Virus record (IMG/VR): IMGVR_UViG_3300020814_000535
Source: a virus
Lineage: Duplodnaviria > Caudoviricetes
Length of the DNA stretch: 64,000 bases
Direction: 5' to 3' (one strand)
Shown here: positions 1 through 64,000 of the stretch, piece by piece
How positions within the stretch are numbered: the stretch's first letter is position 1
Layout: each line of letters opens with the position of its first letter
Program-made: the position numbers and the translations under genes
Notes under the pieces: model-generated
The model's database searches: none
The model's input: only the letters and a program-made list of their open reading frames with translations
Told to the model about the DNA's origin: nothing

Positions 1-179
1 ACGCCCAGATTCGGGGTGTTTGGGGCAACGCCCAGATTCGGGATGTTTGGGACAACGCTCAGATTCGGGGTGTTTGGGGCAACGCCCAGATTTCGGATGT
101 TTGGGACAACGCCCAGATTTCGGATGTTTGGGACAACGCCCAGATTCGGGGTGTTTGGGGCAACGCCCAGATTCGGGAT
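1..179 (+). repeat. 27-bp coding tandem repeat (~6.5 copies; NAQI[RS][GD]VW[GD]), beta-helix-type repeat, truncated by window start
   Basis: Units such as aacgcccagattcggggtgtttggggc recur at 27, 54, 81, 108, 135 and 162, read in frame 3. Confidence 0.95.
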
Positions 180-638
180 GACCGCAGAATGAATCGAGGT
201 AGAGAAATGTCTGAATATGAAACTATTGCCCTCGATAAACTCCCTCGGCCTGGTGAAGCTAGCAACAGTTCCATCAAGATGCCAGCTGACAGAAACCTAA
301 CCTTTATGGTTTTGGAAACGCTCAGCAATCTGGGGTGGGTCTGGCGCGGTGGTAACAACCTTCTCAATGAGGCTGGGATTAATGCTTCGGTAAATCGCTG
401 GGTAGATCTCAAGCATGAGTATAAGTATTGCACCCGAGGGGATAATCCTGATGGGCCAACGCTCTATAAAATCGAGTTTGTGCCGCCCAAACTCCATTCC
501 CCTCAAGCCCAACCCACAACAATGACTGATTGTATGTTTACTATTCCCTCCTGGACTATTCCTCAAGGATGTTGCAGTAGATGTGGAGGGAAATTAACAG
601 TGTTGTTTCAAAGTACGTATTGTTCGAGGTGTGACTAA
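3..638 (+). CDS. Repeat protein (5' truncated) running in frame into a hypothetical protein with a C-terminal CxxC...CxxC Zn finger; likely internal start at 207
   Basis: Frame 3 is open from base 3 through ORF 189..638; GAGGT SD 6 nt before ATG207. Confidence 0.7.
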   Translation, partial: AQIRGVWGNAQIRDVWDNAQIRGVWGNAQISDVWDNAQISDVWDNAQIRGVWGNAQIRDDRRMNRGREMSEYETIALDKLPRPGEASNSSIKMPADRNLTFMVLETLSNLGWVWRGGNNLLNEAGINASVNRWVDLKHEYKYCTRGDNPDGPTLYKIEFVPPKLHSPQAQPTTMTDCMFTIPSWTIPQGCCSRCGGKLTVLFQSTYCSRCD

Positions 639-820
639 TGAAAAAGTGTGATACCTGTAAATGGAATAGTGATACCAACGAATGTACAAATCCAAAAGAC
701 TTTGGTGTTCGTCTTGAGCATTGGTTTCTGGAAAGTTGTTTGAATGGCGGGGTTGGCGAGGGAAACCTTCCCAATAAACCGCTGCGAGACTGTCCTGGAC
801 ATGAAGAAGGAGTCCCACGA
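638..820 (+). CDS. Small Cys-rich protein, copy 1 (MKKCDTC...DCPGHEE); CGA at 818-820 lets the frame run on to 955
   Basis: Paralogous to the following 60-codon frame. Confidence 0.6.
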
Positions 821-999
821 AGAAATGCGACACCTGCAGATACAGCGGAGATCGTTGTTGTTTTAATTACGATAGAAAGAAAAGACACGAGATCTCTGAA
901 TGGCTTTCAGATAATGGAGAATTTGACGAAAACGATACTCCTATTAATCCATTAGAAGATTGTCCTGGATGGGAAAGATTTGATTGGGCTGTCCGGTAG
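817..999 (+). pseudogene. Small Cys-rich protein, copy 2 (xKKCDTCRY...DCPGWERFDWAVR), with ACG in place of ATG
   Basis: AAGGAG SD then ACG; same length (60 aa) and motifs as copy 1; no other in-frame start (TGA at 802). Confidence 0.7.
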
Positions 1000-1041
1000 A
1001 GAAGAATTGGCTTCTCTCCGTTAACTTGGGGAGGTGGAAGG

Positions 1042-1314
1042 ATGAAGACTTACTCGCTGTTGGACATGGACATTGGGGAGTGCCCTGGGAGTTCTCGTAA
1101 TTTCGCGCGGAGTCGGAGGAATCTCAAGCGTCAGCGTAGCAAAGAAATTCGCCAGACGCTAAAGCGAGAGATGTTGTCTCAGTATGCAGAGTTCGAAGCG
1201 AATCGAGATGAGGAGTGGCAGGTGATGGTGGAGGAGAGTGAGTTTCTGGTGGATGGCGAAATGTATCAGGCATTGTTGGATTCACGGGAGGATGAAAATG
1301 CAAATGCTTTTTGA
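1042..1314 (+). CDS. Hypothetical protein, basic N-terminus and acidic C-terminus
   Basis: ORF with strong GGAGGT SD. Confidence 0.7.
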   Translation: MKTYSLLDMDIGECPGSSRNFARSRRNLKRQRSKEIRQTLKREMLSQYAEFEANRDEEWQVMVEESEFLVDGEMYQALLDSREDENANAF

Positions 1315-1734
1315 TGTTTCCGTGGCAACGTTCGTTCTCTCCGCGCTTTCGATTGCAATCTTTGTGATCGGTAACTAAATCCAAAAAAGGAAAGTCAAAT
1401 GCAATCTCGCCGACAGAAAGTAGGCTGGACGATGTTCTATATTGGTTGTGGCATGATGGGATGGGGCGTGGGTGTATATCTGTACTTGCTGTTTTACTAT
1501 GTTACCCATTAGGAGACTGCAATGAAATCCCTTCCTGATTCTGTTCGCGGCATTCTCATTCGTGATCTCATATTGTATGTTGGTGGATTTCTGGTGGGGA
1601 TGGGGATTGGAAAACTAATCTGTTGGGCAATTCTCTAGGAGATCTCAATGAAAGTACGTGTTGTCGTTCAGATTCTTTCTCATGTTGGATTGTTTATGTT
1701 GGGATGGGAAATAGGAAACTGCCTTTTCCGTTAG
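1298..1734 (+). CDS. Four single-TM micro-proteins (1298-1378, 1399-1512, 1522-1638, 1648-1734)
   Basis: Each has an SD and ATG; hydrophobic; three share a Gx4Gx3G motif; below ORF-track cutoff. Confidence 0.75.
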
Positions 1735-1743
1735 GAGATTTCG

Positions 1744-2295
1744 ATGGCTCCCTCTATTGCTCGCCTCTTGATCACGATGGATTGTGTGCGGAACTGCACC
1801 TACTGCTGTAACAAATACTCTCGCATTATGAGTCGAGCCAAGTATATCAATTCGCTCGATGAAATGGATCAGCATGATGTGACTTGTATTACAGGCGGAG
1901 AACCGCAACTAGAACCAGGCAGAATCTATCGGGTTATTGATTGGGCGCGAAAACTAGAACACAAGCCTAAGCTGTTTATGTACACCACGGTTTATACTAA
2001 ACACACGAGCGATATCGCTAAAATGATTGACGGGATTCACTATAGCATTCATGCTCCAATGGAACTGTCCGATCTTAGCAATTTTAACAATTTCGATTGG
2101 ACAGTTGTCCGATCTCTCCATCATCAGAAGTCTTTTCGACTCTATATTGAGTCTTCAGTTGACATGTATCTAGCATTCAATCCTTCACGCTATCAGCGTA
2201 CCGAAATCAAACACTGGCAATCTGAGGACGAATTGCTTGCTATTCAACCGAACGGTATTCCTGCAGGGGAAACGATGTATATCTGGAGGGAATGA
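1744..2295 (+). CDS. Radical SAM protein (short, activase-like)
   Basis: CVRNCTYC (CxxxCxxC) and ITGGEP motifs. Confidence 0.85.
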   Translation: MAPSIARLLITMDCVRNCTYCCNKYSRIMSRAKYINSLDEMDQHDVTCITGGEPQLEPGRIYRVIDWARKLEHKPKLFMYTTVYTKHTSDIAKMIDGIHYSIHAPMELSDLSNFNNFDWTVVRSLHHQKSFRLYIESSVDMYLAFNPSRYQRTEIKHWQSEDELLAIQPNGIPAGETMYIWRE

Positions 2296-3471
2296 TGAAA
2301 GCTATCTGTAATTGGGGCGTCACCGGAGATGTTTTCTTGGACTTCGAGAATCATCCTGTTTTTGTCCCAACTACTGGGGATTTCGAGATGCAGTGCAATC
2401 TTGATCTTTCTATTGCTGAAGCCGAATCTCTAGCTCAGCAACTTCTCGATGCAGCACAAGAAGCTCGACGTCGGGCTGCTGAATACGATGAATATTCAAA
2501 AGAACATTGTCCTGAAGAATATTACAAAGCTCATCCAGACGAAAGGGCGGCGTGATGGAAGAACTGATTCAAGAGATCAAAGATTTGATGGCTGAAACAG
2601 ATTTCAGCAAGAAGAACGCCTCAGACATGAAAGATAGATTTGCCTCAACATCTATGTATGGAGAATTTGCTTACGAAACGGTTTTCGCAGGCAGACTGAG
2701 AGATCTCCTTCAAAATCACAATAAAGATCTTTACGAATTGCTCTGTGCGATTAAAAAGGCTTCGAAATCTCGATAACTGGAGAAAGAAATGCTCACCGAA
2801 AAGCAAGCTCACTGGAAGATGATTACGCGAGAGTTGGTTCGTATGGGCCGAAAGTTTCAGGCTCTGTTGGCTGAAGAGGGACAGAAACAAATCCTGTTGG
2901 ACGAATTGCCCCCAGAGTTTCAAGAGATGTTTCAGCTGGGACGTCTTCAACCTCAGGATTATCTGGACACTCTGGTTTATCGAGCTATCCAAGAGCTTGG
3001 TGAGACCGAGTATCTCAACACCTGCCGCGAGACCGAAAAGCTGCTGGTGAATTAGGTTTTCCGTTTCAGATTCTAGAATTCAGGATGAAAGAGAGATAAC
3101 TTCATGAACTGCCCCAAGTGTGGTTGTGAAATGATTCTTGAGCAGTCCAACGATCTAGATATCCAAGAGTTTGGAACTTTAGGTGTCTGGGTCTGTATGA
3201 ACGATGATTGCAATCATGTCGAGCCAGATTTGTGTTCTAAGCTTGATAAGAGCTTTCAAAATGTCTAGAAGAATTCCAATCACTTCCTGCAAAACCTGTC
3301 CTTTCTGCAAATGGGATGGATACTATTATCCAGTAGAGAAGGTTTGTAGTTTTCCTGATAGCAAGGCAAACGGAGAGATTGTGGCCAGCAATTCATCTGG
3401 CTATTGGTATGGCGACAAGCGTCCTTCGTTTTGCCCATTAAACGAGGGAGTCGAACTAACCGGAGAACCAG

Positions 3472-4041
3472 ATGACCATTCCTCCGCAGATTAAGGCCCT
3501 GAAAGACTTCTGCGAAGCCGCCCTCGACAACAACGAATCAAAGGCTGTGGCTTGTATTGGATCGCGCGAAATCTCTGTTCGTAAGCGCGACTTTCTTTGG
3601 GAAATTGGAAAATTCATTGTTGGGTGTGCCCAGAAGGTTTGCAGTGGAAATGCCCAAGGAAGCGATCAGGCCTATGCTGCAGGAGGAAATAACGTAGAGC
3701 CTCACGACGTTATCTTGTGTCTTCCATGGTGGTCCTACGAGAAACAAGCGATTGTCCAGGGGAATCAAATTTTTGTAGAAGACAGAGCGACTCTGGAAGA
3801 AGTTCATCTTGCACGAGAACACCACCCCAAGTGGAGTTCCTTGAGTCAGGGTGTTCAGAAGCTGATGATTCGGAATGCGATGATTATCATTCGCTCGAAG
3901 CTAGTCGTCGCGAATCTGAATCCTACCAAGCCCTGGGGAGGAGGAACAGGACACGGCGTAAGAATTGCGAAGTCTTTGAAGATTCCCGTTCTCGATATTA
4001 CTCATTTGCCAGGTGAAGAAAACTTCAAGGAGTGGTTCTAA
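3472..4041 (+). CDS. DprA/SMF-like Rossmann (SLOG) protein
   Basis: IGSRE, SGNAQGSD, LPW, HPKW, RN and GGTG...A...IPV motifs. Confidence 0.8.
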   Translation: MTIPPQIKALKDFCEAALDNNESKAVACIGSREISVRKRDFLWEIGKFIVGCAQKVCSGNAQGSDQAYAAGGNNVEPHDVILCLPWWSYEKQAIVQGNQIFVEDRATLEEVHLAREHHPKWSSLSQGVQKLMIRNAMIIIRSKLVVANLNPTKPWGGGTGHGVRIAKSLKIPVLDITHLPGEENFKEWF

Positions 4042-4134
4042 TGGCTAAGTATCTTGTCATTACGGGTGTCTTTTGTGATGGGGGCAGGAAGGGTTGTTAT
4101 AGAAATGTCTATGTATTTGTAACGGAGTAACCCC

Positions 4135-4275
4135 ATGTCTCGTACCACTCGTCGTGAACCCCGAAAACCCCGCGATTGGAATGCGGTCGCTATCTTCAAG
4201 AAAGGTGGCGCGCATAAAGACAAGCGCAAGGAAGAGTCTAAAAATTCTTGTCGCAAGTGGAAAAGCGAGAATTGA
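4135..4275 (+). CDS. 46-aa highly basic peptide (…NAVAIFKKGGAHKDKRKEESKNSCRK…), ArfA-like composition
   Basis: GGAG SD and ATG4135; not in ORF track. Confidence 0.65.
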   Translation: MSRTTRREPRKPRDWNAVAIFKKGGAHKDKRKEESKNSCRKWKSEN

Positions 4276-4793
4276 CTGATGAATAATATTCGAGAAATCA
4301 AGATCCCTATTAGAGATATCACTATTGTACCTGCGCCCTTAGATAACGGAGGATGGGAGCCAATCATTCAAATTAAAACAAATCTCCCAGATCCCTATTT
4401 CGACGAAGAGAGTAAATACAAGATTGAATTCGAGATTTCTGGATTCTCCGATAGTAAACGAGCGATAGAATATATCAAGCAACATTTTGACATTGACCTC
4501 GAAAGCGACTAGGAGAGCGACATGGAAGAGAGACCAGATCTGTTTACCCCCATCACCGAAGAAGAGTACGAAGCGTGCAGAGCGAAGGAAAACTATCATT
4601 TCCGTGACGGCAGCAATATGTGGTTTCGGATCGACCTTTTGCTGAACCCGACGGATAACGACATCCTCGTCCAGGACTGCGAAACTGACGAGTGCTGCCG
4701 CCTGACCGAGAAGGGGCGTCTGATGCTGGCGGGTCCGGATTGGCAGGACGAGTTCACTCAGAAGCTGGAAGAGCAACAGAAGCTGGCCAGCTA

Positions 4794-4957
4794 AGATCGC
4801 GCGGATATTACTAGAATTTCTATCTTGTATAATTAATCCTGTAAATATAAAGAAACTCTTCCCATTCTTAGTTAATCTATTAAATTTCTAATACTTAATA
4901 GATAATAGTCTTAACTAAATATCTTAATATATTATATTCTAATAATATCCGCGATCT
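4794..4957. repeat. Nested imperfect inverted repeat enclosing extremely AT-rich DNA
   Basis: agatcgcgcggatattactagaat (4794-4817) vs attctaataatatccgcgatct (4936-4957); inner ttagttaa/ttaactaa and atctattaa/ttaatagat. Confidence 0.85.
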
Positions 4958-5206
4958 ATAATAATGTACTCTATACCACGCCATAGAGAAATTTCTTCCT
5001 CTCGGAAACCAGACCTTCAGTAATAGATTCTTTTGTTGGAAACAGCCGTTTTTAACATGTCTTTGTTTACGAGAAGCTCGTGAAATTCAGTTCAGGTCTC
5101 TTCGTAGCGGGTCAGTTTGAAAATCGATTTCAGAGGGTGTTTTGAAATGTTTTTATTTACCCAGAAGAGATTTCGCGGCAAACAACAAATTCCCCTCTCC
5201 CGGATA

Positions 5207-5244
5207 GTTTCTTCTTGAAATTGACAGGAAGAAACCAGTAATCT
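5207..5244 (+). promoter_or_regulatory. Sigma70-like promoter (TTGAAA-N18-TAATCT) within an inverted repeat (possible operator)
   Basis: gtttcttc...gaagaaac brackets TTGAAA/TTGACA in the largest non-coding gap. Confidence 0.5.
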
Positions 5245-5389
5245 GTTCGAGGGGTGAACTAGTTGAAATTTGTGCTTCTGGGGATTGTAATCTTAACTTG
5301 TTTAGCTTGTTATGGAATTTGTAAATACTGGAAACATCAAGAAAGAATCTGTAAACGACTGAAAAACCTCAAGTAAAAAGGGAATTTCA

Positions 5390-5863
5390 ATGTCAAAGAT
5401 CGTCCGTGAGCAGATGAAGCGGGACCTGAAGAATCTCGAGGACTTGGTGGGAACAAAGGTGTATTATCAACATTCCGAGCTGGGAGATCCGACAAATCCT
5501 TTCGTCTTTTCGGGAGGAATGACGGTTGCGGTGACCGAGCTTTCGAGTGATGCAAACGGTTACTTCTATTCGTATGGGGTGGCGCTTCGTGCCCCGGCCG
5601 ATCAATTTGACCGTTTGAAGGGGCGGTTGACTGCGTTGCGCAAGAATCTAAACCGTCAGGAACGTTTTGTGCTCGTGCTCGACAAGAAGCTCACTTCTTA
5701 CGAAATCTGTGAGGCCGCAGCAAATCAGTTTGTGTTAGATGTCCTTGGTGGAACTGTCAAGCCGCCTGCATGGCTGAAGCGAATGATTGAAGGCTACCGG
5801 GCACATTTGGAAACGTACGACCTTCCTCAGGTTGAAGAGAACGAGGAGTCGCAAGCTGCCTGA
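5390..5863 (+). CDS. Hypothetical phage protein
   Basis: ORF track; SD present. Confidence 0.7.
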   Translation: MSKIVREQMKRDLKNLEDLVGTKVYYQHSELGDPTNPFVFSGGMTVAVTELSSDANGYFYSYGVALRAPADQFDRLKGRLTALRKNLNRQERFVLVLDKKLTSYEICEAAANQFVLDVLGGTVKPPAWLKRMIEGYRAHLETYDLPQVEENEESQAA

Positions 5864-6324
5864 GGAGATGGGAAATGAAAATCGTGGAGATAATTGTCGG
5901 GGCTGAGAGATGTTTCAATGATCCGTATGAGAGTTTTAGCAATCAGCGACCAAGTGTTTCCTACAAGGCTTTGGTTGAGATTGAAGATTTTGAAAACGCA
6001 GAAATAGAGACACAAATGCTTCAGTCTCTTGCGGAGCAGATGGTTGAGCAACAAAAATTGCGCGCTCTTGCTGGATTGAAAGATAAACACGAAACGAAAA
6101 TCGCTGAAATACGGCAGCAATTTGCGCAGGGTCAATTGGAGACTTTTCAACAAGCTGAGAGAGATAGGCATGAAGCTGACGAGGAGCAGCGAGAAGCTGA
6201 AGAGATGTTTCCGGCGACCGAGAATCTTCCTCGTCACGCAGGTTATTCGAAAGACAAGGGCAGTTGGCCTCAAGATCCAAATGAACTTCCCTTTTAACAA
6301 GGCTAATTTCTGAAAGGAACTCGA

Positions 6325-6732
6325 ATGCTAGCGAAAGTTCGTGTTGGACAGAATCCTGGAAAGCCTGTGTACGTCGAAGAAGACAATTTCGTTCGGAATC
6401 TGACAACATACACCGCATCGGGGAAACCCATGCTGTATTCTGAAGAAGCAGTGGAATGGGCACGCGGGGGACGGTTGGGGTCGCGCTGGCAAATGGATAA
6501 TGATATGTATGTGAAGGTTAAGGATGATCAGGATGATCCGTTCAAGTATTACACTCCTCCAGGCAAAGAAGGAGATTCTGTATTGGGTCCTGGTCCGATG
6601 TGGGGCAGTTATTACAATGGCCCGAAGGCCGAATACGAAGGAGAAGAAAGTTGCGGGAGTGGAGGAGGTTGTGGTGGGGGAGGCTGTGGTGGCGGGAAGA
6701 AAAAGGGAGGCTGCGGCGGAGGTTGTCCATAA
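6325..6732 (+). CDS. Hypothetical protein with Gly/Cys-rich tail
   Basis: C-terminus SCGSGGGCGGGGCGGGKKKGGCGGGCP. Confidence 0.75.
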   Translation: MLAKVRVGQNPGKPVYVEEDNFVRNLTTYTASGKPMLYSEEAVEWARGGRLGSRWQMDNDMYVKVKDDQDDPFKYYTPPGKEGDSVLGPGPMWGSYYNGPKAEYEGEESCGSGGGCGGGGCGGGKKKGGCGGGCP

Positions 6733-7091
6733 TCACGATCTTTCTGCTTATTTTTGCTGTTTGGATATTGTTTGTAACTGAGTACTAAGGCAACTGAGGC
6801 TTTATGATTGTTTATCTTTCCACCATCCATCATCGTCATGGAGTAGATCGCGGAATTTTTGCTACTATCGAAGGAGCAAAAGCTGATTTGGCAGAATATT
6901 GCCGCATGTGGTGGTATGAAGCCTGTCGAATCAATCCAGACCTTCCAGAAGAGCCATCTGGAGACGATGACGCTATCATCCAGCGTTATTTTAGCGCCAT
7001 GAGCAATGGTTTTGAAGAGAGCGATTGCGAACGTTTCGAAATTGAGAGTTTTGACGTTAACGACTGACAAAAGCTTGTCGGAGATACCCAG

Positions 7092-8939
7092 ATGTCGGAC
7101 GAGAATCCTTCACCGAATGAAAGTCCAATTCTAGAACCAGCTCCACCCCCTGTTGATTATCTTGAAAAGTTCACTGTCAATCTGACGCGCGAAGCCCGCT
7201 GGGGACATATTGAGCCTATGGTTGGGCGGGATCAGGAGGTCAACCGAGCTGTTCATGTCTTGTGTCGCAAGAAGAAGAACAATCCTCTGCTCATTGGAGA
7301 AGCAGGGGTTGGCAAAACGACGATTGCGCAGAACCTGGCGCTGCGGATCTCTCGCAATCAAGTTCCTTGCCAGCTGCAGGACCGAGAGGTTTACAGCATT
7401 GACATTGGAACTCTAACTGCAGGAACTCGGTATCGAGGTGACTTTGAGGAACGAGTTCAGGGCATCATCGAGAAGCTCAAGGCGAAGTGGCGAAAGCCGA
7501 TTGTCTTTATTGATGAAATTCACACGATGATCAAGGCAGGAAGTGCCAGCGACTCCCCGCTCGATATGGTTAGTCTCTTGAAGCCCGTCATTACTGAAGG
7601 GCTCATTTCATTCATGGGCTCGACTACGTATCAAGAATACAACAACCGTATTCTGAAAGACCCTGCTCTGGCACGACGGTTTCAAAAGATTGATATTCTC
7701 GAGCCTTCGGCTGATGAAACTCTGGAAATCCTCGATGGTTTGAAATGGACCTATGAGGGTTTTCACAATATCACCTACACCAAGGCTTCCCTTCGTTCGG
7801 CAGTGGAGTTGTCGGGACGCTTTCTGCGCGACAAGAAGTTCCCTGACAAGGCAATCGACGTGGTTGATGAGGCGGGCGTGCTGGTCAAGCTTGCGGGCCG
7901 CACGGAAGTGACCCCCAAAGACGTTGAGACGATCATCTCGCAGATGGCCCAGGTGCCGGTAAAGAACCTGAGCCGCAAGGAAAGCTCGAGAATTCACGAG
8001 CTAGAAAAGAACCTGAAGGAGCGAGTGTTTGGGCAGGATCACGCCATCGACCAGATTGTCTCATCAGTGAAGATGTCGCGGGCAGGACTCACGAATCCTG
8101 TGAAGCCAATTGCCTCTTTTCTTCTCACGGGACCCACGGGTGTAGGGAAAACCGAAGTTGCTCGCCAACTGGCTGAATTGCTGGGTTTGACCCTTATTCG
8201 CCTGGATATGAGTGAGTACACTGAAAAGCACACTGTTTCTCGTCTAACAGGAGCCCCTCCGGGATATGTCGGCCATGAGGACGGAGGGCAGCTGACCGAC
8301 CAAGTGCGGAATAATCCTTATTCGGTAGTCCTTTTGGATGAGATTGAGAAGGCGCATCCGGATATTTTTAACATCCTGCTCCAGATCATGGGCTATGGAA
8401 CGTTGACCGATAGTCGGGGCAAAAAGACCGACTTTAGAAATGTAATTCTGCTCATGACGAGCAACTTGGACTCTCAGGTCGTCGAGAAGCGTTCGTGCGG
8501 TTTTACGGGCGAAACTACATTCCAGGAAAATGATTTGGAGTATAAAAATATGTTTCGTCCAGAGTTCCGAAATCGGTTGGATGGACGAATTCATTTCAAC
8601 TCCTTGACCCCCGAAGTGATGGGCCGAATTGTAGATAAGTTTGTTCAAGAGCTGGAGAAGCAGCTGAGCGATCGACGAGTCAAGATCCAGTTGACGGAAT
8701 CCGCGAGGGAAGATTTGGCTCGGCGAGGCTATGACCGAGCTTTTGGGGCTAGGCCCTTGGCGCGCTTGATTCAGAAAGAACTCAAGATGCCACTCTCCGA
8801 GGAAATCCTCTTTGGTAAGTTGAAGCGGGGAGGGAAGGTGGTGGTTGATTGTCGGGGTGGCGAGTTGATGCTTTCGTATGACAAAGATATGAAAGAGATT
8901 CCAGAAGAGGTTCTGCAAGAAGATTCGGCTCTTAACTAG
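7092..8939 (+). CDS. clpA: ATP-dependent Clp protease ATP-binding subunit, ClpA-type, lacking the N-domain
   Basis: Two AAA+ modules (GEAGVGKT/FIDEIH; GPTGVGKT/LLDEIEKAH), GAPPGYVG pore loop, FGARPL; no ClpB M-domain. Confidence 0.93.
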   Translation: MSDENPSPNESPILEPAPPPVDYLEKFTVNLTREARWGHIEPMVGRDQEVNRAVHVLCRKKKNNPLLIGEAGVGKTTIAQNLALRISRNQVPCQLQDREVYSIDIGTLTAGTRYRGDFEERVQGIIEKLKAKWRKPIVFIDEIHTMIKAGSASDSPLDMVSLLKPVITEGLISFMGSTTYQEYNNRILKDPALARRFQKIDILEPSADETLEILDGLKWTYEGFHNITYTKASLRSAVELSGRFLRDKKFPDKAIDVVDEAGVLVKLAGRTEVTPKDVETIISQMAQVPVKNLSRKESSRIHELEKNLKERVFGQDHAIDQIVSSVKMSRAGLTNPVKPIASFLLTGPTGVGKTEVARQLAELLGLTLIRLDMSEYTEKHTVSRLTGAPPGYVGHEDGGQLTDQVRNNPYSVVLLDEIEKAHPDIFNILLQIMGYGTLTDSRGKKTDFRNVILLMTSNLDSQVVEKRSCGFTGETTFQENDLEYKNMFRPEFRNRLDGRIHFNSLTPEVMGRIVDKFVQELEKQLSDRRVKIQLTESAREDLARRGYDRAFGARPLARLIQKELKMPLSEEILFGKLKRGGKVVVDCRGGELMLSYDKDMKEIPEEVLQEDSALN

Positions 8940-8947
8940 GAGATTTC

Positions 8948-10315
8948 ATGTTCGACACTCCCACCTACCGAGAATTCCGTCAAAACAATGGTCGTTCGGG
9001 AATTCGTTACTGGACGATCTTTCTTGAGTTTGAACAAATTCACACCTCGTGGGGCTCTTTTGACGACGGGCTCTACAGTCAGTATGGGGAGACTGATGAC
9101 ATTCCAGGCCCCAAAGGAAAGCCCAATACCAAAGCTTTCAAGACAGCGGAAGAGAATGCCCAATTCTGTTATGACCGATTGATCCGCAAGAAGAAAGAAG
9201 AGGGATACGTCGAGGTAAATATTGAAACAGGCGAACCTCTGGAACCCGTGGATGAGACTGCCAATGTGATCCTTTGGGATCGTCCGCTGCCCAAGAACCT
9301 GTGCTTCTGCAAGCCCAAGAATTCGGTTTCTGAGAGTCATGTTCAGAAGTTATATAGCCGTAGTGACTTGATCCTCACCCGCAAGATTAACGGGTTGACA
9401 GTTGTTGCTCAGATTGGCGACAAGCGAAAGATTCGTTTGTTCAGTCGGCGGATGGACAGTGTAACAGATCATTTTCCGCAGTTGGTCGAGGCCCTGGACT
9501 GGATGAATGTCAGTTTCCTCGATCAAACGGTCCTTCTATTTGAAGGATATTTTGGCGAAGGAAATACTCAGGAGGAGTTTGAAGCTGTTCAGGGAGTCAT
9601 GAACTCCAAGCCTGAACGAGCGCTTGAGCTTCAGCAGCGAGACGGATGGATCAAATTCTATCTTTATCGAGTTCCTATTCTGAACGGGATCGAGATCGAG
9701 AAGACCCATAGTTGCCGCGACCAAATCGAAACGATTGAAACGTTTTCTCACGGCTTTGAAACGTTTTGTTTCCACAGAAGGAAATACGGACGTTTTCTAG
9801 AGACTGTTCGATGCATTGACATCGATCCCGAAGATATCAAGCAGACTATTCTCGAACGAGGCTGGGAAGGGTTTGTCGGATATCAGGCCTCCGGAACCTT
9901 TGGCGACTACTCCTATTCCTTTCACGGCAAGCCAGATCGCCCCTCTTGTAGTTTCAAGATCAAGCCTGAATTTGAAGATGACTTTGTCGTCTTCTGGGAG
10001 CCCGACAAGTCAACCAAGGAGTTTCCCCGAGGAACTTGGGGCAGTGGCAAGAACTCCAAGTCCATTGGAGCTGTTTCGCTCTACCAATACAACACCAAGG
10101 GAGAACTGGTCTATATCTGCGATACCTCAGCCTTTACCGATGAAAAGCGGGCCAGACTAGAATCCATCACGAGCTGGCCCATTTGTGCTCGAGTGAAATA
10201 TACCAACCGCTCGTTTATCTCTCGAGGACGGAAGACAAACGCCTTGTTATTTCCACGATTTGATGAAATGAGAACAGATAAAACGGTTGAGGAATGCGTG
10301 AGAGAGGAGTTATAA
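8948..10315 (+). CDS. ATP-dependent DNA ligase with N-terminal WGR-like domain
   Basis: KING (motif I), FEG (III), GWEGFV (IV), KIKP (V), LLFPRF...RTDK (VI); SWG and KKKEEGY in N-terminus. Confidence 0.85.
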   Translation: MFDTPTYREFRQNNGRSGIRYWTIFLEFEQIHTSWGSFDDGLYSQYGETDDIPGPKGKPNTKAFKTAEENAQFCYDRLIRKKKEEGYVEVNIETGEPLEPVDETANVILWDRPLPKNLCFCKPKNSVSESHVQKLYSRSDLILTRKINGLTVVAQIGDKRKIRLFSRRMDSVTDHFPQLVEALDWMNVSFLDQTVLLFEGYFGEGNTQEEFEAVQGVMNSKPERALELQQRDGWIKFYLYRVPILNGIEIEKTHSCRDQIETIETFSHGFETFCFHRRKYGRFLETVRCIDIDPEDIKQTILERGWEGFVGYQASGTFGDYSYSFHGKPDRPSCSFKIKPEFEDDFVVFWEPDKSTKEFPRGTWGSGKNSKSIGAVSLYQYNTKGELVYICDTSAFTDEKRARLESITSWPICARVKYTNRSFISRGRKTNALLFPRFDEMRTDKTVEECVREEL

Positions 10316-11046
10316 AATGCATGTTTTCATAGTTTTGGATTCAAATGGATGGACCGATAGACCAACGATTCTCACGATGGTTACGGTGAATGAAGATGAA
10401 ATTTCTTCAACCAGGGCAAAGCTCCTCGATTTGGTTGATCAACTGGAGGGAGCTTACATGAAAGAAGGAGATACAGATACCGTTTCCCAGGCTCTAGATT
10501 ACTTGGATGGGCTAGTTCATTCGGACGAAAATGAAGAACTCTGACCGCTTCAAATCCTTCCGTAAAACCACTTGGGATGAACGTAAGAAGTGGGCGGTTT
10601 ACTTCTTGGTCAGCTCAGATCGCTACTCTCCCTATCTTTCTAATTTCCTTGCCGAATGGTTCTACAACGATAAGATGCACGAAGAAGAATTCATAAAGAG
10701 ATTTAAGAAATTAATAAGGAATTTAAAGGGATATCAGTAAATGCACACTCTAGCTATCATTGGGATTATTCTTGCTCTTCTGTGCTGGTGCTGGGGTCTA
10801 TTTTGGATGATTATTTCGATGGTGTTTGGTTCGGAAGAATTGCAGAATCTTAAATTAGAACTTAAAACTCGAGAAGAAATAGCACATGTAACGGGTGGGG
10901 TCCGCGAGGAAATGAAGACTGTTTCCCGCATGATTCTCTTTTCCATTCCCCTTTTTATTTTTGCTCCTATCTGTTGGCCCTGGTTGGGGCTTCGAAGGGC
11001 TGTTGGTTGGTTTGTTGAAATAATTCGATTTGCTTGGAGGTAGATT

Positions 11047-11807
11047 ATGACTCTTCTCGCTAAAGCCGACCTACGTGGTCGCGGATGGCGGGGATGGACG
11101 GTAAAGCAACATTTTGTACTACTCTGCGACAGGAGCTATGGTTTTGGAGAATGGTGGCGACGTCTTTGGTATCTTAAGCCCATTCGGCCCTGGAGATGGT
11201 TGAGCTTGGATTTTCCGCGAGAACAGATTACCGCTGATCAGGCTCGATCAATTCTTAAAGAAGAAGGAATTCTGTAACAAACTGCCTACTCTTATCTAAA
11301 ACGGTAGACGTTTTGTATCAGGAGAAATGAAATGAATGCTTCGCTTCTTAAAAAATCTTCTAGCGGAACTGACGGATTACGTCGATGGGAATTGGGAAAA
11401 CATGCGGCGCTAGTCTGTTTATCTTACGTTGATCCGCATAAGTTTCCATTTCCCAGAATTTATTGGAAGGTGTTTCCTAAAAACATTTGGGCCACCACAG
11501 AAGAGATTTGGTTTACGGCAACAACAATTTCCCGTCAAGTAGCTGTCGAGATACTTCAACAAGAAGGAATCTTATGAATGCCTCACTTTTTAGAAAATCT
11601 TTTCGAGATGAAAATTATCCCTGTGGTGGACGTTATTGGCATCTTGGGCCGGTAAGAGAAATTCACTGCGAATCTTTCTATGGAAGTATTATTTGGGAGA
11701 TTAAGTTCCGTGGTCCGTGGGTTCTTGACGAAGAACTTTATGTTCCACGTGTTGTTGTTACGCGGAAACAAGCCATTCAAATTCTTGAACAAGAAGGAAT
11801 TCTCTAA
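11047..11807 (+). CDS. Three tandem paralogous ~77-81 aa proteins (11047-11277, 11332-11577, 11574-11807)
   Basis: All end IL[KQE][EQ]EGIL; two start MNASL; Trp-rich. Confidence 0.8.
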
Positions 11808-12006
11808 TGCCAACATCTGATCTTGCGGATATGATTTGTACAACTATTGTAACTCTGGCTTCTTTCTATTTCTTCTACAAGTTGATGAAATGAAATGACC
11901 ACTGAAACAACTCCTCTTTTCACCTATGCCATGATGGGTGGAAGTGTCTTCCTACTGACACTCGGAGTTTGGCTAAGGTTGACTGATAAAAACTTGGAGA
12001 AACCCA

Positions 12007-12330
12007 ATGAAACTCAACGACTCTCTAACCGATGAACTCTTTGACGATACCGAGCTTCCCCTCCAAGTTTGCAAAAGCGGGGCAGGCTATTACATTGGCC
12101 AGATGGAGCCTTCGGGTTGCCCTTATTCTCGTCTCTCGGATTATTACCCGACTCAAGAAGACGCCGAACAAGGTCTCGAGTTGGAATTCCCCTTGCGAGA
12201 AGTAGTCGAGAATGAACGATTGATTCGAGAATTGACCGAGAAGGGTGTTATCAGGCCTATGTTTCCAATAAAGAACTCTTCCCTTATTGAAATCATGGGA
12301 AGCTTGTTGATTGAAGAAGAAGAGGAATAA
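12007..12330 (+). CDS. Conserved phage/ICE hypothetical protein
   Basis: QVCKSGAGYYIG...PYSRLSDYY motif. Confidence 0.7.
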   Translation: MKLNDSLTDELFDDTELPLQVCKSGAGYYIGQMEPSGCPYSRLSDYYPTQEDAEQGLELEFPLREVVENERLIRELTEKGVIRPMFPIKNSSLIEIMGSLLIEEEEE

Positions 12331-12530
12331 TGCCGAAACTTACTGTAACCGTGCTGGTGGAGATGGGCGGGCAAGAATTTGAATGGGCCTGTTCAACTTT
12401 AATTCCAGAAGGAGTGTTCCCTGAGGAAGCAAGGGTGGCGGTTGATCTCTATGAGAACGAAGGGACTCCTGAAGCAATGTTTCTGGACATGGAAACGGCC
12501 ATTCTAAAGAAAAGAAGTTAAGGAGAACTC

Positions 12531-12770
12531 TTGAAGAAACTTATCCTGCTACTCTTTGCTCTCTGTTGTTTTTCCTGCGTTCATGTCTGTCAGGTGGGGC
12601 TCTCGAGGTGTAATGGAACATCTGTTGAGCTTTGTGACGATATGGGTCAATGGTACCAGGTCATGGACTGTAGCGAGTTGTTGGTCGAAGACGACGATTG
12701 GGCGTGTTGTTTGACCGTCGAAGATCGCCATTCGTGTCTGCCGGCTCAAGAATGCTCGGTGACGCGATGA
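12531..12770 (+). CDS. Cys-rich putative lipoprotein
   Basis: Signal peptide plus Cys (CFSC); RCNG..ELC...GQW...DC pattern. Confidence 0.65.
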   Translation: MKKLILLLFALCCFSCVHVCQVGLSRCNGTSVELCDDMGQWYQVMDCSELLVEDDDWACCLTVEDRHSCLPAQECSVTR

Positions 12771-13360
12771 CTCCTGAAGGCGCTGTTGTCCGAGATTTCT
12801 GGAACTATCTGTCAGCCGAATACGGAAGCCGAATTGTTCACAAGGGGTCGGCGGCAGAAATGAAGGCTGCTGCCAAATTTCTTCAGACGATTGGAATTCT
12901 CGACGCTGAAGAATTTCTCAATTATTATGCGACAACTATTGGGAAAACGATCTATATTCCATTTGAGATTGGAGTAGAGAACGACGATTGGTCCCTTTGG
13001 GAACAGATCAGTGTCGGGGCGCACGAACATCAACACATTGTTGAACTCAATCGAGATGGGTGGGTGAAATACAATGCAGGATATGCGCTCTCTGGAACCA
13101 AACGAGCATTGTATGAAGCAGAATGTTATCGAACTGATATGGAGTTGTGGTTCTGGAAGACGGGTCAGATTCGTGGGCCGGGAGGGTTCAGTTTGAAGGG
13201 ATATGGTCTTTCGGCGGCGCAAAACAAGACCTACAAACAGTATCTGGAAATGTCGGCGCAAGTGATTCGACGAGGGGCAATCGTCAACGAAGTGTCGCAG
13301 AAATCGATTCGATGGTTGAATCAGAATGGTCTGGTATTTCAAGATCCGAGGACAAAATGA
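12767..13360 (+). CDS. Zincin-like metallopeptidase (DUF4157-like)
   Basis: ATTIG..IY, HEHQH and YEAECY motifs. Confidence 0.7.
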   Translation: MTPEGAVVRDFWNYLSAEYGSRIVHKGSAAEMKAAAKFLQTIGILDAEEFLNYYATTIGKTIYIPFEIGVENDDWSLWEQISVGAHEHQHIVELNRDGWVKYNAGYALSGTKRALYEAECYRTDMELWFWKTGQIRGPGGFSLKGYGLSAAQNKTYKQYLEMSAQVIRRGAIVNEVSQKSIRWLNQNGLVFQDPRTK

Positions 13361-13602
13361 CACCAAAAGAAAAGTCCGAACGACTGGATGAGATTCGGAA
13401 TCAAATCAAAGATTTGGTCTACGAAGCCAGGGATTTGCTCCGACATGAAGGGATTACGTGGGATCGAGCCAACAGTTATTGGTATGCCCACATTCTCATG
13501 GCCTTGGATAAAGAGCACGATTACCTTGGTAGCTCCATGGTGACAATGGAAGACACAATATACGAGCTGGACTATGACGAAGAGGAAGAGGAATAATCCC
13601 TA

Positions 13603-14034
13603 ATGCACATCCAAGTTGCGTCTCAAGCTCAAGCGGAATTGGCAAACAAGATCAAGATTCCTCACGCGATTATTAGTATCATTCAGCCGGGACGAAGTGC
13701 GAAACCCAAGGAGAACGATCAGACGCGGGCAAAACTAACGCTCCAATTTCACAACCTCGAGTCCGAACCCGATCGAGCCTGGAAGAATTTCTACGGGGAA
13801 GCGAAGTTGTTTAACGAGGAAATCGCGGGAGAAGTAAAGACATTCCTTTCTTCCCTCTCGGACATTGAAATGATTCTGATTCATTGTGAAACAGGCAGAC
13901 ATCGCTCTCCTGCACTGGGAGCCGCTCTAGCAAATTATTATGGGGATGGGAAACAGGAGAATACTTTCTTTTGTCCGCCCTACATGCCAAGTGAACTTGT
14001 TTATAATGTTGCTGTGAAAGCTTTGAAAGAATAA
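13603..14034 (+). CDS. Predicted protein tyrosine phosphatase
   Basis: IISI and IHCETGRHRS (HCx5R) P-loop. Confidence 0.8.
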   Translation: MHIQVASQAQAELANKIKIPHAIISIIQPGRSAKPKENDQTRAKLTLQFHNLESEPDRAWKNFYGEAKLFNEEIAGEVKTFLSSLSDIEMILIHCETGRHRSPALGAALANYYGDGKQENTFFCPPYMPSELVYNVAVKALKE

Positions 14035-14873
14035 GTCAATGAGAGATATTAGAATCAACAAAAAGAACTTCACAGTTCTTGTGGATTTGGACGACAAGGA
14101 ATACGAGCGAGCAGGAAAGTTTGCTTTTCCCACGCTCAAAGGAAAGGCGGCAAAGTTTGAGAAAGCTCTGGCGAGGTTTGGCTTTGAGTTTAACGAAATG
14201 GTAGATAACCGAGTAGAGTTTGTAGATAAGTTGGAGTTTTCCTTGGATTTTAAGCCAGAAATTTATGAGTATCTAGATAGTCTAGCTGAATGGAAGGTTT
14301 ACTTTGCTCTTGAGCATTTGGTAAATAAAAGATGGCGAGTTTGTATTGTGAATTCATCGAATTGTGGAGAACACAGAGATATAGTAGTGGCTTTCAAAGA
14401 TGCCTATAAACGATGGTTTGAAAGCGGCCGGGAAATAAAGCGCGGGGATCATTACGTTGCTTTGGAAGACGTTCTCGAAGACTTTGGATACCAACCATGA
14501 AGAAATTCCTTAAAGATCTCGGTTCGGTGCTTTGGAGAGTTGGTTTCTGGACAATGGCGCTCGGAACTTGGACTTGGACCTATTTGGTGTTGTCAGGTGA
14601 TATGAAGACTGACCAGCACTGGGTACCTTTGTTTACGAGTGTCTTGTGGGGTTTTCTTGTAGGAATGGAAGTGAACGAATGGATTGACGGAAAGTTGGTG
14701 AAAGTTTGGAGAAAGAATGCAGTTAACTATAAATTTCTTGCAGACACGTGGGAGAAGGACTATCGCGAGTTGGTTGCGTTGATTGAAAAGAGAGCAGCTG
14801 AATTTAAAGATTCTTAGTTTATTGGTAGTTCACGAAATTTTTGGAGTCTAACAACAAACGAGGAGAAACGAAC

Positions 14874-15275
14874 ATGTCGCTGAATCAGATGCAACTCATT
14901 GGTCACCTTGGCAAGGATCCCGAGCTTCGTCACACCCAGAAGGGGCAGGCCGTCTGCACCGTCTCGCTCGCCACGTCTTACAAGACGAAGGGCGGCGAGG
15001 AGCGCGTCACCTGGCATCGGGTGGTTGCGTGGGACGGGCACGCTGAGAATCTGGCGAAGTACACCCAGAAGGGCTCACAAGTCTGGGTGGAGGGTCGAAT
15101 GGATTATCGGCCCTACACGGATTCTCAGGGAATCAAGCGGGTCCAGGCGGAAGTGGTGGTGTCGCGGGTGGAGTTTCTGAGTGGCAAGCCTGGCAAGAAG
15201 ACGGACGAGGCTCAGACCGAGCTGCCCCTGAGTGAAGGGGATGTGCCGGTGGATGAGTCGGATATGCCATTTTGA
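14874..15275 (+). CDS. ssb: Single-stranded DNA-binding protein
   Basis: LIGHLGKDPE, TWHRVVAW, KGSQVWVEGR, acidic DMPF tail. Confidence 0.95.
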   Translation: MSLNQMQLIGHLGKDPELRHTQKGQAVCTVSLATSYKTKGGEERVTWHRVVAWDGHAENLAKYTQKGSQVWVEGRMDYRPYTDSQGIKRVQAEVVVSRVEFLSGKPGKKTDEAQTELPLSEGDVPVDESDMPF

Positions 15276-15285
15276 CCTGCCTTAC

Positions 15286-15321
15286 TTTCCTCTAGACTTT
15301 CCCTCCAAAAACTTCTAAGCT
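15286..15321 (+). promoter_or_regulatory. Sigma70-like promoter TAGACT-N17-TAAGCT with TTCCTC extension
   Basis: Intergenic; same upstream extension as 17092 and 17628. Confidence 0.5.
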
Positions 15322-15345
15322 GAAGCAAAATCCGGGAGGAATAAA

Positions 15346-15789
15346 ATGTCTAAATTTAGATTAGTCGTCAAGGGCACTCCTGAGGAAGCGCGAAAAGAAG
15401 CGGAGGAGTACTGTATTTTTGCCGAAGACATTCTGGAAGTTGAGCACGAGGAGAAGTTCAACGAAACGTTTCTGACCGCTGAAGCACGCTTTCATGCGAT
15501 CAGTCTTTGGTATTCCAAAGGGGCAGACGACGCTCCGTTTCCAGCGGGAACTCTTTTGTGGTTCCGCGAGATCAAAGAGGGAAGCAGCAAAGAGAGATTC
15601 GATCAATTGGGAGTTAAAGATTAGTGTAAGACTTGCAAGGGGAAAGGAACTTCACTCGCAAATCAAACCTTTCCTAAAGGGTGGAAGGGATGCAGGGAAT
15701 GTGGATTTTCGGAGTTTGAATCCTGGCAGGCTCATAAATTCATGAAGATGCACAGGCAGAACATGAAGAAGTTAAATCGCAAGCGATGA
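15346..15789 (+). CDS. Hypothetical protein; in-frame TAG (15622-24) followed by a start-less CxxCxGxG...CxxC segment
   Basis: Direct translation past the TAG stays open to TGA15787. Confidence 0.55.
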
Positions 15790-15887
15790 CTTGTGATAAA
15801 CCCAAGTGTCGAATCAACACTCACAAGGTGAACGATTCGCTTTGTTGGGAATGCCGAAAAATAATTGAGAAACGAAAGGAGTTCCCC

Positions 15888-16313
15888 ATGTCTACTCGCA
15901 CTCAGATTACAGTTGAAGGTCAGACGGTAAAGCTTTACTGTCATCATGACGGGTATCCAGAAGGAATTCTTCCCGACCTACTTCCTTTTGTGAGTTGGTT
16001 TATCAAGGAGTGCGGGTTTCAGGAAGACTATATGATGGCTCGCCTAACTCAGCGGATGACTGGAGATGATAAGGGAGTTCTGAGCTTTGGTCTGGATACC
16101 GAGTGGCATGGAGACCTGGAGTGGGCCTATGTAATTCGGCGGGATGGAAGCGTGGATGTGTATCGGGTTGGGGATAGATATGTGAATTATCTGAGCAACC
16201 AAGGGTTCGATGGGAGAAGTGACGACGATACAGATTTGCGCGTGAAGAAAATACTATCCATTCCTCTCGGAACTCCTTTTGAAGAAGCATTGGAAATGAT
16301 TGAAATTTTTTAG
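15888..16313 (+). CDS. Conserved phage protein (MSTR...YCHHDGYP family), in frame with upstream mini-ORF from 15786
   Basis: AAGGAG SD before ATG15888; characteristic N-terminus. Confidence 0.75.
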   Translation: MSTRTQITVEGQTVKLYCHHDGYPEGILPDLLPFVSWFIKECGFQEDYMMARLTQRMTGDDKGVLSFGLDTEWHGDLEWAYVIRRDGSVDVYRVGDRYVNYLSNQGFDGRSDDDTDLRVKKILSIPLGTPFEEALEMIEIF

Positions 16314-16334
16314 GGCGCGAAAGGGAGGTGGGCC

Positions 16335-16628
16335 ATGGCAAAGCGAAAGCGTTACACTCAAAATCAGGGTTCTGTAGCACTCCAACTCCGCAAGGAAGAA
16401 GCTCTGACGTGGAGAGACATTGGGAAGCGTTTGGGTGTCTCCGACAAGACCGCTCGGGTCTGGGCACATCGACGAAGTGAAGAGTTCAAGTCCCAGGCGA
16501 AAAAACTGATTACACCCAAGAACGGACGTCGCCAGCGTGCCAAGGAAGAATCGGAATATTTGCGTTGGTGGTATTTGGGTGAACGCAGGGGTTGGGTGGA
16601 ACGATTGTTGAAAGATCTGAAGAGGTGA
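16335..16628 (+). CDS. Helix-turn-helix DNA-binding protein
   Basis: LTWRDIGKRLGVSDKTARVW. Confidence 0.75.
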   Translation: MAKRKRYTQNQGSVALQLRKEEALTWRDIGKRLGVSDKTARVWAHRRSEEFKSQAKKLITPKNGRRQRAKEESEYLRWWYLGERRGWVERLLKDLKR

Positions 16629-17091
16629 GCAATGTATTTCCACGGCACACCTTTTGATGATTTCCACTATGAAGTCGAACGCGAAGAGCAGGGGATAAAA
16701 TTCACCTACTCGCTCAGCGTAAGTGGTAGATTTACTCCAGGCAAGCCGCCTCGGCCAGGGATCTTTAATCCCGACCATCCGGATTTTTCAGATCCGGGGA
16801 GTGGAGACGAGATCGATATCAACAAGATTGAAGTAACTGAAATTTGGTGCGATTGGCGCAAGATCAGAACCAAAAATCCAATTCTAGAAACTATCCTGGA
16901 TAACGCATTTGCCATTACAGATAGCATTTCAACGTATGCGGCTGAATGCGCTGACCGACTCGTCTCTCAGTTGATTGCTCACGAGGTTGGGCTGGGCTCG
17001 CTGGCGGACTTTGATTTGACCGATAAAGAACAAGAAGAACTAGATAGATTTATTGCCGAAGATATGGGAAGAAGTTATGACGAAGGTTAAT

Positions 17092-17126
17092 TTTCCTCTT
17101 GACTCTTTCTCTTCCAGAATTATCTT
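17092..17126 (+). promoter_or_regulatory. Sigma70-like promoter TTGACT-N16-TATCTT upstream of hsp20
   Basis: Intergenic; TTCCTC extension; AAAGGAGG SD downstream. Confidence 0.5.
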
Positions 17127-17161
17127 TCCTCCCAAGTAACTCTTTTTAAAGGAGGAGAATT

Positions 17162-17608
17162 ATGGGGTATCTAGATCTATCTGGTTTCTTTGAACATGGT
17201 CCCTATTGGTTTGAAAAGCGGGAAACTTCGCCTTGGGAAAAGCTTGTTGACTGGGACAAGATTATTGAAGAATTGAGAAATAAGTACGGAGATTGTGGCA
17301 TGTTTACAGAAAAGTACGCCTATCCAAGAACTTATTCTGTTCCGGACAGCGGGATCATTGCGTGTGATCTTCCAGGGGTTGGTCGGGAGAATATCTCGAT
17401 CACGATTGAGCGGGGCTTCCTCCAGATTACAGTCTATGAGAAGCCAACAGATCCGCCCAAGAAGGGCAAACTTTACAAGCTGATGACGTACACATTGCCC
17501 GATGGCATCGATCAGACCCAGATTACCGCAACGTATGTTGACGGTGTGTTAAAGATTACGATCCCTACTCCTCAAAAGAAACAGCCTTTCGAAGTTAAAA
17601 TATCGTGA
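17162..17608 (+). CDS. Small heat-shock protein (Hsp20/alpha-crystallin)
   Basis: DLPGV..ENISI, LPDGID...ITATYVDGVLKITIP, C-terminal VKI. Confidence 0.9.
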   Translation: MGYLDLSGFFEHGPYWFEKRETSPWEKLVDWDKIIEELRNKYGDCGMFTEKYAYPRTYSVPDSGIIACDLPGVGRENISITIERGFLQITVYEKPTDPPKKGKLYKLMTYTLPDGIDQTQITATYVDGVLKITIPTPQKKQPFEVKIS

Positions 17609-17697
17609 AGCATTATCCTGAAAGAAATTCCTCTTGAAAAGATAGCGTGGAGACGCTAAAAGTAGATAGGCACCAACAACAAACCAGGAGATGGAAG

Positions 17698-18255
17698 ATG
17701 ACTACCCCAGCCCAAAGAAAAGAAAATCCTAGCAGTTCCGAGGCTCTTTTGCGCCATGCGTTCGATCAGTTCATCGAACAGCGAGGCGGAAAGGACAAGT
17801 ACATCGAAGATTTGAAGAGGGCAAAGATTGTCGAGATTATCGAGCGGATGTCAGGCGAAGAGGGAGTAACGCTGAATCATCTGCTCGAGGCGGCCAATAC
17901 CGAACAAACAGGACTCCATCAGTTGATTCTCGATATGCCGCTCGTGGATTTTCAGTCTTTGGTGGGACGAGAGCTGAGACGACGTCCTGCAGCTGCGGCG
18001 GCAGCGGGAACGCAAGAAGAGAAGGGAGAACGAGCAGCTCGTGGATCTCGGCTGGTGCCCGTCCTCCAAGCCCTGAAGGAGGCAGACGGCCAGGGAATCC
18101 GCCGAGGTGACCTGCAGGAGAAGTTGGGTTGGGATCCAACGGTACAGCTGACGCACGGAGAGCGGACGAAGCTGATCACTCGCACGGGTAGCCGGGGTAA
18201 GTTCCGTTACAAGATTACGCCTGAGGGCGAAAATTACCTTGCCCGCGTCGCCTAA
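17698..18255 (+). CDS. Protein with C-terminal winged-helix-like domain
   Basis: GIRRGDLQEKLG...YKITPEG; AGGAG SD. Confidence 0.55.
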   Translation: MTTPAQRKENPSSSEALLRHAFDQFIEQRGGKDKYIEDLKRAKIVEIIERMSGEEGVTLNHLLEAANTEQTGLHQLILDMPLVDFQSLVGRELRRRPAAAAAAGTQEEKGERAARGSRLVPVLQALKEADGQGIRRGDLQEKLGWDPTVQLTHGERTKLITRTGSRGKFRYKITPEGENYLARVA

Positions 18256-21200
18256 TTCCTCTTTTAAAATCTCTGAAATTTAAGTAAGGTCGATTCAAAG
18301 GAGTTCTTCTTTGAAAGCGCTGATTACTATCGAGACAGAGACAATTTATTATAACGAAGAGTTCTGGGTCAATGTTGAGCCCTTCAATCAAGACGGAACT
18401 TCGGCGCAAACGGCAACCCTTCCCTTTCGGATCCTTCAGATTATGAAGGATAGAAAGTATTCTCGATTGAACCCTGAACTCGAGGAGAACCTTCAAAGAG
18501 CCAAGAAACTCCTTGAAAAACTAGGTTGGGAAGTAATTGTAGATTTGTAAGTGACCGAACTCGATATCCTTTCAGACCTTCTCTGGGCTCTTGGATTTAT
18601 CTTCTTTGTTTCTTCTATTGCAGGATTGTTAATTTTAGGAGTGTATTTCCATGACTAAAGAAAATTTCACTGCAGGAGCTACCGGCCATTGGTGTCCTTT
18701 GAGAAACACCGAGTCTGGCGTCTGCAATGATCCGAGATACCAAGGCCAAGACTGTGAGACGTATTTGAAATACGAGGAAGTTGAACCTGGCCTATGGGGA
18801 GTTGTCGATGTTCCCGACGATTGTCCCCTTCGTAAAGGAAATCTCATTGTAACGCTCTGTAAAGTTGAAAAGGCGGAAGATGATAGACCCAGCTAGTTTC
18901 TGTTTCTATCTACTTATTGGCGCAGGAGTTCTGGTTGGAATGATTGCAATTGGAATTGTTATTGTGAGTAGGCTTTACCATGACTGAAGAATCTCGTCAG
19001 AAGATGGAAGAGTATGTATTGGACATGGTGTTGAGTTCGCAGAGCCCCGATTACCCCTCGGGTATCTGGGGACAACACGAACGGGAAGTGGCTGAGATCT
19101 TGGCTGGCTGGTTGGCCAATGACGATTTCAAAGAGGGCGCCATTGAAGTTGAACAAGTTGATGCAGCGGCGCAGGAATACTGTTCCCATGCGGCTCTGAA
19201 AGCGTCGGAATTGGGAGCGATGATTGAGTGGGATAAAGAGATAACTGGTAATGGAAATGATGGTTCTGAAAGTATTAGGGGATAAAAGTGCTAACTGGTG
19301 TAGCTTATTACAAAGAAGGTGATGTTGTTACGGTCAAGATCGATGAAAAACAGCAAGGTGTTGGTTGTCTTCGAGGGTTGGCTCACGAGTTCCCCATTGT
19401 AAATATGTGGATTGTCGAGATGCTGAACTGGGGAACTATTAAACACGAAGAATACAAGTGGTCATGTTTAATTTTACCTAGTAGTTATCTAACTTTTGTA
19501 GCAGAACTTAAATGCGATGAGATCCGTTAACTGGTCAGGAAGAGGTTGAATAGTTCTGAAGATGACTGGTCGATCCACACATGACAGATCTAATCGTCAT
19601 CTGGTGTATTTCGATGTTTGTCGGTCTTTGGTGGCAAATTGGGATGTTAGTGGACGTTTATTGGGACTATGCAGAGAAACTAGAAGATCGTTCTTTTGAT
19701 CGGTTGCACAGATACTATTATACGACTCAAACAGAACACTTTCGTTTGCGGAAGCGAGCCGCAATCTACACGCTAGGAGTCCCATTCAGGATTGTAGCTG
19801 CCCCACTCTATTTTCTGTGTTTTGTTCTTAAGAATGTTTATCGGGGTATTCGATTTCTCATCAAAGCTTCTCTCTGGAAAGAACCTGTCGAACAACCTAT
19901 TCCGCCAGTTGAGAAAGGACCGTATAGATAATGAGATTAGCATTTGATTATTTGTGTTCTATTGATCCTCTTTGGAGTTCCTGTGAGGTAACCGAGGAAG
20001 GAGTTATTAAAGCTCTGATCAATTCTCATAAGAGATTGAGAGAGCAGAATATTCGACGATGGAAGTATTTTGAAACATTGCCTTTTTGGAAGAGATGGTT
20101 GCTCCAAAAATTATTCAAAACAGAGGAACTTTTGTAAGATCTGAGGAATTATGTCCAAAGCACTAAACATTGAAGTTGATTTTGAGTGTTACTGTACGAA
20201 GTGCAACAAGCGGTTGGAGTTCAAGCTGGACAAGAAATATGCGGGCAATACACTGAAGATCGAGCCTTGCCAGCATTGTCTGGACAAGCTTGAAGAAATA
20301 GTGGCCAGCAAAAACTACAAGCAAGGATTTGAAGATGGCAAAGCTGAAGTGGATTAAACTGATACAGAGGAACGACTGGGAGCAGATTCGCTATTATCCG
20401 CCGGGAACCGAGGCTGGTGGAGCCCTTCTCCGAGATGGGACTCCCACGGGCGATCCCTCTATTTTTGATGAAAGGAAAGCCTATCATCTGGACGAGCGAA
20501 TGATCCGTGTGCGGTTTTCGGATGGAACAGTGGATAAAGCTCGGTTGGCTTGTGAAGAAACCAGTTGGGAAGAACGGGCTTATACTGTAACGCATAGGTT
20601 CTGGGGTGTTTATCAGGAGTGGCGAGGAAAGAAAATATTCTTTGACCTCTCGGAACTAGAAGTGTTAGAAGAAGAGTTTGGAAAGTTTATTACCGAGGGT
20701 GAGTGGCTCAAGGAACATCCTCGGCCTGAGATTAGAGGTAGATTTAGAGTTTGTTGAAAGGAGTACCTTAATGACTAAAGACCTTCTAGAGGAACTAGAT
20801 TTTGATGAGAATGAAGACGAAGAGGACAAGGAAGGGTATTGTGTTTCTTGTGGTGCGCCGGTAGATAAAGATCCCAATGGAAATTATCCTGAATTCTGTG
20901 TAGACTGTACCGACTCTTTTGAGAATATTAGCGATGATGATCACGACGATTTCTTTGGGTTCAGTGATGAAGATTTGAAAGATTTGAAGTGGAATTAGAA
21001 GAAGTTTCGAGTACCTATCTGGATCGATGGCCACGGATTGATTTCGACGAAATCACTCTCTTGTGGCACTGCGCTTATTGGGACGGGATGCTTTCAGGAG
21101 TGTGTTTATACCAGGGAGAGAAATGTTATTTTACTTTGGTTTCTGAAGATATCAGTCCGGAAGGCGAGATGTCTCGCGACTTTATTCTTTTTAAACTCAC

Positions 21201-21867
21201 TGAGGAACAAGCTCGTACTCATACTGAGCGTCATGAGTTATTCAGAAAATACGTAGGAACTCACACCGACTACGATTCGGAGGGCAAACGAAGTCTTGGC
21301 GCAACTCATCCACAGAGTGAATGGCACAAATATTACGATGTAGAGAAAACTTGGCGGCCTATCACATTGGGCAAAGAAGCCGTACTTGGTTGGTTTCGAT
21401 GGTAAAGTCATGACTACCGTCGATCAAGCAGTCCAAGCCGTAAAGAACTATATCCGTTGTTTTGATCCGGATGCTAAGTTTGCTCCAGAGACAGATGTAA
21501 AACTCGACGGGAATGTCTATACTGTTTGGATTATTAGATATGGACACAATTGTCGGGAATTCTATTACGTAGATGCGGATACCGGAAAACTAATGCCAGA
21601 TGTGATGTTCTAATGGAAGAGTTAGACATCCAAGCCCGTAGGGCTGTCATTAGCGACTTGGTTACTCGATATCTGAATCTTACGAAAGAGAAACCTCTTC
21701 GCCATGTGTTGGACAGTCGGATGGCGGAAATCTACTTGAAACTGGCCAACGATCTCGATCCAGAATGGACAAAGTTTTGTCTGGATATGGATGAAGCACT
21801 GAAAATGGTTAAATTGCCATTTCCAGATGTGGAGGCATTGATTCCTGAAGAAGAGGAGTAAAAGATT

Positions 21868-21938
21868 GGGTCAGAGGTCATGGGACCAACTCGGCTCCAA
21901 CCCGAGAGGATAGGGTTCGATTCCTTACTGGCCCGCCA
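21868..21938 (+). tRNA. tRNA-Trp(CCA), non-canonical compact D-arm
   Basis: GGGTCAG/CTGGCCC acceptor, CTCGG-CTCCAAC-CCGAG anticodon arm, TTCGATT T-loop, G73 and encoded CCA. Confidence 0.85.
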
Positions 21939-21953
21939 AAAAGAAACAAATCC

Positions 21954-22025
21954 CTCTCTGTAGCTTAATTGGGAAAGCACCCGGCTGTAGCCGGGATGTT
22001 GTTGGTTCGACTCCAACCAGAGGGG
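21954..22025 (+). tRNA. tRNA-Asn-like gene with 6-nt anticodon loop (probable pseudo-tRNA)
   Basis: CTCTCTG/CAGAGGG acceptor, GCTT/AAGC D-stem, CCCGG-CTGTAG-CCGGG, GTTGG-TTCGACT-CCAAC; G73 followed by CCG. Confidence 0.75.
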
Positions 22026-22393
22026 CCGGGAGGAAAGAATGGGAAGTAATTCACCTGCGCCGAAATTCAAAGTAGGCGATTTGGTTAGAATTAATGTCGA
22101 GAGTTTTATTCCTCGAAATGTTCTAGCCATTGTCAAAGGTGTTCAGCGTAATGAAGTTTGGGGAATTGGTTACCCCTGCAAGATGGACGCAGAAGAGTTG
22201 GAGAAATACAAAGAGAATAAGTGGGAATACTGGATCGAAGCTGCTTCTCCGATTAAGGTTCAAGTTAGAGAGCTTATCTTTCCTACGTTCCAAGAAGTAG
22301 TCAAATATGCTTCTTTTCAAGAAACAATTATCTCTTCTTCTGGCCTTGATTTTACTGGCGAATCAATGGGTCTAGAAAAATGGAGGCAGCTCA

Positions 22394-22570
22394 ATGGATC
22401 CCAACGAGACTCTTAAACAGCTTCTGAGACTGGCAAATCTTGTTAACAATTCGGAAGATTTCGGCGATGAACTAGACCCAAACAACATCTACGATCTGGC
22501 GACCTATATCCTCAATCTTGACGAATGGCTCTCTCGAGGAGGCGCATTGCCCAAGAAGTGGGAGAGATAA
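22394..22570 (+). CDS. Small conserved phage protein (MDPN...LDEWLSRGGALP..W)
   Basis: GGAGG SD; 58 aa; not in ORF track. Confidence 0.75.
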   Translation: MDPNETLKQLLRLANLVNNSEDFGDELDPNNIYDLATYILNLDEWLSRGGALPKKWER

Positions 22571-22857
22571 TGGAAAATCTAAGCATTGATTTGTCTCATA
22601 GACACAATGATTCTTACGAAACAATTCTAGAGGAACACTGTAATCATTGTTATGGGGAGGGAAAAACAGAGGAGTTCGTCCAGGAGACAATTACCACGAA
22701 GAGTGGCAAACAGAGAAAGCGCGGGAAATACGTTAGAACCCCTTGTCTTGTTTGCCACGGAACAGGTATTAAATTAACTTCTCTCGGTGAAGCCCTTCTT
22801 GAGTTTGTAAAAAAGCATTTGAAAGTTGAAGAGAAAAATGACAACCTTCCGGAGTGA
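22570..22857 (+). CDS. DnaJ-type Zn-finger protein
   Basis: CNHCYGEG and CLVCHGTG. Confidence 0.7.
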   Translation: MENLSIDLSHRHNDSYETILEEHCNHCYGEGKTEEFVQETITTKSGKQRKRGKYVRTPCLVCHGTGIKLTSLGEALLEFVKKHLKVEEKNDNLPE

Positions 22858-24062
22858 TGTGGAAGAGGCCGTTGGCCGACTGGTTCTGGAATCTATATTA
22901 CCGGGTTTTTCTTTACAAGAAGATGTCCGCGAAGCGGATGTTAAAACATGCTTGGATTGGGGAACAGAAAACGGCGATATAGAAAAAATCGTCCTACTTC
23001 TTTCCTCGCAATTAAGAGGAGATCCGCTTCAAACATTCCTCTCACTTCTCTCAGATTCTGAAATCCAAATAGAAGATAAAGAAGTTGTCTACTCTCTCTA
23101 TTTGCATCTATATGAACACAATAAGAGGTTTGTTCAATCTGCCGTAGGCTGTTTAGTTTATTGTTGCGGAGAAAAGGGGAAACAATTCATCCAATATGCA
23201 ATCAATGCGAAAGCAACGAATTCTTGTTTGATTGAAGGGATGTTGAAAGTAATTGACGGAGAAAACCAATGAAACTCGTAAAGATAATTGATCCAGAAAA
23301 TATCTGGTTTGGGCGATTTGGGGTTGTACACGAGGAATACCTCTATAGGGAGAATTCCCTTGTGTCTCTTTTAGGAACTGACCGAACCACTGGTGTTCAG
23401 ACCAATAAACTTGTCATTATTAGCGAGAAGTTTATCGATAGAGCCTTTAGTTTCTATGAAGATTTTCATAATGCAAATACCTTGCCAGCTGGCGAATTAA
23501 CAAGTGATTTGGAGAAGTAATGAAAAAGTATTGTACATCGCGTGAGTATACCATTGAGGCGGAACAGTATTTCCCTGGGAAATTAATGCCTGGAGTGGTT
23601 GAGGCGATCATTCCGGCATTGGGTAATAAAGTAGTTGGAATTATTTATAACGAAGACGAGGAACTTGACGAAGTCGTTCTTCCTGGAGACTGGGTTATTG
23701 ATTACGGAGAGGGAGAAACTTACCGTTATGGCGCTTACAAGGATGAAACTTTCAGGAAATGTTATGAAGAGGTTAAATAGTGATCTTCCTTCTTGACCCA
23801 AAGATTCCTGAAGAGCCAGGCACATTTATTTCTTACAACTACGACACGACCATTGTCGTTTTGTCACGAGTGGAAGCGGAGCAACTAATTGAAGATCTTG
23901 GGCGTCGACTCGATTTGATGTCGGGAAAGGGAGGGAAAGTCCTTTATGGCTGTGACTACCTTGATAGTTTAGATCACTCCAAGCGCATCTCGTTCCGAGT
24001 TCTTGACGAAGGGGACTTCGGTAGAGCAATTGAGGTTGGTTCAAAAGTTCTAGGGAAACCTA

Positions 24063-25241
24063 ATGTCTAATCTTCTAGTCGTGGGCCTTCAGTGGGGAGA
24101 TGAGGGAAAAGGAAAAGTCGTCGATCATATCGCTCGAGATGCTCAGATGGTGGTTCGGTTTTCCGGCGGGGGAAATGCCGGCCATACCATCGTCTCGGGT
24201 GGGAAAAAATTTGTCCTCCATCATCTGCCCAGTGGGGTGCTTTATCCGGGAGTGGTTAATGTGCTGGGCGAACGGATGGTGATCAATCCGATCAAGCTGG
24301 TCGAAGAGATTGAGGGGCTGAAAAAAGAGGGAATCTTCCCCAACATCAAGATCTCTTCGCGGGCACACGCCATCCTGCCTGAACATATCAAGGCTGAAGA
24401 GAAGAAGTGTTACCAAACCTTGGGAACGACCAAACAAGGCATTGGTCCCTGTCACGAAGCTAAGGTTGGTCGGCGGGGCAAACGCATGCGCGAGCTGGTC
24501 AACAATCTGGAGAAGCTCTACTACGGTCCCGAGTTCTTCGAGGCCATGCAATATTTGGCCCCGATGGTCGTGAATACATTCGACGAGATTACAGAATATG
24601 TCACCTCAAAGCAAAATATTATCTTTGAGGGTGCTCAAGGAATGCTACTCGACGTGGACTACGGGACTTATCCGTATGTTACCTCTTCTAGTATCAATGA
24701 CTTGGGAATTTATTTCCGCCATGTGAATAAGGTGATTGGCGTCTTCAAGCCTTATGTTACTCGCGTTGGGACGGGACCTTTTCCGACTGAATTGACCGAC
24801 GAAATAGGCCAAAAACTCCAATCCCAAGGCTGTGAGGTGGGCTCTACCACAGGCCGTGAGCGACGATGTGGATGGCTAGACTTGGGAGCTTTAAAAACGT
24901 CAAGTGATATCGCGGGCGTCAACGAACTGGCCATCACGAAGCTCGATGTTCTCAATGGTTTTGAGAAGATCAAAGTTTGCACGAGCTATCGTCACAAGAA
25001 AACAGGGATTCCTGTTTGTTATGATGATTTAGTAGATTTGAATGATGTCGAGCCGCAATACATCGAACTTCAGGGCTGGGAACAAGCTTTCAAATACGAT
25101 TACCCAACACCTGCGGCAAACGACTTTATCACCTACCTCGAGACTGAACTCGCCCTTCCCATTACTTTCATCTCTACCGGACCTGGTCGAGATCAAGTTG
25201 TTGACCTCTACACGTTAGAAGAAGAAGCACCTTCTGAATAA
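24063..25241 (+). CDS. purA: Adenylosuccinate synthetase
   Basis: QWGDEGKG, NAGHT, GTT..GIGP, FEGAQG.LLD.DYGTYPYVTSS, TTGR.RRCGW.D, TKLDVL. Confidence 0.95.
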   Translation: MSNLLVVGLQWGDEGKGKVVDHIARDAQMVVRFSGGGNAGHTIVSGGKKFVLHHLPSGVLYPGVVNVLGERMVINPIKLVEEIEGLKKEGIFPNIKISSRAHAILPEHIKAEEKKCYQTLGTTKQGIGPCHEAKVGRRGKRMRELVNNLEKLYYGPEFFEAMQYLAPMVVNTFDEITEYVTSKQNIIFEGAQGMLLDVDYGTYPYVTSSSINDLGIYFRHVNKVIGVFKPYVTRVGTGPFPTELTDEIGQKLQSQGCEVGSTTGRERRCGWLDLGALKTSSDIAGVNELAITKLDVLNGFEKIKVCTSYRHKKTGIPVCYDDLVDLNDVEPQYIELQGWEQAFKYDYPTPAANDFITYLETELALPITFISTGPGRDQVVDLYTLEEEAPSE

Positions 25242-25363
25242 CTAACCTGGAGGTGTCAGATGTGTACGGGATCAATGTGGTTAGACATGACGATTGCTCT
25301 CCTTGTTCTCTGGACAGTGCGATGGCTATTGGGATGGAAGAATCCTGATGAAGGGGATAAAAA

Positions 25364-25720
25364 GTGAGTAAACAGCTTCTTTTCTCAATTACCAAAAAAG
25401 ACTTCCGAGTAGATGGCTTTAGTGCCGGCGGAAAGGGTGGCCAACACCAGAACCATTGTAACACTGGAGTTCGTGTAACCCACCTGGCATCAGGGGCAGT
25501 AGGGGAGGGGCGGGACGAGCGATCTAAAGGCCAAAACCTCAAGAACGCCTTCAAGCGCTGCATCGACTCCAAAACGTTTCAGCTCTGGCTGAAACTGGAA
25601 GTGGCAGCACGACTCAAGGGTTATGGGGAGGCAGCAGAGTTGGTTGATAAATTGATGGAACCCAAAAACCTCAAGACAGAGATAGTAGAAGACGGAGAAT
25701 GGGTCGAGCTAAAGGAGTAA
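25364..25720 (+). CDS. Stand-alone class I release factor GGQ domain (peptidyl-tRNA hydrolase-like)
   Basis: GGKGGQHQN...GVRVTH..SG...ERS..QN...A. Confidence 0.88.
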   Translation: MSKQLLFSITKKDFRVDGFSAGGKGGQHQNHCNTGVRVTHLASGAVGEGRDERSKGQNLKNAFKRCIDSKTFQLWLKLEVAARLKGYGEAAELVDKLMEPKNLKTEIVEDGEWVELKE

Positions 25721-25724
25721 CCCT

Positions 25725-26054
25725 ATGATTACCACATCTTTTTTGCTTGGAAGTCTTTCAGTCCTAGGATTTTATTTGATTTATCGCAAGCTGCCCAATT
25801 GGACCAAAGAGTGGATGAACAAGCACTCGTTGTTCACTGATGCCACGGCATGCTTTCTGACGTATTTGTTGTTTGGAACTACTGTGACTGGTTTATTTGC
25901 ATCGGCCATCTCTGGAATTCTCGTCTCGATTATGTTGGCCGCACGAAAGAATCCGCTAGTTATGGATTATGTAAAGCGTCTTGCCGAAACGTACAAGGGT
26001 CTTGTAGCAAAAATTGAAGGTCGACAGCTGGTTAACGCAGAGGTTACAACATGA
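25725..26054 (+). CDS. Membrane protein
   Basis: 2-3 hydrophobic segments. Confidence 0.7.
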   Translation: MITTSFLLGSLSVLGFYLIYRKLPNWTKEWMNKHSLFTDATACFLTYLLFGTTVTGLFASAISGILVSIMLAARKNPLVMDYVKRLAETYKGLVAKIEGRQLVNAEVTT

Positions 26055-26724
26055 GTTCCACCAAAGACGAACTCCATCAAATTCAACTCTGCCTCACACG
26101 ACGTGTCTTTGATATCCAGGAGATGCTTCAGAGAGGGACAATCTACGAGAAACCTCATGATATTGAATTTACGACCAAGATGGTCCACGAGATAGAAGAG
26201 CTAGAGAAGTTGAGAGATAAAGTGGCCGACGAATTCGTAAAGGCTTTCGATGAAAATCATTGACGATATCACTCTCGATAGTTGGGAGTTAGCACAGATT
26301 CAGATGTGTATTCGAGGGCGTCTGAGACTTCTAGAAAAGCAGCTGCGATGTTTAGAAGAAGGATATGAGAATTACGATGAAGACGGAGAGCCACTACTTT
26401 TTGGTGCCGAGGAAAAGTGGGCTCTCGAGGTAGACATCTCTAGTTTCAAAGAGCTTGTTCGTAAAGTCGACCTGATGGTCTCTAGTGAATTTCAAAATGG
26501 TCTTTTAGAAATAAAGGCAAAATCATGACAACAGTTTTTAATCTTCGGACGTACAATGAGCAGGTGTTTAGCTTGCCTCCGCGCGAGGCAGTTATCGCTG
26601 CTTATGCTCAGAGCCTTGGTGATTGGAATACGTGGGAGTATGAACAGAAGTACGGTGCCAAAGTTCGCAAACATAAACGGACTTGGTGGCTTGGAGATTT
26701 CTCAGCGATAGAGAGAGGGAGCTA

Positions 26725-27918
26725 ATGACCTACATTATTTTCGGTGGCGCAGGCGAACAGGGAATGGCGATAGTCCGTTTTCTGTTAAATTATACGAGAG
26801 ACAAGATTTTTGTTGTTGATTGTCGAACGCCAGTTGAGCAACATGCCAGGTTGAGATGTGTTCGTGTATTGCCAGATGAATTGCCTCAGTCTCTGCATGG
26901 GGGTTTGGGAGACTGTGTTGCTCAATTTGCCAACGAAGGAAGGAAATCCGAGCTAGAAGACTATCCCATCGTAATCAACAGCATCTCTCCTTCGATAAGT
27001 TTGGATATTGCCTATTGGTGCGATGTTCATCGATTTCATTATTTAGATTTGGGCGGGACAACCGAGATTACCCAAACGATGAATTTTTGTTTTTCAGATC
27101 ATGGCCAAACATTCTTTATTCCCGACTGTGGTCTCGCTCCTGGATTGATCTCGGTCATTACTGGGTGGATCTGTCAGACGATGCCAGCAAAATACATCTC
27201 TATTCTGTGTGGCGGCCTTCCCATGAATCGCCTTGAGGGTTATCTGTGTTATGTTAAGTCCTTCAGTGTAAAGGGACTGATCAACGAATGTACGGGAACT
27301 GTCGACGAAATCATCTGTGGAAAACTTCGAGCCAGACCTGCGCTTTATGAAGTTGAAGAAGCTTATCTCGATCCGGTTATCTATGATGCTTATGAATACG
27401 AAGCTTCTCCGACGTCGGGAAGCTTGTCTCTGACGCCACATGCATTTGTCGGAAAACTCGAACGGCTAACCTATCACACCCTGCGCTATCCAGGCCACTG
27501 GAAACGTGTGAAAGAGATTTTGTCTCAACCACGAGCCGAAGAAGTCTTGGATCGGCTTATCGAGCCGGTGGGGCCTTATCATCCCGATCATGTAATCTTG
27601 CAGATTATTGCTGCAAACGAAAAAGAGGACGTCATTTTTTGTAAGACCTGGCATTGGCGATATGATTTTGAGAATAATATCTCAGCTATGGCTCAATCGA
27701 CAGGCTACACGATAGCGGCAATTGCGACGATGGTCTCCGATGGGGAGGTGACTAAGAACGGGCAAAAAGGGGGCTTCCTCCACTTGCACGACATTGATTA
27801 CCCCGAACTAGAGAGACGCATTCATCTGATGCCTCATCAGATGATCGAATTAGATGGAAAGGAAGTGAAACAATGTCAACCAAAATCGTCGACAACCACG
27901 AAGAAGTCCAAGGGCTAA
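26725..27918 (+). CDS. Saccharopine dehydrogenase / lysine 6-dehydrogenase family oxidoreductase
   Basis: GGAGEQG Rossmann loop, YLDLGG, DCGLAPG, CGGLP, GLINE, TLRYPGH. Confidence 0.88.
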   Translation: MTYIIFGGAGEQGMAIVRFLLNYTRDKIFVVDCRTPVEQHARLRCVRVLPDELPQSLHGGLGDCVAQFANEGRKSELEDYPIVINSISPSISLDIAYWCDVHRFHYLDLGGTTEITQTMNFCFSDHGQTFFIPDCGLAPGLISVITGWICQTMPAKYISILCGGLPMNRLEGYLCYVKSFSVKGLINECTGTVDEIICGKLRARPALYEVEEAYLDPVIYDAYEYEASPTSGSLSLTPHAFVGKLERLTYHTLRYPGHWKRVKEILSQPRAEEVLDRLIEPVGPYHPDHVILQIIAANEKEDVIFCKTWHWRYDFENNISAMAQSTGYTIAAIATMVSDGEVTKNGQKGGFLHLHDIDYPELERRIHLMPHQMIELDGKEVKQCQPKSSTTTKKSKG

Positions 27919-28520
27919 TCGACCAGGCGATTGAGCTGGATCGAATCATTCGCAGGAATCAACTGAAGAAGGAGATCTTAGAGAAACGGCTGGAAGAGAT
28001 CGCGCGCAGCGAACGAAAAGACAATGAGACTGTTGTGGCGCTCGAGGATCAGCTGGGCCGACAGGTGAGATTTCATTGGTCTGCTCGTTATGAAGTTCGT
28101 CAGGACATTGTGGAGGAGCTGTTTAAAATCCTCGATCTCAGCACCTGGACGGAACTTTTTTCAGTATCAAAGGTTGAAATTGGAAGGCAACGCAACTTCG
28201 ATAAGGTGCTGTTGAAACTGGACGAGAAGACGAGAAAACAGGTGGAATTGAGTTTTCAGAAGAAGGAACCGAAAGGGCCAAAGGTAGAATACAAGTACTG
28301 ATAGTCAGTATTTTGTAGTGGGCGGCGGGTTGGATGGTGGTTAACATTAACGTGGGGAGGTGGGAAGATGTCAAAGAAGAGTGGCACGAAGAAGGAGAAG
28401 CGAGCAGAGAGAATTCAACTGACACGGAAGATGCTTGAAGAAGTGGATGAGCAGTTTGAAGAACTGGTTCGAAGAATGAATCGGCGGGATGAAGGGGAAG
28501 GTGAAGTAACATGAGATATA

Positions 28521-28841
28521 GTGACTAAATTTGATAAGTTCTTTCAATGGGCGTGGGCGGGAGTGTGGCTTCTAGTTCTCTTGGGGTTTGTGTGGGTTGG
28601 GGTTTGGTCCTGCCGAGTTGTCTCAAATCTTCCTGATAAAACAGTAGAGACGTTGAGACTCTTGCAACAAGACTATCGGTCTTGTCAGGAGTCGAGTGCT
28701 GAGAATATGCAGATGTATGCTCAGTGTCAGACTGATCTGAATGATACGAATGTAAAGCTTAAGAAGTGTATGTACACTTTGTATCACATTGCTGGAGCCT
28801 ACAAGAAGCAGTTGGGTGTGGAGGAGGTGGAGGATGAGTGA
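28521..28841 (+). CDS. N-terminal TM plus coiled-coil protein
   Basis: Hydrophobic N-terminus, heptad-rich C-terminus. Confidence 0.6.
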   Translation: MTKFDKFFQWAWAGVWLLVLLGFVWVGVWSCRVVSNLPDKTVETLRLLQQDYRSCQESSAENMQMYAQCQTDLNDTNVKLKKCMYTLYHIAGAYKKQLGVEEVEDE

Positions 28842-30436
28842 TAAGAAATGGCTTCAGGTGTTGGCGAGAAATAGAAAAGAGTTAATCCGAGAGGATGAAG
28901 TAGTCATTATTTCACAGGAGCAGGTGGAGGGGACATGGTATGTGGCCGCCGTAAAACGAGATACTCCAGCGGTCGGTTATTTGAGTGCTACGTTCAGCCC
29001 TCCAGTAGGAGATGAAAGAAGCCCGCCTGAAGAGTTATTGTGCAGTTCATTTGGCGCGACTGAAGTGAAATACGCAGAAGAGCGATATTGGTTCGATGGC
29101 AGGGGTCAAAAAGTTTTGTCTTGTATTTACCAGGGAAAAGTAGTAGCAGGAGAGGAATATTTACTTAATTAGGAGATAAACGCAATGACCAAAGAAGAAC
29201 TTATCCGTATGATTCTTGGAGCCGAAGATAGCACTTTTACTCTCGACGAGATGGTTATTGATCAGAAATGCCAGGAAGCCGCCAGTATAAACAACTGCGG
29301 GGTTGAATATCAGATCGACTACCTTCTAGAGAGAGGATATTCGACAGACAGCATTTGGTTCCGCGTCTCCGAGGAAGGCGAATAAAATGAACGTCCTCAA
29401 GAAAATTGCTCTCTCATTCAACCGTTTGCGACTCCAGCATTACTACAGGATTCAGGAGAAGATTCCCGAGCTGGAGGAGATGCTATCCAACCCCGAAGCG
29501 TGGGAAAAGAAAAAAGTGTTGGAAGCGGCTTGGAAGTATTTGATCCAGCTAGAGAAGATGGATCCTGTTAAGGTTTCGGTCAAACAGCTGGCCAAGATGC
29601 AGAGGTTTGTCGAGTCTGCTAAAGACGAAACATTGGCACTTCGAACAATGGAGTTTGCCAAGAAGGTAATGCAGGCGTTGTTGCCGGAAGCCTTTTCGTC
29701 ATTAATGGTGCCGAAACTTGATATGAATGAGATTGCCGAACGGCTAGGTGGCACGCTTCAAGGGGAGGTTGAAGCCACGGGAGGTTACTTTGGCGCTGCG
29801 TCGCTGGCTGGAAAGCTTAATCAACGAAACTCTGGGCGAGCCTGAAAGTTTTCCTGTAACTCTGAAGATTTGGGCATCTCCCCGAGCGTGGAAATTGTGG
29901 CCGATGTATGCAAGCCATTTTGACATTTCAGATACGCTTTGGATTGGCCCTTTTTCCATTACTCGGTGGCGAGGGGAATTTGCCAAGCGACCCAAGCAGT
30001 TGATAAGCATCTTTTGATCTAGTTGACTTTCATTTTCGTTGGGAGTATTTGTTGGTGTTAGAGAGGGAGAGACTCCGTGGTTCTTAACGAACATATTGAT
30101 ATTCTTGACGAAATAGAATGTCTAGAAAAAAGAGTTCATCACCTGAGTGGTTCTAAGAAGAAGCATCATATCAAAGAGATTAAGGAACTCCAGAAGCGGA
30201 TTCTGGAATTAGAAGAACAGCTCGAAGAAGAGGAGAAGGAACGACGACATGGCGGACAAAAGGAAGCTGCTTGAAAACATTATGGACGATGTAGCGCGGG
30301 CAGCGAAGTTCGTTGAAAGCGCACGAGACAAGGCGAAGTCGGCTGGCGACAACGATTCCGTACGACGACTAGAAAAGAACCGCGACGACCTTACCGACAC
30401 TTGGAAGTCTCTAGGTTCTAAGGGTTCCTAAAAATC

Positions 30437-31150
30437 GTGGAACAACTCGACGCTTGGGATGGCCCGGAGAAGCAACGGGTCCGAGAGATCAAACTCGGCT
30501 ACGTTCGTAAATTACAATACAAACGTAAGCCACTTAACGTGCTTTGTTTCCCTGGAGACACGGGACGGATGGAGCAGCAGTTGCTTCATTATCGTCTGAC
30601 GAGCTTGGGCCATATTTGTGCGCTGGAGCGAGATCCAGAAGTTGCAAAACGATTCAAACAAAATCTTCCGATCTACGCGCGCAAGATGACTTATATTCAA
30701 AGTTGGTTGGGGTCTCAAGAGAGTTTGCAAAAGATCCAAGAATTCAATGAACGAGTTGGTCCCTTTGATGTCTTGGATTTGGATTTCTGCGGCGCATTTG
30801 GACGAGATATTTTTGATAATGTGTTTAAACTTTTTGAAACCTGTAAGGTCAACAAAAACTTTGTGATGTTTGTCACTCATGCCAAGGGACGAGAGTACGA
30901 TTTAGGTGGGATTCCAGAGCTGCTAAAAGACTTTCAGTTGGTAGGTAACATTGAAAACCTTTTCACTGAATACACATCTGGTTTTGAAGAGAGTCAGTTT
31001 GTGCGTAATTGGTGTATTCCGACCCTTTACCAGACAGCTTTCGAGTGTGCATACACCGAACCAAACGATATCCGTCTTGCGGGTTTTATCGCCTATCAGG
31101 ATAAAGACAAAAAAGTGCCTATGATGCAATACTTTTTTGAGAGTTATTAG
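30437..31150 (+). CDS. Putative class I SAM-dependent methyltransferase
   Basis: VLCFPG, ALERD, FDVLDLDFCG. Confidence 0.65.
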   Translation: MEQLDAWDGPEKQRVREIKLGYVRKLQYKRKPLNVLCFPGDTGRMEQQLLHYRLTSLGHICALERDPEVAKRFKQNLPIYARKMTYIQSWLGSQESLQKIQEFNERVGPFDVLDLDFCGAFGRDIFDNVFKLFETCKVNKNFVMFVTHAKGREYDLGGIPELLKDFQLVGNIENLFTEYTSGFEESQFVRNWCIPTLYQTAFECAYTEPNDIRLAGFIAYQDKDKKVPMMQYFFESY

Positions 31151-31174
31151 CGAAATTTAACAAGGAGAATCAAG

Positions 31175-32293
31175 ATGTTATCGTATGACCCCTCCGAAAA
31201 GCTGTTGGATTTCCTGGATTCCCTCACAATGCGAGAGCGGCGAGAGCTGATCGCCGAAATGACTCCAGACCTGCCGATCCGTCGAGTTACTCCACAAGAG
31301 TTTCGGGAGTTGGCGCGGTGCAACAAGAACTTCTCGGCCGACGAGTTCAGTCACCGAGATTTGCTTTCCGAGACGGAGGGGACGCTCGCCCAGGTCGACA
31401 AGCTTTCCCAGTTGAACCGCCAGCTGGCCGAAGACTCGGATTTTCGGGTCGACTTTTCGTCCGATACGGGACGTCCTGTCAAAATTATCCGGAAACGAAA
31501 TCCTGAATTTTCAGATGGGGTCTTTACGGAAGAGCCAGAGCCCGAAGAAGAAGTGAAAGAAGAAGCTCTCCTGGAGGAAGAAGTTGTTGCCGACGAAGTT
31601 GGTGAGGAAGAAGTTCAGTTCGTTTCTTTGGACGAGCACGACTATTTTACTCCACATGATCGCTGGGATCTGCTCTTTGATGCGACGGCTGCTATCCAAC
31701 GAGCCTACGCGGTTCAGAAGACCCAGGAGTTCCAGGATCTTTCGCGGCAGGAACAAGCGTTCCGTGTTGGGCAGATCTTCGAGAACCTGACCTACTCGGC
31801 CGACTTCTTTCCCTATCGACGTTGGAAGGGAAAGGCTCGCCCCGCAGTAAAGCAATTGCTCGACCGTATCAACAAGGGAGAAGTGTCTCGGTCGCAACTG
31901 GCTATGCTGTGCCAAGAACAAAAGCGGACCAAGAAACAACTGATCAAGCCGCACAAGGCCGTCCGCGAGTTGGAGAAATTGCAGAATCAGTTATTGGCCG
32001 CACGGCAAGAACTCTTCGTTGAGCGAGATGAAGAGACGCGAAAGTTGCTCAAGCAGGAGATCAAGGAGACTCAGGAAGAAATCAGGAATTGGAAGCGGCC
32101 CAAGATAATCTACACAACCGTCAGTTTCTCCCTCTCGGAAAAGAAACTGTTGTGGGACACTTGGTTTGAATATACGACCAAGACTGAAGGATCTGTTGTA
32201 CTTCCCAAGAGCAGGCAAAAGAGACGTGCTAGCACAAAAAGAACCGAACAGCCGAGACAAGAAGTTCCTCAACCTAGCGTTGAAAGCCACTAA
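31175..32293 (+). CDS. Hypothetical protein (acidic linker, coiled coil)
   Basis: 372-aa ORF with AAGGAG SD. Confidence 0.75.
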   Translation: MLSYDPSEKLLDFLDSLTMRERRELIAEMTPDLPIRRVTPQEFRELARCNKNFSADEFSHRDLLSETEGTLAQVDKLSQLNRQLAEDSDFRVDFSSDTGRPVKIIRKRNPEFSDGVFTEEPEPEEEVKEEALLEEEVVADEVGEEEVQFVSLDEHDYFTPHDRWDLLFDATAAIQRAYAVQKTQEFQDLSRQEQAFRVGQIFENLTYSADFFPYRRWKGKARPAVKQLLDRINKGEVSRSQLAMLCQEQKRTKKQLIKPHKAVRELEKLQNQLLAARQELFVERDEETRKLLKQEIKETQEEIRNWKRPKIIYTTVSFSLSEKKLLWDTWFEYTTKTEGSVVLPKSRQKRRASTKRTEQPRQEVPQPSVESH

Positions 32294-32597
32294 TGCGTCT
32301 CAGTATTATCCCTTCCATATCGCAGCTGTCATTGTTAAAGGAAATAGAGTTCTTTCGATAGGAGTTAATAAAAACAAGACGCATCCCAAACAGATTAATC
32401 CACACACCAATAAGATTGGAAATTCGACCCATGCCGAATTGGACGCAATTCTTGGTGTGTCAAAGGAGAATCTGCAGGGAGCAACAATTTACGTTGCAAG
32501 ACAAACAGCCGACGGAAAACCTGCAAATGCAAAACCCTGTAAGTGCTGTATGAAAGTTATTGAGGCAGCAGGAATTAGTAGAGTTTTCTTTACCTAA
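32166..32597 (+). CDS. Zn-dependent cytidine/dCMP deaminase-family protein (start uncertain)
   Basis: HIAAVIV, HAE, AKPCKCC, I.RVFFT. Confidence 0.9.
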   Translation: MNIRPRLKDLLYFPRAGKRDVLAQKEPNSRDKKFLNLALKATNASQYYPFHIAAVIVKGNRVLSIGVNKNKTHPKQINPHTNKIGNSTHAELDAILGVSKENLQGATIYVARQTADGKPANAKPCKCCMKVIEAAGISRVFFT

Positions 32598-33014
32598 GGA
32601 GAACTGAAATGTTTGGAATCAGCAAAAAGAGACTCGTGGCAAATCTGGAGGCATTGCGTCAGTCTATTTGTGAGTATCATCCTCGCAAATACTGTGATTG
32701 CAAGTTTATTAAAGATCCAGAAACATACGTCTCTCGGAAGGAGAAACGGCGCAAACAGGGAATGTGGGCTGGAGAAGATACGGGCTGTTGCGAAGTCCGC
32801 CAGGCTCTTGAGCTGATTCAAGCAACGACCGAGGAGGAATTTTATTCGCTTGCAGAACGAGCGGAAATTGAATTGGAGCAGAATCTCTTGGGAAAGATTC
32901 GCGAAATTAAAGGAGGAGAAGAAAACTGCAGCGGCAGTAATCCAGCAAACAGAAAAAATTAAAATTCAGGAATAAATTGGTTAAAAACAGGTAAGCGAAC
33001 ATAAGGAGAAAAAC

Positions 33015-33401
33015 ATGTCCAGTTTCAATCGCGTCATCATCATGGGGACTCTAGGCCAAGATCCAGACTTCAAGACCTTGAACAGCGGCACAAAGCTCTG
33101 CAATCTCAGCATTGCAACCAATGACGGCTTTGGTGAGAAGAAGAAGACCAACTGGCACAAGATCACGGTGTGGGGGAAACAAGCTGAGGCCTGCAGCACC
33201 TACCTCAAGAAGGGCGCCACGGTGATTGTTGAGGGCCGCCTTGAGTATGAGTCTTTCACTCCGAAGAGTGGCGGTTCTAGACAAACTGTTGCTAAGATTC
33301 AAGCGGATCGAGTACAGTTTATGTCTAAGGCCCCTGCAGCTGGTGGCGAAGCTTCTGATACGAATGAGTCCCAGGAGCCCAACGAAGACTTGCCGTTCTA
33401 A
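33015..33401 (+). CDS. ssb: Single-stranded DNA-binding protein (second copy)
   Basis: FNRVIIMGTLGQDP, NWHKITVWGKQAE, KG..V.VEGRL, DLPF. Confidence 0.95.
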   Translation: MSSFNRVIIMGTLGQDPDFKTLNSGTKLCNLSIATNDGFGEKKKTNWHKITVWGKQAEACSTYLKKGATVIVEGRLEYESFTPKSGGSRQTVAKIQADRVQFMSKAPAAGGEASDTNESQEPNEDLPF

Positions 33402-33418
33402 GAAAACTAGGAGTTCTA

Positions 33419-33919
33419 GTGACGACAGCATATCTTTCAGGGCCCATGGAGTACTCGGTTTCCCAGGGGATTCGTTGGCGGCGGTGGTATGAAAAGAGAT
33501 TAAAGAAGGTTGGTGTGAAATGCATTGTCCCCAACGATCTTGAACAGGATGTGTTGTCGTCACTAGAAGTGCCGCTGGCCGAGCTGAAACTGACAAACCG
33601 AGAGCGGTACAAGGAGATTGTTCGACGATTCCTTATTACCGATCTCGAGGAGGTAGGAAAGTCGGATTTCGTGATCGTGAAGTGGACGGGCGAAATGACG
33701 GCAGGGACGCCCATGGAAGCCATCCATGCGGTGCTCCGAGGGATTCCTGTCTACTTGATTACAGGAATTCCGCTAGATCGCGTTCCTGGTTCACTTCTGT
33801 CGTGTTGCACGGAAGAGTTTCATTCATTGGAAGCATTGATTGAACATTTAGAAAACAACGGGCTGGAGGGTACGGAGGAGGAAGACCAAGAAGAAGACGA
33901 CGATGGCGAAAATTCTTAG
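33419..33919 (+). CDS. Nucleoside 2-deoxyribosyltransferase-like protein
   Basis: YLSGPM, DL..V.KSD, AGT..E, IPVY. Confidence 0.8.
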   Translation: MTTAYLSGPMEYSVSQGIRWRRWYEKRLKKVGVKCIVPNDLEQDVLSSLEVPLAELKLTNRERYKEIVRRFLITDLEEVGKSDFVIVKWTGEMTAGTPMEAIHAVLRGIPVYLITGIPLDRVPGSLLSCCTEEFHSLEALIEHLENNGLEGTEEEDQEEDDDGENS

Positions 33920-34516
33920 TATTCGACAAGACAAGAAGTCTAAAAGCTGTAACATCTGTGGTTATCCGGCCTACCTAACCTATGAGGAGGAGAATTCTCA
34001 GACTGGCAAGCGAGAGACGAAGACGATCTATGTGCGTTGCCTCGGACATGAGCAACTTCATCCGTCCAAATGGAACCTTCATCCTGATCACGACAAGTAT
34101 CAATCCTATCACGGTCGACAAGTTCAAATTCAAGCTCGCAAGGCTCTAACCAAGTAAGGAGAGTTTTTCAATGAAGGCTACGGCTCGTATGGAGCAGTTG
34201 AAGCAGGCGCGCAAGCAATCTCGGATTAAGCCGGTGTCGTTGGTGGTGAAGGAAGAGAAAAGGCGGGAGTTTCTCCGGTACGAAGATGGCCAATTGGTCA
34301 TGTACGACCGCATTGGCAAGGAAGAAGATCAGGTTCGTCTGACACCCCAGGAAGTTGTCATCCTTCAACAGATGGAGAACGCAAGACAACGCCGCAACTA
34401 ATGAGTAAAATTATTGAAACTCTGGGTGATCTCCAACACCTAGATGTTGTTTTAGGCGCCGCTTGGCTTGTGTTTTTATTCCTTAGTCTTTTTCTTTAAG
34501 CTATCGAGGCAACTAG

Positions 34517-35929
34517 ATGCTGGTTGAGCTGAGCATCAAGGAAGACTACCGTCCAAATTGGGGTGTCCCCGAGGGGATTCGGGAGCTGGTCCAGAACTGC
34601 AAGGATGCCGACACCCAGTTTGCGGCGACTATGCACATTGAACACAGCGGCAAGAAGCTGGTTCTGACCAATGACTATGTAACGTTAGACCGCAAATCAC
34701 TCCTTCTCGGCATGACGACCAAGAAGAATGACGACGCGACGATTGGTCAATGGGGAGATGGGCTCAAGATTGGTTCGCTGGCCCTGGTCCGCAAGGGACG
34801 AAAGCTAAAGATTTTCACCAAGGACGAGATCTGGACGCCTGTCATCGTTGAATCCAGGCGCTACAAAGAAAAAGTATTAGCATTTCGGATCTCCAAGGCG
34901 AAGACGTGGATCGACAAGGTTCGGGTCGAAGTTGATCTTTCGAGCGAAGAATGGGGTCAATTAAGAAAGAATTTTCTATTTCTTTATGAAAATTTGAAGC
35001 AGGTGAGATCTTATGATGGGAACCTTTTGTACGAGGAGGGATTTGAAGGTCGAATCTATGTAAAGGATGTTTTTGTCTGCATCAATGACCACCTGGGTTT
35101 CGGGTACAATTTCAAGGATGTAGCCCTGGATGTGGATAGGCAAATTGTAGATACGTATTCTGCCAACTATCGAGCCCGCCACGTTGTGGCTTTGGCTTTC
35201 CGTTATTACAACGAGCTGTCTGAGGCTGACCAGGAGATTATCAGCAGAAAAACGATTGCCGCTTTGAATGATGTAACCGAAGATCTTCGATATCTGACAA
35301 GCTACGAGGTAACCTCCGAGTTCAGTGCGTTTACTTGCGAATGGTTTCTGAAGGTTTATGGGCAGTTGGCAAGACCTGCCCGAGACGAGGTCGAACGCAA
35401 GCGCCTGCAGAGCTTGGGTTATCAGCCGGTGTCCGTGAGCGCCCAGCTGAGCAATGTGTTGCGGGCCGAGTTCGGGACCACCGAGGAACTGGCGGAAGAG
35501 TTCTCCAAACAGCCAGAAAGAGAGTACCCTCTTTCAGAATTAAGTGAAATCGAGCAAGAGATTTTTGAATCGGCCCTTAATTTAACAAGCGTAGCCATCG
35601 AGGTATCGGGCAATCTTCCAGCTCAGTCTGTTGGCGACATGAAAGACTATCTTGATAACCGCAAGATCAAGATAGTTGACTTCAAGAGCGAGGGCGTCAA
35701 GGGAATTTTTGACAAGAAGAAAGAGGCTATTTTCATTGCTCGCCGAACCTTGAAGGATGGGAAAGACTTTCTCAATACACTCGTCCATGAGATTAGCCAT
35801 TTCACAGGAGCGGATGGAAGCCGCGAACACGTTGATACGATCCAGGAGATCATGGGAACGATGGTGATGTTGTTTGCTAACCGGCTTTACAAATATATTC
35901 TTAAAGAGAATATTCAGAAGGCCTCATGA
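34517..35929 (+). CDS. GHKL-type ATPase with C-terminal HExxH domain
   Basis: WG..EGIRELVQN..D, IGQWGDGLKIG, LVHEISH. Confidence 0.75.
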   Translation: MLVELSIKEDYRPNWGVPEGIRELVQNCKDADTQFAATMHIEHSGKKLVLTNDYVTLDRKSLLLGMTTKKNDDATIGQWGDGLKIGSLALVRKGRKLKIFTKDEIWTPVIVESRRYKEKVLAFRISKAKTWIDKVRVEVDLSSEEWGQLRKNFLFLYENLKQVRSYDGNLLYEEGFEGRIYVKDVFVCINDHLGFGYNFKDVALDVDRQIVDTYSANYRARHVVALAFRYYNELSEADQEIISRKTIAALNDVTEDLRYLTSYEVTSEFSAFTCEWFLKVYGQLARPARDEVERKRLQSLGYQPVSVSAQLSNVLRAEFGTTEELAEEFSKQPEREYPLSELSEIEQEIFESALNLTSVAIEVSGNLPAQSVGDMKDYLDNRKIKIVDFKSEGVKGIFDKKKEAIFIARRTLKDGKDFLNTLVHEISHFTGADGSREHVDTIQEIMGTMVMLFANRLYKYILKENIQKAS

Positions 35930-35984
35930 ATAATTGTTGTCTAATTTACGTTGGAGTGTTAGCCTCTAGTTAAGGAGGCTTATC

Positions 35985-36251
35985 TTGACTGAATTTTTGG
36001 CAGGATTGAGTGCATTCGCCGCTTGGGTTAGAGACAACTGGGCATGGATTAGTGGCCTTTTGTTCATGGTGGCGACGATCTTGAACTCGGCATCTGAACA
36101 CTTTACAAAGCAAGAGGGTGTAAAACGGACTCTGCTGTGGCTAGCCGAAATGTTTTCATTCATCAGCTCGAAGGGCGTTGCCCCAAAACTGAAGCTCCCG
36201 TTTATTTCTCGACCCCCTACCGAAGAGCCTGCACCGGAAATTAAGGAGTAA
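35985..36251 (+). CDS. Putative holin
   Basis: Small; two hydrophobic helices; charged tail; precedes a lipoprotein. Confidence 0.5.
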   Translation: MTEFLAGLSAFAAWVRDNWAWISGLLFMVATILNSASEHFTKQEGVKRTLLWLAEMFSFISSKGVAPKLKLPFISRPPTEEPAPEIKE

Positions 36252-36254
36252 ATC

Positions 36255-36743
36255 TTGAAGAAAGCCCTTATTACTATTCTTAGCCTATTCTTCCTTTCCT
36301 TTGCGACTATGGGCGCTTCCTGTCAGGGAACCTGGCTTCAGCAGTCAACGACGACTCTGAATAATATTTCGACAGCAGCGGGGATTGCCATCGTAGTGAT
36401 TGAGAATCTGGGTGAACAATGCACGGCTCTGTTGGTAGCTTGCCAGGTGGGGGATAGCGACGGTTCAGTGCCTGTCTCGGAGGCTCGAGACAAGGCTTGC
36501 AAAGCTCTGGATATTTGTGCAAAGAACTACAATATGGTTGTAGGAAAGTTCAACGAGTTGCGAGACCTGCTCAAGAAGGCTTCGGCAGCATTGGCGGTCG
36601 CCAACGAGCCTCTGTCCCTCGAATTTCTACAAAAGGCCCAGGAAGTCTTCAAGCAGTTGCTTACCATCATCAAGCCGTTCCTGCAGGGAACCAGTCTGGA
36701 AAATATTGTGGAGGTACTCGATGGGACTGCTCCTGCCAAGTAA
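36255..36743 (+). CDS. Helical lipoprotein
   Basis: MKK + hydrophobic + GASC lipobox. Confidence 0.7.
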   Translation: MKKALITILSLFFLSFATMGASCQGTWLQQSTTTLNNISTAAGIAIVVIENLGEQCTALLVACQVGDSDGSVPVSEARDKACKALDICAKNYNMVVGKFNELRDLLKKASAALAVANEPLSLEFLQKAQEVFKQLLTIIKPFLQGTSLENIVEVLDGTAPAK

Positions 36744-36978
36744 TATTTCAACAACTGATTTACTAAAACAGGCGGGGTCTGTTGGATTGGATGTTCTCGG
36801 TTTAGCGGTAGCCTACGTCAAGGGATATATTGAGACGAAACGATTTCAGGCAAGACTGGCTGCACAACTGAAGGTTGATAAGCTAGATCTCAAGCTCCAA
36901 GAGATTCAGAATCAATTGGAAGCATTCAATAGAAAGTTGGAAGAGCTGAAGAAATAGAAGATAACAGGAGAATGACAG

Positions 36979-38040
36979 ATGTTGACGCCGAAAGATATTC
37001 TGAAGATCGTTGAAAATTTCGCTGCAACCTGTGAAGACGAAATTCTAGAGATGGGCTTGATCTGTTTTGATGGGGATTACTGGATTCGCCCCGTTCGGAC
37101 ACTAGAGAATATTAAGGGCAGTCCTCTTGTTCGTTCTATCAAGCTCTCCAATCACGCCGAGCGCCAGCTACTTCAGAAGCTGGAGATTCCTAGCCCCTAT
37201 TTTCATCGTTGTCCCACGAGTCTTCAGGAACAGAATTTCAACTATTGGCGTGATCAGTACGCCGACTCCCAGCTGATGCTGCGGCAGGTGGGCGAAGATC
37301 GGGTTCGGGCAGTTATGTCTAACCGCTATGTGCCAATTGACGACGTCACGGCTGTACCAGTCGTCCTGGAAACACTGGCCCAGGACAACGTTGTTTATTC
37401 GAGCTTTTGCAAGGCAGATGAAATCACGGCTATGCGGGTGATTTGGCCCGAACTGGCGGCGAATCACAACTTCCGTAGCAACATCGAGATTGTTGCGGGC
37501 CTTTTGTTCGTAAACTCGGAGGTGGGGATTGCGGCGGTACGGCTCCAGCCCACGATCCAATACCGCTACAACATGAACAACTACGGATTCAAGAACTTCT
37601 ATTACCTTTCGGACACCAAGAATGAGGGATGTACAGCAATCCGTCATCTCGCGGAACTTGATCCTCAACGTCTGAGAGAAGGGGTTGATCTTGCTCGCCG
37701 AGCTGCTCAAGCAGGTATTGCCCAGATGATTAGCGCCGACCACAAGATTATCCAAAAGCCGTTTGAGGAGATGCAGCGGATTGTAGAAAATAATGTCTAC
37801 ATCCCTAACGGAGTTCTTGCAATTCTCGAAGAGGAATGGCAGGATGAGCTGGAAGCTTCGAAGCTACAAGTGGCAACAGCAATTTTGGAATCATTGAATA
37901 AGCTTCCTGCCTTTCAAGAAGGACACGACAGGATGAAGCAGTCTTTGGATATTGAACAAAGTTTGGGACGATATCTCGATCTTTTCAACAAAACCGAAGA
38001 GCGAATTGGTCAGGTGTTGGCCCTCAACATTTTGGACTAG
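36979..38040 (+). CDS. DUF932-like protein
   Basis: QL..KL.IP..Y, RAVMSNRY..ID, G....NSEVG, IRH. Confidence 0.7.
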   Translation: MLTPKDILKIVENFAATCEDEILEMGLICFDGDYWIRPVRTLENIKGSPLVRSIKLSNHAERQLLQKLEIPSPYFHRCPTSLQEQNFNYWRDQYADSQLMLRQVGEDRVRAVMSNRYVPIDDVTAVPVVLETLAQDNVVYSSFCKADEITAMRVIWPELAANHNFRSNIEIVAGLLFVNSEVGIAAVRLQPTIQYRYNMNNYGFKNFYYLSDTKNEGCTAIRHLAELDPQRLREGVDLARRAAQAGIAQMISADHKIIQKPFEEMQRIVENNVYIPNGVLAILEEEWQDELEASKLQVATAILESLNKLPAFQEGHDRMKQSLDIEQSLGRYLDLFNKTEERIGQVLALNILD

Positions 38041-38049
38041 GAGAAAGTC

Positions 38050-38460
38050 ATGAGCCACTTCACAAAAGCACAATTGAAACTCAAGAACAAAGACACCCTG
38101 GCCAAGGCCCTGGTACGGATGGGTGTAGCCGAGTCGGCAATTACGCTTTCAGATACGCCATTTACGATCAAGGATTATTACGGCCACAACCATCCCCATC
38201 CGGTGAGTCTAGCCGTGAAGAAGAATGCTATCCGCACCTCGGCCGACGTTGGATTCGAGGAGCGCGAGGACGGTTCTCTAACAATGCATTACGACAATAT
38301 GGATCACAATCGACTCCATGGAGAGTGGATGCAAAAAGTCACTCAACACTATGCCGCCATCGAAGTAGAAGATGAAGCAGTTCGAATGGGCTTTTCGGTC
38401 AAGGAGCAAGCTTTTGACCAACAAGGGAATCTTCAAATCGTTCTTAGCAGGTGGGGTTAA
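38050..38460 (+). CDS. DUF1257 (Ycf35-like) protein
   Basis: MSHFT, L.KAL..MG, DVGF....DG, Q.YA, GF.V. Confidence 0.8.
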   Translation: MSHFTKAQLKLKNKDTLAKALVRMGVAESAITLSDTPFTIKDYYGHNHPHPVSLAVKKNAIRTSADVGFEEREDGSLTMHYDNMDHNRLHGEWMQKVTQHYAAIEVEDEAVRMGFSVKEQAFDQQGNLQIVLSRWG

Positions 38461-38462
38461 CC

Positions 38463-38657
38463 ATGGAACAGCTAGTCAAAATCACAATTGCCAAGGATGG
38501 TACGGTAACCATCGATGTTGAAGGCATGGTGGGTACGGCTTGTAAGGGGATTACGGAGGCTTTGGCCCGCAGGCTGGGGACGGAAATCGAAAGCCATGAA
38601 AAGCCAGAATACTGGCAAGAGGTTGATGGTCTCCAGCAAAAGCTCTTTGGAAATTGA
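38463..38657 (+). CDS. DUF2997 protein
   Basis: I..DG.V..DVEG..G..C...T..L...LG...KPEY. Confidence 0.8.
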   Translation: MEQLVKITIAKDGTVTIDVEGMVGTACKGITEALARRLGTEIESHEKPEYWQEVDGLQQKLFGN

Positions 38658-39026
38658 TTCTATGACCAAGAAGTTCGAGCCCCCGTCACTGGACGGAGTA
38701 GTTTCGCCAAAGAAAAAACTGCCCGCAAAGGAAATTGAGGTTGTTCCTGTTCTGCCGGAAGAGAAGCCCTCTCTGATGAAGGAAGGCGAACTCTATCTCC
38801 ACATTTTTGTAGATGGCAAAGACACTAGAAAAAACATCAAAGATATTACGCCCGTAGAAATGGTTGAGTGGGTGAAGAAGCATTGCCCTTCATTGGACGT
38901 GACTGTCAAGGAGGTTGATACCACTCAGAAAAGAAATTCTACTTTTGAGCTTGCAATGAGAACTCTGTCTGGTTTAAAGTTAACCGTTCCAATGACACTA
39001 AGCAAGTAACTTAACGAAAGGAAAAT

Positions 39027-39293
39027 ATGCCGTCACAGTTGTTTACAGGTCTAGAAGTAAAGCGCGTAGAGTCGACTCCTGGAAGTACACTTCTTGGTCA
39101 TGGCAAGGCCGAGTTTATGAATGTTCTGACAATTCGGTTTGCCATTCGTAAGTCAAAGGACGGAACGCCCTTTGTGGCAATGCCTGCCCACATCTCGAAG
39201 GGCAAGTGGTTTGATGATGTAAAGATCAAGGACCTCGAAGAGAAGCGTCGTTTTGAGAAGGCCGTACTCGATGCCTACGAGAAGGCAGAGTAA
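39027..39293 (+). CDS. spoVG: SpoVG-family nucleic-acid-binding protein
   Basis: G.PFVAMP, G.WFD.V, VLDAY. Confidence 0.75.
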   Translation: MPSQLFTGLEVKRVESTPGSTLLGHGKAEFMNVLTIRFAIRKSKDGTPFVAMPAHISKGKWFDDVKIKDLEEKRRFEKAVLDAYEKAE

Positions 39294-39542
39294 TAAGAAA
39301 GAAGAAGGAGAAAAGAATGACCCAGAGTCAACGTCGTGCCCGTCGTGAGTTTCGTAAGCAGCGTGGTGAGGCAGTCTATAATATCCTGAAGGCACTCTAT
39401 CGGACAGATCCCTGGACCAAGGCTGGGAAGCGCGCCCTCAATCGGATGAGGGACCTGTACGGGGCTGGAACGGTAGCAGCAGTTCTGGCCAACGACACCC
39501 GTGGCGCCTACCGGGCCTGGGTCCTCGATATGGGGCTCTAAA

Positions 39543-39611
39543 AACTTCACTTCTCTCCGGTAAGCCTCTGGGGCTCAAAACTCTGGGGCCTTATCAGGGA
39601 GGGGTCAAGTT
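39543..39611 (+). ncRNA. Long G.U-rich intergenic stem-loop
   Basis: ~30-bp imperfect stem pairing mainly on the + strand through G.U pairs. Confidence 0.6.
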
Positions 39612-40303
39612 AAGAGGTTAGTTTGAGAGAACCGTTAGACCCTTTATTCCAACATACGAATCATCTTCTTGCTGTTAGCCGCGATGGGGAAGATTTATAT
39701 TATGGTTTGTCTTTGCTTTTTCCCCCTGGAGAAGTTTTTGATCGAGCGACAGTCTTATTGATAAAAGAGGAAAAAGGTTTATGTAGTGTTGACCCGGCGG
39801 TAAAATGTCTCCTTGATTTTTACTTTGATTCCAATAATGAAAGGATGTCTTTGTTTAGAGAGCTTCGCGAAATAAACCGTCGCCAATGGGATCTCGAAGA
39901 TCGAGTTCGGACGGAGCAATCCGCTGAAGCGGCAGTAGCCGCGAGGGAAAACAACAATCTCCGTGTAGCATGTAAGAATAAGATTAACAAATTGTTTGGT
40001 TATGGAAATGAAGTGAAGTGTTATAAGGGAGAGTCGTGATCATCGAGAGATGGGTTCGTGAAGAATTGCTGAACATTTATATTTCTAATGAAGTAAAGAG
40101 CAAGGCCCTTTTCGCAGGAGATACTATTAGCCACAAGACAGCTAATGAATGTGTAGCTAGAGGTTGGGCCGCCAGAAATGATGACGGAGAATTTGTTTTG
40201 ACAGATACTGGACGTTTTCTTGCAGCAATCTGGCTTAAAGAAGGCGTCGACTACGAGGGAGATCTCTAGACAACAAGGAGTAATTCAAGTATTTTATTTA
40301 TTT

Positions 40304-40687
40304 GGGCACGATCGGTTTCGACGGGACTGGAGTGGGAATGAAACGCAGGCAGGGGATCCAAGCTTCCTCTAGAAAACAACTTGGAAAAACTAAATGCCGA
40401 ATCAAACGAAACCGCAGTCGCTGTCAGAGTCCAGGGATTCGTCCCCGTTCTCTCTCATCTGGTAGCTTCGGCTGCTAGAGCAGAGACCCAAGCGGTACTG
40501 GCTTAATAGCCGGGGCACTTCTCGTCATTGCCTGGCAACAGAAAGGCGAGACTTGGTTGGTGAACTTGGAAGTAGATAATCAACCGAGCACATGAACTTC
40601 GCAAACTGAGTGTCTGTCTGCAAGCCTGTTGATCGTTTTGTTTTTGCCTAGTTTCGGACGGGAGTTCGATTCTCCCCGTGTCCACCA
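40304..40687 (+). ncRNA. ssrA: tmRNA
   Basis: GGGCACG/CGTGTCC acceptor with G3.U70, ACCA end, TTCGAC after D-loop, PK1 (TCCAAG/CTTGGA), resume GCC at 40396, TAA TAG stops, GTTCGATT T-loop. Confidence 0.95.
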
Positions 40688-40732
40688 AGTATCCGTTATT
40701 ATTAACCTCTTTAAGCCTCGCTAAATCCTATC

Positions 40733-41740
40733 ATGCCTAACTTTCTAACTGGTCTTGAATTGGATGATGTTCTGCTGGAGCCCTGCTACTCCCCGTTTCT
40801 TAGTCGTTTCTCGGGGGAAATAGATCTGTCCACAGAACTTCTACCGGGTGTGAAGCTTCGTGTTCCTATTATCTCGGCCAATATGGATACAGTGACGGGA
40901 GTAGCTCTAGCCAATGTTATGTACGAAGGTGGAGGGCTAGGGATTATTCATCGGTTTGACGATCTGGTTATCCAGGCTAATAAACTCCAGCAGCAGAAGG
41001 GACCTGTTATTGTTTGTATTGGCACAGGGGATGAAGCCAAGAAACGGATGGATCATTTCGCGAAAGAGCTAGATAATTACGCTGGGATTCTAGTCGATAT
41101 TGCTCATGGTCATTCAGCCCCCATGGTTGAAATGATCAAGTGGTTGGCTAGAGAATACAACGAGGTCCCTGTCATTGCGGGCAATATTGGGACAACCTGG
41201 GCCGCGCGAGAGCTAATTGATTTGGGAGTTGATTGTCTAAAATGTGGAGTAGGTCCTGGATTTTCCTGTAGAACTCAAGCTAACACGGGTGCTGGTGTTC
41301 CTCAGCTCACTGCTATTCTCAACGTCCGAGAGGGAATAACTCGGGCATTTAATGAAGGTTTGAAACGCCGAGTGACTTTAATCGCTGATGGGGGAATTAA
41401 GTCTGGCGGGTGCATCACAAAGTGTCTTGCTGCTGGAGCTGATGCTGTAATGATCGGGAAGTTATTTGCCGGCACCAATGAATCTTGTGGAAAGAAGTAT
41501 CTCCAAGAAGGGAAAGCTCTTTATCGGGGGATGAGTAGTTTTGAAGCGATGACAGAATGGAAAGGGCAAGTAACTTCGGTTGAAGGAATTTGCACTTGCG
41601 TTCCCTTGCAGGGGCCAACAAAAGAAGTTCTGGAAAGACTAGTCGCGAACGTTCTATCGGGATTCAGTTATTTGGGCGCAAGTAATGTCAAAGAACTAAG
41701 AGAGAATGCTACATTTATCGTAAGGAGCAAGAGAGACTAA
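40733..41740 (+). CDS. GMP reductase / IMP dehydrogenase family enzyme without CBS domains (GMPR more likely)
   Basis: SANMDTV, GLGIIHR, VDIAHGH, GVGPGFSC, IADGGI, YRGMSS, VEG; no Arg-Tyr flap dyad visible. Confidence 0.88.
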   Translation: MPNFLTGLELDDVLLEPCYSPFLSRFSGEIDLSTELLPGVKLRVPIISANMDTVTGVALANVMYEGGGLGIIHRFDDLVIQANKLQQQKGPVIVCIGTGDEAKKRMDHFAKELDNYAGILVDIAHGHSAPMVEMIKWLAREYNEVPVIAGNIGTTWAARELIDLGVDCLKCGVGPGFSCRTQANTGAGVPQLTAILNVREGITRAFNEGLKRRVTLIADGGIKSGGCITKCLAAGADAVMIGKLFAGTNESCGKKYLQEGKALYRGMSSFEAMTEWKGQVTSVEGICTCVPLQGPTKEVLERLVANVLSGFSYLGASNVKELRENATFIVRSKRD

Positions 41741-42403
41741 TTGTATACACAGACGATTCTCGGTATTGATGAAGCGGGACGAGGTTGTTTGGTTGGTCCG
41801 CTGGTGATGTGCGGAGTTGTACTTTCAGACGACGATCAAAGGAATTATCTAAGAAAGATTGGCGTTAGAGATTCCAAGCTTTTCGGCGGCAATAAACATA
41901 CTATCCAGCAGCGACGTCAGCAGTTGTACGAAGAGATCAAAAAAGTTGCCACCCACGTCTTTGTAAATCGCGTTACGGCCCTCCAGATCAATTCCACTGT
42001 AAAAAGTCTAGATAGTCTGGAAATTGAATTGGCCTGGGAAATCATTTCCTGGGTTCTCGGATCTCCATTTATTCTAGGAGATGATGGGAATCTAACGGTT
42101 GTTCTGGATGGACACGATATGTTCGAAGAGATGGAGAAAGATTCAGATAATCATCTTCTGATCACTTCGGTTAACCACGCAGATGAGCAAATTGTTGAAG
42201 TTTCTGCTGCTTCCATTGTAGCTAAACATCTGAGAGACCAGATGGTCCTGAGCATTATGGGAGATTACTTTTGGAATGGAGCGGGCTACTGCAACGATGG
42301 AACTATCAAGTGGTTGCGCTCAGGAGAAGCCTGGGCCGTTCAAGACTTTATCCGTCAGTCGTGGTCGTGGTGGGATAAAGTGAAAAAGGAGTTGCGCCAG
42401 TGA
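41741..42403 (+). CDS. rnhB: Ribonuclease HII
   Basis: GIDEAGRG..GP, DSK, DG, VSAASIVAK..RD. Confidence 0.93.
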   Translation: MYTQTILGIDEAGRGCLVGPLVMCGVVLSDDDQRNYLRKIGVRDSKLFGGNKHTIQQRRQQLYEEIKKVATHVFVNRVTALQINSTVKSLDSLEIELAWEIISWVLGSPFILGDDGNLTVVLDGHDMFEEMEKDSDNHLLITSVNHADEQIVEVSAASIVAKHLRDQMVLSIMGDYFWNGAGYCNDGTIKWLRSGEAWAVQDFIRQSWSWWDKVKKELRQ

Positions 42404-42710
42404 AAAAACTCACAGGCACGGACTTTGATCTATTTGAGTTGCTTCATCGAACCCAGGAAAGTTTGGTCAAGGGCCTCAATTTTGTAGAATTGCCCGAAGG
42501 ATTGAGCTACAGTGATGAAACAGCAGGAACTCCTCAAACACCTAAGAAAAAAGTGGGCCGCCCTCGCAAGACGCAAACAGGAACTAGCTGACACAGAATT
42601 TAGCCCTGAATGTGATGCTGAGGTAGTTTTATTAAAGCACGAACTCTTTGATATTTTTATTGAGATGTTTAACCGAGGATTAGACCCTACAAGTATTTGT
42701 AGTCATTTGA

Positions 42711-43373
42711 ATGAAAATAATTAAACCGTCCGTCTCTCTTGAATTCATCACTCCAGACGCAATGCAATTGATTGAGAAGATTGGAAGGACCTGTTACAAG
42801 TCTGAAGACCGTATCACTCCTAAAAGTGCAGAGAAGTTTGTTAAAATGATCCTCGAGCGAGGACATAAGTCGGTTGTTGAACATGCCCACGCGAGTTTTC
42901 GGGTAATTTGTGATCGAGGCGTTAGCCACGAATTCGTTCGCCACCGAATCTTTAGTTATAGTCAGGAAAGCACTCGGTACTGTAACTATTCCAAAGAAAA
43001 GTTTAATAATGAGATTTCTGTCATTGAGCCTCCTGGCCTAACTGATTCACAGCACGTCTGTTGGGCTTGTGCTGTTTTAGCCTGCGAAAATGAGTACATA
43101 CACCTGATTGAAAAAGGAGCCAAGCCTGAAATTGCTCGCTCAGTATTGCCAACCTGTTTAAAAACCGAACTAGTTGGGACGGCTAACTTCAGAGAATGGC
43201 TTTATTTCCTCGAAATGAGGGCTTCGGCGAAAGCTCATCCACAAATGCGAGAAATAGCTTATAATATAGGAGTAATCCTCCATACTCAATATCCAGTCAT
43301 CTTTCCAGTGGATTACACTGAGGAGTTGACCAGGCTTCTTGTCTCTGGGGATTTTCGAGGAAGTACTTCTTAG
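42711..43373 (+). CDS. thyX: Flavin-dependent thymidylate synthase
   Basis: GH.SV.EH, RGVSHEFVRHR..SYSQESTRY, ARSVLP, NFREW, AHPQMR. Confidence 0.96.
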   Translation: MKIIKPSVSLEFITPDAMQLIEKIGRTCYKSEDRITPKSAEKFVKMILERGHKSVVEHAHASFRVICDRGVSHEFVRHRIFSYSQESTRYCNYSKEKFNNEISVIEPPGLTDSQHVCWACAVLACENEYIHLIEKGAKPEIARSVLPTCLKTELVGTANFREWLYFLEMRASAKAHPQMREIAYNIGVILHTQYPVIFPVDYTEELTRLLVSGDFRGSTS

Positions 43374-45445
43374 CTTGGCCTTCTGTGGGCCGTTCTGGCT
43401 TGCGATTTGTGCGTTGTTAATTATGCTACTGTTTGAGTTAAGTGATTAGAGGTTCTTGTGAAGGTAGAAGGAATTCAGTGTGATTACTGTCCAAAAATTT
43501 CAGACAGAAATGAGATACTAGAATGTTCTTTGTGCGGATCTGACGTATGTAAAGATTGCGCAATTATTCTAAGGTCCGAAATGCGCCGATTTAATGGGCA
43601 GCGCGTTGTTGATTATGAACTTAATGATTATGTTTGCGCAAAGTCTTCTATCTTTTGTCCCCATTGTGCAGAAATTCTTTTTGAAAAACTAGCCGAATGG
43701 TATAAAGAACAGCTCACTAACTTCCGAGAGGAGCCGTGACTTATTGGCCAAAAATAAACCCGTTAGCAAAAAGCAGGCGCAGAAAATGTTAACCGAACTT
43801 GTAGACTTTGATGTTACTTCAAAAGAAGAAGTTCTTATCATTATGCGCTACAATCTCAAGACCGCTTTTGCTGACGCTGGTTTGTTTGGCTCGGAAATGG
43901 AGACGGATGATTTGGCCGAGTTGCTTGACGCGCTAAAGACGATGCTGGTTGGTCAGGTTCGCAAGGACGAAGCCGACGAGAAAGAGGAAAAGATTCTGAA
44001 TTAGATGCCTGGATCCTACAAGACTAACCTGGGAACAGGTTTTGTCTTTTCTACTAAAGATAAAGGCGAGTTCAAAGCTTCTGGATTAAAAGTGGGAAGC
44101 ATAAATATCTATTCCGACAACACTGGGCCTTTTAGCAATCCCCTTTTTGGCGAAACTCTTACGGTTGGTGACAGCTACTGGGAATGGAAGCCTGTTCTTG
44201 AGAATGGGGTTCAAACGGAGGCTTATCAGATAGTTTCGATTCCAGCGGTTTCGGCAACGGAAGAAAAACCTAAGTCCCTAGATCTCAAACAGTTAAAGGA
44301 AGAGATGAAGGATATTTTGTCTCCCGCTGAGGAAGACGAGGCAACGTCCAAACTTGCAGATATTCTTTCTATCCTGGAGGGCAGAAATAAACCAGCTCTA
44401 GACTTTTGGCAGAAACAAAAGGATCGGTTGGTTGCTTTGGCTGAGAAATATTCGGTTGAAGCTCTGTTGGTTACGCCTCCCGGAAAACATTCGGGCAAGG
44501 ATGTAATTCGAGAAATTTCAGAGCTGATGCTTTGTATTGCCGCCAAAATTCCTCAGGCCACTCCCGATTTGGTTGAGTTAAGAGAGAAACTTGAAGCCTT
44601 TGCTCGTGACATCCTCATCAAGCAGGATGTCGACTTGTTGGTTCTGCAAAAATTTCTACTCTATCTAACTGGTTTCGATTTTGGAAATCAGCTGACAGCA
44701 GTTTGGAGTGCTTTTTTATCTCAATCTCTGATGCATCGGGAGTTCGAGGCGACCTACGAAGAGACGTTGAAGCGAGCTATTGATTGTGCGCACAGGAATG
44801 CCTATGATGAAGCTTATTCGAGAGCGAAGTCCGAGGTTCATCGGGAAATTCAATCCGAGTCGAAAAAACTTCTTGATCAATGGAAAAAAGAAGAGTTAGA
44901 TAGAATGTATGAAGAGATGTGGAATAAGATGATGGCGAGCAAAGATAAGGGTCTTAAAGAGGCTATCATTTCATCGTTGCTTGGAGAGGAATAGGGTAAG
45001 TCGTCCTAAAGGTTTGCGTGTCAAAACACCGCGTTTCTGATTCCTATCTAGACTATCTCGGTCGAAATCCCAAATGTCCCAAGAAGCGTTGTACGGGTTG
45101 GCTGATCCCTGTCCTTGTGAGCTACAAGGGCAAACCACCAATCTGGGAGTACGAGTGTACGCTTTGTGGGAAAGTCGTTCGCCATCCACCATCCGATAAG
45201 CCAAGGAAAAAGGTTTTTTCACATGAAGCTCGAAGAGAAGATTCAGAGCAGTCCTGATTGCGTTGTCTTTGTTCTCTTGAATGGAAAACGAGTTCTCGAT
45301 CCTTTGGACGCGGATGATGGCGAGGGCTGGGTTGAAGTAGAAGACTACGAAGCAGTAGCTCCACCTGTCGAAATGGAAGAAGCCGAACCTGACTTGAGTA
45401 CCGATCTGCCTGAGTCGATTCAGTGTCTTCCGGTTAAGCGACTCT

Positions 45446-46165
45446 ATGGCCAAGTTTCGTTTGCCTGTCTACATGCAAAAACGCACTCGTAAAAAGCAAC
45501 AACCCAAAACTCCCAAACCCGAAGAGCTTCTTTCTCAGCTGATTAGTTCGTTGGGTAGTCCATCTCCATCGAATGGAGACCTAGATGATTCCGATTTGAA
45601 CGACGATGGTTTTTCTTATCTGGGGGAACAGCTGGCCAAGAAGGGGATCTTCTTTCTCTCTGGCGAAGTGAACGAAAGTATTCAAAGTCTCATTTCGTTG
45701 TTTTTGCTGAAGCAAACAGACTTGGAGTGGAAAGACCCCCTGAGGCTTTATGTGAATTCTCCTGGTGGATATACGGCCAGTGGGTGGTCCCTGGTTGACT
45801 TAATGGGCTGGATTCGTGTCCCTATCATTACGGTCGGAATGGGGCTGGTCTGCTCGATGGGGACCATCATTCTTGCGGCGGGGACTCCAGGGAATCGTTA
45901 CATTATGCCCAATACAGAGATTATGATTCACCAGCCGTCGTCCAGTACGGGCTACGGAAACTACTCTCAGATCTTGGCGGCTACTGAGGGCATTCAACAG
46001 GAGTATGACCGACACGTTCGCTTCTGGATGCGAGTCAGCAGATACAAGACCAAGGGAGATGTCGAGAAGCATTTATTGAAGAAGCTCGATCACTTTCTGA
46101 CACCCAAAGAAGCTTTGAGCCACGGCATTGTTGATGGTATTCTTGAAAAGGACTCGAGTGTCTGA
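45446..46165 (+). CDS. clpP: ClpP protease proteolytic subunit
   Basis: YVNSPGG, CSMG (Ser), MIHQP (His), DHFL (Asp), G.VD. Confidence 0.93.
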   Translation: MAKFRLPVYMQKRTRKKQQPKTPKPEELLSQLISSLGSPSPSNGDLDDSDLNDDGFSYLGEQLAKKGIFFLSGEVNESIQSLISLFLLKQTDLEWKDPLRLYVNSPGGYTASGWSLVDLMGWIRVPIITVGMGLVCSMGTIILAAGTPGNRYIMPNTEIMIHQPSSSTGYGNYSQILAATEGIQQEYDRHVRFWMRVSRYKTKGDVEKHLLKKLDHFLTPKEALSHGIVDGILEKDSSV

Positions 46166-46841
46166 AGAGCTAGAAAAGATTAATATTACAGGGCTAGAGA
46201 AAGCCTCGTTCTCGTGTCCGTCGTGTGGGCATAAGATTACCCAGGATAAAGTCCAGGAATCAGCAGCTATTACTCCTGACACCTCGATGTTCTTGACCCT
46301 GGTTTGCCCGAAATGCGAGACTGAATGGATGCCTCCGACATGCGGCTGGATTCCAGAAAGACGAAATCCTCCTGAGCGGGAACGCCGACAGACTGTAGTG
46401 ACTGTCCCTGCGGCTCCACGAGGACGTCCACCTCGTCCCTCCGCACCCGCCCCAGCACCCCAAGCCTCCCGACCGAGGCCCGCCTCCATTCCCGATGTCG
46501 AGGAGTTGATGGCATCTGCATTGAGGGAGAATGATGACAGCGACGATTCTGAGTGATATCATTAATAGAATTACAGATATTCTCAATGAACATCCATTAG
46601 ATCCGGCAGAGATTACAGTCCTCTACGGGAAATTAGGATACGTTCTTGGCGCATCAATTGAAGGCTTTACCTCTCAAGGACCACCTCTTGAAATTCTTGA
46701 AAAGGCATATTACACTGCTCCGTCGTTAGGAGTCAGTCTAATGTTACAAGGCTTGTTAGTTGAGGGTTGGGCAGAAGATTGGAAGTTAAGGCCAAGTAGA
46801 AGCAAAATTTTGGAAGAGTATCAGAAAAAAGGAGAAGAAGA

Positions 46842-47366
46842 ATGAGACCCATTAAGTTTGTTGTTTACAAAAAGTCTTCGGCAATGCAGTTTGCTTTGGT
46901 GCCCGCGAATTTCGTCTGTTCAGAGAATCGGCGTCATCGCGTTAAGCAGGTCGAAGGTGAGGCCTGCACGGAACAAGGCTGTTCAGGCAAGGCTGTCTCT
47001 CAAGAGGGAGTCATCTTTGTTGATATTGCTCCAGCTACAGGACCCCAACAATACGACTGGTCTAAGAAGATTGTGTTTGCTCTCTCTCACGGCAATGTAG
47101 CAGAGTTGCTTCACGCCATGCGCTATGGTGTCGAAGCCAAGCTGGTCCATGATCCAGGAGCAAAGTCAGAGAAGGCGGGACAAGTTGTAAAGTCCTTCAA
47201 TATGACGTTCCCCAAGAAGCCTCAGGAAGGTTGCATGGTCCATGTGAACCAGTCCGACAAAGCCGGCGAAAAGAAGAATTACTCCATTGGTTTTTCAGGT
47301 AGCGAGATTATCGCCCTATCTACTCTTTTCCTCTCGGCTCTACCTAAGATGCTCGCGTGGGAATAA
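46842..47366 (+). CDS. Whirly-family ssDNA-binding protein
   Basis: VYK..SAM, EG.IF...AP.TG..QYDWSKK.VFALS, HDP, VVK, LP.ML.W, colinear with the plant Whirly domain. Confidence 0.8.
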   Translation: MRPIKFVVYKKSSAMQFALVPANFVCSENRRHRVKQVEGEACTEQGCSGKAVSQEGVIFVDIAPATGPQQYDWSKKIVFALSHGNVAELLHAMRYGVEAKLVHDPGAKSEKAGQVVKSFNMTFPKKPQEGCMVHVNQSDKAGEKKNYSIGFSGSEIIALSTLFLSALPKMLAWE

Positions 47367-47908
47367 TGAAGTTTCTAAATGACTTTCTGTGTTATCTGCA
47401 TGATATTCAGAACGGAGTCTGGGGCATTCATGATGTTTTAGTTCAGACCGCCGATGTTCTTCTAGCTATCAATAAAAAGATAAACTCTCAGGAGTCTAAT
47501 GTTCCTGTAGTTCTTCCTGAAGTAACCTGTCCAGAAATGATCTGTATGTTTATCGACAACCAAGCGGTTATTGTTTTGCAAGCACCAGGGACAAACCCTG
47601 TTTCTTATTCGCGAGCACTCCTAGCTGAAAATTCGGTTGATGAAGATTACATTGCTATGCTTGATTTGATTTACGATGTAGCCAATCGTTATGTATTGTT
47701 TGGCCCAGGAGAAAAGATTCTTCTTCACTTGCCTCAATCTTTTAGATTGATTCCCTACAGCTATCCTAGCGAAAGGAAATTGTCTAGGAAATTGCACAGC
47801 ATTCACAGCGATGAGAGATTTGGCAATACCACAATTTACTTCTCAGAAAGAACTCCTCTTTACGAGCCTTACTATCAATATATTCTTCAACAAGATAAGG
47901 TCTAACTA

Positions 47909-48262
47909 ATGAGTCTTACCGTCTCAGGTATCATTGGCATTTCTTCAGAGATCGAAGAAGTGACGGTAGGAGAGTCAACGTTTTTCAATTTTGAAGCCGC
48001 CTCTCCAGACCACCGAAAGCCTAACGTGAGGCATAAATACCGAGCAAGTATTTCGGTCTCAGCCAGGGATCTCGAGGAGGCGCGTGGGAAACTAAAGAAG
48101 GGCAAAGTGATTTTACTTCATGGCGGAAGTTGTATTTGGTCTGCCGAAGAAGTTGAGAAAGACGGCAAAAAGAATATTTACAATAGACTCCGTATGAGCT
48201 GGCGAGACATTACCGTCCTTGGATGGTTCAACAATCCAAGAAGTGAATCAAAGGAATCGTAA
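47909..48262 (+). CDS. OB-fold / SSB-like protein
   Basis: SSB-like strand pattern (VSG.I, F.F, LKKGKVI..G). Confidence 0.45.
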   Translation: MSLTVSGIIGISSEIEEVTVGESTFFNFEAASPDHRKPNVRHKYRASISVSARDLEEARGKLKKGKVILLHGGSCIWSAEEVEKDGKKNIYNRLRMSWRDITVLGWFNNPRSESKES

Positions 48263-48878
48263 TGGCAGCTGACAAGGACCGCAATACTGTCTATCTCTTT
48301 AAGGACAAGGCAAGACGAACCGTCAATCTGGTTACTCAAGAGGGCAAGGAATTAGACTTCAATCAGACGGCGACAGATCTGGTTGAATATGTTCTGGACC
48401 AGATTTCTACAAATGACGGCAATGAGATTAGGGACGGCTACTATCTGCTGAACATTTGTTTTGGCACTTTTGCTGTGGACAAATTGGTCTCCGGCCTGAA
48501 GACTCTGACCATTAGCGATCTTGATGATTTGGCCGCCAAACTTATCACGGTTGGTATGGTCCTGTCAAAATACATTGATCAAAACAAGCTGAAGATCGAA
48601 GTTGCAGATAGCCCTCTTACGGAAACGGAAGCATTGGCGAAAGAGCGCCAGCTCATTGCTTCAAACGTTCTCTCGATGGGTATGAGCACTTACGGCTTGA
48701 CTCGAACTCAGGTAGCCGCTACGATGTACGAACTCGGGCTCATTCTCGACGAAGATCTGGAGGCGTTAAACCTGTCCAAGGAAGACGTTTGCAAGGAGAA
48801 TGTTAGGAAGGACTTGTTGAAGGCCTTTGACCTCGAGCCCAAGAAAAACGAAAATCCTTTCAAGAAAAATTAACCTGA

Positions 48879-49463
48879 GTGCCACGAATCGCCATCCTTA
48901 CAACCGACCTCGATTCAGCTCAGCAAGACTGGCTTAACAAGACTCTTGCTTTTTATAAGATAGAACCGTTCGATATCTTCGACGTCTTGAGATATCGACC
49001 CCAAGATAAATTGACGGAAGAGCATCTGGTTGTCCTGGCATTTGGTCAACGAGCCAATCTTATCTTTAAACAAACTTCTAGCTCAGCTGTTCTCTCGCGC
49101 GAGTTTCCCGCTATCTCAAAACTAAAAGGAGATGACAAGATTGCTCGTGCGGAGGCAGCCAAACTCTTCAAAGAAGTTCAGGAGAAACTTCCCGCTATTC
49201 TCTCTGTCGCGCCAGCCAAACAAAAACCTTTGGAACACGTTCTCTCGGTAGAAGCAGTAAGCAAGGTTTGTAGATTGGAAGCTCCTGAGAAAGGGCAGAC
49301 GGTCGTTGCAAAAGTGGGGAATACGATAGTCGAAGTGGGCGAAGAACAGAGATTGCCAGAGAGTATCTTTCTTACCCCAACAGATCTTATCTCCATTGGT
49401 GAGCTGATAAAACTCTTTCCGGGTTGCAAAATTTCCGTTCTTTCAACGAGAAGCAAAAACTAG
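48879..49463 (+). CDS. Hypothetical protein, possibly a degenerate UDG-like fold
   Basis: VVLAFGQRA...FP segment resembles UDG family 4 C-terminal motifs; catalytic motifs absent. Confidence 0.35.
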   Translation: MPRIAILTTDLDSAQQDWLNKTLAFYKIEPFDIFDVLRYRPQDKLTEEHLVVLAFGQRANLIFKQTSSSAVLSREFPAISKLKGDDKIARAEAAKLFKEVQEKLPAILSVAPAKQKPLEHVLSVEAVSKVCRLEAPEKGQTVVAKVGNTIVEVGEEQRLPESIFLTPTDLISIGELIKLFPGCKISVLSTRSKN

Positions 49464-49481
49464 ATAAACAGGAGAGAGATA

Positions 49482-52037
49482 ATGACTACGGGCGGACTTC
49501 AGGTTATCACCAAGATAACCGATCTTGTGAAATCTCACGCACCTTTAATCTATGTTGTCTCCGATGAGGAACAACGACTGACCGAGCTGTTGGTTGAACG
49601 AGTGGCCGAACCACTGAAACGAGCCGTCTATCGTTGGTCCTGTTTTCGTGGTTTACAGGGGTTAAAGTCTACGGTCCTGGAGGATAAGACGGATTCTCGT
49701 CAACTCCCGGATGCCTTGAAAGTTATCAATAATCTCAAGCTGCCCTCCAATTCTCGAGGCGGAATCTTTTTGATGTATGACGCCCATTGCCACCTGACTC
49801 CGATTGTGGCAAGGCAGTTGAGAGATATTTATTTTGAATTGATTCAGGGGCCAGATCCCAAGGTCAAGTCGAGTCCCAAGACCATTATTTTTATCAGTGG
49901 AATTTTGGCACACACCTCAGGCGGAATTCGAGACGGCCTAGAACCCAGCCTGAAGACCCATGTCGAGGTCGTGGATTTTCCTCTGCCGGCCCGTTCCGAG
50001 CTAGTAGAGAGTATTAACCTAATCATGGAGCCAGTTGTCGAAGCCGAAGAAGCGAGAAAGAAAGCGGGCAAGCCGGGCACCAAAAAGAGAGTGGACTACT
50101 CGCCCGATGAAATTCAAACTTTTAGTCGTTCTTTGCAAGGTCTTTCACTCATTGAGAGTGGCCGAGCTATTTCTGAGTGTTTTTATTCACATGGTCAGCT
50201 TGATGCTGAAGCTCTACTTTGGAAGAAGAGGCAGATTGTTAGAAGGGACGATATCCTAGAAGTTATTTCTGATTCTGTATCAATGAACAATGTGGGTGGA
50301 TTGGACGAAATCAAAAAGTTCATTGATATGTATGTAGATCAGTTTTCAGATGGAGCCGAGGGATTTGGTGTTGATCCGATCCGAGGAATCATTTTGGCCG
50401 GGGTGCCTGGATGTTTGGGCGGCGATACGATTATTCAATATAACAGAGGTTCGCGAGCCGGATACAGAAAGCTTAAGCTGAAGACATTCTATAAGAGATT
50501 TAATAAGTTCCATAAAAACTGGAGTGAAGATTTAGTTACTTATACTTACTCGTTTGATATGGAAGGCAAAGTTGTAAGGAATAGGATCCTTGGTGTTTTG
50601 GAGTCTGGTAAAAAACAAGTTTTGACTCTGTCGACAAAGAAAGGACGAAATCTTACTCTTACTCCAGATCACCCTGTCTGTATAACCTCTATTGAGGACG
50701 GAGTTGCGACACATAAGTTTGTGCCCGCCAACGAGTTAAAGGTCGGCCAACAAATTCTTTGCCAGGGGAGCATGAAACCTCGAAAGAATGGGGGCAAGAG
50801 GATCCCTGACCGTTCACTTCGCAAGTTTGTAGAAACTCTAAAGTATCATCCAATTGCTTCTGAGCACATTGTTAATGGATGTGTCTATCAACGTTGTACC
50901 TTTGCTAGGTTGGTTGTTGAAGCCCATATGAACTCAATGTCGCCAGAAGAATTGGTTAAGGCGCTTCAAACAAACGAAGAAAAAGCAAAGACGCTCAAAT
51001 ATCTGCCGAGTAATTATGACGTCCATCATCTCGACGAGAATCAATCAAATGATAAATTAGAAAATCTAATGATACTTGAGCACGATGAGCATTCGCGCCT
51101 GCATTCAAAGCTTTGTAATTTTAACGTCGATTATTTGGATGACGACTTTATTACAGAAATAAAAGATGCTGGCGTTCAAATGACCTACGATATCCAGATG
51201 GATTATCCACACAACAATTTTGTTGCCAATGGAATCGTCGTTCATAATTGCGGGAAATCGCTGCTTGCAAAAGCCATTGGTTCCTATTGGAAGTTGCCCG
51301 TGTTGAGATTGGATATCGGCCGAGTGATGGGCGGAATTGTCGGCTCGTCAGAAGCCAACATGCGAGCAGCCCTGAAGACTTTGGAAGCCGCATCTCCCGT
51401 TGTTTGCTGGCTGGACGAAATTGAGAAGGCTCTGAGTGGTACGGCCAGTTCGGGAATGTCGGACGGAGGAACTCTATCGCGAGTCTTTGGGACTCTGTTG
51501 ACCGCAATGGAAGAGCGGATGAAGGGAGTCGTTTTCGTTGCCACGGCAAATGACGTCTCAGCTCTGCCCCCAGAACTAATTCGCCGATTCAACGAAGTCT
51601 TCTTTGTCGATTTGCCAAAGGCTCAAGAACGGAAGACGATCTTTGAAATTCATTTGGCCAAGCGTGGAAGAGACCTGGAGAAGGTTGATGTAAACCTGGA
51701 TTATTTGGTCAGCCTTACCAAGGGTTTTACGGGTTCTGAGATTGAGAAGGCTGTCAAGGAAGGAATCGCGCGGGCCTGGAGAAACAAACTGAAGGACGTC
51801 AATACGGAGTCTATCGAGCTAGCAATTCGGTCGACCAAGCCGATTAGCGACATGATGAAAGATAAGATTCAGAAGCTTCAGGAGTGGGCCAAGAGCAGCG
51901 CTCGAAGTGCTTCCTCTTTCACCGATGAAGCCGTTGTAGTAGAGCCAGGAAAAATCAGCAATCTACCCAACCTGACAATGGCTGAAGAGGAAGATGAAGA
52001 TGAGGCCGAAACGGGGAAGAATCGAAATGCCAACTGA
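49482..52037 (+). CDS. Ycf46-like AAA+ ATPase with intein
   Basis: EE.R, VGGL, GVPG|CGKS, GIVGSSE, WLDEIEKA, ATAND...LPPEL.RRF. Confidence 0.9.
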   Translation: MTTGGLQVITKITDLVKSHAPLIYVVSDEEQRLTELLVERVAEPLKRAVYRWSCFRGLQGLKSTVLEDKTDSRQLPDALKVINNLKLPSNSRGGIFLMYDAHCHLTPIVARQLRDIYFELIQGPDPKVKSSPKTIIFISGILAHTSGGIRDGLEPSLKTHVEVVDFPLPARSELVESINLIMEPVVEAEEARKKAGKPGTKKRVDYSPDEIQTFSRSLQGLSLIESGRAISECFYSHGQLDAEALLWKKRQIVRRDDILEVISDSVSMNNVGGLDEIKKFIDMYVDQFSDGAEGFGVDPIRGIILAGVPGCLGGDTIIQYNRGSRAGYRKLKLKTFYKRFNKFHKNWSEDLVTYTYSFDMEGKVVRNRILGVLESGKKQVLTLSTKKGRNLTLTPDHPVCITSIEDGVATHKFVPANELKVGQQILCQGSMKPRKNGGKRIPDRSLRKFVETLKYHPIASEHIVNGCVYQRCTFARLVVEAHMNSMSPEELVKALQTNEEKAKTLKYLPSNYDVHHLDENQSNDKLENLMILEHDEHSRLHSKLCNFNVDYLDDDFITEIKDAGVQMTYDIQMDYPHNNFVANGIVVHNCGKSLLAKAIGSYWKLPVLRLDIGRVMGGIVGSSEANMRAALKTLEAASPVVCWLDEIEKALSGTASSGMSDGGTLSRVFGTLLTAMEERMKGVVFVATANDVSALPPELIRRFNEVFFVDLPKAQERKTIFEIHLAKRGRDLEKVDVNLDYLVSLTKGFTGSEIEKAVKEGIARAWRNKLKDVNTESIELAIRSTKPISDMMKDKIQKLQEWAKSSARSASSFTDEAVVVEPGKISNLPNLTMAEEEDEDEAETGKNRNAN
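50412..51248 (+). mobile_element. Intein (279 aa) with HNH endonuclease, in Walker A
   Basis: CLGGDT start, LTPDHP block B, VHHLDEN..ND..NL HNH, HNNFVANGIVVHN|C. Confidence 0.93.
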
Positions 52038-52893
52038 ACATTTTCATGTGCCAATCATTATGTGGCAGCCTACATTCGGGGAAGGACAATGTAATGGCTG
52101 TCCCGAACGGGGAGGCTGTTATATAGCGACCTCGCCATTTTGTAACCAATCGAATGGTACTTGCGAAGTAGTTCATGGGATGCTAAAAGGGGGTAATTTG
52201 ACGTGCGACCAACTGATTGTGGCTAATCAAAAGAAATATTTACACGACTACGTGGACCTTAATCCTAAAGTTCTTCATTTTGCGACAAGGGAAAGACTTC
52301 GGGATTCTGACGAGAATCTTGAGCTGGTGAGGAAACTAGATTATCTATGCATGCCATACGAAACTCTTGCTGGTGAAGGTAGGGTGAAGATAGAGAAATG
52401 GAGGCACTCTGGCTGTAAGATGGTCGTCAATATGATTGCTCCAGTATCTGAGGAGCAGTATTCATCTGAATTTGCCCCAGGAGTGATTAATCTGAACCAG
52501 TGGGCTGTTGATATACTCCATCTTATTCTTCGCAAACCTGCACTAGGGTGCGACTATCGAGTTTCGACATTACAGTATTATCAAAAAGCCATTGATCTTT
52601 TAAAGACGGTAGATCAAGGGAATGTTCAAGTAGTTCTGGATTACTGCTGGTCATGCATGTTGCGTGGGGCTGTTTGTGGGGCGGGAATCGATCGGATTCA
52701 TATCTGGCCGAACAGTGCAGTTACTGGTTGTCCTTACGATTCAACTGGAGTAACTTGGGGAAGTGCGAAACCAGAATTTGGATCTTTTAAAAGCAATTTG
52801 CGAATAGTTCTCAATAATCGTGAAGTTCATTCATCTCACTTTTGTAAGCTTAGAGAAGGCATGGTTAATGCCGGAATCAAGTTAATTACTTAG
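52027..52893 (+). CDS. Divergent radical SAM/SPASM-like protein
   Basis: CNGCPERGGCY N-terminal Cys cluster; CGAG.DRIHIWPN..VTGCPY. Confidence 0.6.
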   Translation: MPTEHFHVPIIMWQPTFGEGQCNGCPERGGCYIATSPFCNQSNGTCEVVHGMLKGGNLTCDQLIVANQKKYLHDYVDLNPKVLHFATRERLRDSDENLELVRKLDYLCMPYETLAGEGRVKIEKWRHSGCKMVVNMIAPVSEEQYSSEFAPGVINLNQWAVDILHLILRKPALGCDYRVSTLQYYQKAIDLLKTVDQGNVQVVLDYCWSCMLRGAVCGAGIDRIHIWPNSAVTGCPYDSTGVTWGSAKPEFGSFKSNLRIVLNNREVHSSHFCKLREGMVNAGIKLIT

Positions 52894-52901
52894 GAGTCAT
52901 C

Positions 52902-53456
52902 TTGCAGGATCCCATCACTCCTCACGACGAAGAAGAATCCAAAAAACTCCTCAACTCACTCCGAAAAGGAAAAGGCCTTCAAACCAAGACAGGCCAGCAG
53001 CTTCGAGAGAACTATCTGCTCGAAGGAAAATTAATCGTCGATTGGGAAAAAGACTTTATAATCACGATTCCCGTCGATCCTTCCCCTGCCGAGTGTCGGC
53101 AGCTTTTGGCCGCCATCTCTAATAAATATCAGGATGCGTCCCGACTCATGCGCGAATGCCAGCTGAGAAAATCCTCATTGACTTCTGTCTACAATTCAAG
53201 TTATACAAGAGTATTCCTTGAAGTCCTCGCCGAGTCTAAAGCGAATCCGGGAGGTGGAAGAGGACCTTCAAAGGAAGTGCTAGAACAGAAGGCAAAAGAG
53301 AAGGTGATGGAATATCAAGATGCGATTCGGCATGCCGAGATAGCTTTTAATTTCTTCAAGGGCATTTGCGACAAACTAAATCACGATAGGGAAACCTTGA
53401 AGAGCATTATTATCACCCATGGAACCGAAGCTAAATTAGTAGGAGCCCTATCTTGA
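52902..53456 (+). CDS. Helical coiled-coil protein (UvsY-like?)
   Basis: Long amphipathic helices; position among replication genes; function inferred only. Confidence 0.35.
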   Translation: MQDPITPHDEEESKKLLNSLRKGKGLQTKTGQQLRENYLLEGKLIVDWEKDFIITIPVDPSPAECRQLLAAISNKYQDASRLMRECQLRKSSLTSVYNSSYTRVFLEVLAESKANPGGGRGPSKEVLEQKAKEKVMEYQDAIRHAEIAFNFFKGICDKLNHDRETLKSIIITHGTEAKLVGALS

Positions 53457-53814
53457 CCACCGAAGAGACACCGACACAGGAGCTTGAAACACAAGAGGAA
53501 GAGATTGAGATTCCAGATGATACTATGTTGGGCTACATTGCGGGAATCACAGCGGACGGAAACTTCTTTCTAAATGTCATTGGGAGTCAGACCAAGGAAA
53601 CAATCTGGATGTTGCCGGGAATTCATTCTGCTGCCGGCAAGTTCTTTGATACCTTTATGGAAGAGAAGTTTAAGCTGGGTCCGATCAGCCGCATCAACGA
53701 GCTGAGTAAGTCTATCCGCAATATGTCGAATGTGGTTGCTAAGACCATCTCGCTAATTAGCCAGAAGATTCTTCCTGCCACCGAACCAGAACCCAAGTAA
53801 AACTGAATACTACC

Positions 53815-56800
53815 TTGCCTACAGAATCCTCGATCTCTGCAGTAGAAGCACTTCTATTCGATAACAACCTAAAGAAGACAAATATTACAGAGAAACTGGC
53901 CCAGAAAACGCTGGATTCTTTTAAAGATGATTTACTAGCCAGTTCGACGTTTCTCAAGAAATACGCTCTTCGGGATAAAGAAAACAATATTCACGAATGG
54001 ACTCTGGCGGAAGCTAAGCTTCGGTGGGCTACTGCGATTGCTGAAGTAGACAAGCGATTTTCAGACCCGCAGGATATCGATTATTTTCTAGAACTGTACG
54101 ACTACTTTCTTCCTGCAGGACGTCAGATGTTGGCTCTGGGAAACCCATACATCGAGAAAGCAACGTTAAATAATTGTTATACTTCTGCAGTAATGGAAGA
54201 TAGCTTGGAGGGCATTTTTGGTGTAGCGCTTGAGATTGCCAAGACGTTTAGTTATGCAGGTGGAGAGGGGATCAATTTAGCTCCTCTTCGTCCGAGAGAA
54301 GCGATTGTGTCGAATACTGCTGGGTCGAGTACGGGAAGTGTTTCTTTCGGCGAGATGTTCTCGTTTATTACGGGAATCATCGGGCAGTTTGGGAGACGTG
54401 GGGCTCTGATGTTGAGCCTGCCTGTTTGGCATCCAGATATTGAAGAGTTCATCACTGTTAAATCTTTAGACAAGAGCAGACTGAAGTTTGCCAACCTGTC
54501 TGTGATGATTGATGACGAATTTATGAGATGTGTCGAAAAGGACAGAGAATACACACTCTATTTCCAGACCAAGCACCAGGAGATCTGTCGCAAGGTCCGT
54601 GCCCGCGACATCTGGAATCTCATTATCAAGGCCGCCCATTCGTCGGCCGAGCCAGGAATTCTGTTCTGGGACCAAATCAAGAGAATGAGTTCGTCAGATA
54701 TTTATCCGGAGCTGTCTCTAACAGGGACCAATCCTTGTATTACAGGCGAAACTCTCGTCTATACTGCCGACGGAAGAGGAAATGTTCCAATCCGCCAATT
54801 AGCTGAAGAAGGAAAAGATGTTCCTGTTTTTTGTTTGGATAAAACAGATAAACCAACTGTCAGATATATGAGGAATCCCAGAATAACTGGTTTTAAACAA
54901 CCAGTTTACAAAGTAACTCTAGATGATGGCAGTGTTATTAGGACTACGTCTAATCATAAATTTTACCTTACGGAGGGCGGGGAGAAAACTGTAGATAAGT
55001 TGCAGATGGGGGACAGTTTGAAAATAGTTACTCGATTTGAATCAAGCATTAATGAAGTAGTTAAGGGTTATGAGGCAAAATCTCAGAATTATCTTTGGGT
55101 AAAGGTCGGTTGTCACACGGCTTATCCAGAACACAGACTTATTGCTGGCTTTCATTACAATGCCGATATGTCTCCCCAGGTTGGTCTAGTTGTCCATCAC
55201 CAAGACCATAATGGCAAAAACAATTTTCCCAGCAACTTGGTTGTGATGACCAAACAAGAACACGACAAAACTCACGTTTTAAAGATGTTTGGCGACAACA
55301 ATCCAATGCGACGTGCTCATGTGGAATGGGGCGCAAAGCAATGGGAATCTTATAGGCGAAAGCAGTCGGCTCGCTCGACTGGGAAGAGAAACAAGAATTG
55401 TAGTGGCGTTTCTAACGACGAATTAAAGCGACATGCTATTTTACTTACAAAGGAGGTTGGTCGCCGGTTCTCGACAAAAGAGTGGGCTATATACGCTAAC
55501 AGACATGGCTTGGTTGCTTATTTTAGCAAATGGAGAAACGATCACCTTGGAGGAGTAGTTGGATTGGCGAAGTGGGCGGCAATGGAATGCGGAATTGAAC
55601 ATTACGATTTAGAACCTCGCAAACAGAGAACCCTACAGACCCTTTCTTGCCAAGGTTATAATTGTATTGTCGAAAACAACGAAGTGTATGTGGTCAAAAA
55701 TTGCGAGATTTGTGGCTCGGAGTTTAAGGTGCAGCACGAGAGAAGAGAAGCGGGAATCTGTTTTTCTAGAGAGTGTCTACAGCAACATCTATCTAGGTCT
55801 CAAACCCCAGAATCTATAGAAAAAGCAAAAGCTGCAAGGTCTTCTACTCTAGTTAAACAAAAGAGCGACAATGCTATTAAGATGGTCAATGTATTTCTTA
55901 ATTTAAAGTTATCTTTAAAAAGAGCACCTACTTATAAAGAATTGAGCGTAGAGTGTAAGAAGCAAAATAAAAGACACAGGCTTGGAGTCCATAGCTATTT
56001 TAAAAACTATGCAGAGCTAAAAGAATTTGCCTCTACATATAACCACCGAGTAGTTTCAGTAGAATTTGATGGTTATGAGGATGTGTATAACGGTACAGTA
56101 GATGAGTTTCATAATTTCATGGTTGGAGGCTTTGAAGGAAAGGCTGCTTCTGGAAAGGCAAAATTTAGCTATTTAGTTAATCCTCAATGTGGAGAGCTAC
56201 CCTTGTCTCCACAGGAGTGTTGTTGTTTAGGATCGCTACTTCTAAACAAGTTTGTTTCGAAGCCTTTTTCTGCACTACAATCTTTTGACTACCAAAAGTT
56301 TACCCACATGGTAATAAGAGCAGTTAGACACTTGGACGACGTGGTTGAACTTGGGGCCTCGAAACATCCTCTGTTGGAACAATCTGAAAAAGCCCGCCTG
56401 GGACGTCGCATTGGACTTGGGGTTACGGGATTAGCTGATATGTTTGCCGCACTCGGCATGGAATATGATTGTCCTGACGCTCTAGTTGAAGAAGATCTTA
56501 TTTTTGAGATAAAGCGAAATTGGGAGACTTGTGCTTCTATTGACTTGGCTAAACAAAGAGGCTCATTTCCGCTTTTCAATAAAGACAAACATTACGAGCA
56601 GGGTTTTGCAGCAACGCTTCCTGATCTTATTAAAGAAGACGCAAAACTTCATGGCCAGCGCAATGTCGATATCGCCACAGTTGCCCCTAACGGATCCGTA
56701 GCCATTATTGCTCAAACAACCGGAGGCATTGAACCGATTTTTGCGCGGGAATACGAGCGAATTACAGAACTCGATGGAGTACGAAAGTCGTTCAAAGTGG

Positions 56801-57564
56801 TTCACCCTGGCATCCTGAGATACAAGGAAATTACAGGGAAGGACGCACCACCTGAACTATTCCCCACAGCTCATGAAATCAACTGGAGAGACCGAATCGA
56901 AGTGCAGTCTATTGCTCAGAAGTATACTGGGGCTTCTATTAGCAGCACCATTAATCTTCCAGAGAATACTTCAGTTGAGACCGTAGGAGAAATCTACCTC
57001 ACGGCCTGGAAGAGAGGACTCAAGGGAGTAACGGTCTATCGCGAAAATTCGCGGGAGGGAATTTTACTTGCGAAAACGGCCAAGAAAACTGAGGAGATCG
57101 ACACCGTCGTATATAAGCTTGTTGCCGAAGGTGGCGACAAGTTTTACATTCACATCTCCTACCGCGACCAAGACATCAAACAGCCCTACCAAATTTTTGT
57201 TACCAATTACAAGGCTAACGAAAATGATAGATTCAGAAAGCTCGCAGGGGACCTCGAAAGAGGATTGGATGTGCTGGATCGAGGAAAGCTCAACCAACAA
57301 CTTGAGAGAAGCAGAACATCTCTCGAACGAATCACAAGACTTGTATCTCTCGGGCTCAAAGAGGGACACCTTCAACTTTTGATTGAAATTCTAGAAAAAC
57401 ACTCTTTCGTTGGAACTCTCGCTTTTAACTTGCATTCTATCTTGAAAAAGAGTTACCTTGATAATAGTCAAATAGTTTGCACCAGTTGTGGTAGTTCAGA
57501 TCTAATTTTCACAGAAGGCTGTAGAACGTGTAAGTCTTGTGGGTATTCAAAATGCGGAGGATAA
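53815..57564 (+). CDS. nrdJ: Class II (B12-dependent) ribonucleotide reductase with intein
   Basis: PAGR, NCY, RRGALM, TNP|CGE, RRIGLG..GLADM, VAPNG, GIEP, ISSTIN, KGVTVYR, C-terminal EGC..C..CGYSKC. Confidence 0.92.
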   Translation: MPTESSISAVEALLFDNNLKKTNITEKLAQKTLDSFKDDLLASSTFLKKYALRDKENNIHEWTLAEAKLRWATAIAEVDKRFSDPQDIDYFLELYDYFLPAGRQMLALGNPYIEKATLNNCYTSAVMEDSLEGIFGVALEIAKTFSYAGGEGINLAPLRPREAIVSNTAGSSTGSVSFGEMFSFITGIIGQFGRRGALMLSLPVWHPDIEEFITVKSLDKSRLKFANLSVMIDDEFMRCVEKDREYTLYFQTKHQEICRKVRARDIWNLIIKAAHSSAEPGILFWDQIKRMSSSDIYPELSLTGTNPCITGETLVYTADGRGNVPIRQLAEEGKDVPVFCLDKTDKPTVRYMRNPRITGFKQPVYKVTLDDGSVIRTTSNHKFYLTEGGEKTVDKLQMGDSLKIVTRFESSINEVVKGYEAKSQNYLWVKVGCHTAYPEHRLIAGFHYNADMSPQVGLVVHHQDHNGKNNFPSNLVVMTKQEHDKTHVLKMFGDNNPMRRAHVEWGAKQWESYRRKQSARSTGKRNKNCSGVSNDELKRHAILLTKEVGRRFSTKEWAIYANRHGLVAYFSKWRNDHLGGVVGLAKWAAMECGIEHYDLEPRKQRTLQTLSCQGYNCIVENNEVYVVKNCEICGSEFKVQHERREAGICFSRECLQQHLSRSQTPESIEKAKAARSSTLVKQKSDNAIKMVNVFLNLKLSLKRAPTYKELSVECKKQNKRHRLGVHSYFKNYAELKEFASTYNHRVVSVEFDGYEDVYNGTVDEFHNFMVGGFEGKAASGKAKFSYLVNPQCGELPLSPQECCCLGSLLLNKFVSKPFSALQSFDYQKFTHMVIRAVRHLDDVVELGASKHPLLEQSEKARLGRRIGLGVTGLADMFAALGMEYDCPDALVEEDLIFEIKRNWETCASIDLAKQRGSFPLFNKDKHYEQGFAATLPDLIKEDAKLHGQRNVDIATVAPNGSVAIIAQTTGGIEPIFAREYERITELDGVRKSFKVVHPGILRYKEITGKDAPPELFPTAHEINWRDRIEVQSIAQKYTGASISSTINLPENTSVETVGEIYLTAWKRGLKGVTVYRENSREGILLAKTAKKTEEIDTVVYKLVAEGGDKFYIHISYRDQDIKQPYQIFVTNYKANENDRFRKLAGDLERGLDVLDRGKLNQQLERSRTSLERITRLVSLGLKEGHLQLLIEILEKHSFVGTLAFNLHSILKKSYLDNSQIVCTSCGSSDLIFTEGCRTCKSCGYSKCGG
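54736..56187 (+). mobile_element. Intein (484 aa) with HNH endonuclease, ending in Gln
   Basis: CITGET start, TTSNH block B, EHR/VHH..N..NN..SNL, VYNGTVDEFHNF block F, ...VNPQ|CGE. Confidence 0.92.
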
Positions 57565-58202
57565 AACGACCACCTTGGGAGTCTAATTGGTTTGACGATC
57601 TTCTGTTTTGGATTGAGTGGCGGGTGGGATGGACGTCTGTTTGGCTCGCAATAATATTGATAGTATTCCTTACTTTTTCAATTTGTGTGTTGCCCGCGAA
57701 AAGCGCTTCGAATGATACAGTTAATATAAGTATATGGAATCCTTATAGAATTACTTTGGGCTGTGAGGTAAAGTGCGACTGGAACAACAAGACACGAAAA
57801 TTTGACTACTACAACAACATTATTGTTCCTGGAAAAGGAAAATATATTCTTAAAGTAGGGAAACAATATAAGGATTGCGAAGTGTGGGGGAAGGTATTAT
57901 TTTTCGAGAATCATGAGTAAATATTTTGTTCAGTGCGAACTTGTTAGAGACAATGGAACTGTTATGGTCAGCTGGATCCCAGAACAGTTTGCTGTTCGTG
58001 GCCGCAAATTGAGACTCCTTAACAACGGGACGGGACGCTGGGAGGAAGGATGGAGAGTGACAAGCACCTACACCAAGAAACTAGCTCAGTGGGTGCTTAC
58101 ATGCGAGCGAGATTACCTACATCAGAGAGATGTTTCAGACGTGTAATTTTTCCGTTAATTTTGTTAGCCTAAGTACAGAAATTCGGGGTGCTTTGAAGTA
58201 CA

Positions 58203-58970
58203 GTGTCTTCAGAATTTGACATCTTCCCGGATGAAGCTCTGACGATCCTTGAGAAATTCGTTGAGCAGACAGGTAAAGACTTCGTTAACCCTAACCTTCG
58301 CTTCAGTCACCTTAACTCGGAACGCGAATACTTTGAAACTGCACGAGATTTTGTCGACGGCCTGACAGTCATTCAATGGGGCGACGGCTGGATGTCGTTT
58401 GCTGATATGTTGGCGATCCTAAAGGTAAACGAAGCTTCAATCGTCGAGAAGCTCAACAACACAATCCGTAAGAAGCTGAAGCAATTCCATCGAAAACTAG
58501 GTCGCCGAAGGAGAATTAAAGTGCGAATAGCTTTTGCTTCTCTAGCTCAGGACGAAGATTGGAAGCTCTCGTTTAGTTCCAAGCTCGAGGCGTTTGGAAT
58601 TACCCCGGAGTTTGTGGGTAGGCGCGAGAAGGTCTCGTTCGAAGAGATAAACGATATTGATGCCTATCGAGACGCGCTTCGACGGTTTGTGGATAATATC
58701 GTAGGAACGGTAAGTCGATCAGATGCAGTAATCATTTACTTTAATCGGAAGTCAGACTCGTGGGAAGATCTACGCTTCACGGTTCTGATGTCCTACCTGC
58801 TCTACATTCCTGTTTACATTCTGCTGGGTAATAAATGCTCTCTTGACTCCGTGCCCGCAGAGCTGCTAGCGTTGTGTAACAAATGTTTCAAGACGGAAGA
58901 GGAACTTCTGACCAGTCTTCGCGAAAAGGTGGGAAAGGGACGAGCAAAGATTGGCAATAAGTCTAAGTAG
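58203..58970 (+). CDS. Hypothetical protein with C-terminal NDT-like Rossmann domain
   Basis: V.RSDAVI...IPVY pattern shared with 33419..33919. Confidence 0.45.
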   Translation: MSSEFDIFPDEALTILEKFVEQTGKDFVNPNLRFSHLNSEREYFETARDFVDGLTVIQWGDGWMSFADMLAILKVNEASIVEKLNNTIRKKLKQFHRKLGRRRRIKVRIAFASLAQDEDWKLSFSSKLEAFGITPEFVGRREKVSFEEINDIDAYRDALRRFVDNIVGTVSRSDAVIIYFNRKSDSWEDLRFTVLMSYLLYIPVYILLGNKCSLDSVPAELLALCNKCFKTEEELLTSLREKVGKGRAKIGNKSK

Positions 58971-58978
58971 GATTTCTT

Positions 58979-59563
58979 TTGCTCAAGCCCATCCTGATTG
59001 GCCTGCACGGAAAAGCTAGGTCTGGAAAAGACTCTATTGCCACTGAGCTAATTAAGAACGGAAGTTGTTTCTTTAGTGTGGTTAGTTTTGTCGAGCCTCT
59101 GAAGCGGATTGTGATGGATCTGTTTTCTATGGATCGAGAACAGGTTTATGGTGACGCCAAAGACGAAGTTGACCCGCGTTACAAGAAGTCCCCTCGCCAG
59201 ATTCTTCAGGAAGTCGGGACAGCAATGAGGGTGATCTATAAAGACATTTGGGTTGACTACGCTCTCCGAAGAAGTCGCGAACTACAGATGTGTGGCTATT
59301 CTGTCATTATTACGGATCTGAGATACAAGAACGAATTCGAAGCAATTCGAAATGCCGATGGTTATATTTGGAAGGTTGTCCGTTTAGATGAAAATGGAAA
59401 TCCTGTGAATCTTATTGAAGCTAAGCTTCAGGCTCACGCATCAGAAGTTGACTTGGATGGATTAAGTGACGAAGAATTTGATGCTGTTCTGAGTGCAAAG
59501 TCTGGTCATCTGCCTCGGCTCTACGATCAGGCTCATCAAGCTCTAAGATTAATCTATGGATAA
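58979..59563 (+). CDS. Deoxynucleoside monophosphate kinase
   Basis: GLHGKARSGKD, PLK, PRQILQ.VGT, ITDLRY.NE, HASE. Confidence 0.92.
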   Translation: MLKPILIGLHGKARSGKDSIATELIKNGSCFFSVVSFVEPLKRIVMDLFSMDREQVYGDAKDEVDPRYKKSPRQILQEVGTAMRVIYKDIWVDYALRRSRELQMCGYSVIITDLRYKNEFEAIRNADGYIWKVVRLDENGNPVNLIEAKLQAHASEVDLDGLSDEEFDAVLSAKSGHLPRLYDQAHQALRLIYG

Positions 59564-60551
59564 CAACGAAGAGAAACTCGAAGTCGCCCTCTCTGCCATT
59601 GAGAAGCAGTTTGGCAAGGGTTCGGTTTGGTACAATGTAGATAGAAGTAAGCTTCCTGAAGTAGAGAAGATTTCTTCTGGGTCTATTCTGATTGACAAGG
59701 CTCTCGGTGGAGGTTTTCTGCCTGGAGGTTTTCCGAGAGGAAGGATTGTGGAGATTTATGGTGGGGAGTCTGTCGGGAAGACCACGTTGGCACTCCATCT
59801 TATTGCTGAGGCTCAGAAATTGGGATTTCACTGTGCCTTCGTTGACGCTGAGCACGCCCTGTATGTTGAATATGCCACGGCTCTGGGGGTCGATTTCTCA
59901 AAGCTCGTTCTTTCGCAGCCCAGCTCGGGCGAAGAGGCGCTGCAAATTTGCGATATGTTGATTCGCTCGGGGACGATGGGTGTTGTGGTTGTCGATTCGG
60001 TGGCCGCTCTGGTTGGTCAAGCTGAGCTAGAGGGTGATATTGGCGACAGTCACGTAGGCATCCAGGCTCGTCTGATGGGCCAGGCTATGCGCAAGTTAAA
60101 CGGTGTCGTGGCCAATACAAAGACTATTCTGACTTTTATTAACCAGACACGCATGAAGGTACAGACCTATGGACACGGCGATCCGACAACAACCTCGGGC
60201 GGAAATGCCCTGAAGTTCTATGCCACACAACGTGTTGAGATGAAGCGGATTGGATCGGTCAAATCAGGAGACGAGGTCATTGGAAATGAGATTCAGGTTA
60301 AGGTTGTAAAGAACAAGATTGCTCCTCCATTTAAGGTAGCTAATGTAGTGGTCACATTTGGTGTTGGTGTAAATAAATATCAGGAAGTAATCGGACTGGC
60401 TGTAGAGAAGGGGATTATAAACAAGGGAGGCGCGTGGTATAGTTACAAAGAGACGAGGATTCAAGGACAGAACAAGATGGAGGAAGCTTTGCGCGATAAT
60501 CCAGATCTCTTTAACCAGATTCGCCAGGAAGTTATCGTAGCTATCACTTAA
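59556..60551 (+). CDS. recA: RecA recombinase
   Basis: IEKQFGKG, GRIVEIYG.ES.GKTT, FVDAEHAL, VVDSVAAL, QARLM.QA.RKL, SGGNALKFYA, KNKIAPPF. Confidence 0.97.
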   Translation: MDNNEEKLEVALSAIEKQFGKGSVWYNVDRSKLPEVEKISSGSILIDKALGGGFLPGGFPRGRIVEIYGGESVGKTTLALHLIAEAQKLGFHCAFVDAEHALYVEYATALGVDFSKLVLSQPSSGEEALQICDMLIRSGTMGVVVVDSVAALVGQAELEGDIGDSHVGIQARLMGQAMRKLNGVVANTKTILTFINQTRMKVQTYGHGDPTTTSGGNALKFYATQRVEMKRIGSVKSGDEVIGNEIQVKVVKNKIAPPFKVANVVVTFGVGVNKYQEVIGLAVEKGIINKGGAWYSYKETRIQGQNKMEEALRDNPDLFNQIRQEVIVAIT

Positions 60552-60829
60552 CGGAGGACGGGTGGGCGTTTGATTTTAAGGAGCGAATGAAGCCTCACAA
60601 GAGACTCGAGTTCTGTGTTGCAATTGGGTTAACTCTTGTATTAACAATCAAACGTGATCCAAAAACAAAAGAGGGAAAAATCGAGTGGAGTCTATATTCA
60701 GCTGATGGGACTCAGATAAAACATATTGATCCAACATCAGCCCTAGCTTTGTTAACTGCGGTTGAGGGATATGGAATATTGGCTTTACAGGATGTGTCAG
60801 ATGAGGGCGGCAAGTGATTTTGGGTTGGA

Positions 60830-61369
60830 ATGCCCGAAAAGACCTTCCTCCTGGCGGGGACGCCACAAAAATACATCTACCAAATTGACGATTATTCGTG
60901 CGGGCCAGTCGCTGTAGTCAATGCGATCAAGTGGGCGGGATTTAAAGCGGGATACGAAGATCTTTCATATTTTCGCAAAGAGTGTCGCACGACCGAGGAA
61001 ATGGGAACCTATCCAGATGACTTGTTCTGGACGTTGAAAAAACTTGAGCTTCAGGGTTTATTTAGGTTAGTCTATCGCATCGAAGATGCAGACCTAGAGG
61101 ATATAGACGAGTGTTGGATCCCCAACTCGGCTATGTTGATTACCACCTGCACTGCGCCAGCAGCCAAAGGTCCTGAGAGCTGTCACTATTCTCTGATTGT
61201 CGATAAACAAAAACGCAAGGCTACGATCTACTATTGGTTGGCGAACTACTATACCAAAAGAGGGCTGGCAAAAATGAGCCGAGGATTCTTGAAGCAGATT
61301 TTACGAAAAAGCAAAAAAGCCGTGAGCGCAGCCAACCTGAGAACCGACGTCATTGTGGTGACTAAGTGA
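60830..61369 (+). CDS. C39-like cysteine peptidase
   Basis: QIDDYSCGP, GT, HY. Confidence 0.7.
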   Translation: MPEKTFLLAGTPQKYIYQIDDYSCGPVAVVNAIKWAGFKAGYEDLSYFRKECRTTEEMGTYPDDLFWTLKKLELQGLFRLVYRIEDADLEDIDECWIPNSAMLITTCTAPAAKGPESCHYSLIVDKQKRKATIYYWLANYYTKRGLAKMSRGFLKQILRKSKKAVSAANLRTDVIVVTK

Positions 61370-62325
61370 CGGATTTTGCCCACCTTCACCTACATTCGGA
61401 ATACAGCTTGCTCGATGGCTGTATCCGCTTTAAAGAACTAGTCCCATACCTCAAAGAGATCGGCCTCACAGCCTGTGCCCTGACTGACCACGGGAATATG
61501 TGTGGTGCGGTCGAATTCTACAAAGCAATGAAGAAAGAGGGACTGAAGCCGCTCGTCGGTATAGAAGCATATTGTAGCGATAATCCAGACGACGTCGCGC
61601 AGGAAGATAAAATAAAAGATAATATGCACGTTGTTCTTCTGCCAAAAGACAACGTGGGCCTCAAGACTTTATTTAAACTCATCTCCGAAGCCAACCTTCA
61701 TAACTTCTATTACAAACCAAGGATTCAGTTCGAGAAGCTAGCTCAGCTGGCGGGGCATTGTGTAGTATCCACAGCCTGTCTAGCGGGTATATTATCTTCT
61801 GTTGTGAAATGGGATTCTGACCGCCGAATGTGGTCCGATGAGACAAATGCGGCGGAAGAGAAAATCTCCTTCCTCCAGGACCATTTTAAAGAAGATTTAT
61901 ATCTCGAATTGCAAGACTGGAACGACGGGACAGATATCCAACCTGCCTGGAACGAATTCTTGTTAATGGTGTCTGAAAAGAGAAATATCGAATGTGTGAT
62001 CACCACAGACGCCCACTATCTCAGAGAAACAGACTACGAACTTCATGAGCTGCTCATGGCCCTTCAATTGAAGCAGACCCTTGAGGAGTATAAACAGGGC
62101 ACCCAACTGAAATACGGACCTTACTTCTGGGTCAAGCCTCCAGAGGAAATGCTAAAGTCTGCCAAGAAGATTGGATGCGAATCAGCTTTCTGGAACACTG
62201 GAAAGATTGCTGATAAATGCAATGTAGAGCTAGAGCTGGGAACGTATTATCCGCCGGTTTTTCATCCAGAGAAAGCTAAAGATTATCAAGATTTCTTAAA
62301 GTGGAGAAAAGAAAGAGGATTATGA
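61366..62325 (+). CDS. dnaE: DNA polymerase III alpha subunit, stand-alone PHP domain
   Basis: HLHLHSEYSLLDG, ALTDHG, G.EAY, FYYKPR, TACL.G, YLELQ, TDAHY, NT..IA.KC. Confidence 0.92.
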   Translation: MTDFAHLHLHSEYSLLDGCIRFKELVPYLKEIGLTACALTDHGNMCGAVEFYKAMKKEGLKPLVGIEAYCSDNPDDVAQEDKIKDNMHVVLLPKDNVGLKTLFKLISEANLHNFYYKPRIQFEKLAQLAGHCVVSTACLAGILSSVVKWDSDRRMWSDETNAAEEKISFLQDHFKEDLYLELQDWNDGTDIQPAWNEFLLMVSEKRNIECVITTDAHYLRETDYELHELLMALQLKQTLEEYKQGTQLKYGPYFWVKPPEEMLKSAKKIGCESAFWNTGKIADKCNVELELGTYYPPVFHPEKAKDYQDFLKWRKERGL

Positions 62326-62640
62326 ATAAACAGGAATACCGAAAGCATATTGAGTCTGTCGTAAGTTGCAATGGTTCGTATGAAGGCAATCAATGTACGC
62401 TGTTAGAAACGAGATATATCAAGGGTTCTGTTTCGTACCACATCATTATTAAGAATGCTCCGAGAGAAGACTTCGTTCATTGGCACTTTAGGTTCGATGA
62501 ACTAGAGGAAGCCATTGTTAAGTTCATCGAACTTGAACCACTAGACGAAGAGGGTGACGTTCCCTGTGACTGCAAGGAAGAGGCCGAGTGCGAACAGATC
62601 ACTTGCCAGTGCAATGGAAAGTGCTGTAAGGTAACCCCTG

Positions 62641-62970
62641 ATGAAACTAATTGATGAGCTGAGGGATAAGTTTCCAGGTCTGGCAACTAAAAGCAGGACT
62701 TCGCCTCTGGCGGCCATTAGGCTTCATTGCTTGGAGTGCTGTGGTGGCTCGAGAAAAGAAGTCGAGGAATGTACTGCTCCAGAGTGTGTTCTATTTGGAT
62801 TCCGTCTAGGAACAAAGCCAAAGCGCGGGGCTAAACTTGCTCTCCAGCAACCAAGAACTAAGAAGAAGCGAGTTCTAACCGAAGAACATAAGAGGAAGCT
62901 TGTCGAAGGAAGAAAGAAAGCTAAAATGGCTGCTGTGGAGGGGAAGCCTCTCGATTCAGCCAATTCTTGA
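62641..62970 (+). CDS. Conserved Cys-rich phage protein
   Basis: AIRLHCLECCGG...EV..C....C.L..FR.G. Confidence 0.7.
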   Translation: MKLIDELRDKFPGLATKSRTSPLAAIRLHCLECCGGSRKEVEECTAPECVLFGFRLGTKPKRGAKLALQQPRTKKKRVLTEEHKRKLVEGRKKAKMAAVEGKPLDSANS

Positions 62971-63201
62971 TAACGTTCAGCCCGTAGAAGAAGAGCCAAA
63001 CGAGCGAGGGAGACCACGACTACATCCCAAGATTGCTACCGACAAGAAATGGGTGACGGCATTTTGCAATGACATTTCTTGGGACAATGGGTCAACTTTA
63101 CGGGTCCTGACAGAACCGAAATTAGTTCACGCCAGAAACATTTTCGACACATTTGAAGAAGCTCTCGCTGAGCGAGACAAGCTTCTAGCCTCACTTCCAG
63201 A

Positions 63202-64000
63202 ATGACAACAGAATTAGATCTCTACTTTCGTTACAGATGCGAGAAAGGTCTGCACGAGCGCGGGCTCGACCACCTTCCTGAATATGTTAAACAGCTCAAC
63301 TACGAAATCGACGTCATTATCAAGATGGGCTTTCCTGGCTACTTCCTGATTGTCTGTGACTTGTTGGAATGGGCTAGAAGTAAAAAGATCATAGCTGGGC
63401 CAGGCCGAGGGTGCCTTTCGGGCGATACGAAAGTTTTTTTAGACAAGGGAAAAGTCAAAAATATTAAAGATGTTAAGGTCGGCGAAAAGGTTATTTCCCA
63501 CACAGGAGACTTAAGGAATGTCATAAAAGCGTTTGAATATGACGTTGACGAGGCTCTTCTAAAAGTCAACACATACTATGGTGATTTTGGTGGTATAACA
63601 GCCACTAGTGATCATAGGATATTCGCACAAAAGGCAAAGCTTAATAAAGGATGGGAGGCTGCGAGTTCAACGGTAAGAAAGAATATGAGGCGTTGGCAGC
63701 ACCCAACAGACGAAATTTTCGAAGTACCTATTGGGGACCTAGAGGTTGGAGATTGGATTTTTACTCCGAAACCAAAGAGGGAAATTAAACCCCTTCCTAC
63801 TGGAATAGATTTTTCCCTATATTCTTATATTTGCAAATATAATATCGTTGTAGATAACGATCTTTTAATCGAGTACGTCCCAGTATCGAAAGCTTTTAAA
63901 TATTCAATTAGAGATGTAGTAAGAAATACTGGAGTAACGGGAAACTTTCTGAGAGGGCTTTTAAGATACCAAGGGGATCAAGATTCTTATGAGTCACATT
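63202..64000 (+). CDS. dnaE: DNA polymerase III alpha, catalytic part (runs off window)
   Basis: MTTELD...QLNYEIDVIIKMGFPGYFLIV.D...WAR...GPGRG; absent from ORF track (no stop). Confidence 0.92.
   Translation, partial: MTTELDLYFRYRCEKGLHERGLDHLPEYVKQLNYEIDVIIKMGFPGYFLIVCDLLEWARSKKIIAGPGRGCLSGDTKVFLDKGKVKNIKDVKVGEKVISHTGDLRNVIKAFEYDVDEALLKVNTYYGDFGGITATSDHRIFAQKAKLNKGWEAASSTVRKNMRRWQHPTDEIFEVPIGDLEVGDWIFTPKPKREIKPLPTGIDFSLYSYICKYNIVVDNDLLIEYVPVSKAFKYSIRDVVRNTGVTGNFLRGLLRYQGDQDSYESH
63412..64000 (+). mobile_element. Intein in DnaE after GPGRG (3' truncated)
   Basis: CLSGDT block A, IKDVKVGEKVISHTG, ATSDH block B. Confidence 0.9.

Follow-up and report, generated by a model that had tools for sequence, protein, structure and literature searches.

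Genes at the locus

The window, that is, the whole stretch of 64,000 nucleotides that was analysed, belongs to the complete genome (188,653 bp) of an uncultured, lytic-looking tailed phage. No match was obtained when 10 kb of the window were compared with GenBank phages by Megablast. The original prediction described six items in this DNA as a possible self-contained system for ribosome rescue and proteolysis, and five of them are real, namely a tmRNA, a ClpA without an N-domain, a ClpP, a GGQ protein of 118 residues, and Hsp20 (Table 1). The five genes are all on one strand of one genome. As had been noted, they are dispersed and do not form an operon, with spacings of 5–15 kb and unrelated genes between them. 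Each kind of gene found here is already known from phages.

Table 1. Coordinates of the features in the window and the basis of their assignment
Feature	Coordinates	Strand	Basis
Basic orphan ORF, 46 aa, net charge +10	4135..4275	+	GGAG ribosome-binding site
ClpA-type two-ring AAA+ unfoldase without N-domain	7092..8939	+	PDB ClpA, E=6e-194
Hsp20/alpha-crystallin small heat-shock protein	17162..17608	+	PF00011, 46.9 bits vs cut-off 20.8
Stand-alone GGQ (release-factor domain 3) protein, 118 aa	25364..25720	+	PF00472 (RF-1), 49.3 bits
tmRNA (ssrA), one-piece, full length	40304..40687	+	Rfam RF00023, 111.6 bits
Tag reading frame, 36 codons (AESNETAVAVRVQGFVPVLSHLVASAARAETQAVLA), then TAA TAG	40396..40509	+	Sequence and translation
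ClpP-family serine peptidase	45446..46165	+	Pfam PF00574 (CLP_protease), 123 bits

The ClpA homologue

The ClpA homologue consists of 615 residues and gives one continuous alignment to residues 151–744 of E. coli ClpA. Its Pfam matches (AAA, AAA_lid_9, AAA_2, and ClpB_D2-small) correspond to two AAA+ modules and a D2-small domain with no ClpB middle domain, which is the architecture of the ClpA class, and its TIGR02639 score is 837 bits, below the cut-off of 993. Both Walker pairs are intact, with Walker A at 69 and 347 and Walker B at 137 and 412. Over its two AAA+ rings, the phage protein is about 50% identical to the ClpA of E. coli ClpAP (PDB 1ksf, 6w1z, 6uqe), and the two have the RYR/GYVG pore loops, the Walker motifs, and the length of the docking loop in common. 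In contrast, it lacks the N-domain and hence the docking site for ClpS and adaptors, and CGF replaces IGL. The loss of the N-domain had been predicted and is borne out by the alignment, which begins only at ClpA residue 151, and by the lack of any Clp_N (PF02861) match in the protein. A split-off N-domain encoded upstream of clpA was also considered and rejected, as the upstream ORFs contain no Clp_N.

The original prediction further described an IGF-like loop with the sequence SCGF. Its position holds, since SCGF (residues 468–471) is aligned with SIGL of E. coli ClpA, and CGF therefore sits at the IGL docking loop. The likeness to IGF is incomplete, as cysteine occupies the first position of the docking tripeptide, a residue found there in none of 79 viral homologues. 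Docking of CGF onto ClpP is not assured, because the first residue of the tripeptide is Cys and not I, L, or V. Two-ring Clp ATPases that lack the N-domain and have a VGF loop are recurrent in many phage contigs.

The nearest homologues of this ClpA are cellular ClpA proteins (52–57% identity), and the copies from phages reach at most 49–54%. Judged from these comparisons, the gene appears to be a lone acquisition from cellular ClpA. Similar modules are found in jumbo phages, including RaK2-like Klebsiella phages, Yersinia phage fHe-Yen9-04, and many IMG/VR jumbo contigs; these have a two-ring Clp ATPase, often without the N-domain and with an [LIV]GF loop, and ClpP elsewhere in the genome, as is the case here. 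Unlike those modules, the present ClpA is nearer to cellular ClpA (57%) and is missing from the phage's own relatives.

ClpP and its relation to ClpA

The predicted ClpP has the triad S137, H162, and D215, which is invariant in the alignment and lies within the motifs SMG, HQP, and D-x-F. Its PDB matches are all cellular ClpPs and are aligned from residue 61. The preceding N-terminal extension of about 60 residues is first basic and then acidic, and residues 1–60, including the N-terminal axial-loop region, have no alignment with cellular ClpP. The Tyr of LYVNSPGG and the Trp of LMGW are matched in the alignment by human ClpP residues from the region of the hydrophobic pockets, which receive the ATPase. 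This extension and a strong divergence distinguish the phage partner from the ClpP of E. coli ClpAP. Its identity is 25–27% with the ClpPs of the phage's relatives and 31–37% with genes of the ClpP family from unrelated phage records.

Head proteases of the ClpP family are common in phages, and the gene could be a capsid (prohead) maturation protease, unconnected with ClpA or with tagged proteins. The best PHROG match of the protein is labelled head maturation protease, and Pfam found no S77 or S78 prohead protease in the genome. Even so, such a role is most improbable. The gene is located on the early/middle strand amid nucleotide-metabolism and replication genes, its neighbours being thymidylate synthase, a Whirly protein, ribonucleotide reductase, UvsX, and DNA polymerase, whereas the portal and capsid genes are about 108 kb away on the other strand. 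The ClpP subfamily model scores 120 bits, while the head-protease model NF045542 reaches 43 bits, well short of its cut-off of 120, and the exclusively cellular PDB matches point in the same direction. Moreover, G005, a relative that is 99% complete, has no ClpP-family gene, and a 675-residue gene right after the portal resembles prohead-protease/scaffold clusters in a language-model search, which is a lead only. The clusters matched by the latter gene are DUF6582, Peptidase_S78, and Mu-like_Pro.

A partnership between ClpA and ClpP in this phage is plausible because CGF is present at the IGL loop and because 6/7 of the complete phage records with ClpA that were checked also have ClpP, compared with only 2/7 for tmRNA. 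ClpA would most likely assemble into hexamers whose CGF loop engages the ClpP of the phage or, possibly, that of the host. Together, a ClpA lacking the N-domain and ClpP would constitute a Clp protease beyond steering by host ClpS, and no ClpS is encoded in the complete phage genome. Tagged chains would be one possible substrate among many for such a protease. A ClpA that naturally has no domain for adaptor binding, combined with a divergent ClpP, is a concrete test object.

The mini GGQ protein

The stand-alone GGQ domain was correctly predicted: the RF-1 domain and the GGQ motif are present. The C-terminal part of the protein is acidic, with a net charge of -4 in the last 48 residues. The AlphaFold model has a pLDDT of 86, and its best PDB matches are RF2, RF1, mtRF1a, PrfH, and mtRF-R. 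Similar to ArfB (YaeJ) and ICT1, it is a GGQ domain without codon-reading domains. In contrast to both, it has no basic tail, which in ArfB enters the empty mRNA channel, and its fold is closer to domain 3 of RF1/RF2. Assignment as ArfB was rejected because NF006718 gives 12.8 bits, where the cut-off is 100, and because there is no basic C-terminal tail, which ArfB needs for ribosome binding (PMC8012679).

The protein has full-length similarity to a phage mini RF-1 family of 171 clusters at E<=1e-5, with 45–64% identity over 90–100% of the length and 25 invariant columns in 23 sequences. It displays the characters of this family, namely a size of about 110–130 residues, the GGQ motif, and the conserved C-terminal F/W/V/E positions. 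Catera gp202, Nanosmite gp140, and McGee gp209 (PMC9583779) have the same size of about 115 residues and the same motif, and are 45–52% identical to it over 97–99% of the length, although they come from another host range and phage lineage. In Catera, as in this phage, the mini RF-1 gene is found among replication and recombination genes. The mini GGQ protein, one of a widespread phage family, probably hydrolyses peptidyl-tRNA, and its recruitment would not follow the ArfB way. Hundreds of phages carry members of the family, which as a single target is probably the most rewarding.

Mini GGQ and tmRNA genes co-occur in three mycobacteriophage genera and in the jumbo record G038. A specific link between the two was nevertheless rejected, since a full-length tmRNA was found in only 4/16 complete IMG/VR records with a mini GGQ protein, which is close to its frequency in the ClpA-bearing phages (2/7).

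Hsp20 and a basic peptide

The Hsp20 gene, whose Pfam score is above the cut-off as expected from the original prediction, is preceded by a strong AGGAGG ribosome-binding site, and its product would act as a holdase. The basic peptide of 46 residues had been described as ArfA-like. Its ORF exists, yet it has no similarity to ArfA, as no Pfam or NCBIfam model matches it at E<=10 and no ArfA chain was found in PDB, and a comparison with 5.8 billion proteins gave no homologue. The search for an arfA-like mRNA hairpin at this ORF showed nothing unusual (z = -0.85).

The tmRNA and its tag

The tmRNA match to RF00023 covers model positions 1–374, which take in the tRNA-like domain and the pseudoknots, is not truncated, and exceeds the gathering score of 47, in agreement with the original prediction. 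Its acceptor stem reads GGGCACG/CGUGUCC and is followed by ACCA, which provides the G3:U70 alanine identity pair and an encoded CCA. In the Rfam alignment, the acceptor, the T-arm, and the resume context are intact. ARAGORN misses this tmRNA, as it does 6/9 other phage tmRNAs found by Rfam. Charging most likely occurs by host AlaRS, because G3:U70 is present. Host SmpB and EF-Tu would most likely deliver the molecule to ribosomes stuck on broken mRNAs, where it would recycle ribosomes during infection and add a tag of 36 residues.

Phage-encoded tmRNAs are known from the mycobacteriophage Bxz1/Catera group, Wildcat, and Bacillus phage G (PMC4131195, PMC12484599). Like these, the present tmRNA is a one-piece molecule in a large phage genome without smpB. 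Catera-group phages share with this phage the combination of tmRNA and a mini RF-1 protein, and phage G shares that of tmRNA and ClpP; phage G additionally has ClpX. The tags differ in length, with 13 residues in phage G and 36 residues with a VLA end here. Pattern scans of viral contigs, GTDB genomes, and metagenome contigs found no close relatives of this tmRNA. The 24-mer of its T-arm is shared by many phyla, and matches to bacterial tmRNAs did not extend beyond the T-arm and acceptor.

The tag frame starts with the resume codon GCC and lacks the usual short form with an Ala-Ala degron and a stop in the helix-5 loop. The model consensus stop in this loop is UUAAUA, whereas the phage tmRNA reads UCAGAGU, with an in-frame AGA. 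The tmRNA of the relative G017 has UAA UAG at the helix-5 loop and an 11-residue tag ending in LALAA, and in the three phage tmRNAs checked other than the present one the tags have 11–20 residues and end in AA. A tag of 36 codons with VLA at its end is unusual, and the normal stop may have been lost. With its apparently extended frame, this tmRNA is a second concrete test object.

A lost stop and the long tag could alternatively mark a decaying or repurposed copy, which would serve mainly as a sponge for host SmpB or yield tagged products that escape host proteases, and would not supply a degradation pathway. The AGA at the model stop position and the shorter, AA-ending tags of the three other phage tmRNAs are consistent with this explanation. 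In addition, the stop in use lies in the segment ACUGGCUUAAUAG, which resembles ACUGGCUAGUGG of G017, so that TAA TAG may be incidental. For a phage tmRNA of which only the tRNA-like domain is left, titration of SmpB has been discussed (PMC4131195). However, a score of 111.6 bits over the whole model, together with the intact acceptor, T-arm, and resume context, argues against decay, and this explanation is considered unlikely.

Distribution in relatives

Whether the genes are inherited independently was judged from only four complete or near-complete relatives identified by their capsid, which is a small sample. G005 has none of the five genes, G012 has only ClpP, G017 has tmRNA and ClpP, and G014 has Hsp20 and a broken ClpP-like gene with a stop. 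A 601-residue ATPase of G012 was considered as a Clp ATPase and proved to be a classic single AAA protein. ClpA and the RF-1 family (GGQ) were each found in 0/21 of the relatives' contigs. The tmRNAs of this phage and G017 have only the universal tRNA-like parts in common, and neither the G017 tmRNA nor the relatives' ClpPs are orthologous to those of this phage.

The original prediction looked to co-occurrence across related phages for support and named an independent patchy distribution as evidence against it. The four relatives hold different subsets, none of which includes ClpA or GGQ. These differing subsets, the non-orthologous tmRNA and ClpPs, and the probable lone acquisition of ClpA amount to an independent patchy distribution. 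The genome clearly exemplifies a lack of co-inheritance, since the same lineage spans from none to all five genes.

One system or a collection of genes

The function of tmRNA requires SmpB. The original prediction had left this protein to be sought outside the window, and no SmpB (PF01668) is encoded in the complete genome of 188,653 bp. SmpB is present in the other jumbo phage records G025, G031, and G038, and fuller sets comprising tmRNA, SmpB, a ClpA-like protein, and ClpP are found in G031 and G038. The present set is not self-contained, because host partners are needed, SmpB is lacking, no ArfA can be demonstrated, and a ribosome-binding tail of the ArfB type is missing from the GGQ protein. 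The claim of a self-contained system fails on distribution as well, in view of the different subsets and non-orthologous copies in the relatives. Nor does anything connect the unusual 36-residue tag with the phage ClpA. The auxiliary genes for translation rescue and protein quality control in the early/middle region were therefore probably acquired one by one, and would be a loose collection rather than one co-inherited machine. On the other hand, the location of all five genes on the same strand of one genome is also what a functional link would predict.

Such a link could take the form of one dedicated circuit, in which host RNA-cleaving defences cause the stalling, tmRNA tags the stalled chains, the GGQ and ArfA-like proteins give backup release, and the phage ClpAP specifically destroys the phage-tagged products. 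All the parts are within one genome, ClpAP is known to read ssrA tags (PMC8012679), and a ClpA without the N-domain would be insensitive to ClpS. Moreover, the VLA end of the tag, rather than the usual AA, makes a different reader conceivable, and the fuller sets of G031 and G038 fit a circuit of this kind. A dedicated circuit is still unlikely here, as the genome has no SmpB, the ArfA-like identity is unsupported, the GGQ protein has no basic tail, and the genes are dispersed. In addition, the relatives have independent subsets with non-orthologous copies, ClpA appears to be recently acquired from cells, and other phages show no coupling of tmRNA with ClpA/ClpP. A private tag-and-destroy channel, in which the long VLA-ending tag would be poorly read by host ClpXP and well read by the adaptor-blind phage ClpA docked on phage ClpP, is very unlikely. 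If it were true, the phage and not the host would decide the fate of truncated proteins while nucleases of the host or of its defences cut mRNA.

In the favoured reading of separately acquired genes, this genome is one more case of large phages repeatedly acquiring pieces of the host machinery for translation rescue and protein degradation. The PurA of this phage was considered as the Z-genome enzyme PurZ and rejected as such; it scores 112 against the PurZ cut-off of 300 and passes the PurA equivalog model with 417 against a cut-off of 402.

Gene content of the rescue and Clp set

The genes named in the original prediction are largely as it described them, and those found in the window are listed in the table below. 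The interpretation that they constitute one integrated system for ribosome rescue and proteolysis is not supported. Phage tmRNAs (PMC4131195), ClpP with ClpX or ClpA (PMC12484599), mini RF-1 proteins (PMC9583779), and phage Hsp20 are all kinds that have already been described.

Features of the phage genome G000 (window positions, except where the complete record, G000:C1, is named)
Feature	Position	Strand	Size	Evidence
27-nt repeat	1-180			6.7 copies, 90% identity
Basic orphan ORF	4135-4275		46 aa	good ribosome-binding site
ClpA homologue	7092-8939		615 aa	aligned to E. coli ClpA residues 151-744, E = 6e-194
Ligase-like gene	8948-10315	+	455 aa	weak DNA_ligase_A_M match; PHROG label 'ATP-dependent DNA ligase'
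Hsp20	17162-17608			
tRNA	21954-22027	+		Rfam 54 bits
Adenylosuccinate synthetase	24063-25241	+		PurA equivalog cut-off passed
GGQ protein	25364-25720		118 aa	RF-1 domain with GGQ
Saccharopine dehydrogenase-domain protein	26683-27918	+	411 aa	C-terminal domain, 54.8 bits
tmRNA, full length	40304-40687			Rfam 111.6 bits (gathering score 47), model 1-374
ClpP	45446-46165			Pfam Clp protease model 123 bits; Ser, His, Asp kept
ATPase	49482-52037	+	851 aa	HNH endonuclease segment
Ribonucleotide reductase large subunit	53815-57564	+	1249 aa	HNH endonuclease segment
Transposase	G000:C1:148406-149587	-	393 aa	PHROG 506, 383 bits
Gene after portal	G000:C1:156176-158203	-	675 aa	

The set is not self-contained, as both SmpB and ClpS are absent from the complete virus record (188,653 bp, direct terminal repeats, 44.8% G+C), whose first 63,875 bases correspond to window positions 126-64000. 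Other jumbo phage records encode SmpB. Two complete ones, G031 and G038 (373 kb and 318 kb; loci L051, L076, L211, and L213), each carry a tmRNA, SmpB, a ClpA/C-like ATPase, and ClpP, and G038 additionally has a 175-aa RF-1 domain protein. Therefore, fuller rescue sets exist, and G000 is not among them.

ArfB binds the ribosome via its basic tail (PMC8012679), whereas the phage GGQ protein lacks such a tail. The C-terminal 48 residues of the latter have a net charge of -4, and the protein scores 12.8 bits against an ArfB model with a cut-off of 100. It is not ArfB-like in the decisive feature, the tail. Structure comparison of its AlphaFold model (pLDDT 86) gave matches to domain 3 of RF1, RF2, and mtRF1a, as well as to PrfH and mtRF-R. 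The mini GGQ gene and tmRNA are both present in Nanosmite, EniyanLRS, and Catera, and WXIN has the gene only. Full-length tmRNA occurs in only 4 of 16 complete IMG/VR records with a mini GGQ gene, a rate similar to that in ClpA-bearing phages. Both genes tend toward large, translation-gene-rich phages, and neither requires the other.

The peptide proposed as ArfA-like is a real ORF but an orphan, with no match to an ArfA model or structure and no homologue in 5.8 billion proteins.

tmRNA and its tag

The G000 tmRNA has G3:U70 in the acceptor stem and CCA at the gene end. ARAGORN made no call on it, and was likewise silent on six of the nine other phage tmRNAs detected by Rfam. The tag frame starts at the resume codon GCC (40396) and runs for 36 codons to a VLA end, followed by TAA TAG. 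The helix-5 loop, which in the Rfam consensus contains a stop (UUAAUA), reads UCAGAGU with an in-frame AGA in G000, and the tmRNA of the capsid relative G017 has UAA UAG at this position. The stop in use in G000 falls in a stretch similar to a conserved segment of the G017 RNA. Most simply, an ancestral tag of ~10 residues would have lost its stop and would now extend 26 codons further. No close relatives of the G000 tmRNA were found in viral, genome, or metagenome collections. The G017 tmRNA, with a canonical 11-aa tag ending in LALAA, lies at a different genome location and has only the universally conserved tRNA-like parts in common with it.

ClpA and ClpP

The phage ClpA has two complete Walker A/B pairs and both pore loops (RYR and GYVG), and at the position of S-I-G-L in the ClpP-docking loop of E. 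coli ClpA it has S-C-G-F. As predicted, it has no Clp_N domain, and none was found in the ORFs upstream. Its closest homologues are full-length cellular ClpAs (52-57% identity), and the top viral match reaches 49%. PDB matches of the phage ClpP are all cellular ClpPs, in which its first 60 residues, basic and then acidic, have no counterpart; it is 31-37% identical to ClpP-family genes of unrelated phage records. N-domain-less two-ring Clp ATPases with a VGF loop recur across many phage contigs, and ClpA-like and ClpP-like genes occur in much the same groups of GenBank phages. ClpP accompanies a ClpA/ClpC-like gene in six of seven complete phage records, and a tmRNA above the Rfam cut-off does so in only two. 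The ClpA-ClpP protease of phages is a known recurrent pair, of which G000 would be a new instance, apparently combining a ClpA that resembles cellular ones with a divergent ClpP. Given that the docking tripeptide has a Cys and that the ClpP N-terminus cannot be aligned, the pairing in G000 stays a prediction.

A role of this ClpP as the capsid protease is unlikely because of its gene position, its model scores (ClpP subfamily 120 bits vs. head protease 43 bits), the absence of ClpP from the capsid relative G005, and a candidate protease/scaffold gene adjoining the portal, which is a lead only. This 675-aa candidate has neither a Pfam match nor an annotated PHROG match, and a language-model search places it near clusters with YonD_N, DUF6582, Peptidase_S78, and Mu-like_Pro.

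Distribution among capsid relatives

Relatives were collected from IMG/VR by capsid-protein matches (42-67% identity); the search covered the 21 records that are 50 kb or longer, four of them complete or nearly so.

Rescue and Clp genes in G000 and its complete or nearly complete capsid relatives
Record (completeness)	tmRNA	ClpA	ClpP	GGQ (RF-1)	Hsp20
G000 (100%)	yes	yes	yes	yes	yes
G005 (99%)	no	no	no	no	no
G017 (100%)	yes	no	yes	no	no
G012 (100%)	no	no	yes	no	no
G014 (100%)	no	no	ClpP-like frame with stop	no	yes

The tmRNA search in G014 gave a single 122-nt match of 23 bits, under the cut-off, and an ATPase of G012 considered as ClpA was rejected as an unrelated single-AAA ATPase. No RF-1 family member was found in any of the 21 records. 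The ClpPs of G017 and G012 are 25-27% identical to that of G000, in different gene contexts. Because the relatives hold different subsets, their tmRNA and ClpPs are highly divergent, and the nearest homologues of ClpA are cellular, the genes are distributed independently and patchily in this small sample of complete relatives, the pattern that the original prediction itself named as speaking against one integrated system.

Genome setting and additional genes

Nearly all window genes are on the + strand, and the early/middle functions include DprA-like, ligase-like, PurA, thymidylate synthase, Whirly, dNMP kinase, UvsX, DNA polymerase, and a ribonucleotide reductase with a putative intein. The virion genes (terminase, portal, capsid, and contractile tail) are on the opposite strand, far from these, and their block also contains a transposase gene, which closely follows the head genes. 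The HNH segments in the 851-aa ATPase and the reductase suggest inteins with homing endonucleases. The ligase-like gene begins 8 bases past the clpA end. Adenylosuccinate synthetase, directly upstream of the GGQ gene, was considered as a PurZ (2-aminoadenine) enzyme and rejected. The gene of the saccharopine dehydrogenase-domain protein may have an auxiliary role in a polyamine or lysine pathway. The 27-nt repeat (consensus ACGCCCAGATTCGGGATGTTTGGGACA) spans the genome terminus and terminal repeat and is possibly a packaging or replication signal. The tRNA, 16 nt past a normal tRNA-Trp(CCA) and labeled 'tRNA-?(Thr|Tyr)(gt)' by ARAGORN, has a 6-nt anticodon loop (CUGUAG) on a 5-bp stem and could be defective or frame-shifting.

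Follow-up and report, generated by a model that had tools for sequence, protein, structure and literature searches.

Reviews of the Whirly family (PMC9070903, PMC6963530) and a preprint of October 2026 (10.64898/2026.10.24.761589) still term these proteins plant-specific or plant-unique, and the locus considered here, a Whirly gene in a tailed phage, raises the question of what such a protein does in a virus and how it is related to its plant counterparts. The window, that is, the whole stretch of 64,000 nucleotides that was analysed, belongs to a complete virus record of 188,653 bp with direct terminal repeats. Plant Whirlies form tetramers, bind single-stranded DNA (ssDNA) independently of sequence and melt duplexes (PMC7549692). 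In addition, purified plant Whirlies promote strand exchange by organellar RecAs, which canonical single-stranded DNA-binding proteins (SSBs) do not (10.64898/2026.10.24.761589). From the analysis presented below, we consider it fairly probable that the phage Whirly serves recombination and RecA as an ssDNA-binding accessory, and that it is not the main SSB of the phage.

The open reading frame is intact, with 174 codons and an ATG start codon that overlaps the stop codon of the preceding gene, and its product is a member of the Whirly family (PF08536) in the broad sense. The Pfam match (E=4.2e-22), at 78.9 bits, exceeds the cut-off of 23 bits and covers model positions 22-134 of 136, and the matches of a phmmer search against the PDB were six plant Whirly sequences only, the best with E=4.6e-12. 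An AlphaFold model, built with an alignment of 60 relatives, has a pLDDT of 95, and its domain spans residues 1-174 with two repeats, each consisting of a four-strand sheet followed by a helix. By Foldseek, this model matches potato WHY2 (StWhy2, 3N1H) with a TM score of 0.78, and structure comparison (VIA) gives a Z score of 21.5 (rmsd 2.3 over 154 residues), ahead of trypanosome MRP (15.8) and Pur-alpha (7.2). The Whirly homology put forward in the original prediction is thus confirmed by both profile and fold, and the seven motifs quoted there all occur in sequence order, at residues 8, 26, 42, 55, 101, 113 and 167. All elements of the core signature (YK, YDW..K, HDP, G..K, E and the terminal W) are present. 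The protein keeps the residues that are near-invariant in eukaryotic as well as non-eukaryotic Whirlies (Y9, K10, A14, G56, Y71, D72, W73, K76, H103, D104, P105, G113, K117 and E155), and is off-consensus at few sites (Asn85, usually Asp or Glu; Gly150, usually Pro). Its first hairpin is short and of the plant type, as in about twenty other phage-type sequences.

The phage protein nevertheless lies outside the narrower higher-plant WHIRLY group. It has neither a transit peptide nor the disordered acidic/aromatic C-terminal tail described for plant Whirlies (PMC6963530), its chain ending at the Whirly tryptophan, and the KGKAAL motif is absent, the corresponding residues reading KKSSAM. Algal Whirlies often lack this motif (PMC9070903), and it is also missing from the Acetabularia Whirly in our alignment. 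Ser12 occupies the position of StWhy2 K67, which is required for 24-mers and for protection in planta (PMC3245945), and because of this replacement of the KGKAAL lysine, the plant-type 24-mer might not form. Nor is the product a canonical SSB, which combines a PF00436 OB-fold with an acidic tail, as PF00436 has no match at the Whirly locus. A PC4 or T5-type protein, which has a single repeat of ~70 residues and dimerizes, likewise differs from it, as there are two repeats per chain here.

The loop between strands 2 and 3 comprises 31 residues in the phage protein versus 12-18 in eukaryotic Whirlies, and hence the extra Cys/His loop noted in the original prediction is a real insertion. Its four potential ligands (C26, H32, C42 and C47) fall into two conserved pairs, which at the sequence level is a zinc-ribbon-type arrangement. 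A long loop is found at this site in 102 of the 178 phage-type sequences. Among these 102 relatives, which as related sequences are not independent, the loop is devoid of Cys in 52 and contains at least three in 45; just 5 fall in between with one or two, against about 59 expected from a random spread. Four or more Cys/His residues are present in every one of the 46 relatives that have at least two Cys, and the first Cys has the same offset in 43 of the 46. Most of them use CxxC, and the protein studied here and four others have Cx5H followed by a second Cys pair. The fixed position, the all-or-none presence and the swapping of Cys and His argue for a metal site, and the insert is a probable candidate for a zinc site, in a loop modelled with a pLDDT of about 85. 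The insert is optional among relatives and therefore presumably dispensable for the core function; it would be a surface module that could add to the DNA surface or bind a partner.

The Whirly gene sits in a conserved block of related tailed phages of 150-200 kb (Table 1). In the gene order kept in relatives, the gene for the 104-aa helical protein stands between ClpP and Whirly; an RNase HI-like gene comes next, then an OB-fold gene and an AAA ATPase, and finally ribonucleotide reductase and RecA. Where a homologue of the helical protein occurs, it is usually encoded directly upstream of Whirly. Searches of Pfam and PHROG gave no match for this protein and no clear fold match was found (best Z 5.8); coupled to Whirly in many related phages, it is a possible Whirly partner. 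The gene that follows Whirly here has no detectable homology to RNase H (hhalign probability only 1.3%). RNase H, by a weak match, is encoded directly after Whirly in loci L013 and L014, and related genes follow Whirly in 9 loci. The OB-fold product, for which there was no Pfam match, has a syntenic counterpart in L003, genes like it are present in L011 and L014, and its language-model features and predicted structure make it a third candidate ssDNA binder beside the two canonical SSBs. By eye, the ribonucleotide reductase (53815-57564) seems to have a large insert like that of the AAA ATPase.

Table 1. Features of the Whirly locus and of the surrounding phage genome, with a divergent homologue in phage ME3. 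Coordinates are those of the window unless a record is named.
Feature	Position	Strand	Evidence
Whirly-domain protein, 174 aa, pI about 9.2	46842..47366	+	Pfam, PDB phmmer, AlphaFold model
Shine-Dalgarno-like AGGAG	46830..46834	+	7 nt 5' of Whirly ATG, from sequence
Cys/His insert, C26-x5-H32 ... C42-x4-C47, strand 2-3 hairpin, probable zinc-binding loop	46917..46982	+	Cys counts of relatives
ClpP-family protease, upstream member of conserved block	45446..46165	+	PF00574 E=1.5e-35; synteny
All-helical 104-aa protein, no known family; stop overlaps Whirly start	46531..46845	+	homologue in 13/23 Whirly-bearing viral loci
182-aa protein in the slot of the relatives' RNase HI-like gene	47357..47905	+	position only
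Divergent 117-aa protein with SSB-like OB-fold, second gene downstream of Whirly	47909..48262	+	Atlas feature score 0.93, TM 0.75 to PF00436 clusters
AAA ATPase with intein/HNH insert, downstream member of conserved block	49482..52037	+	domain search; synteny
Phage RecA, proposed functional partner, 12 kb downstream of Whirly	59556..60551	+	PF00154 E=2.7e-105
Canonical SSB 1, acidic tail ending PF	14841..15275	+	PF00436 E=2.3e-32
Canonical SSB 2, acidic tail ending PF	33015..33401	+	PF00436 E=1.7e-31
ME3_95, divergent Whirly homologue	KU935715 97413-97778 = L157:9414-9779	-	phage-trained profile E=1.2e-11

The phage genes found include those for RecA, a DnaE-type PHP domain, RNase HII, ClpP, a ClpB-like ATPase and two canonical SSBs. 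The DnaE-type polymerase is seemingly split, a PHP ORF (61366-62325) being followed after ~0.9 kb by a 1339-aa ORF from about 63200 (G000 63077-67096). The phage encodes both a ClpB-like ATPase (7092-8939) and a ClpP protease, and adenylosuccinate-synthetase-like and IMP-dehydrogenase-like genes were recognized by eye (24063-25241 and 40733-41740). Promoter and terminator scans gave results near chance. In L153 (9157-10489) and L154 (5396-6707), SpoVG is encoded three genes upstream of Whirly, and the Whirlies of these two loci are among those nearer the eukaryotic branch in a quick tree. Reverse-transcriptase genes lie less than 7 kb upstream of Whirly in the related phages L013 (4522-5379) and L014 (3234-4040), the former of which also carries an Acb5-family gene.

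A phage branch of Whirly had been postulated from the window alone and is borne out by the relatives recovered: the closest are phage-type, with about 50% identity compared with about 29% to eukaryotes, and the protein falls within the phage radiation. A two-sequence profile search yielded 60 close relatives, and a profile of these 60 sequences yielded 987 clusters at 50% identity from all origins, 504 of them below 1e-10. Among the best 150 of the 987 clusters, five or six were identified as eukaryotic, most of the others being without a verified source. The contigs to which relatives could be traced are phage-like, several of them measuring 150-200 kb, and the ESM Atlas clusters named Whirly have 43-73% viral members. 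There was no tblastn match for three phage-type Whirly or Whirly-like queries among 50,697 GenBank phage records and none in a single-sequence scan of IMG/VR, and PHROG holds no Whirly family. The cultured Acinetobacter phage ME3 (KU935715) has a homologue, ME3_95, which is annotated as hypothetical, was first flagged by a fold search and has no Pfam match. It lies ~3.4 kb from a gene annotated as RecA, with exonuclease, RecQ and ligase genes nearby. In ME3_95 the HDP motif is missing, and the first two strands are apparently in another reading frame of the record; the gene would thus be either frameshifted or mis-sequenced.

Bacterial relatives, according to the original prediction, are usually described as structural only, a view weakened by sequence-level homologues in Verrucomicrobiota and Micrarchaeota, which score above the PF08536 cut-off in the tested genomes and share 24-30% core identity with the phage protein. 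A GTDB scan gave 119 loci, the best 80 of which comprise 77 from Verrucomicrobiota and 3 from archaea. Matches were found in 20 of 251 sampled genomes of Verrucomicrobiota, 23 of 151 in one of its orders and 25 of 201 in Micrarchaeota, frequencies that may be undercounts owing to incomplete genomes and a loose first look. None of 14 model organisms, Synechococcus and Caulobacter included, had a match, these control genomes being the whole coverage of Cyanobacteria, Alphaproteobacteria and Chlamydiae. Ordinary bacterial homologues, whose abundance was to have removed the novelty of the locus, thus exist, but their distribution is patchy. The verrucomicrobial genes (L020-L096) are chromosomal, that of L034 is divergent from the adjoining priA, and a priA-like match is present in about half of the 77 loci. 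A TGTTC-N4-GAACA palindrome, which may be the LexA box of Verrucomicrobiota, stands upstream of Whirly in 60 of 72 of these loci versus 7 of 1675 control windows, with none near the phage Whirly gene. If the LexA reading is right, a prokaryotic Whirly branch is linked to DNA damage. Verrucomicrobiota also have another Whirly-like group (L111-L129), of about 190-200 aa and more divergent, of which the single member scanned gave no match to Pfam. Some of the archaeal homologues, from Micrarchaeota and their kin (L017-L019, L130-L149), have long Pro/Gln/Ser-rich N-terminal extensions.

On the model of the plant Whirlies, the phage protein would form a four-fold tetramer that would bind ssDNA without sequence preference and melt its secondary structure. 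Such a tetramer would coat the ssDNA that arises in recombination-dependent replication or repair, and the coating would block spurious annealing and aid strand exchange by the phage RecA. The role of RecA accessory is supported by the family fold, the conserved residues, the basic nature of the protein and the RecA in the genome, as well as by the position of ME3_95 near recombination genes and that of the verrucomicrobial homologues by priA with the palindrome. RecA is encoded in all five other Whirly-bearing IMG/VR genomes tested, and in L153 and L154 it is less than 10 kb from Whirly, but this co-occurrence is weak evidence because many of the phages are kin and have their gene order in common. 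The same role is weakened by the distance of 12 kb to RecA, the nearest neighbours being ClpP, the AAA ATPase and unknown proteins, by the fact that plant Whirlies also bind RNA and that relatives have an RNase H-like gene after Whirly, and by the loss of the K67 position. The original prediction envisaged work together with RecA, SSB and DnaE; the genes are present, 12-32 kb away, and cooperation among their products is something that we infer.

Several other functions have to be weighed against a RecA accessory. The protein could act mainly on RNA or RNA:DNA hybrids, as an RNA chaperone, an R-loop or primer-processing helper or a transcription cofactor, in the manner of MRP1/MRP2, Pur-alpha or plant WHY1 in its RNA roles. 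MRP1/2 as the next-best fold match, the RNase HI-like gene after Whirly in 9 related loci, SpoVG upstream in L153 and L154, and the links of plant Whirlies to RNA and R-loops (PMC9070903) are consistent with this idea, which we judge unlikely, although not negligible, as the sequence signature is that of ssDNA-binding Whirlies, identity to MRP is only 11%, the following gene of this phage lacks recognizable RNase H homology and the bacterial homologues adjoin priA. Plant Whirlies also compact nucleoids and assemble into 24-mers on long ssDNA (PMC9070903, PMC3245945), and a small, basic protein whose gene is not adjacent to recA might coat replicating phage DNA in abundance to compact or shield it, in a nucleoid-type or anti-nuclease role and with no specific RecA link. 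The serine in place of the 24-mer lysine, the lack of any anti-defence context around Whirly and the location in a conserved block, presumably less typical of counter-defence genes, make a coat distinctly unlikely.

Replacement of SSB as the main ssDNA-binding protein of the replisome finds a point in its favour in one Whirly-bearing phage, 91%-complete, that has no PF00436 match. We consider it very improbable for the present phage, since two SSBs with acidic tails are already present, beside a third OB-fold protein, and Whirly has no docking tail; moreover, a canonical SSB coexists with Whirly in three of the five other viral records tested. The off-consensus Asn85 and Gly150 and the short, plant-type first hairpin might be read as signs of a decaying, non-functional gene or of recent acquisition from a plant or alga. 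The intact ORF with its ribosome-binding site, the conserved synteny, the phage-type nearest relatives and the sharing of the short hairpin by other phage-type sequences make this the least credible explanation. An ssDNA-binding accessory to RecA is therefore the function that we prefer.

As to the origin of plant Whirly, an unrooted maximum-likelihood tree was built from 71 sequences and 142 columns, leaving out the long-branch viral sequences L107 and L109 and near-duplicates. The eukaryotic sequences form a clade (94/93), which includes the chrysophyte Chlorochromonas danica and takes in one metagenomic sequence called eukaryotic from its neighbour gene, and a branch with support of 98/96 separates the cellular prokaryotes from the phage and eukaryotic sequences together. 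The tree neighbours of the eukaryotes, with modest support (94/69), are L108, a viral sequence from IMG/VR, and two sequences of phage type from short, unverified contigs. A phage source of eukaryotic Whirly would be the best-fitting reading of this tree. AU tests did not reject a clade of eukaryotes and cellular prokaryotes (p=0.378) and did not formally reject one of eukaryotes and the present protein (p=0.098). The expectation that the locus would be informative on the origin of plant Whirly holds for the family, but less so for this copy, which is only one member, placed in an unresolved phage radiation and not as sister to the eukaryotes, and ranking 166 by mean identity to them. For the same reasons, the notion that its short first hairpin makes it specially plant-like was not supported. 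With the family widespread in large phages, it is possible, if on balance slightly doubtful, that plant and algal Whirly derives from a recombination module of tailed phages taken up by a green-algal ancestor, that Whirly-assisted strand exchange by RecA is older than plants, and that the protein described here is a zinc-finger variant of the ancestral module. A phage-type origin has likewise been proposed for the organellar primase-helicase. An organelle-proteome study sets the origin of Whirly in the green-lineage ancestor (PMC11135702). The Whirly of C. danica (EukProt P0164) comes from outside the green lineage and groups with green-algal sequences, which might reflect transfer or contamination.

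Phage Whirlies are already auto-named in UniProt and BFVD, and the present protein is one of many; in the literature, a search that mostly did not reach subscription papers found no paper on phage or prokaryotic PF08536 members. What is new is a phage Whirly branch with an optional insert that is a candidate zinc-type site. The plant-specific label is overturned by members from phages, bacteria and archaea whose sequence homology is clear. These members make testable both the source of plant Whirly and whether stimulation of RecA is the ancestral job of the family, and the small, tail-less phage Whirlies, whose genomes also encode a cognate RecA and SSBs, offer simple biochemical models.

Among known systems, MRP1/MRP2, Pur-alpha, human PC4 and the PC4 homologue of phage T5 share with the phage Whirly the four-strand-plus-helix unit and the nucleic-acid-binding class (PMC7549692). 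For MRP and Pur-alpha, this likeness is one of fold only, with 10-11% identity. PC4 and the T5 protein form dimers of chains with one repeat each, unlike the two-repeat phage chain, and the T5 protein provides a precedent for a PC4-like factor in recombination-dependent replication of a phage (PMC7549692). The Whirlies of Verrucomicrobiota and Micrarchaeota are much closer, as members of the same family, but they form their own branch and are chromosomal, often by priA in Verrucomicrobiota. Auto-annotated phage Whirlies, such as A0A6J5NR37 of an uncultured phage and the ESM Atlas clusters, belong to the same family and the same kind of host genome; they are database labels only, and A0A6J5NR37 is shorter (141 aa). 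With the plant and green-algal Whirlies (StWhy2 3N1H, PBF-2 p24 1L3A, AtWHY1-3 4KOO/4KOP/4KOQ), the phage protein shares homology of sequence and fold over the whole domain, including the YDW, HDP, G-x3-K and terminal P-x-x-L-x-W signatures, and it differs from the plant proteins in being phage-encoded, in having no transit peptide or acidic/aromatic tail, in reading KKSSAM for KGKAAL, and in its 31-residue Cys/His insert.
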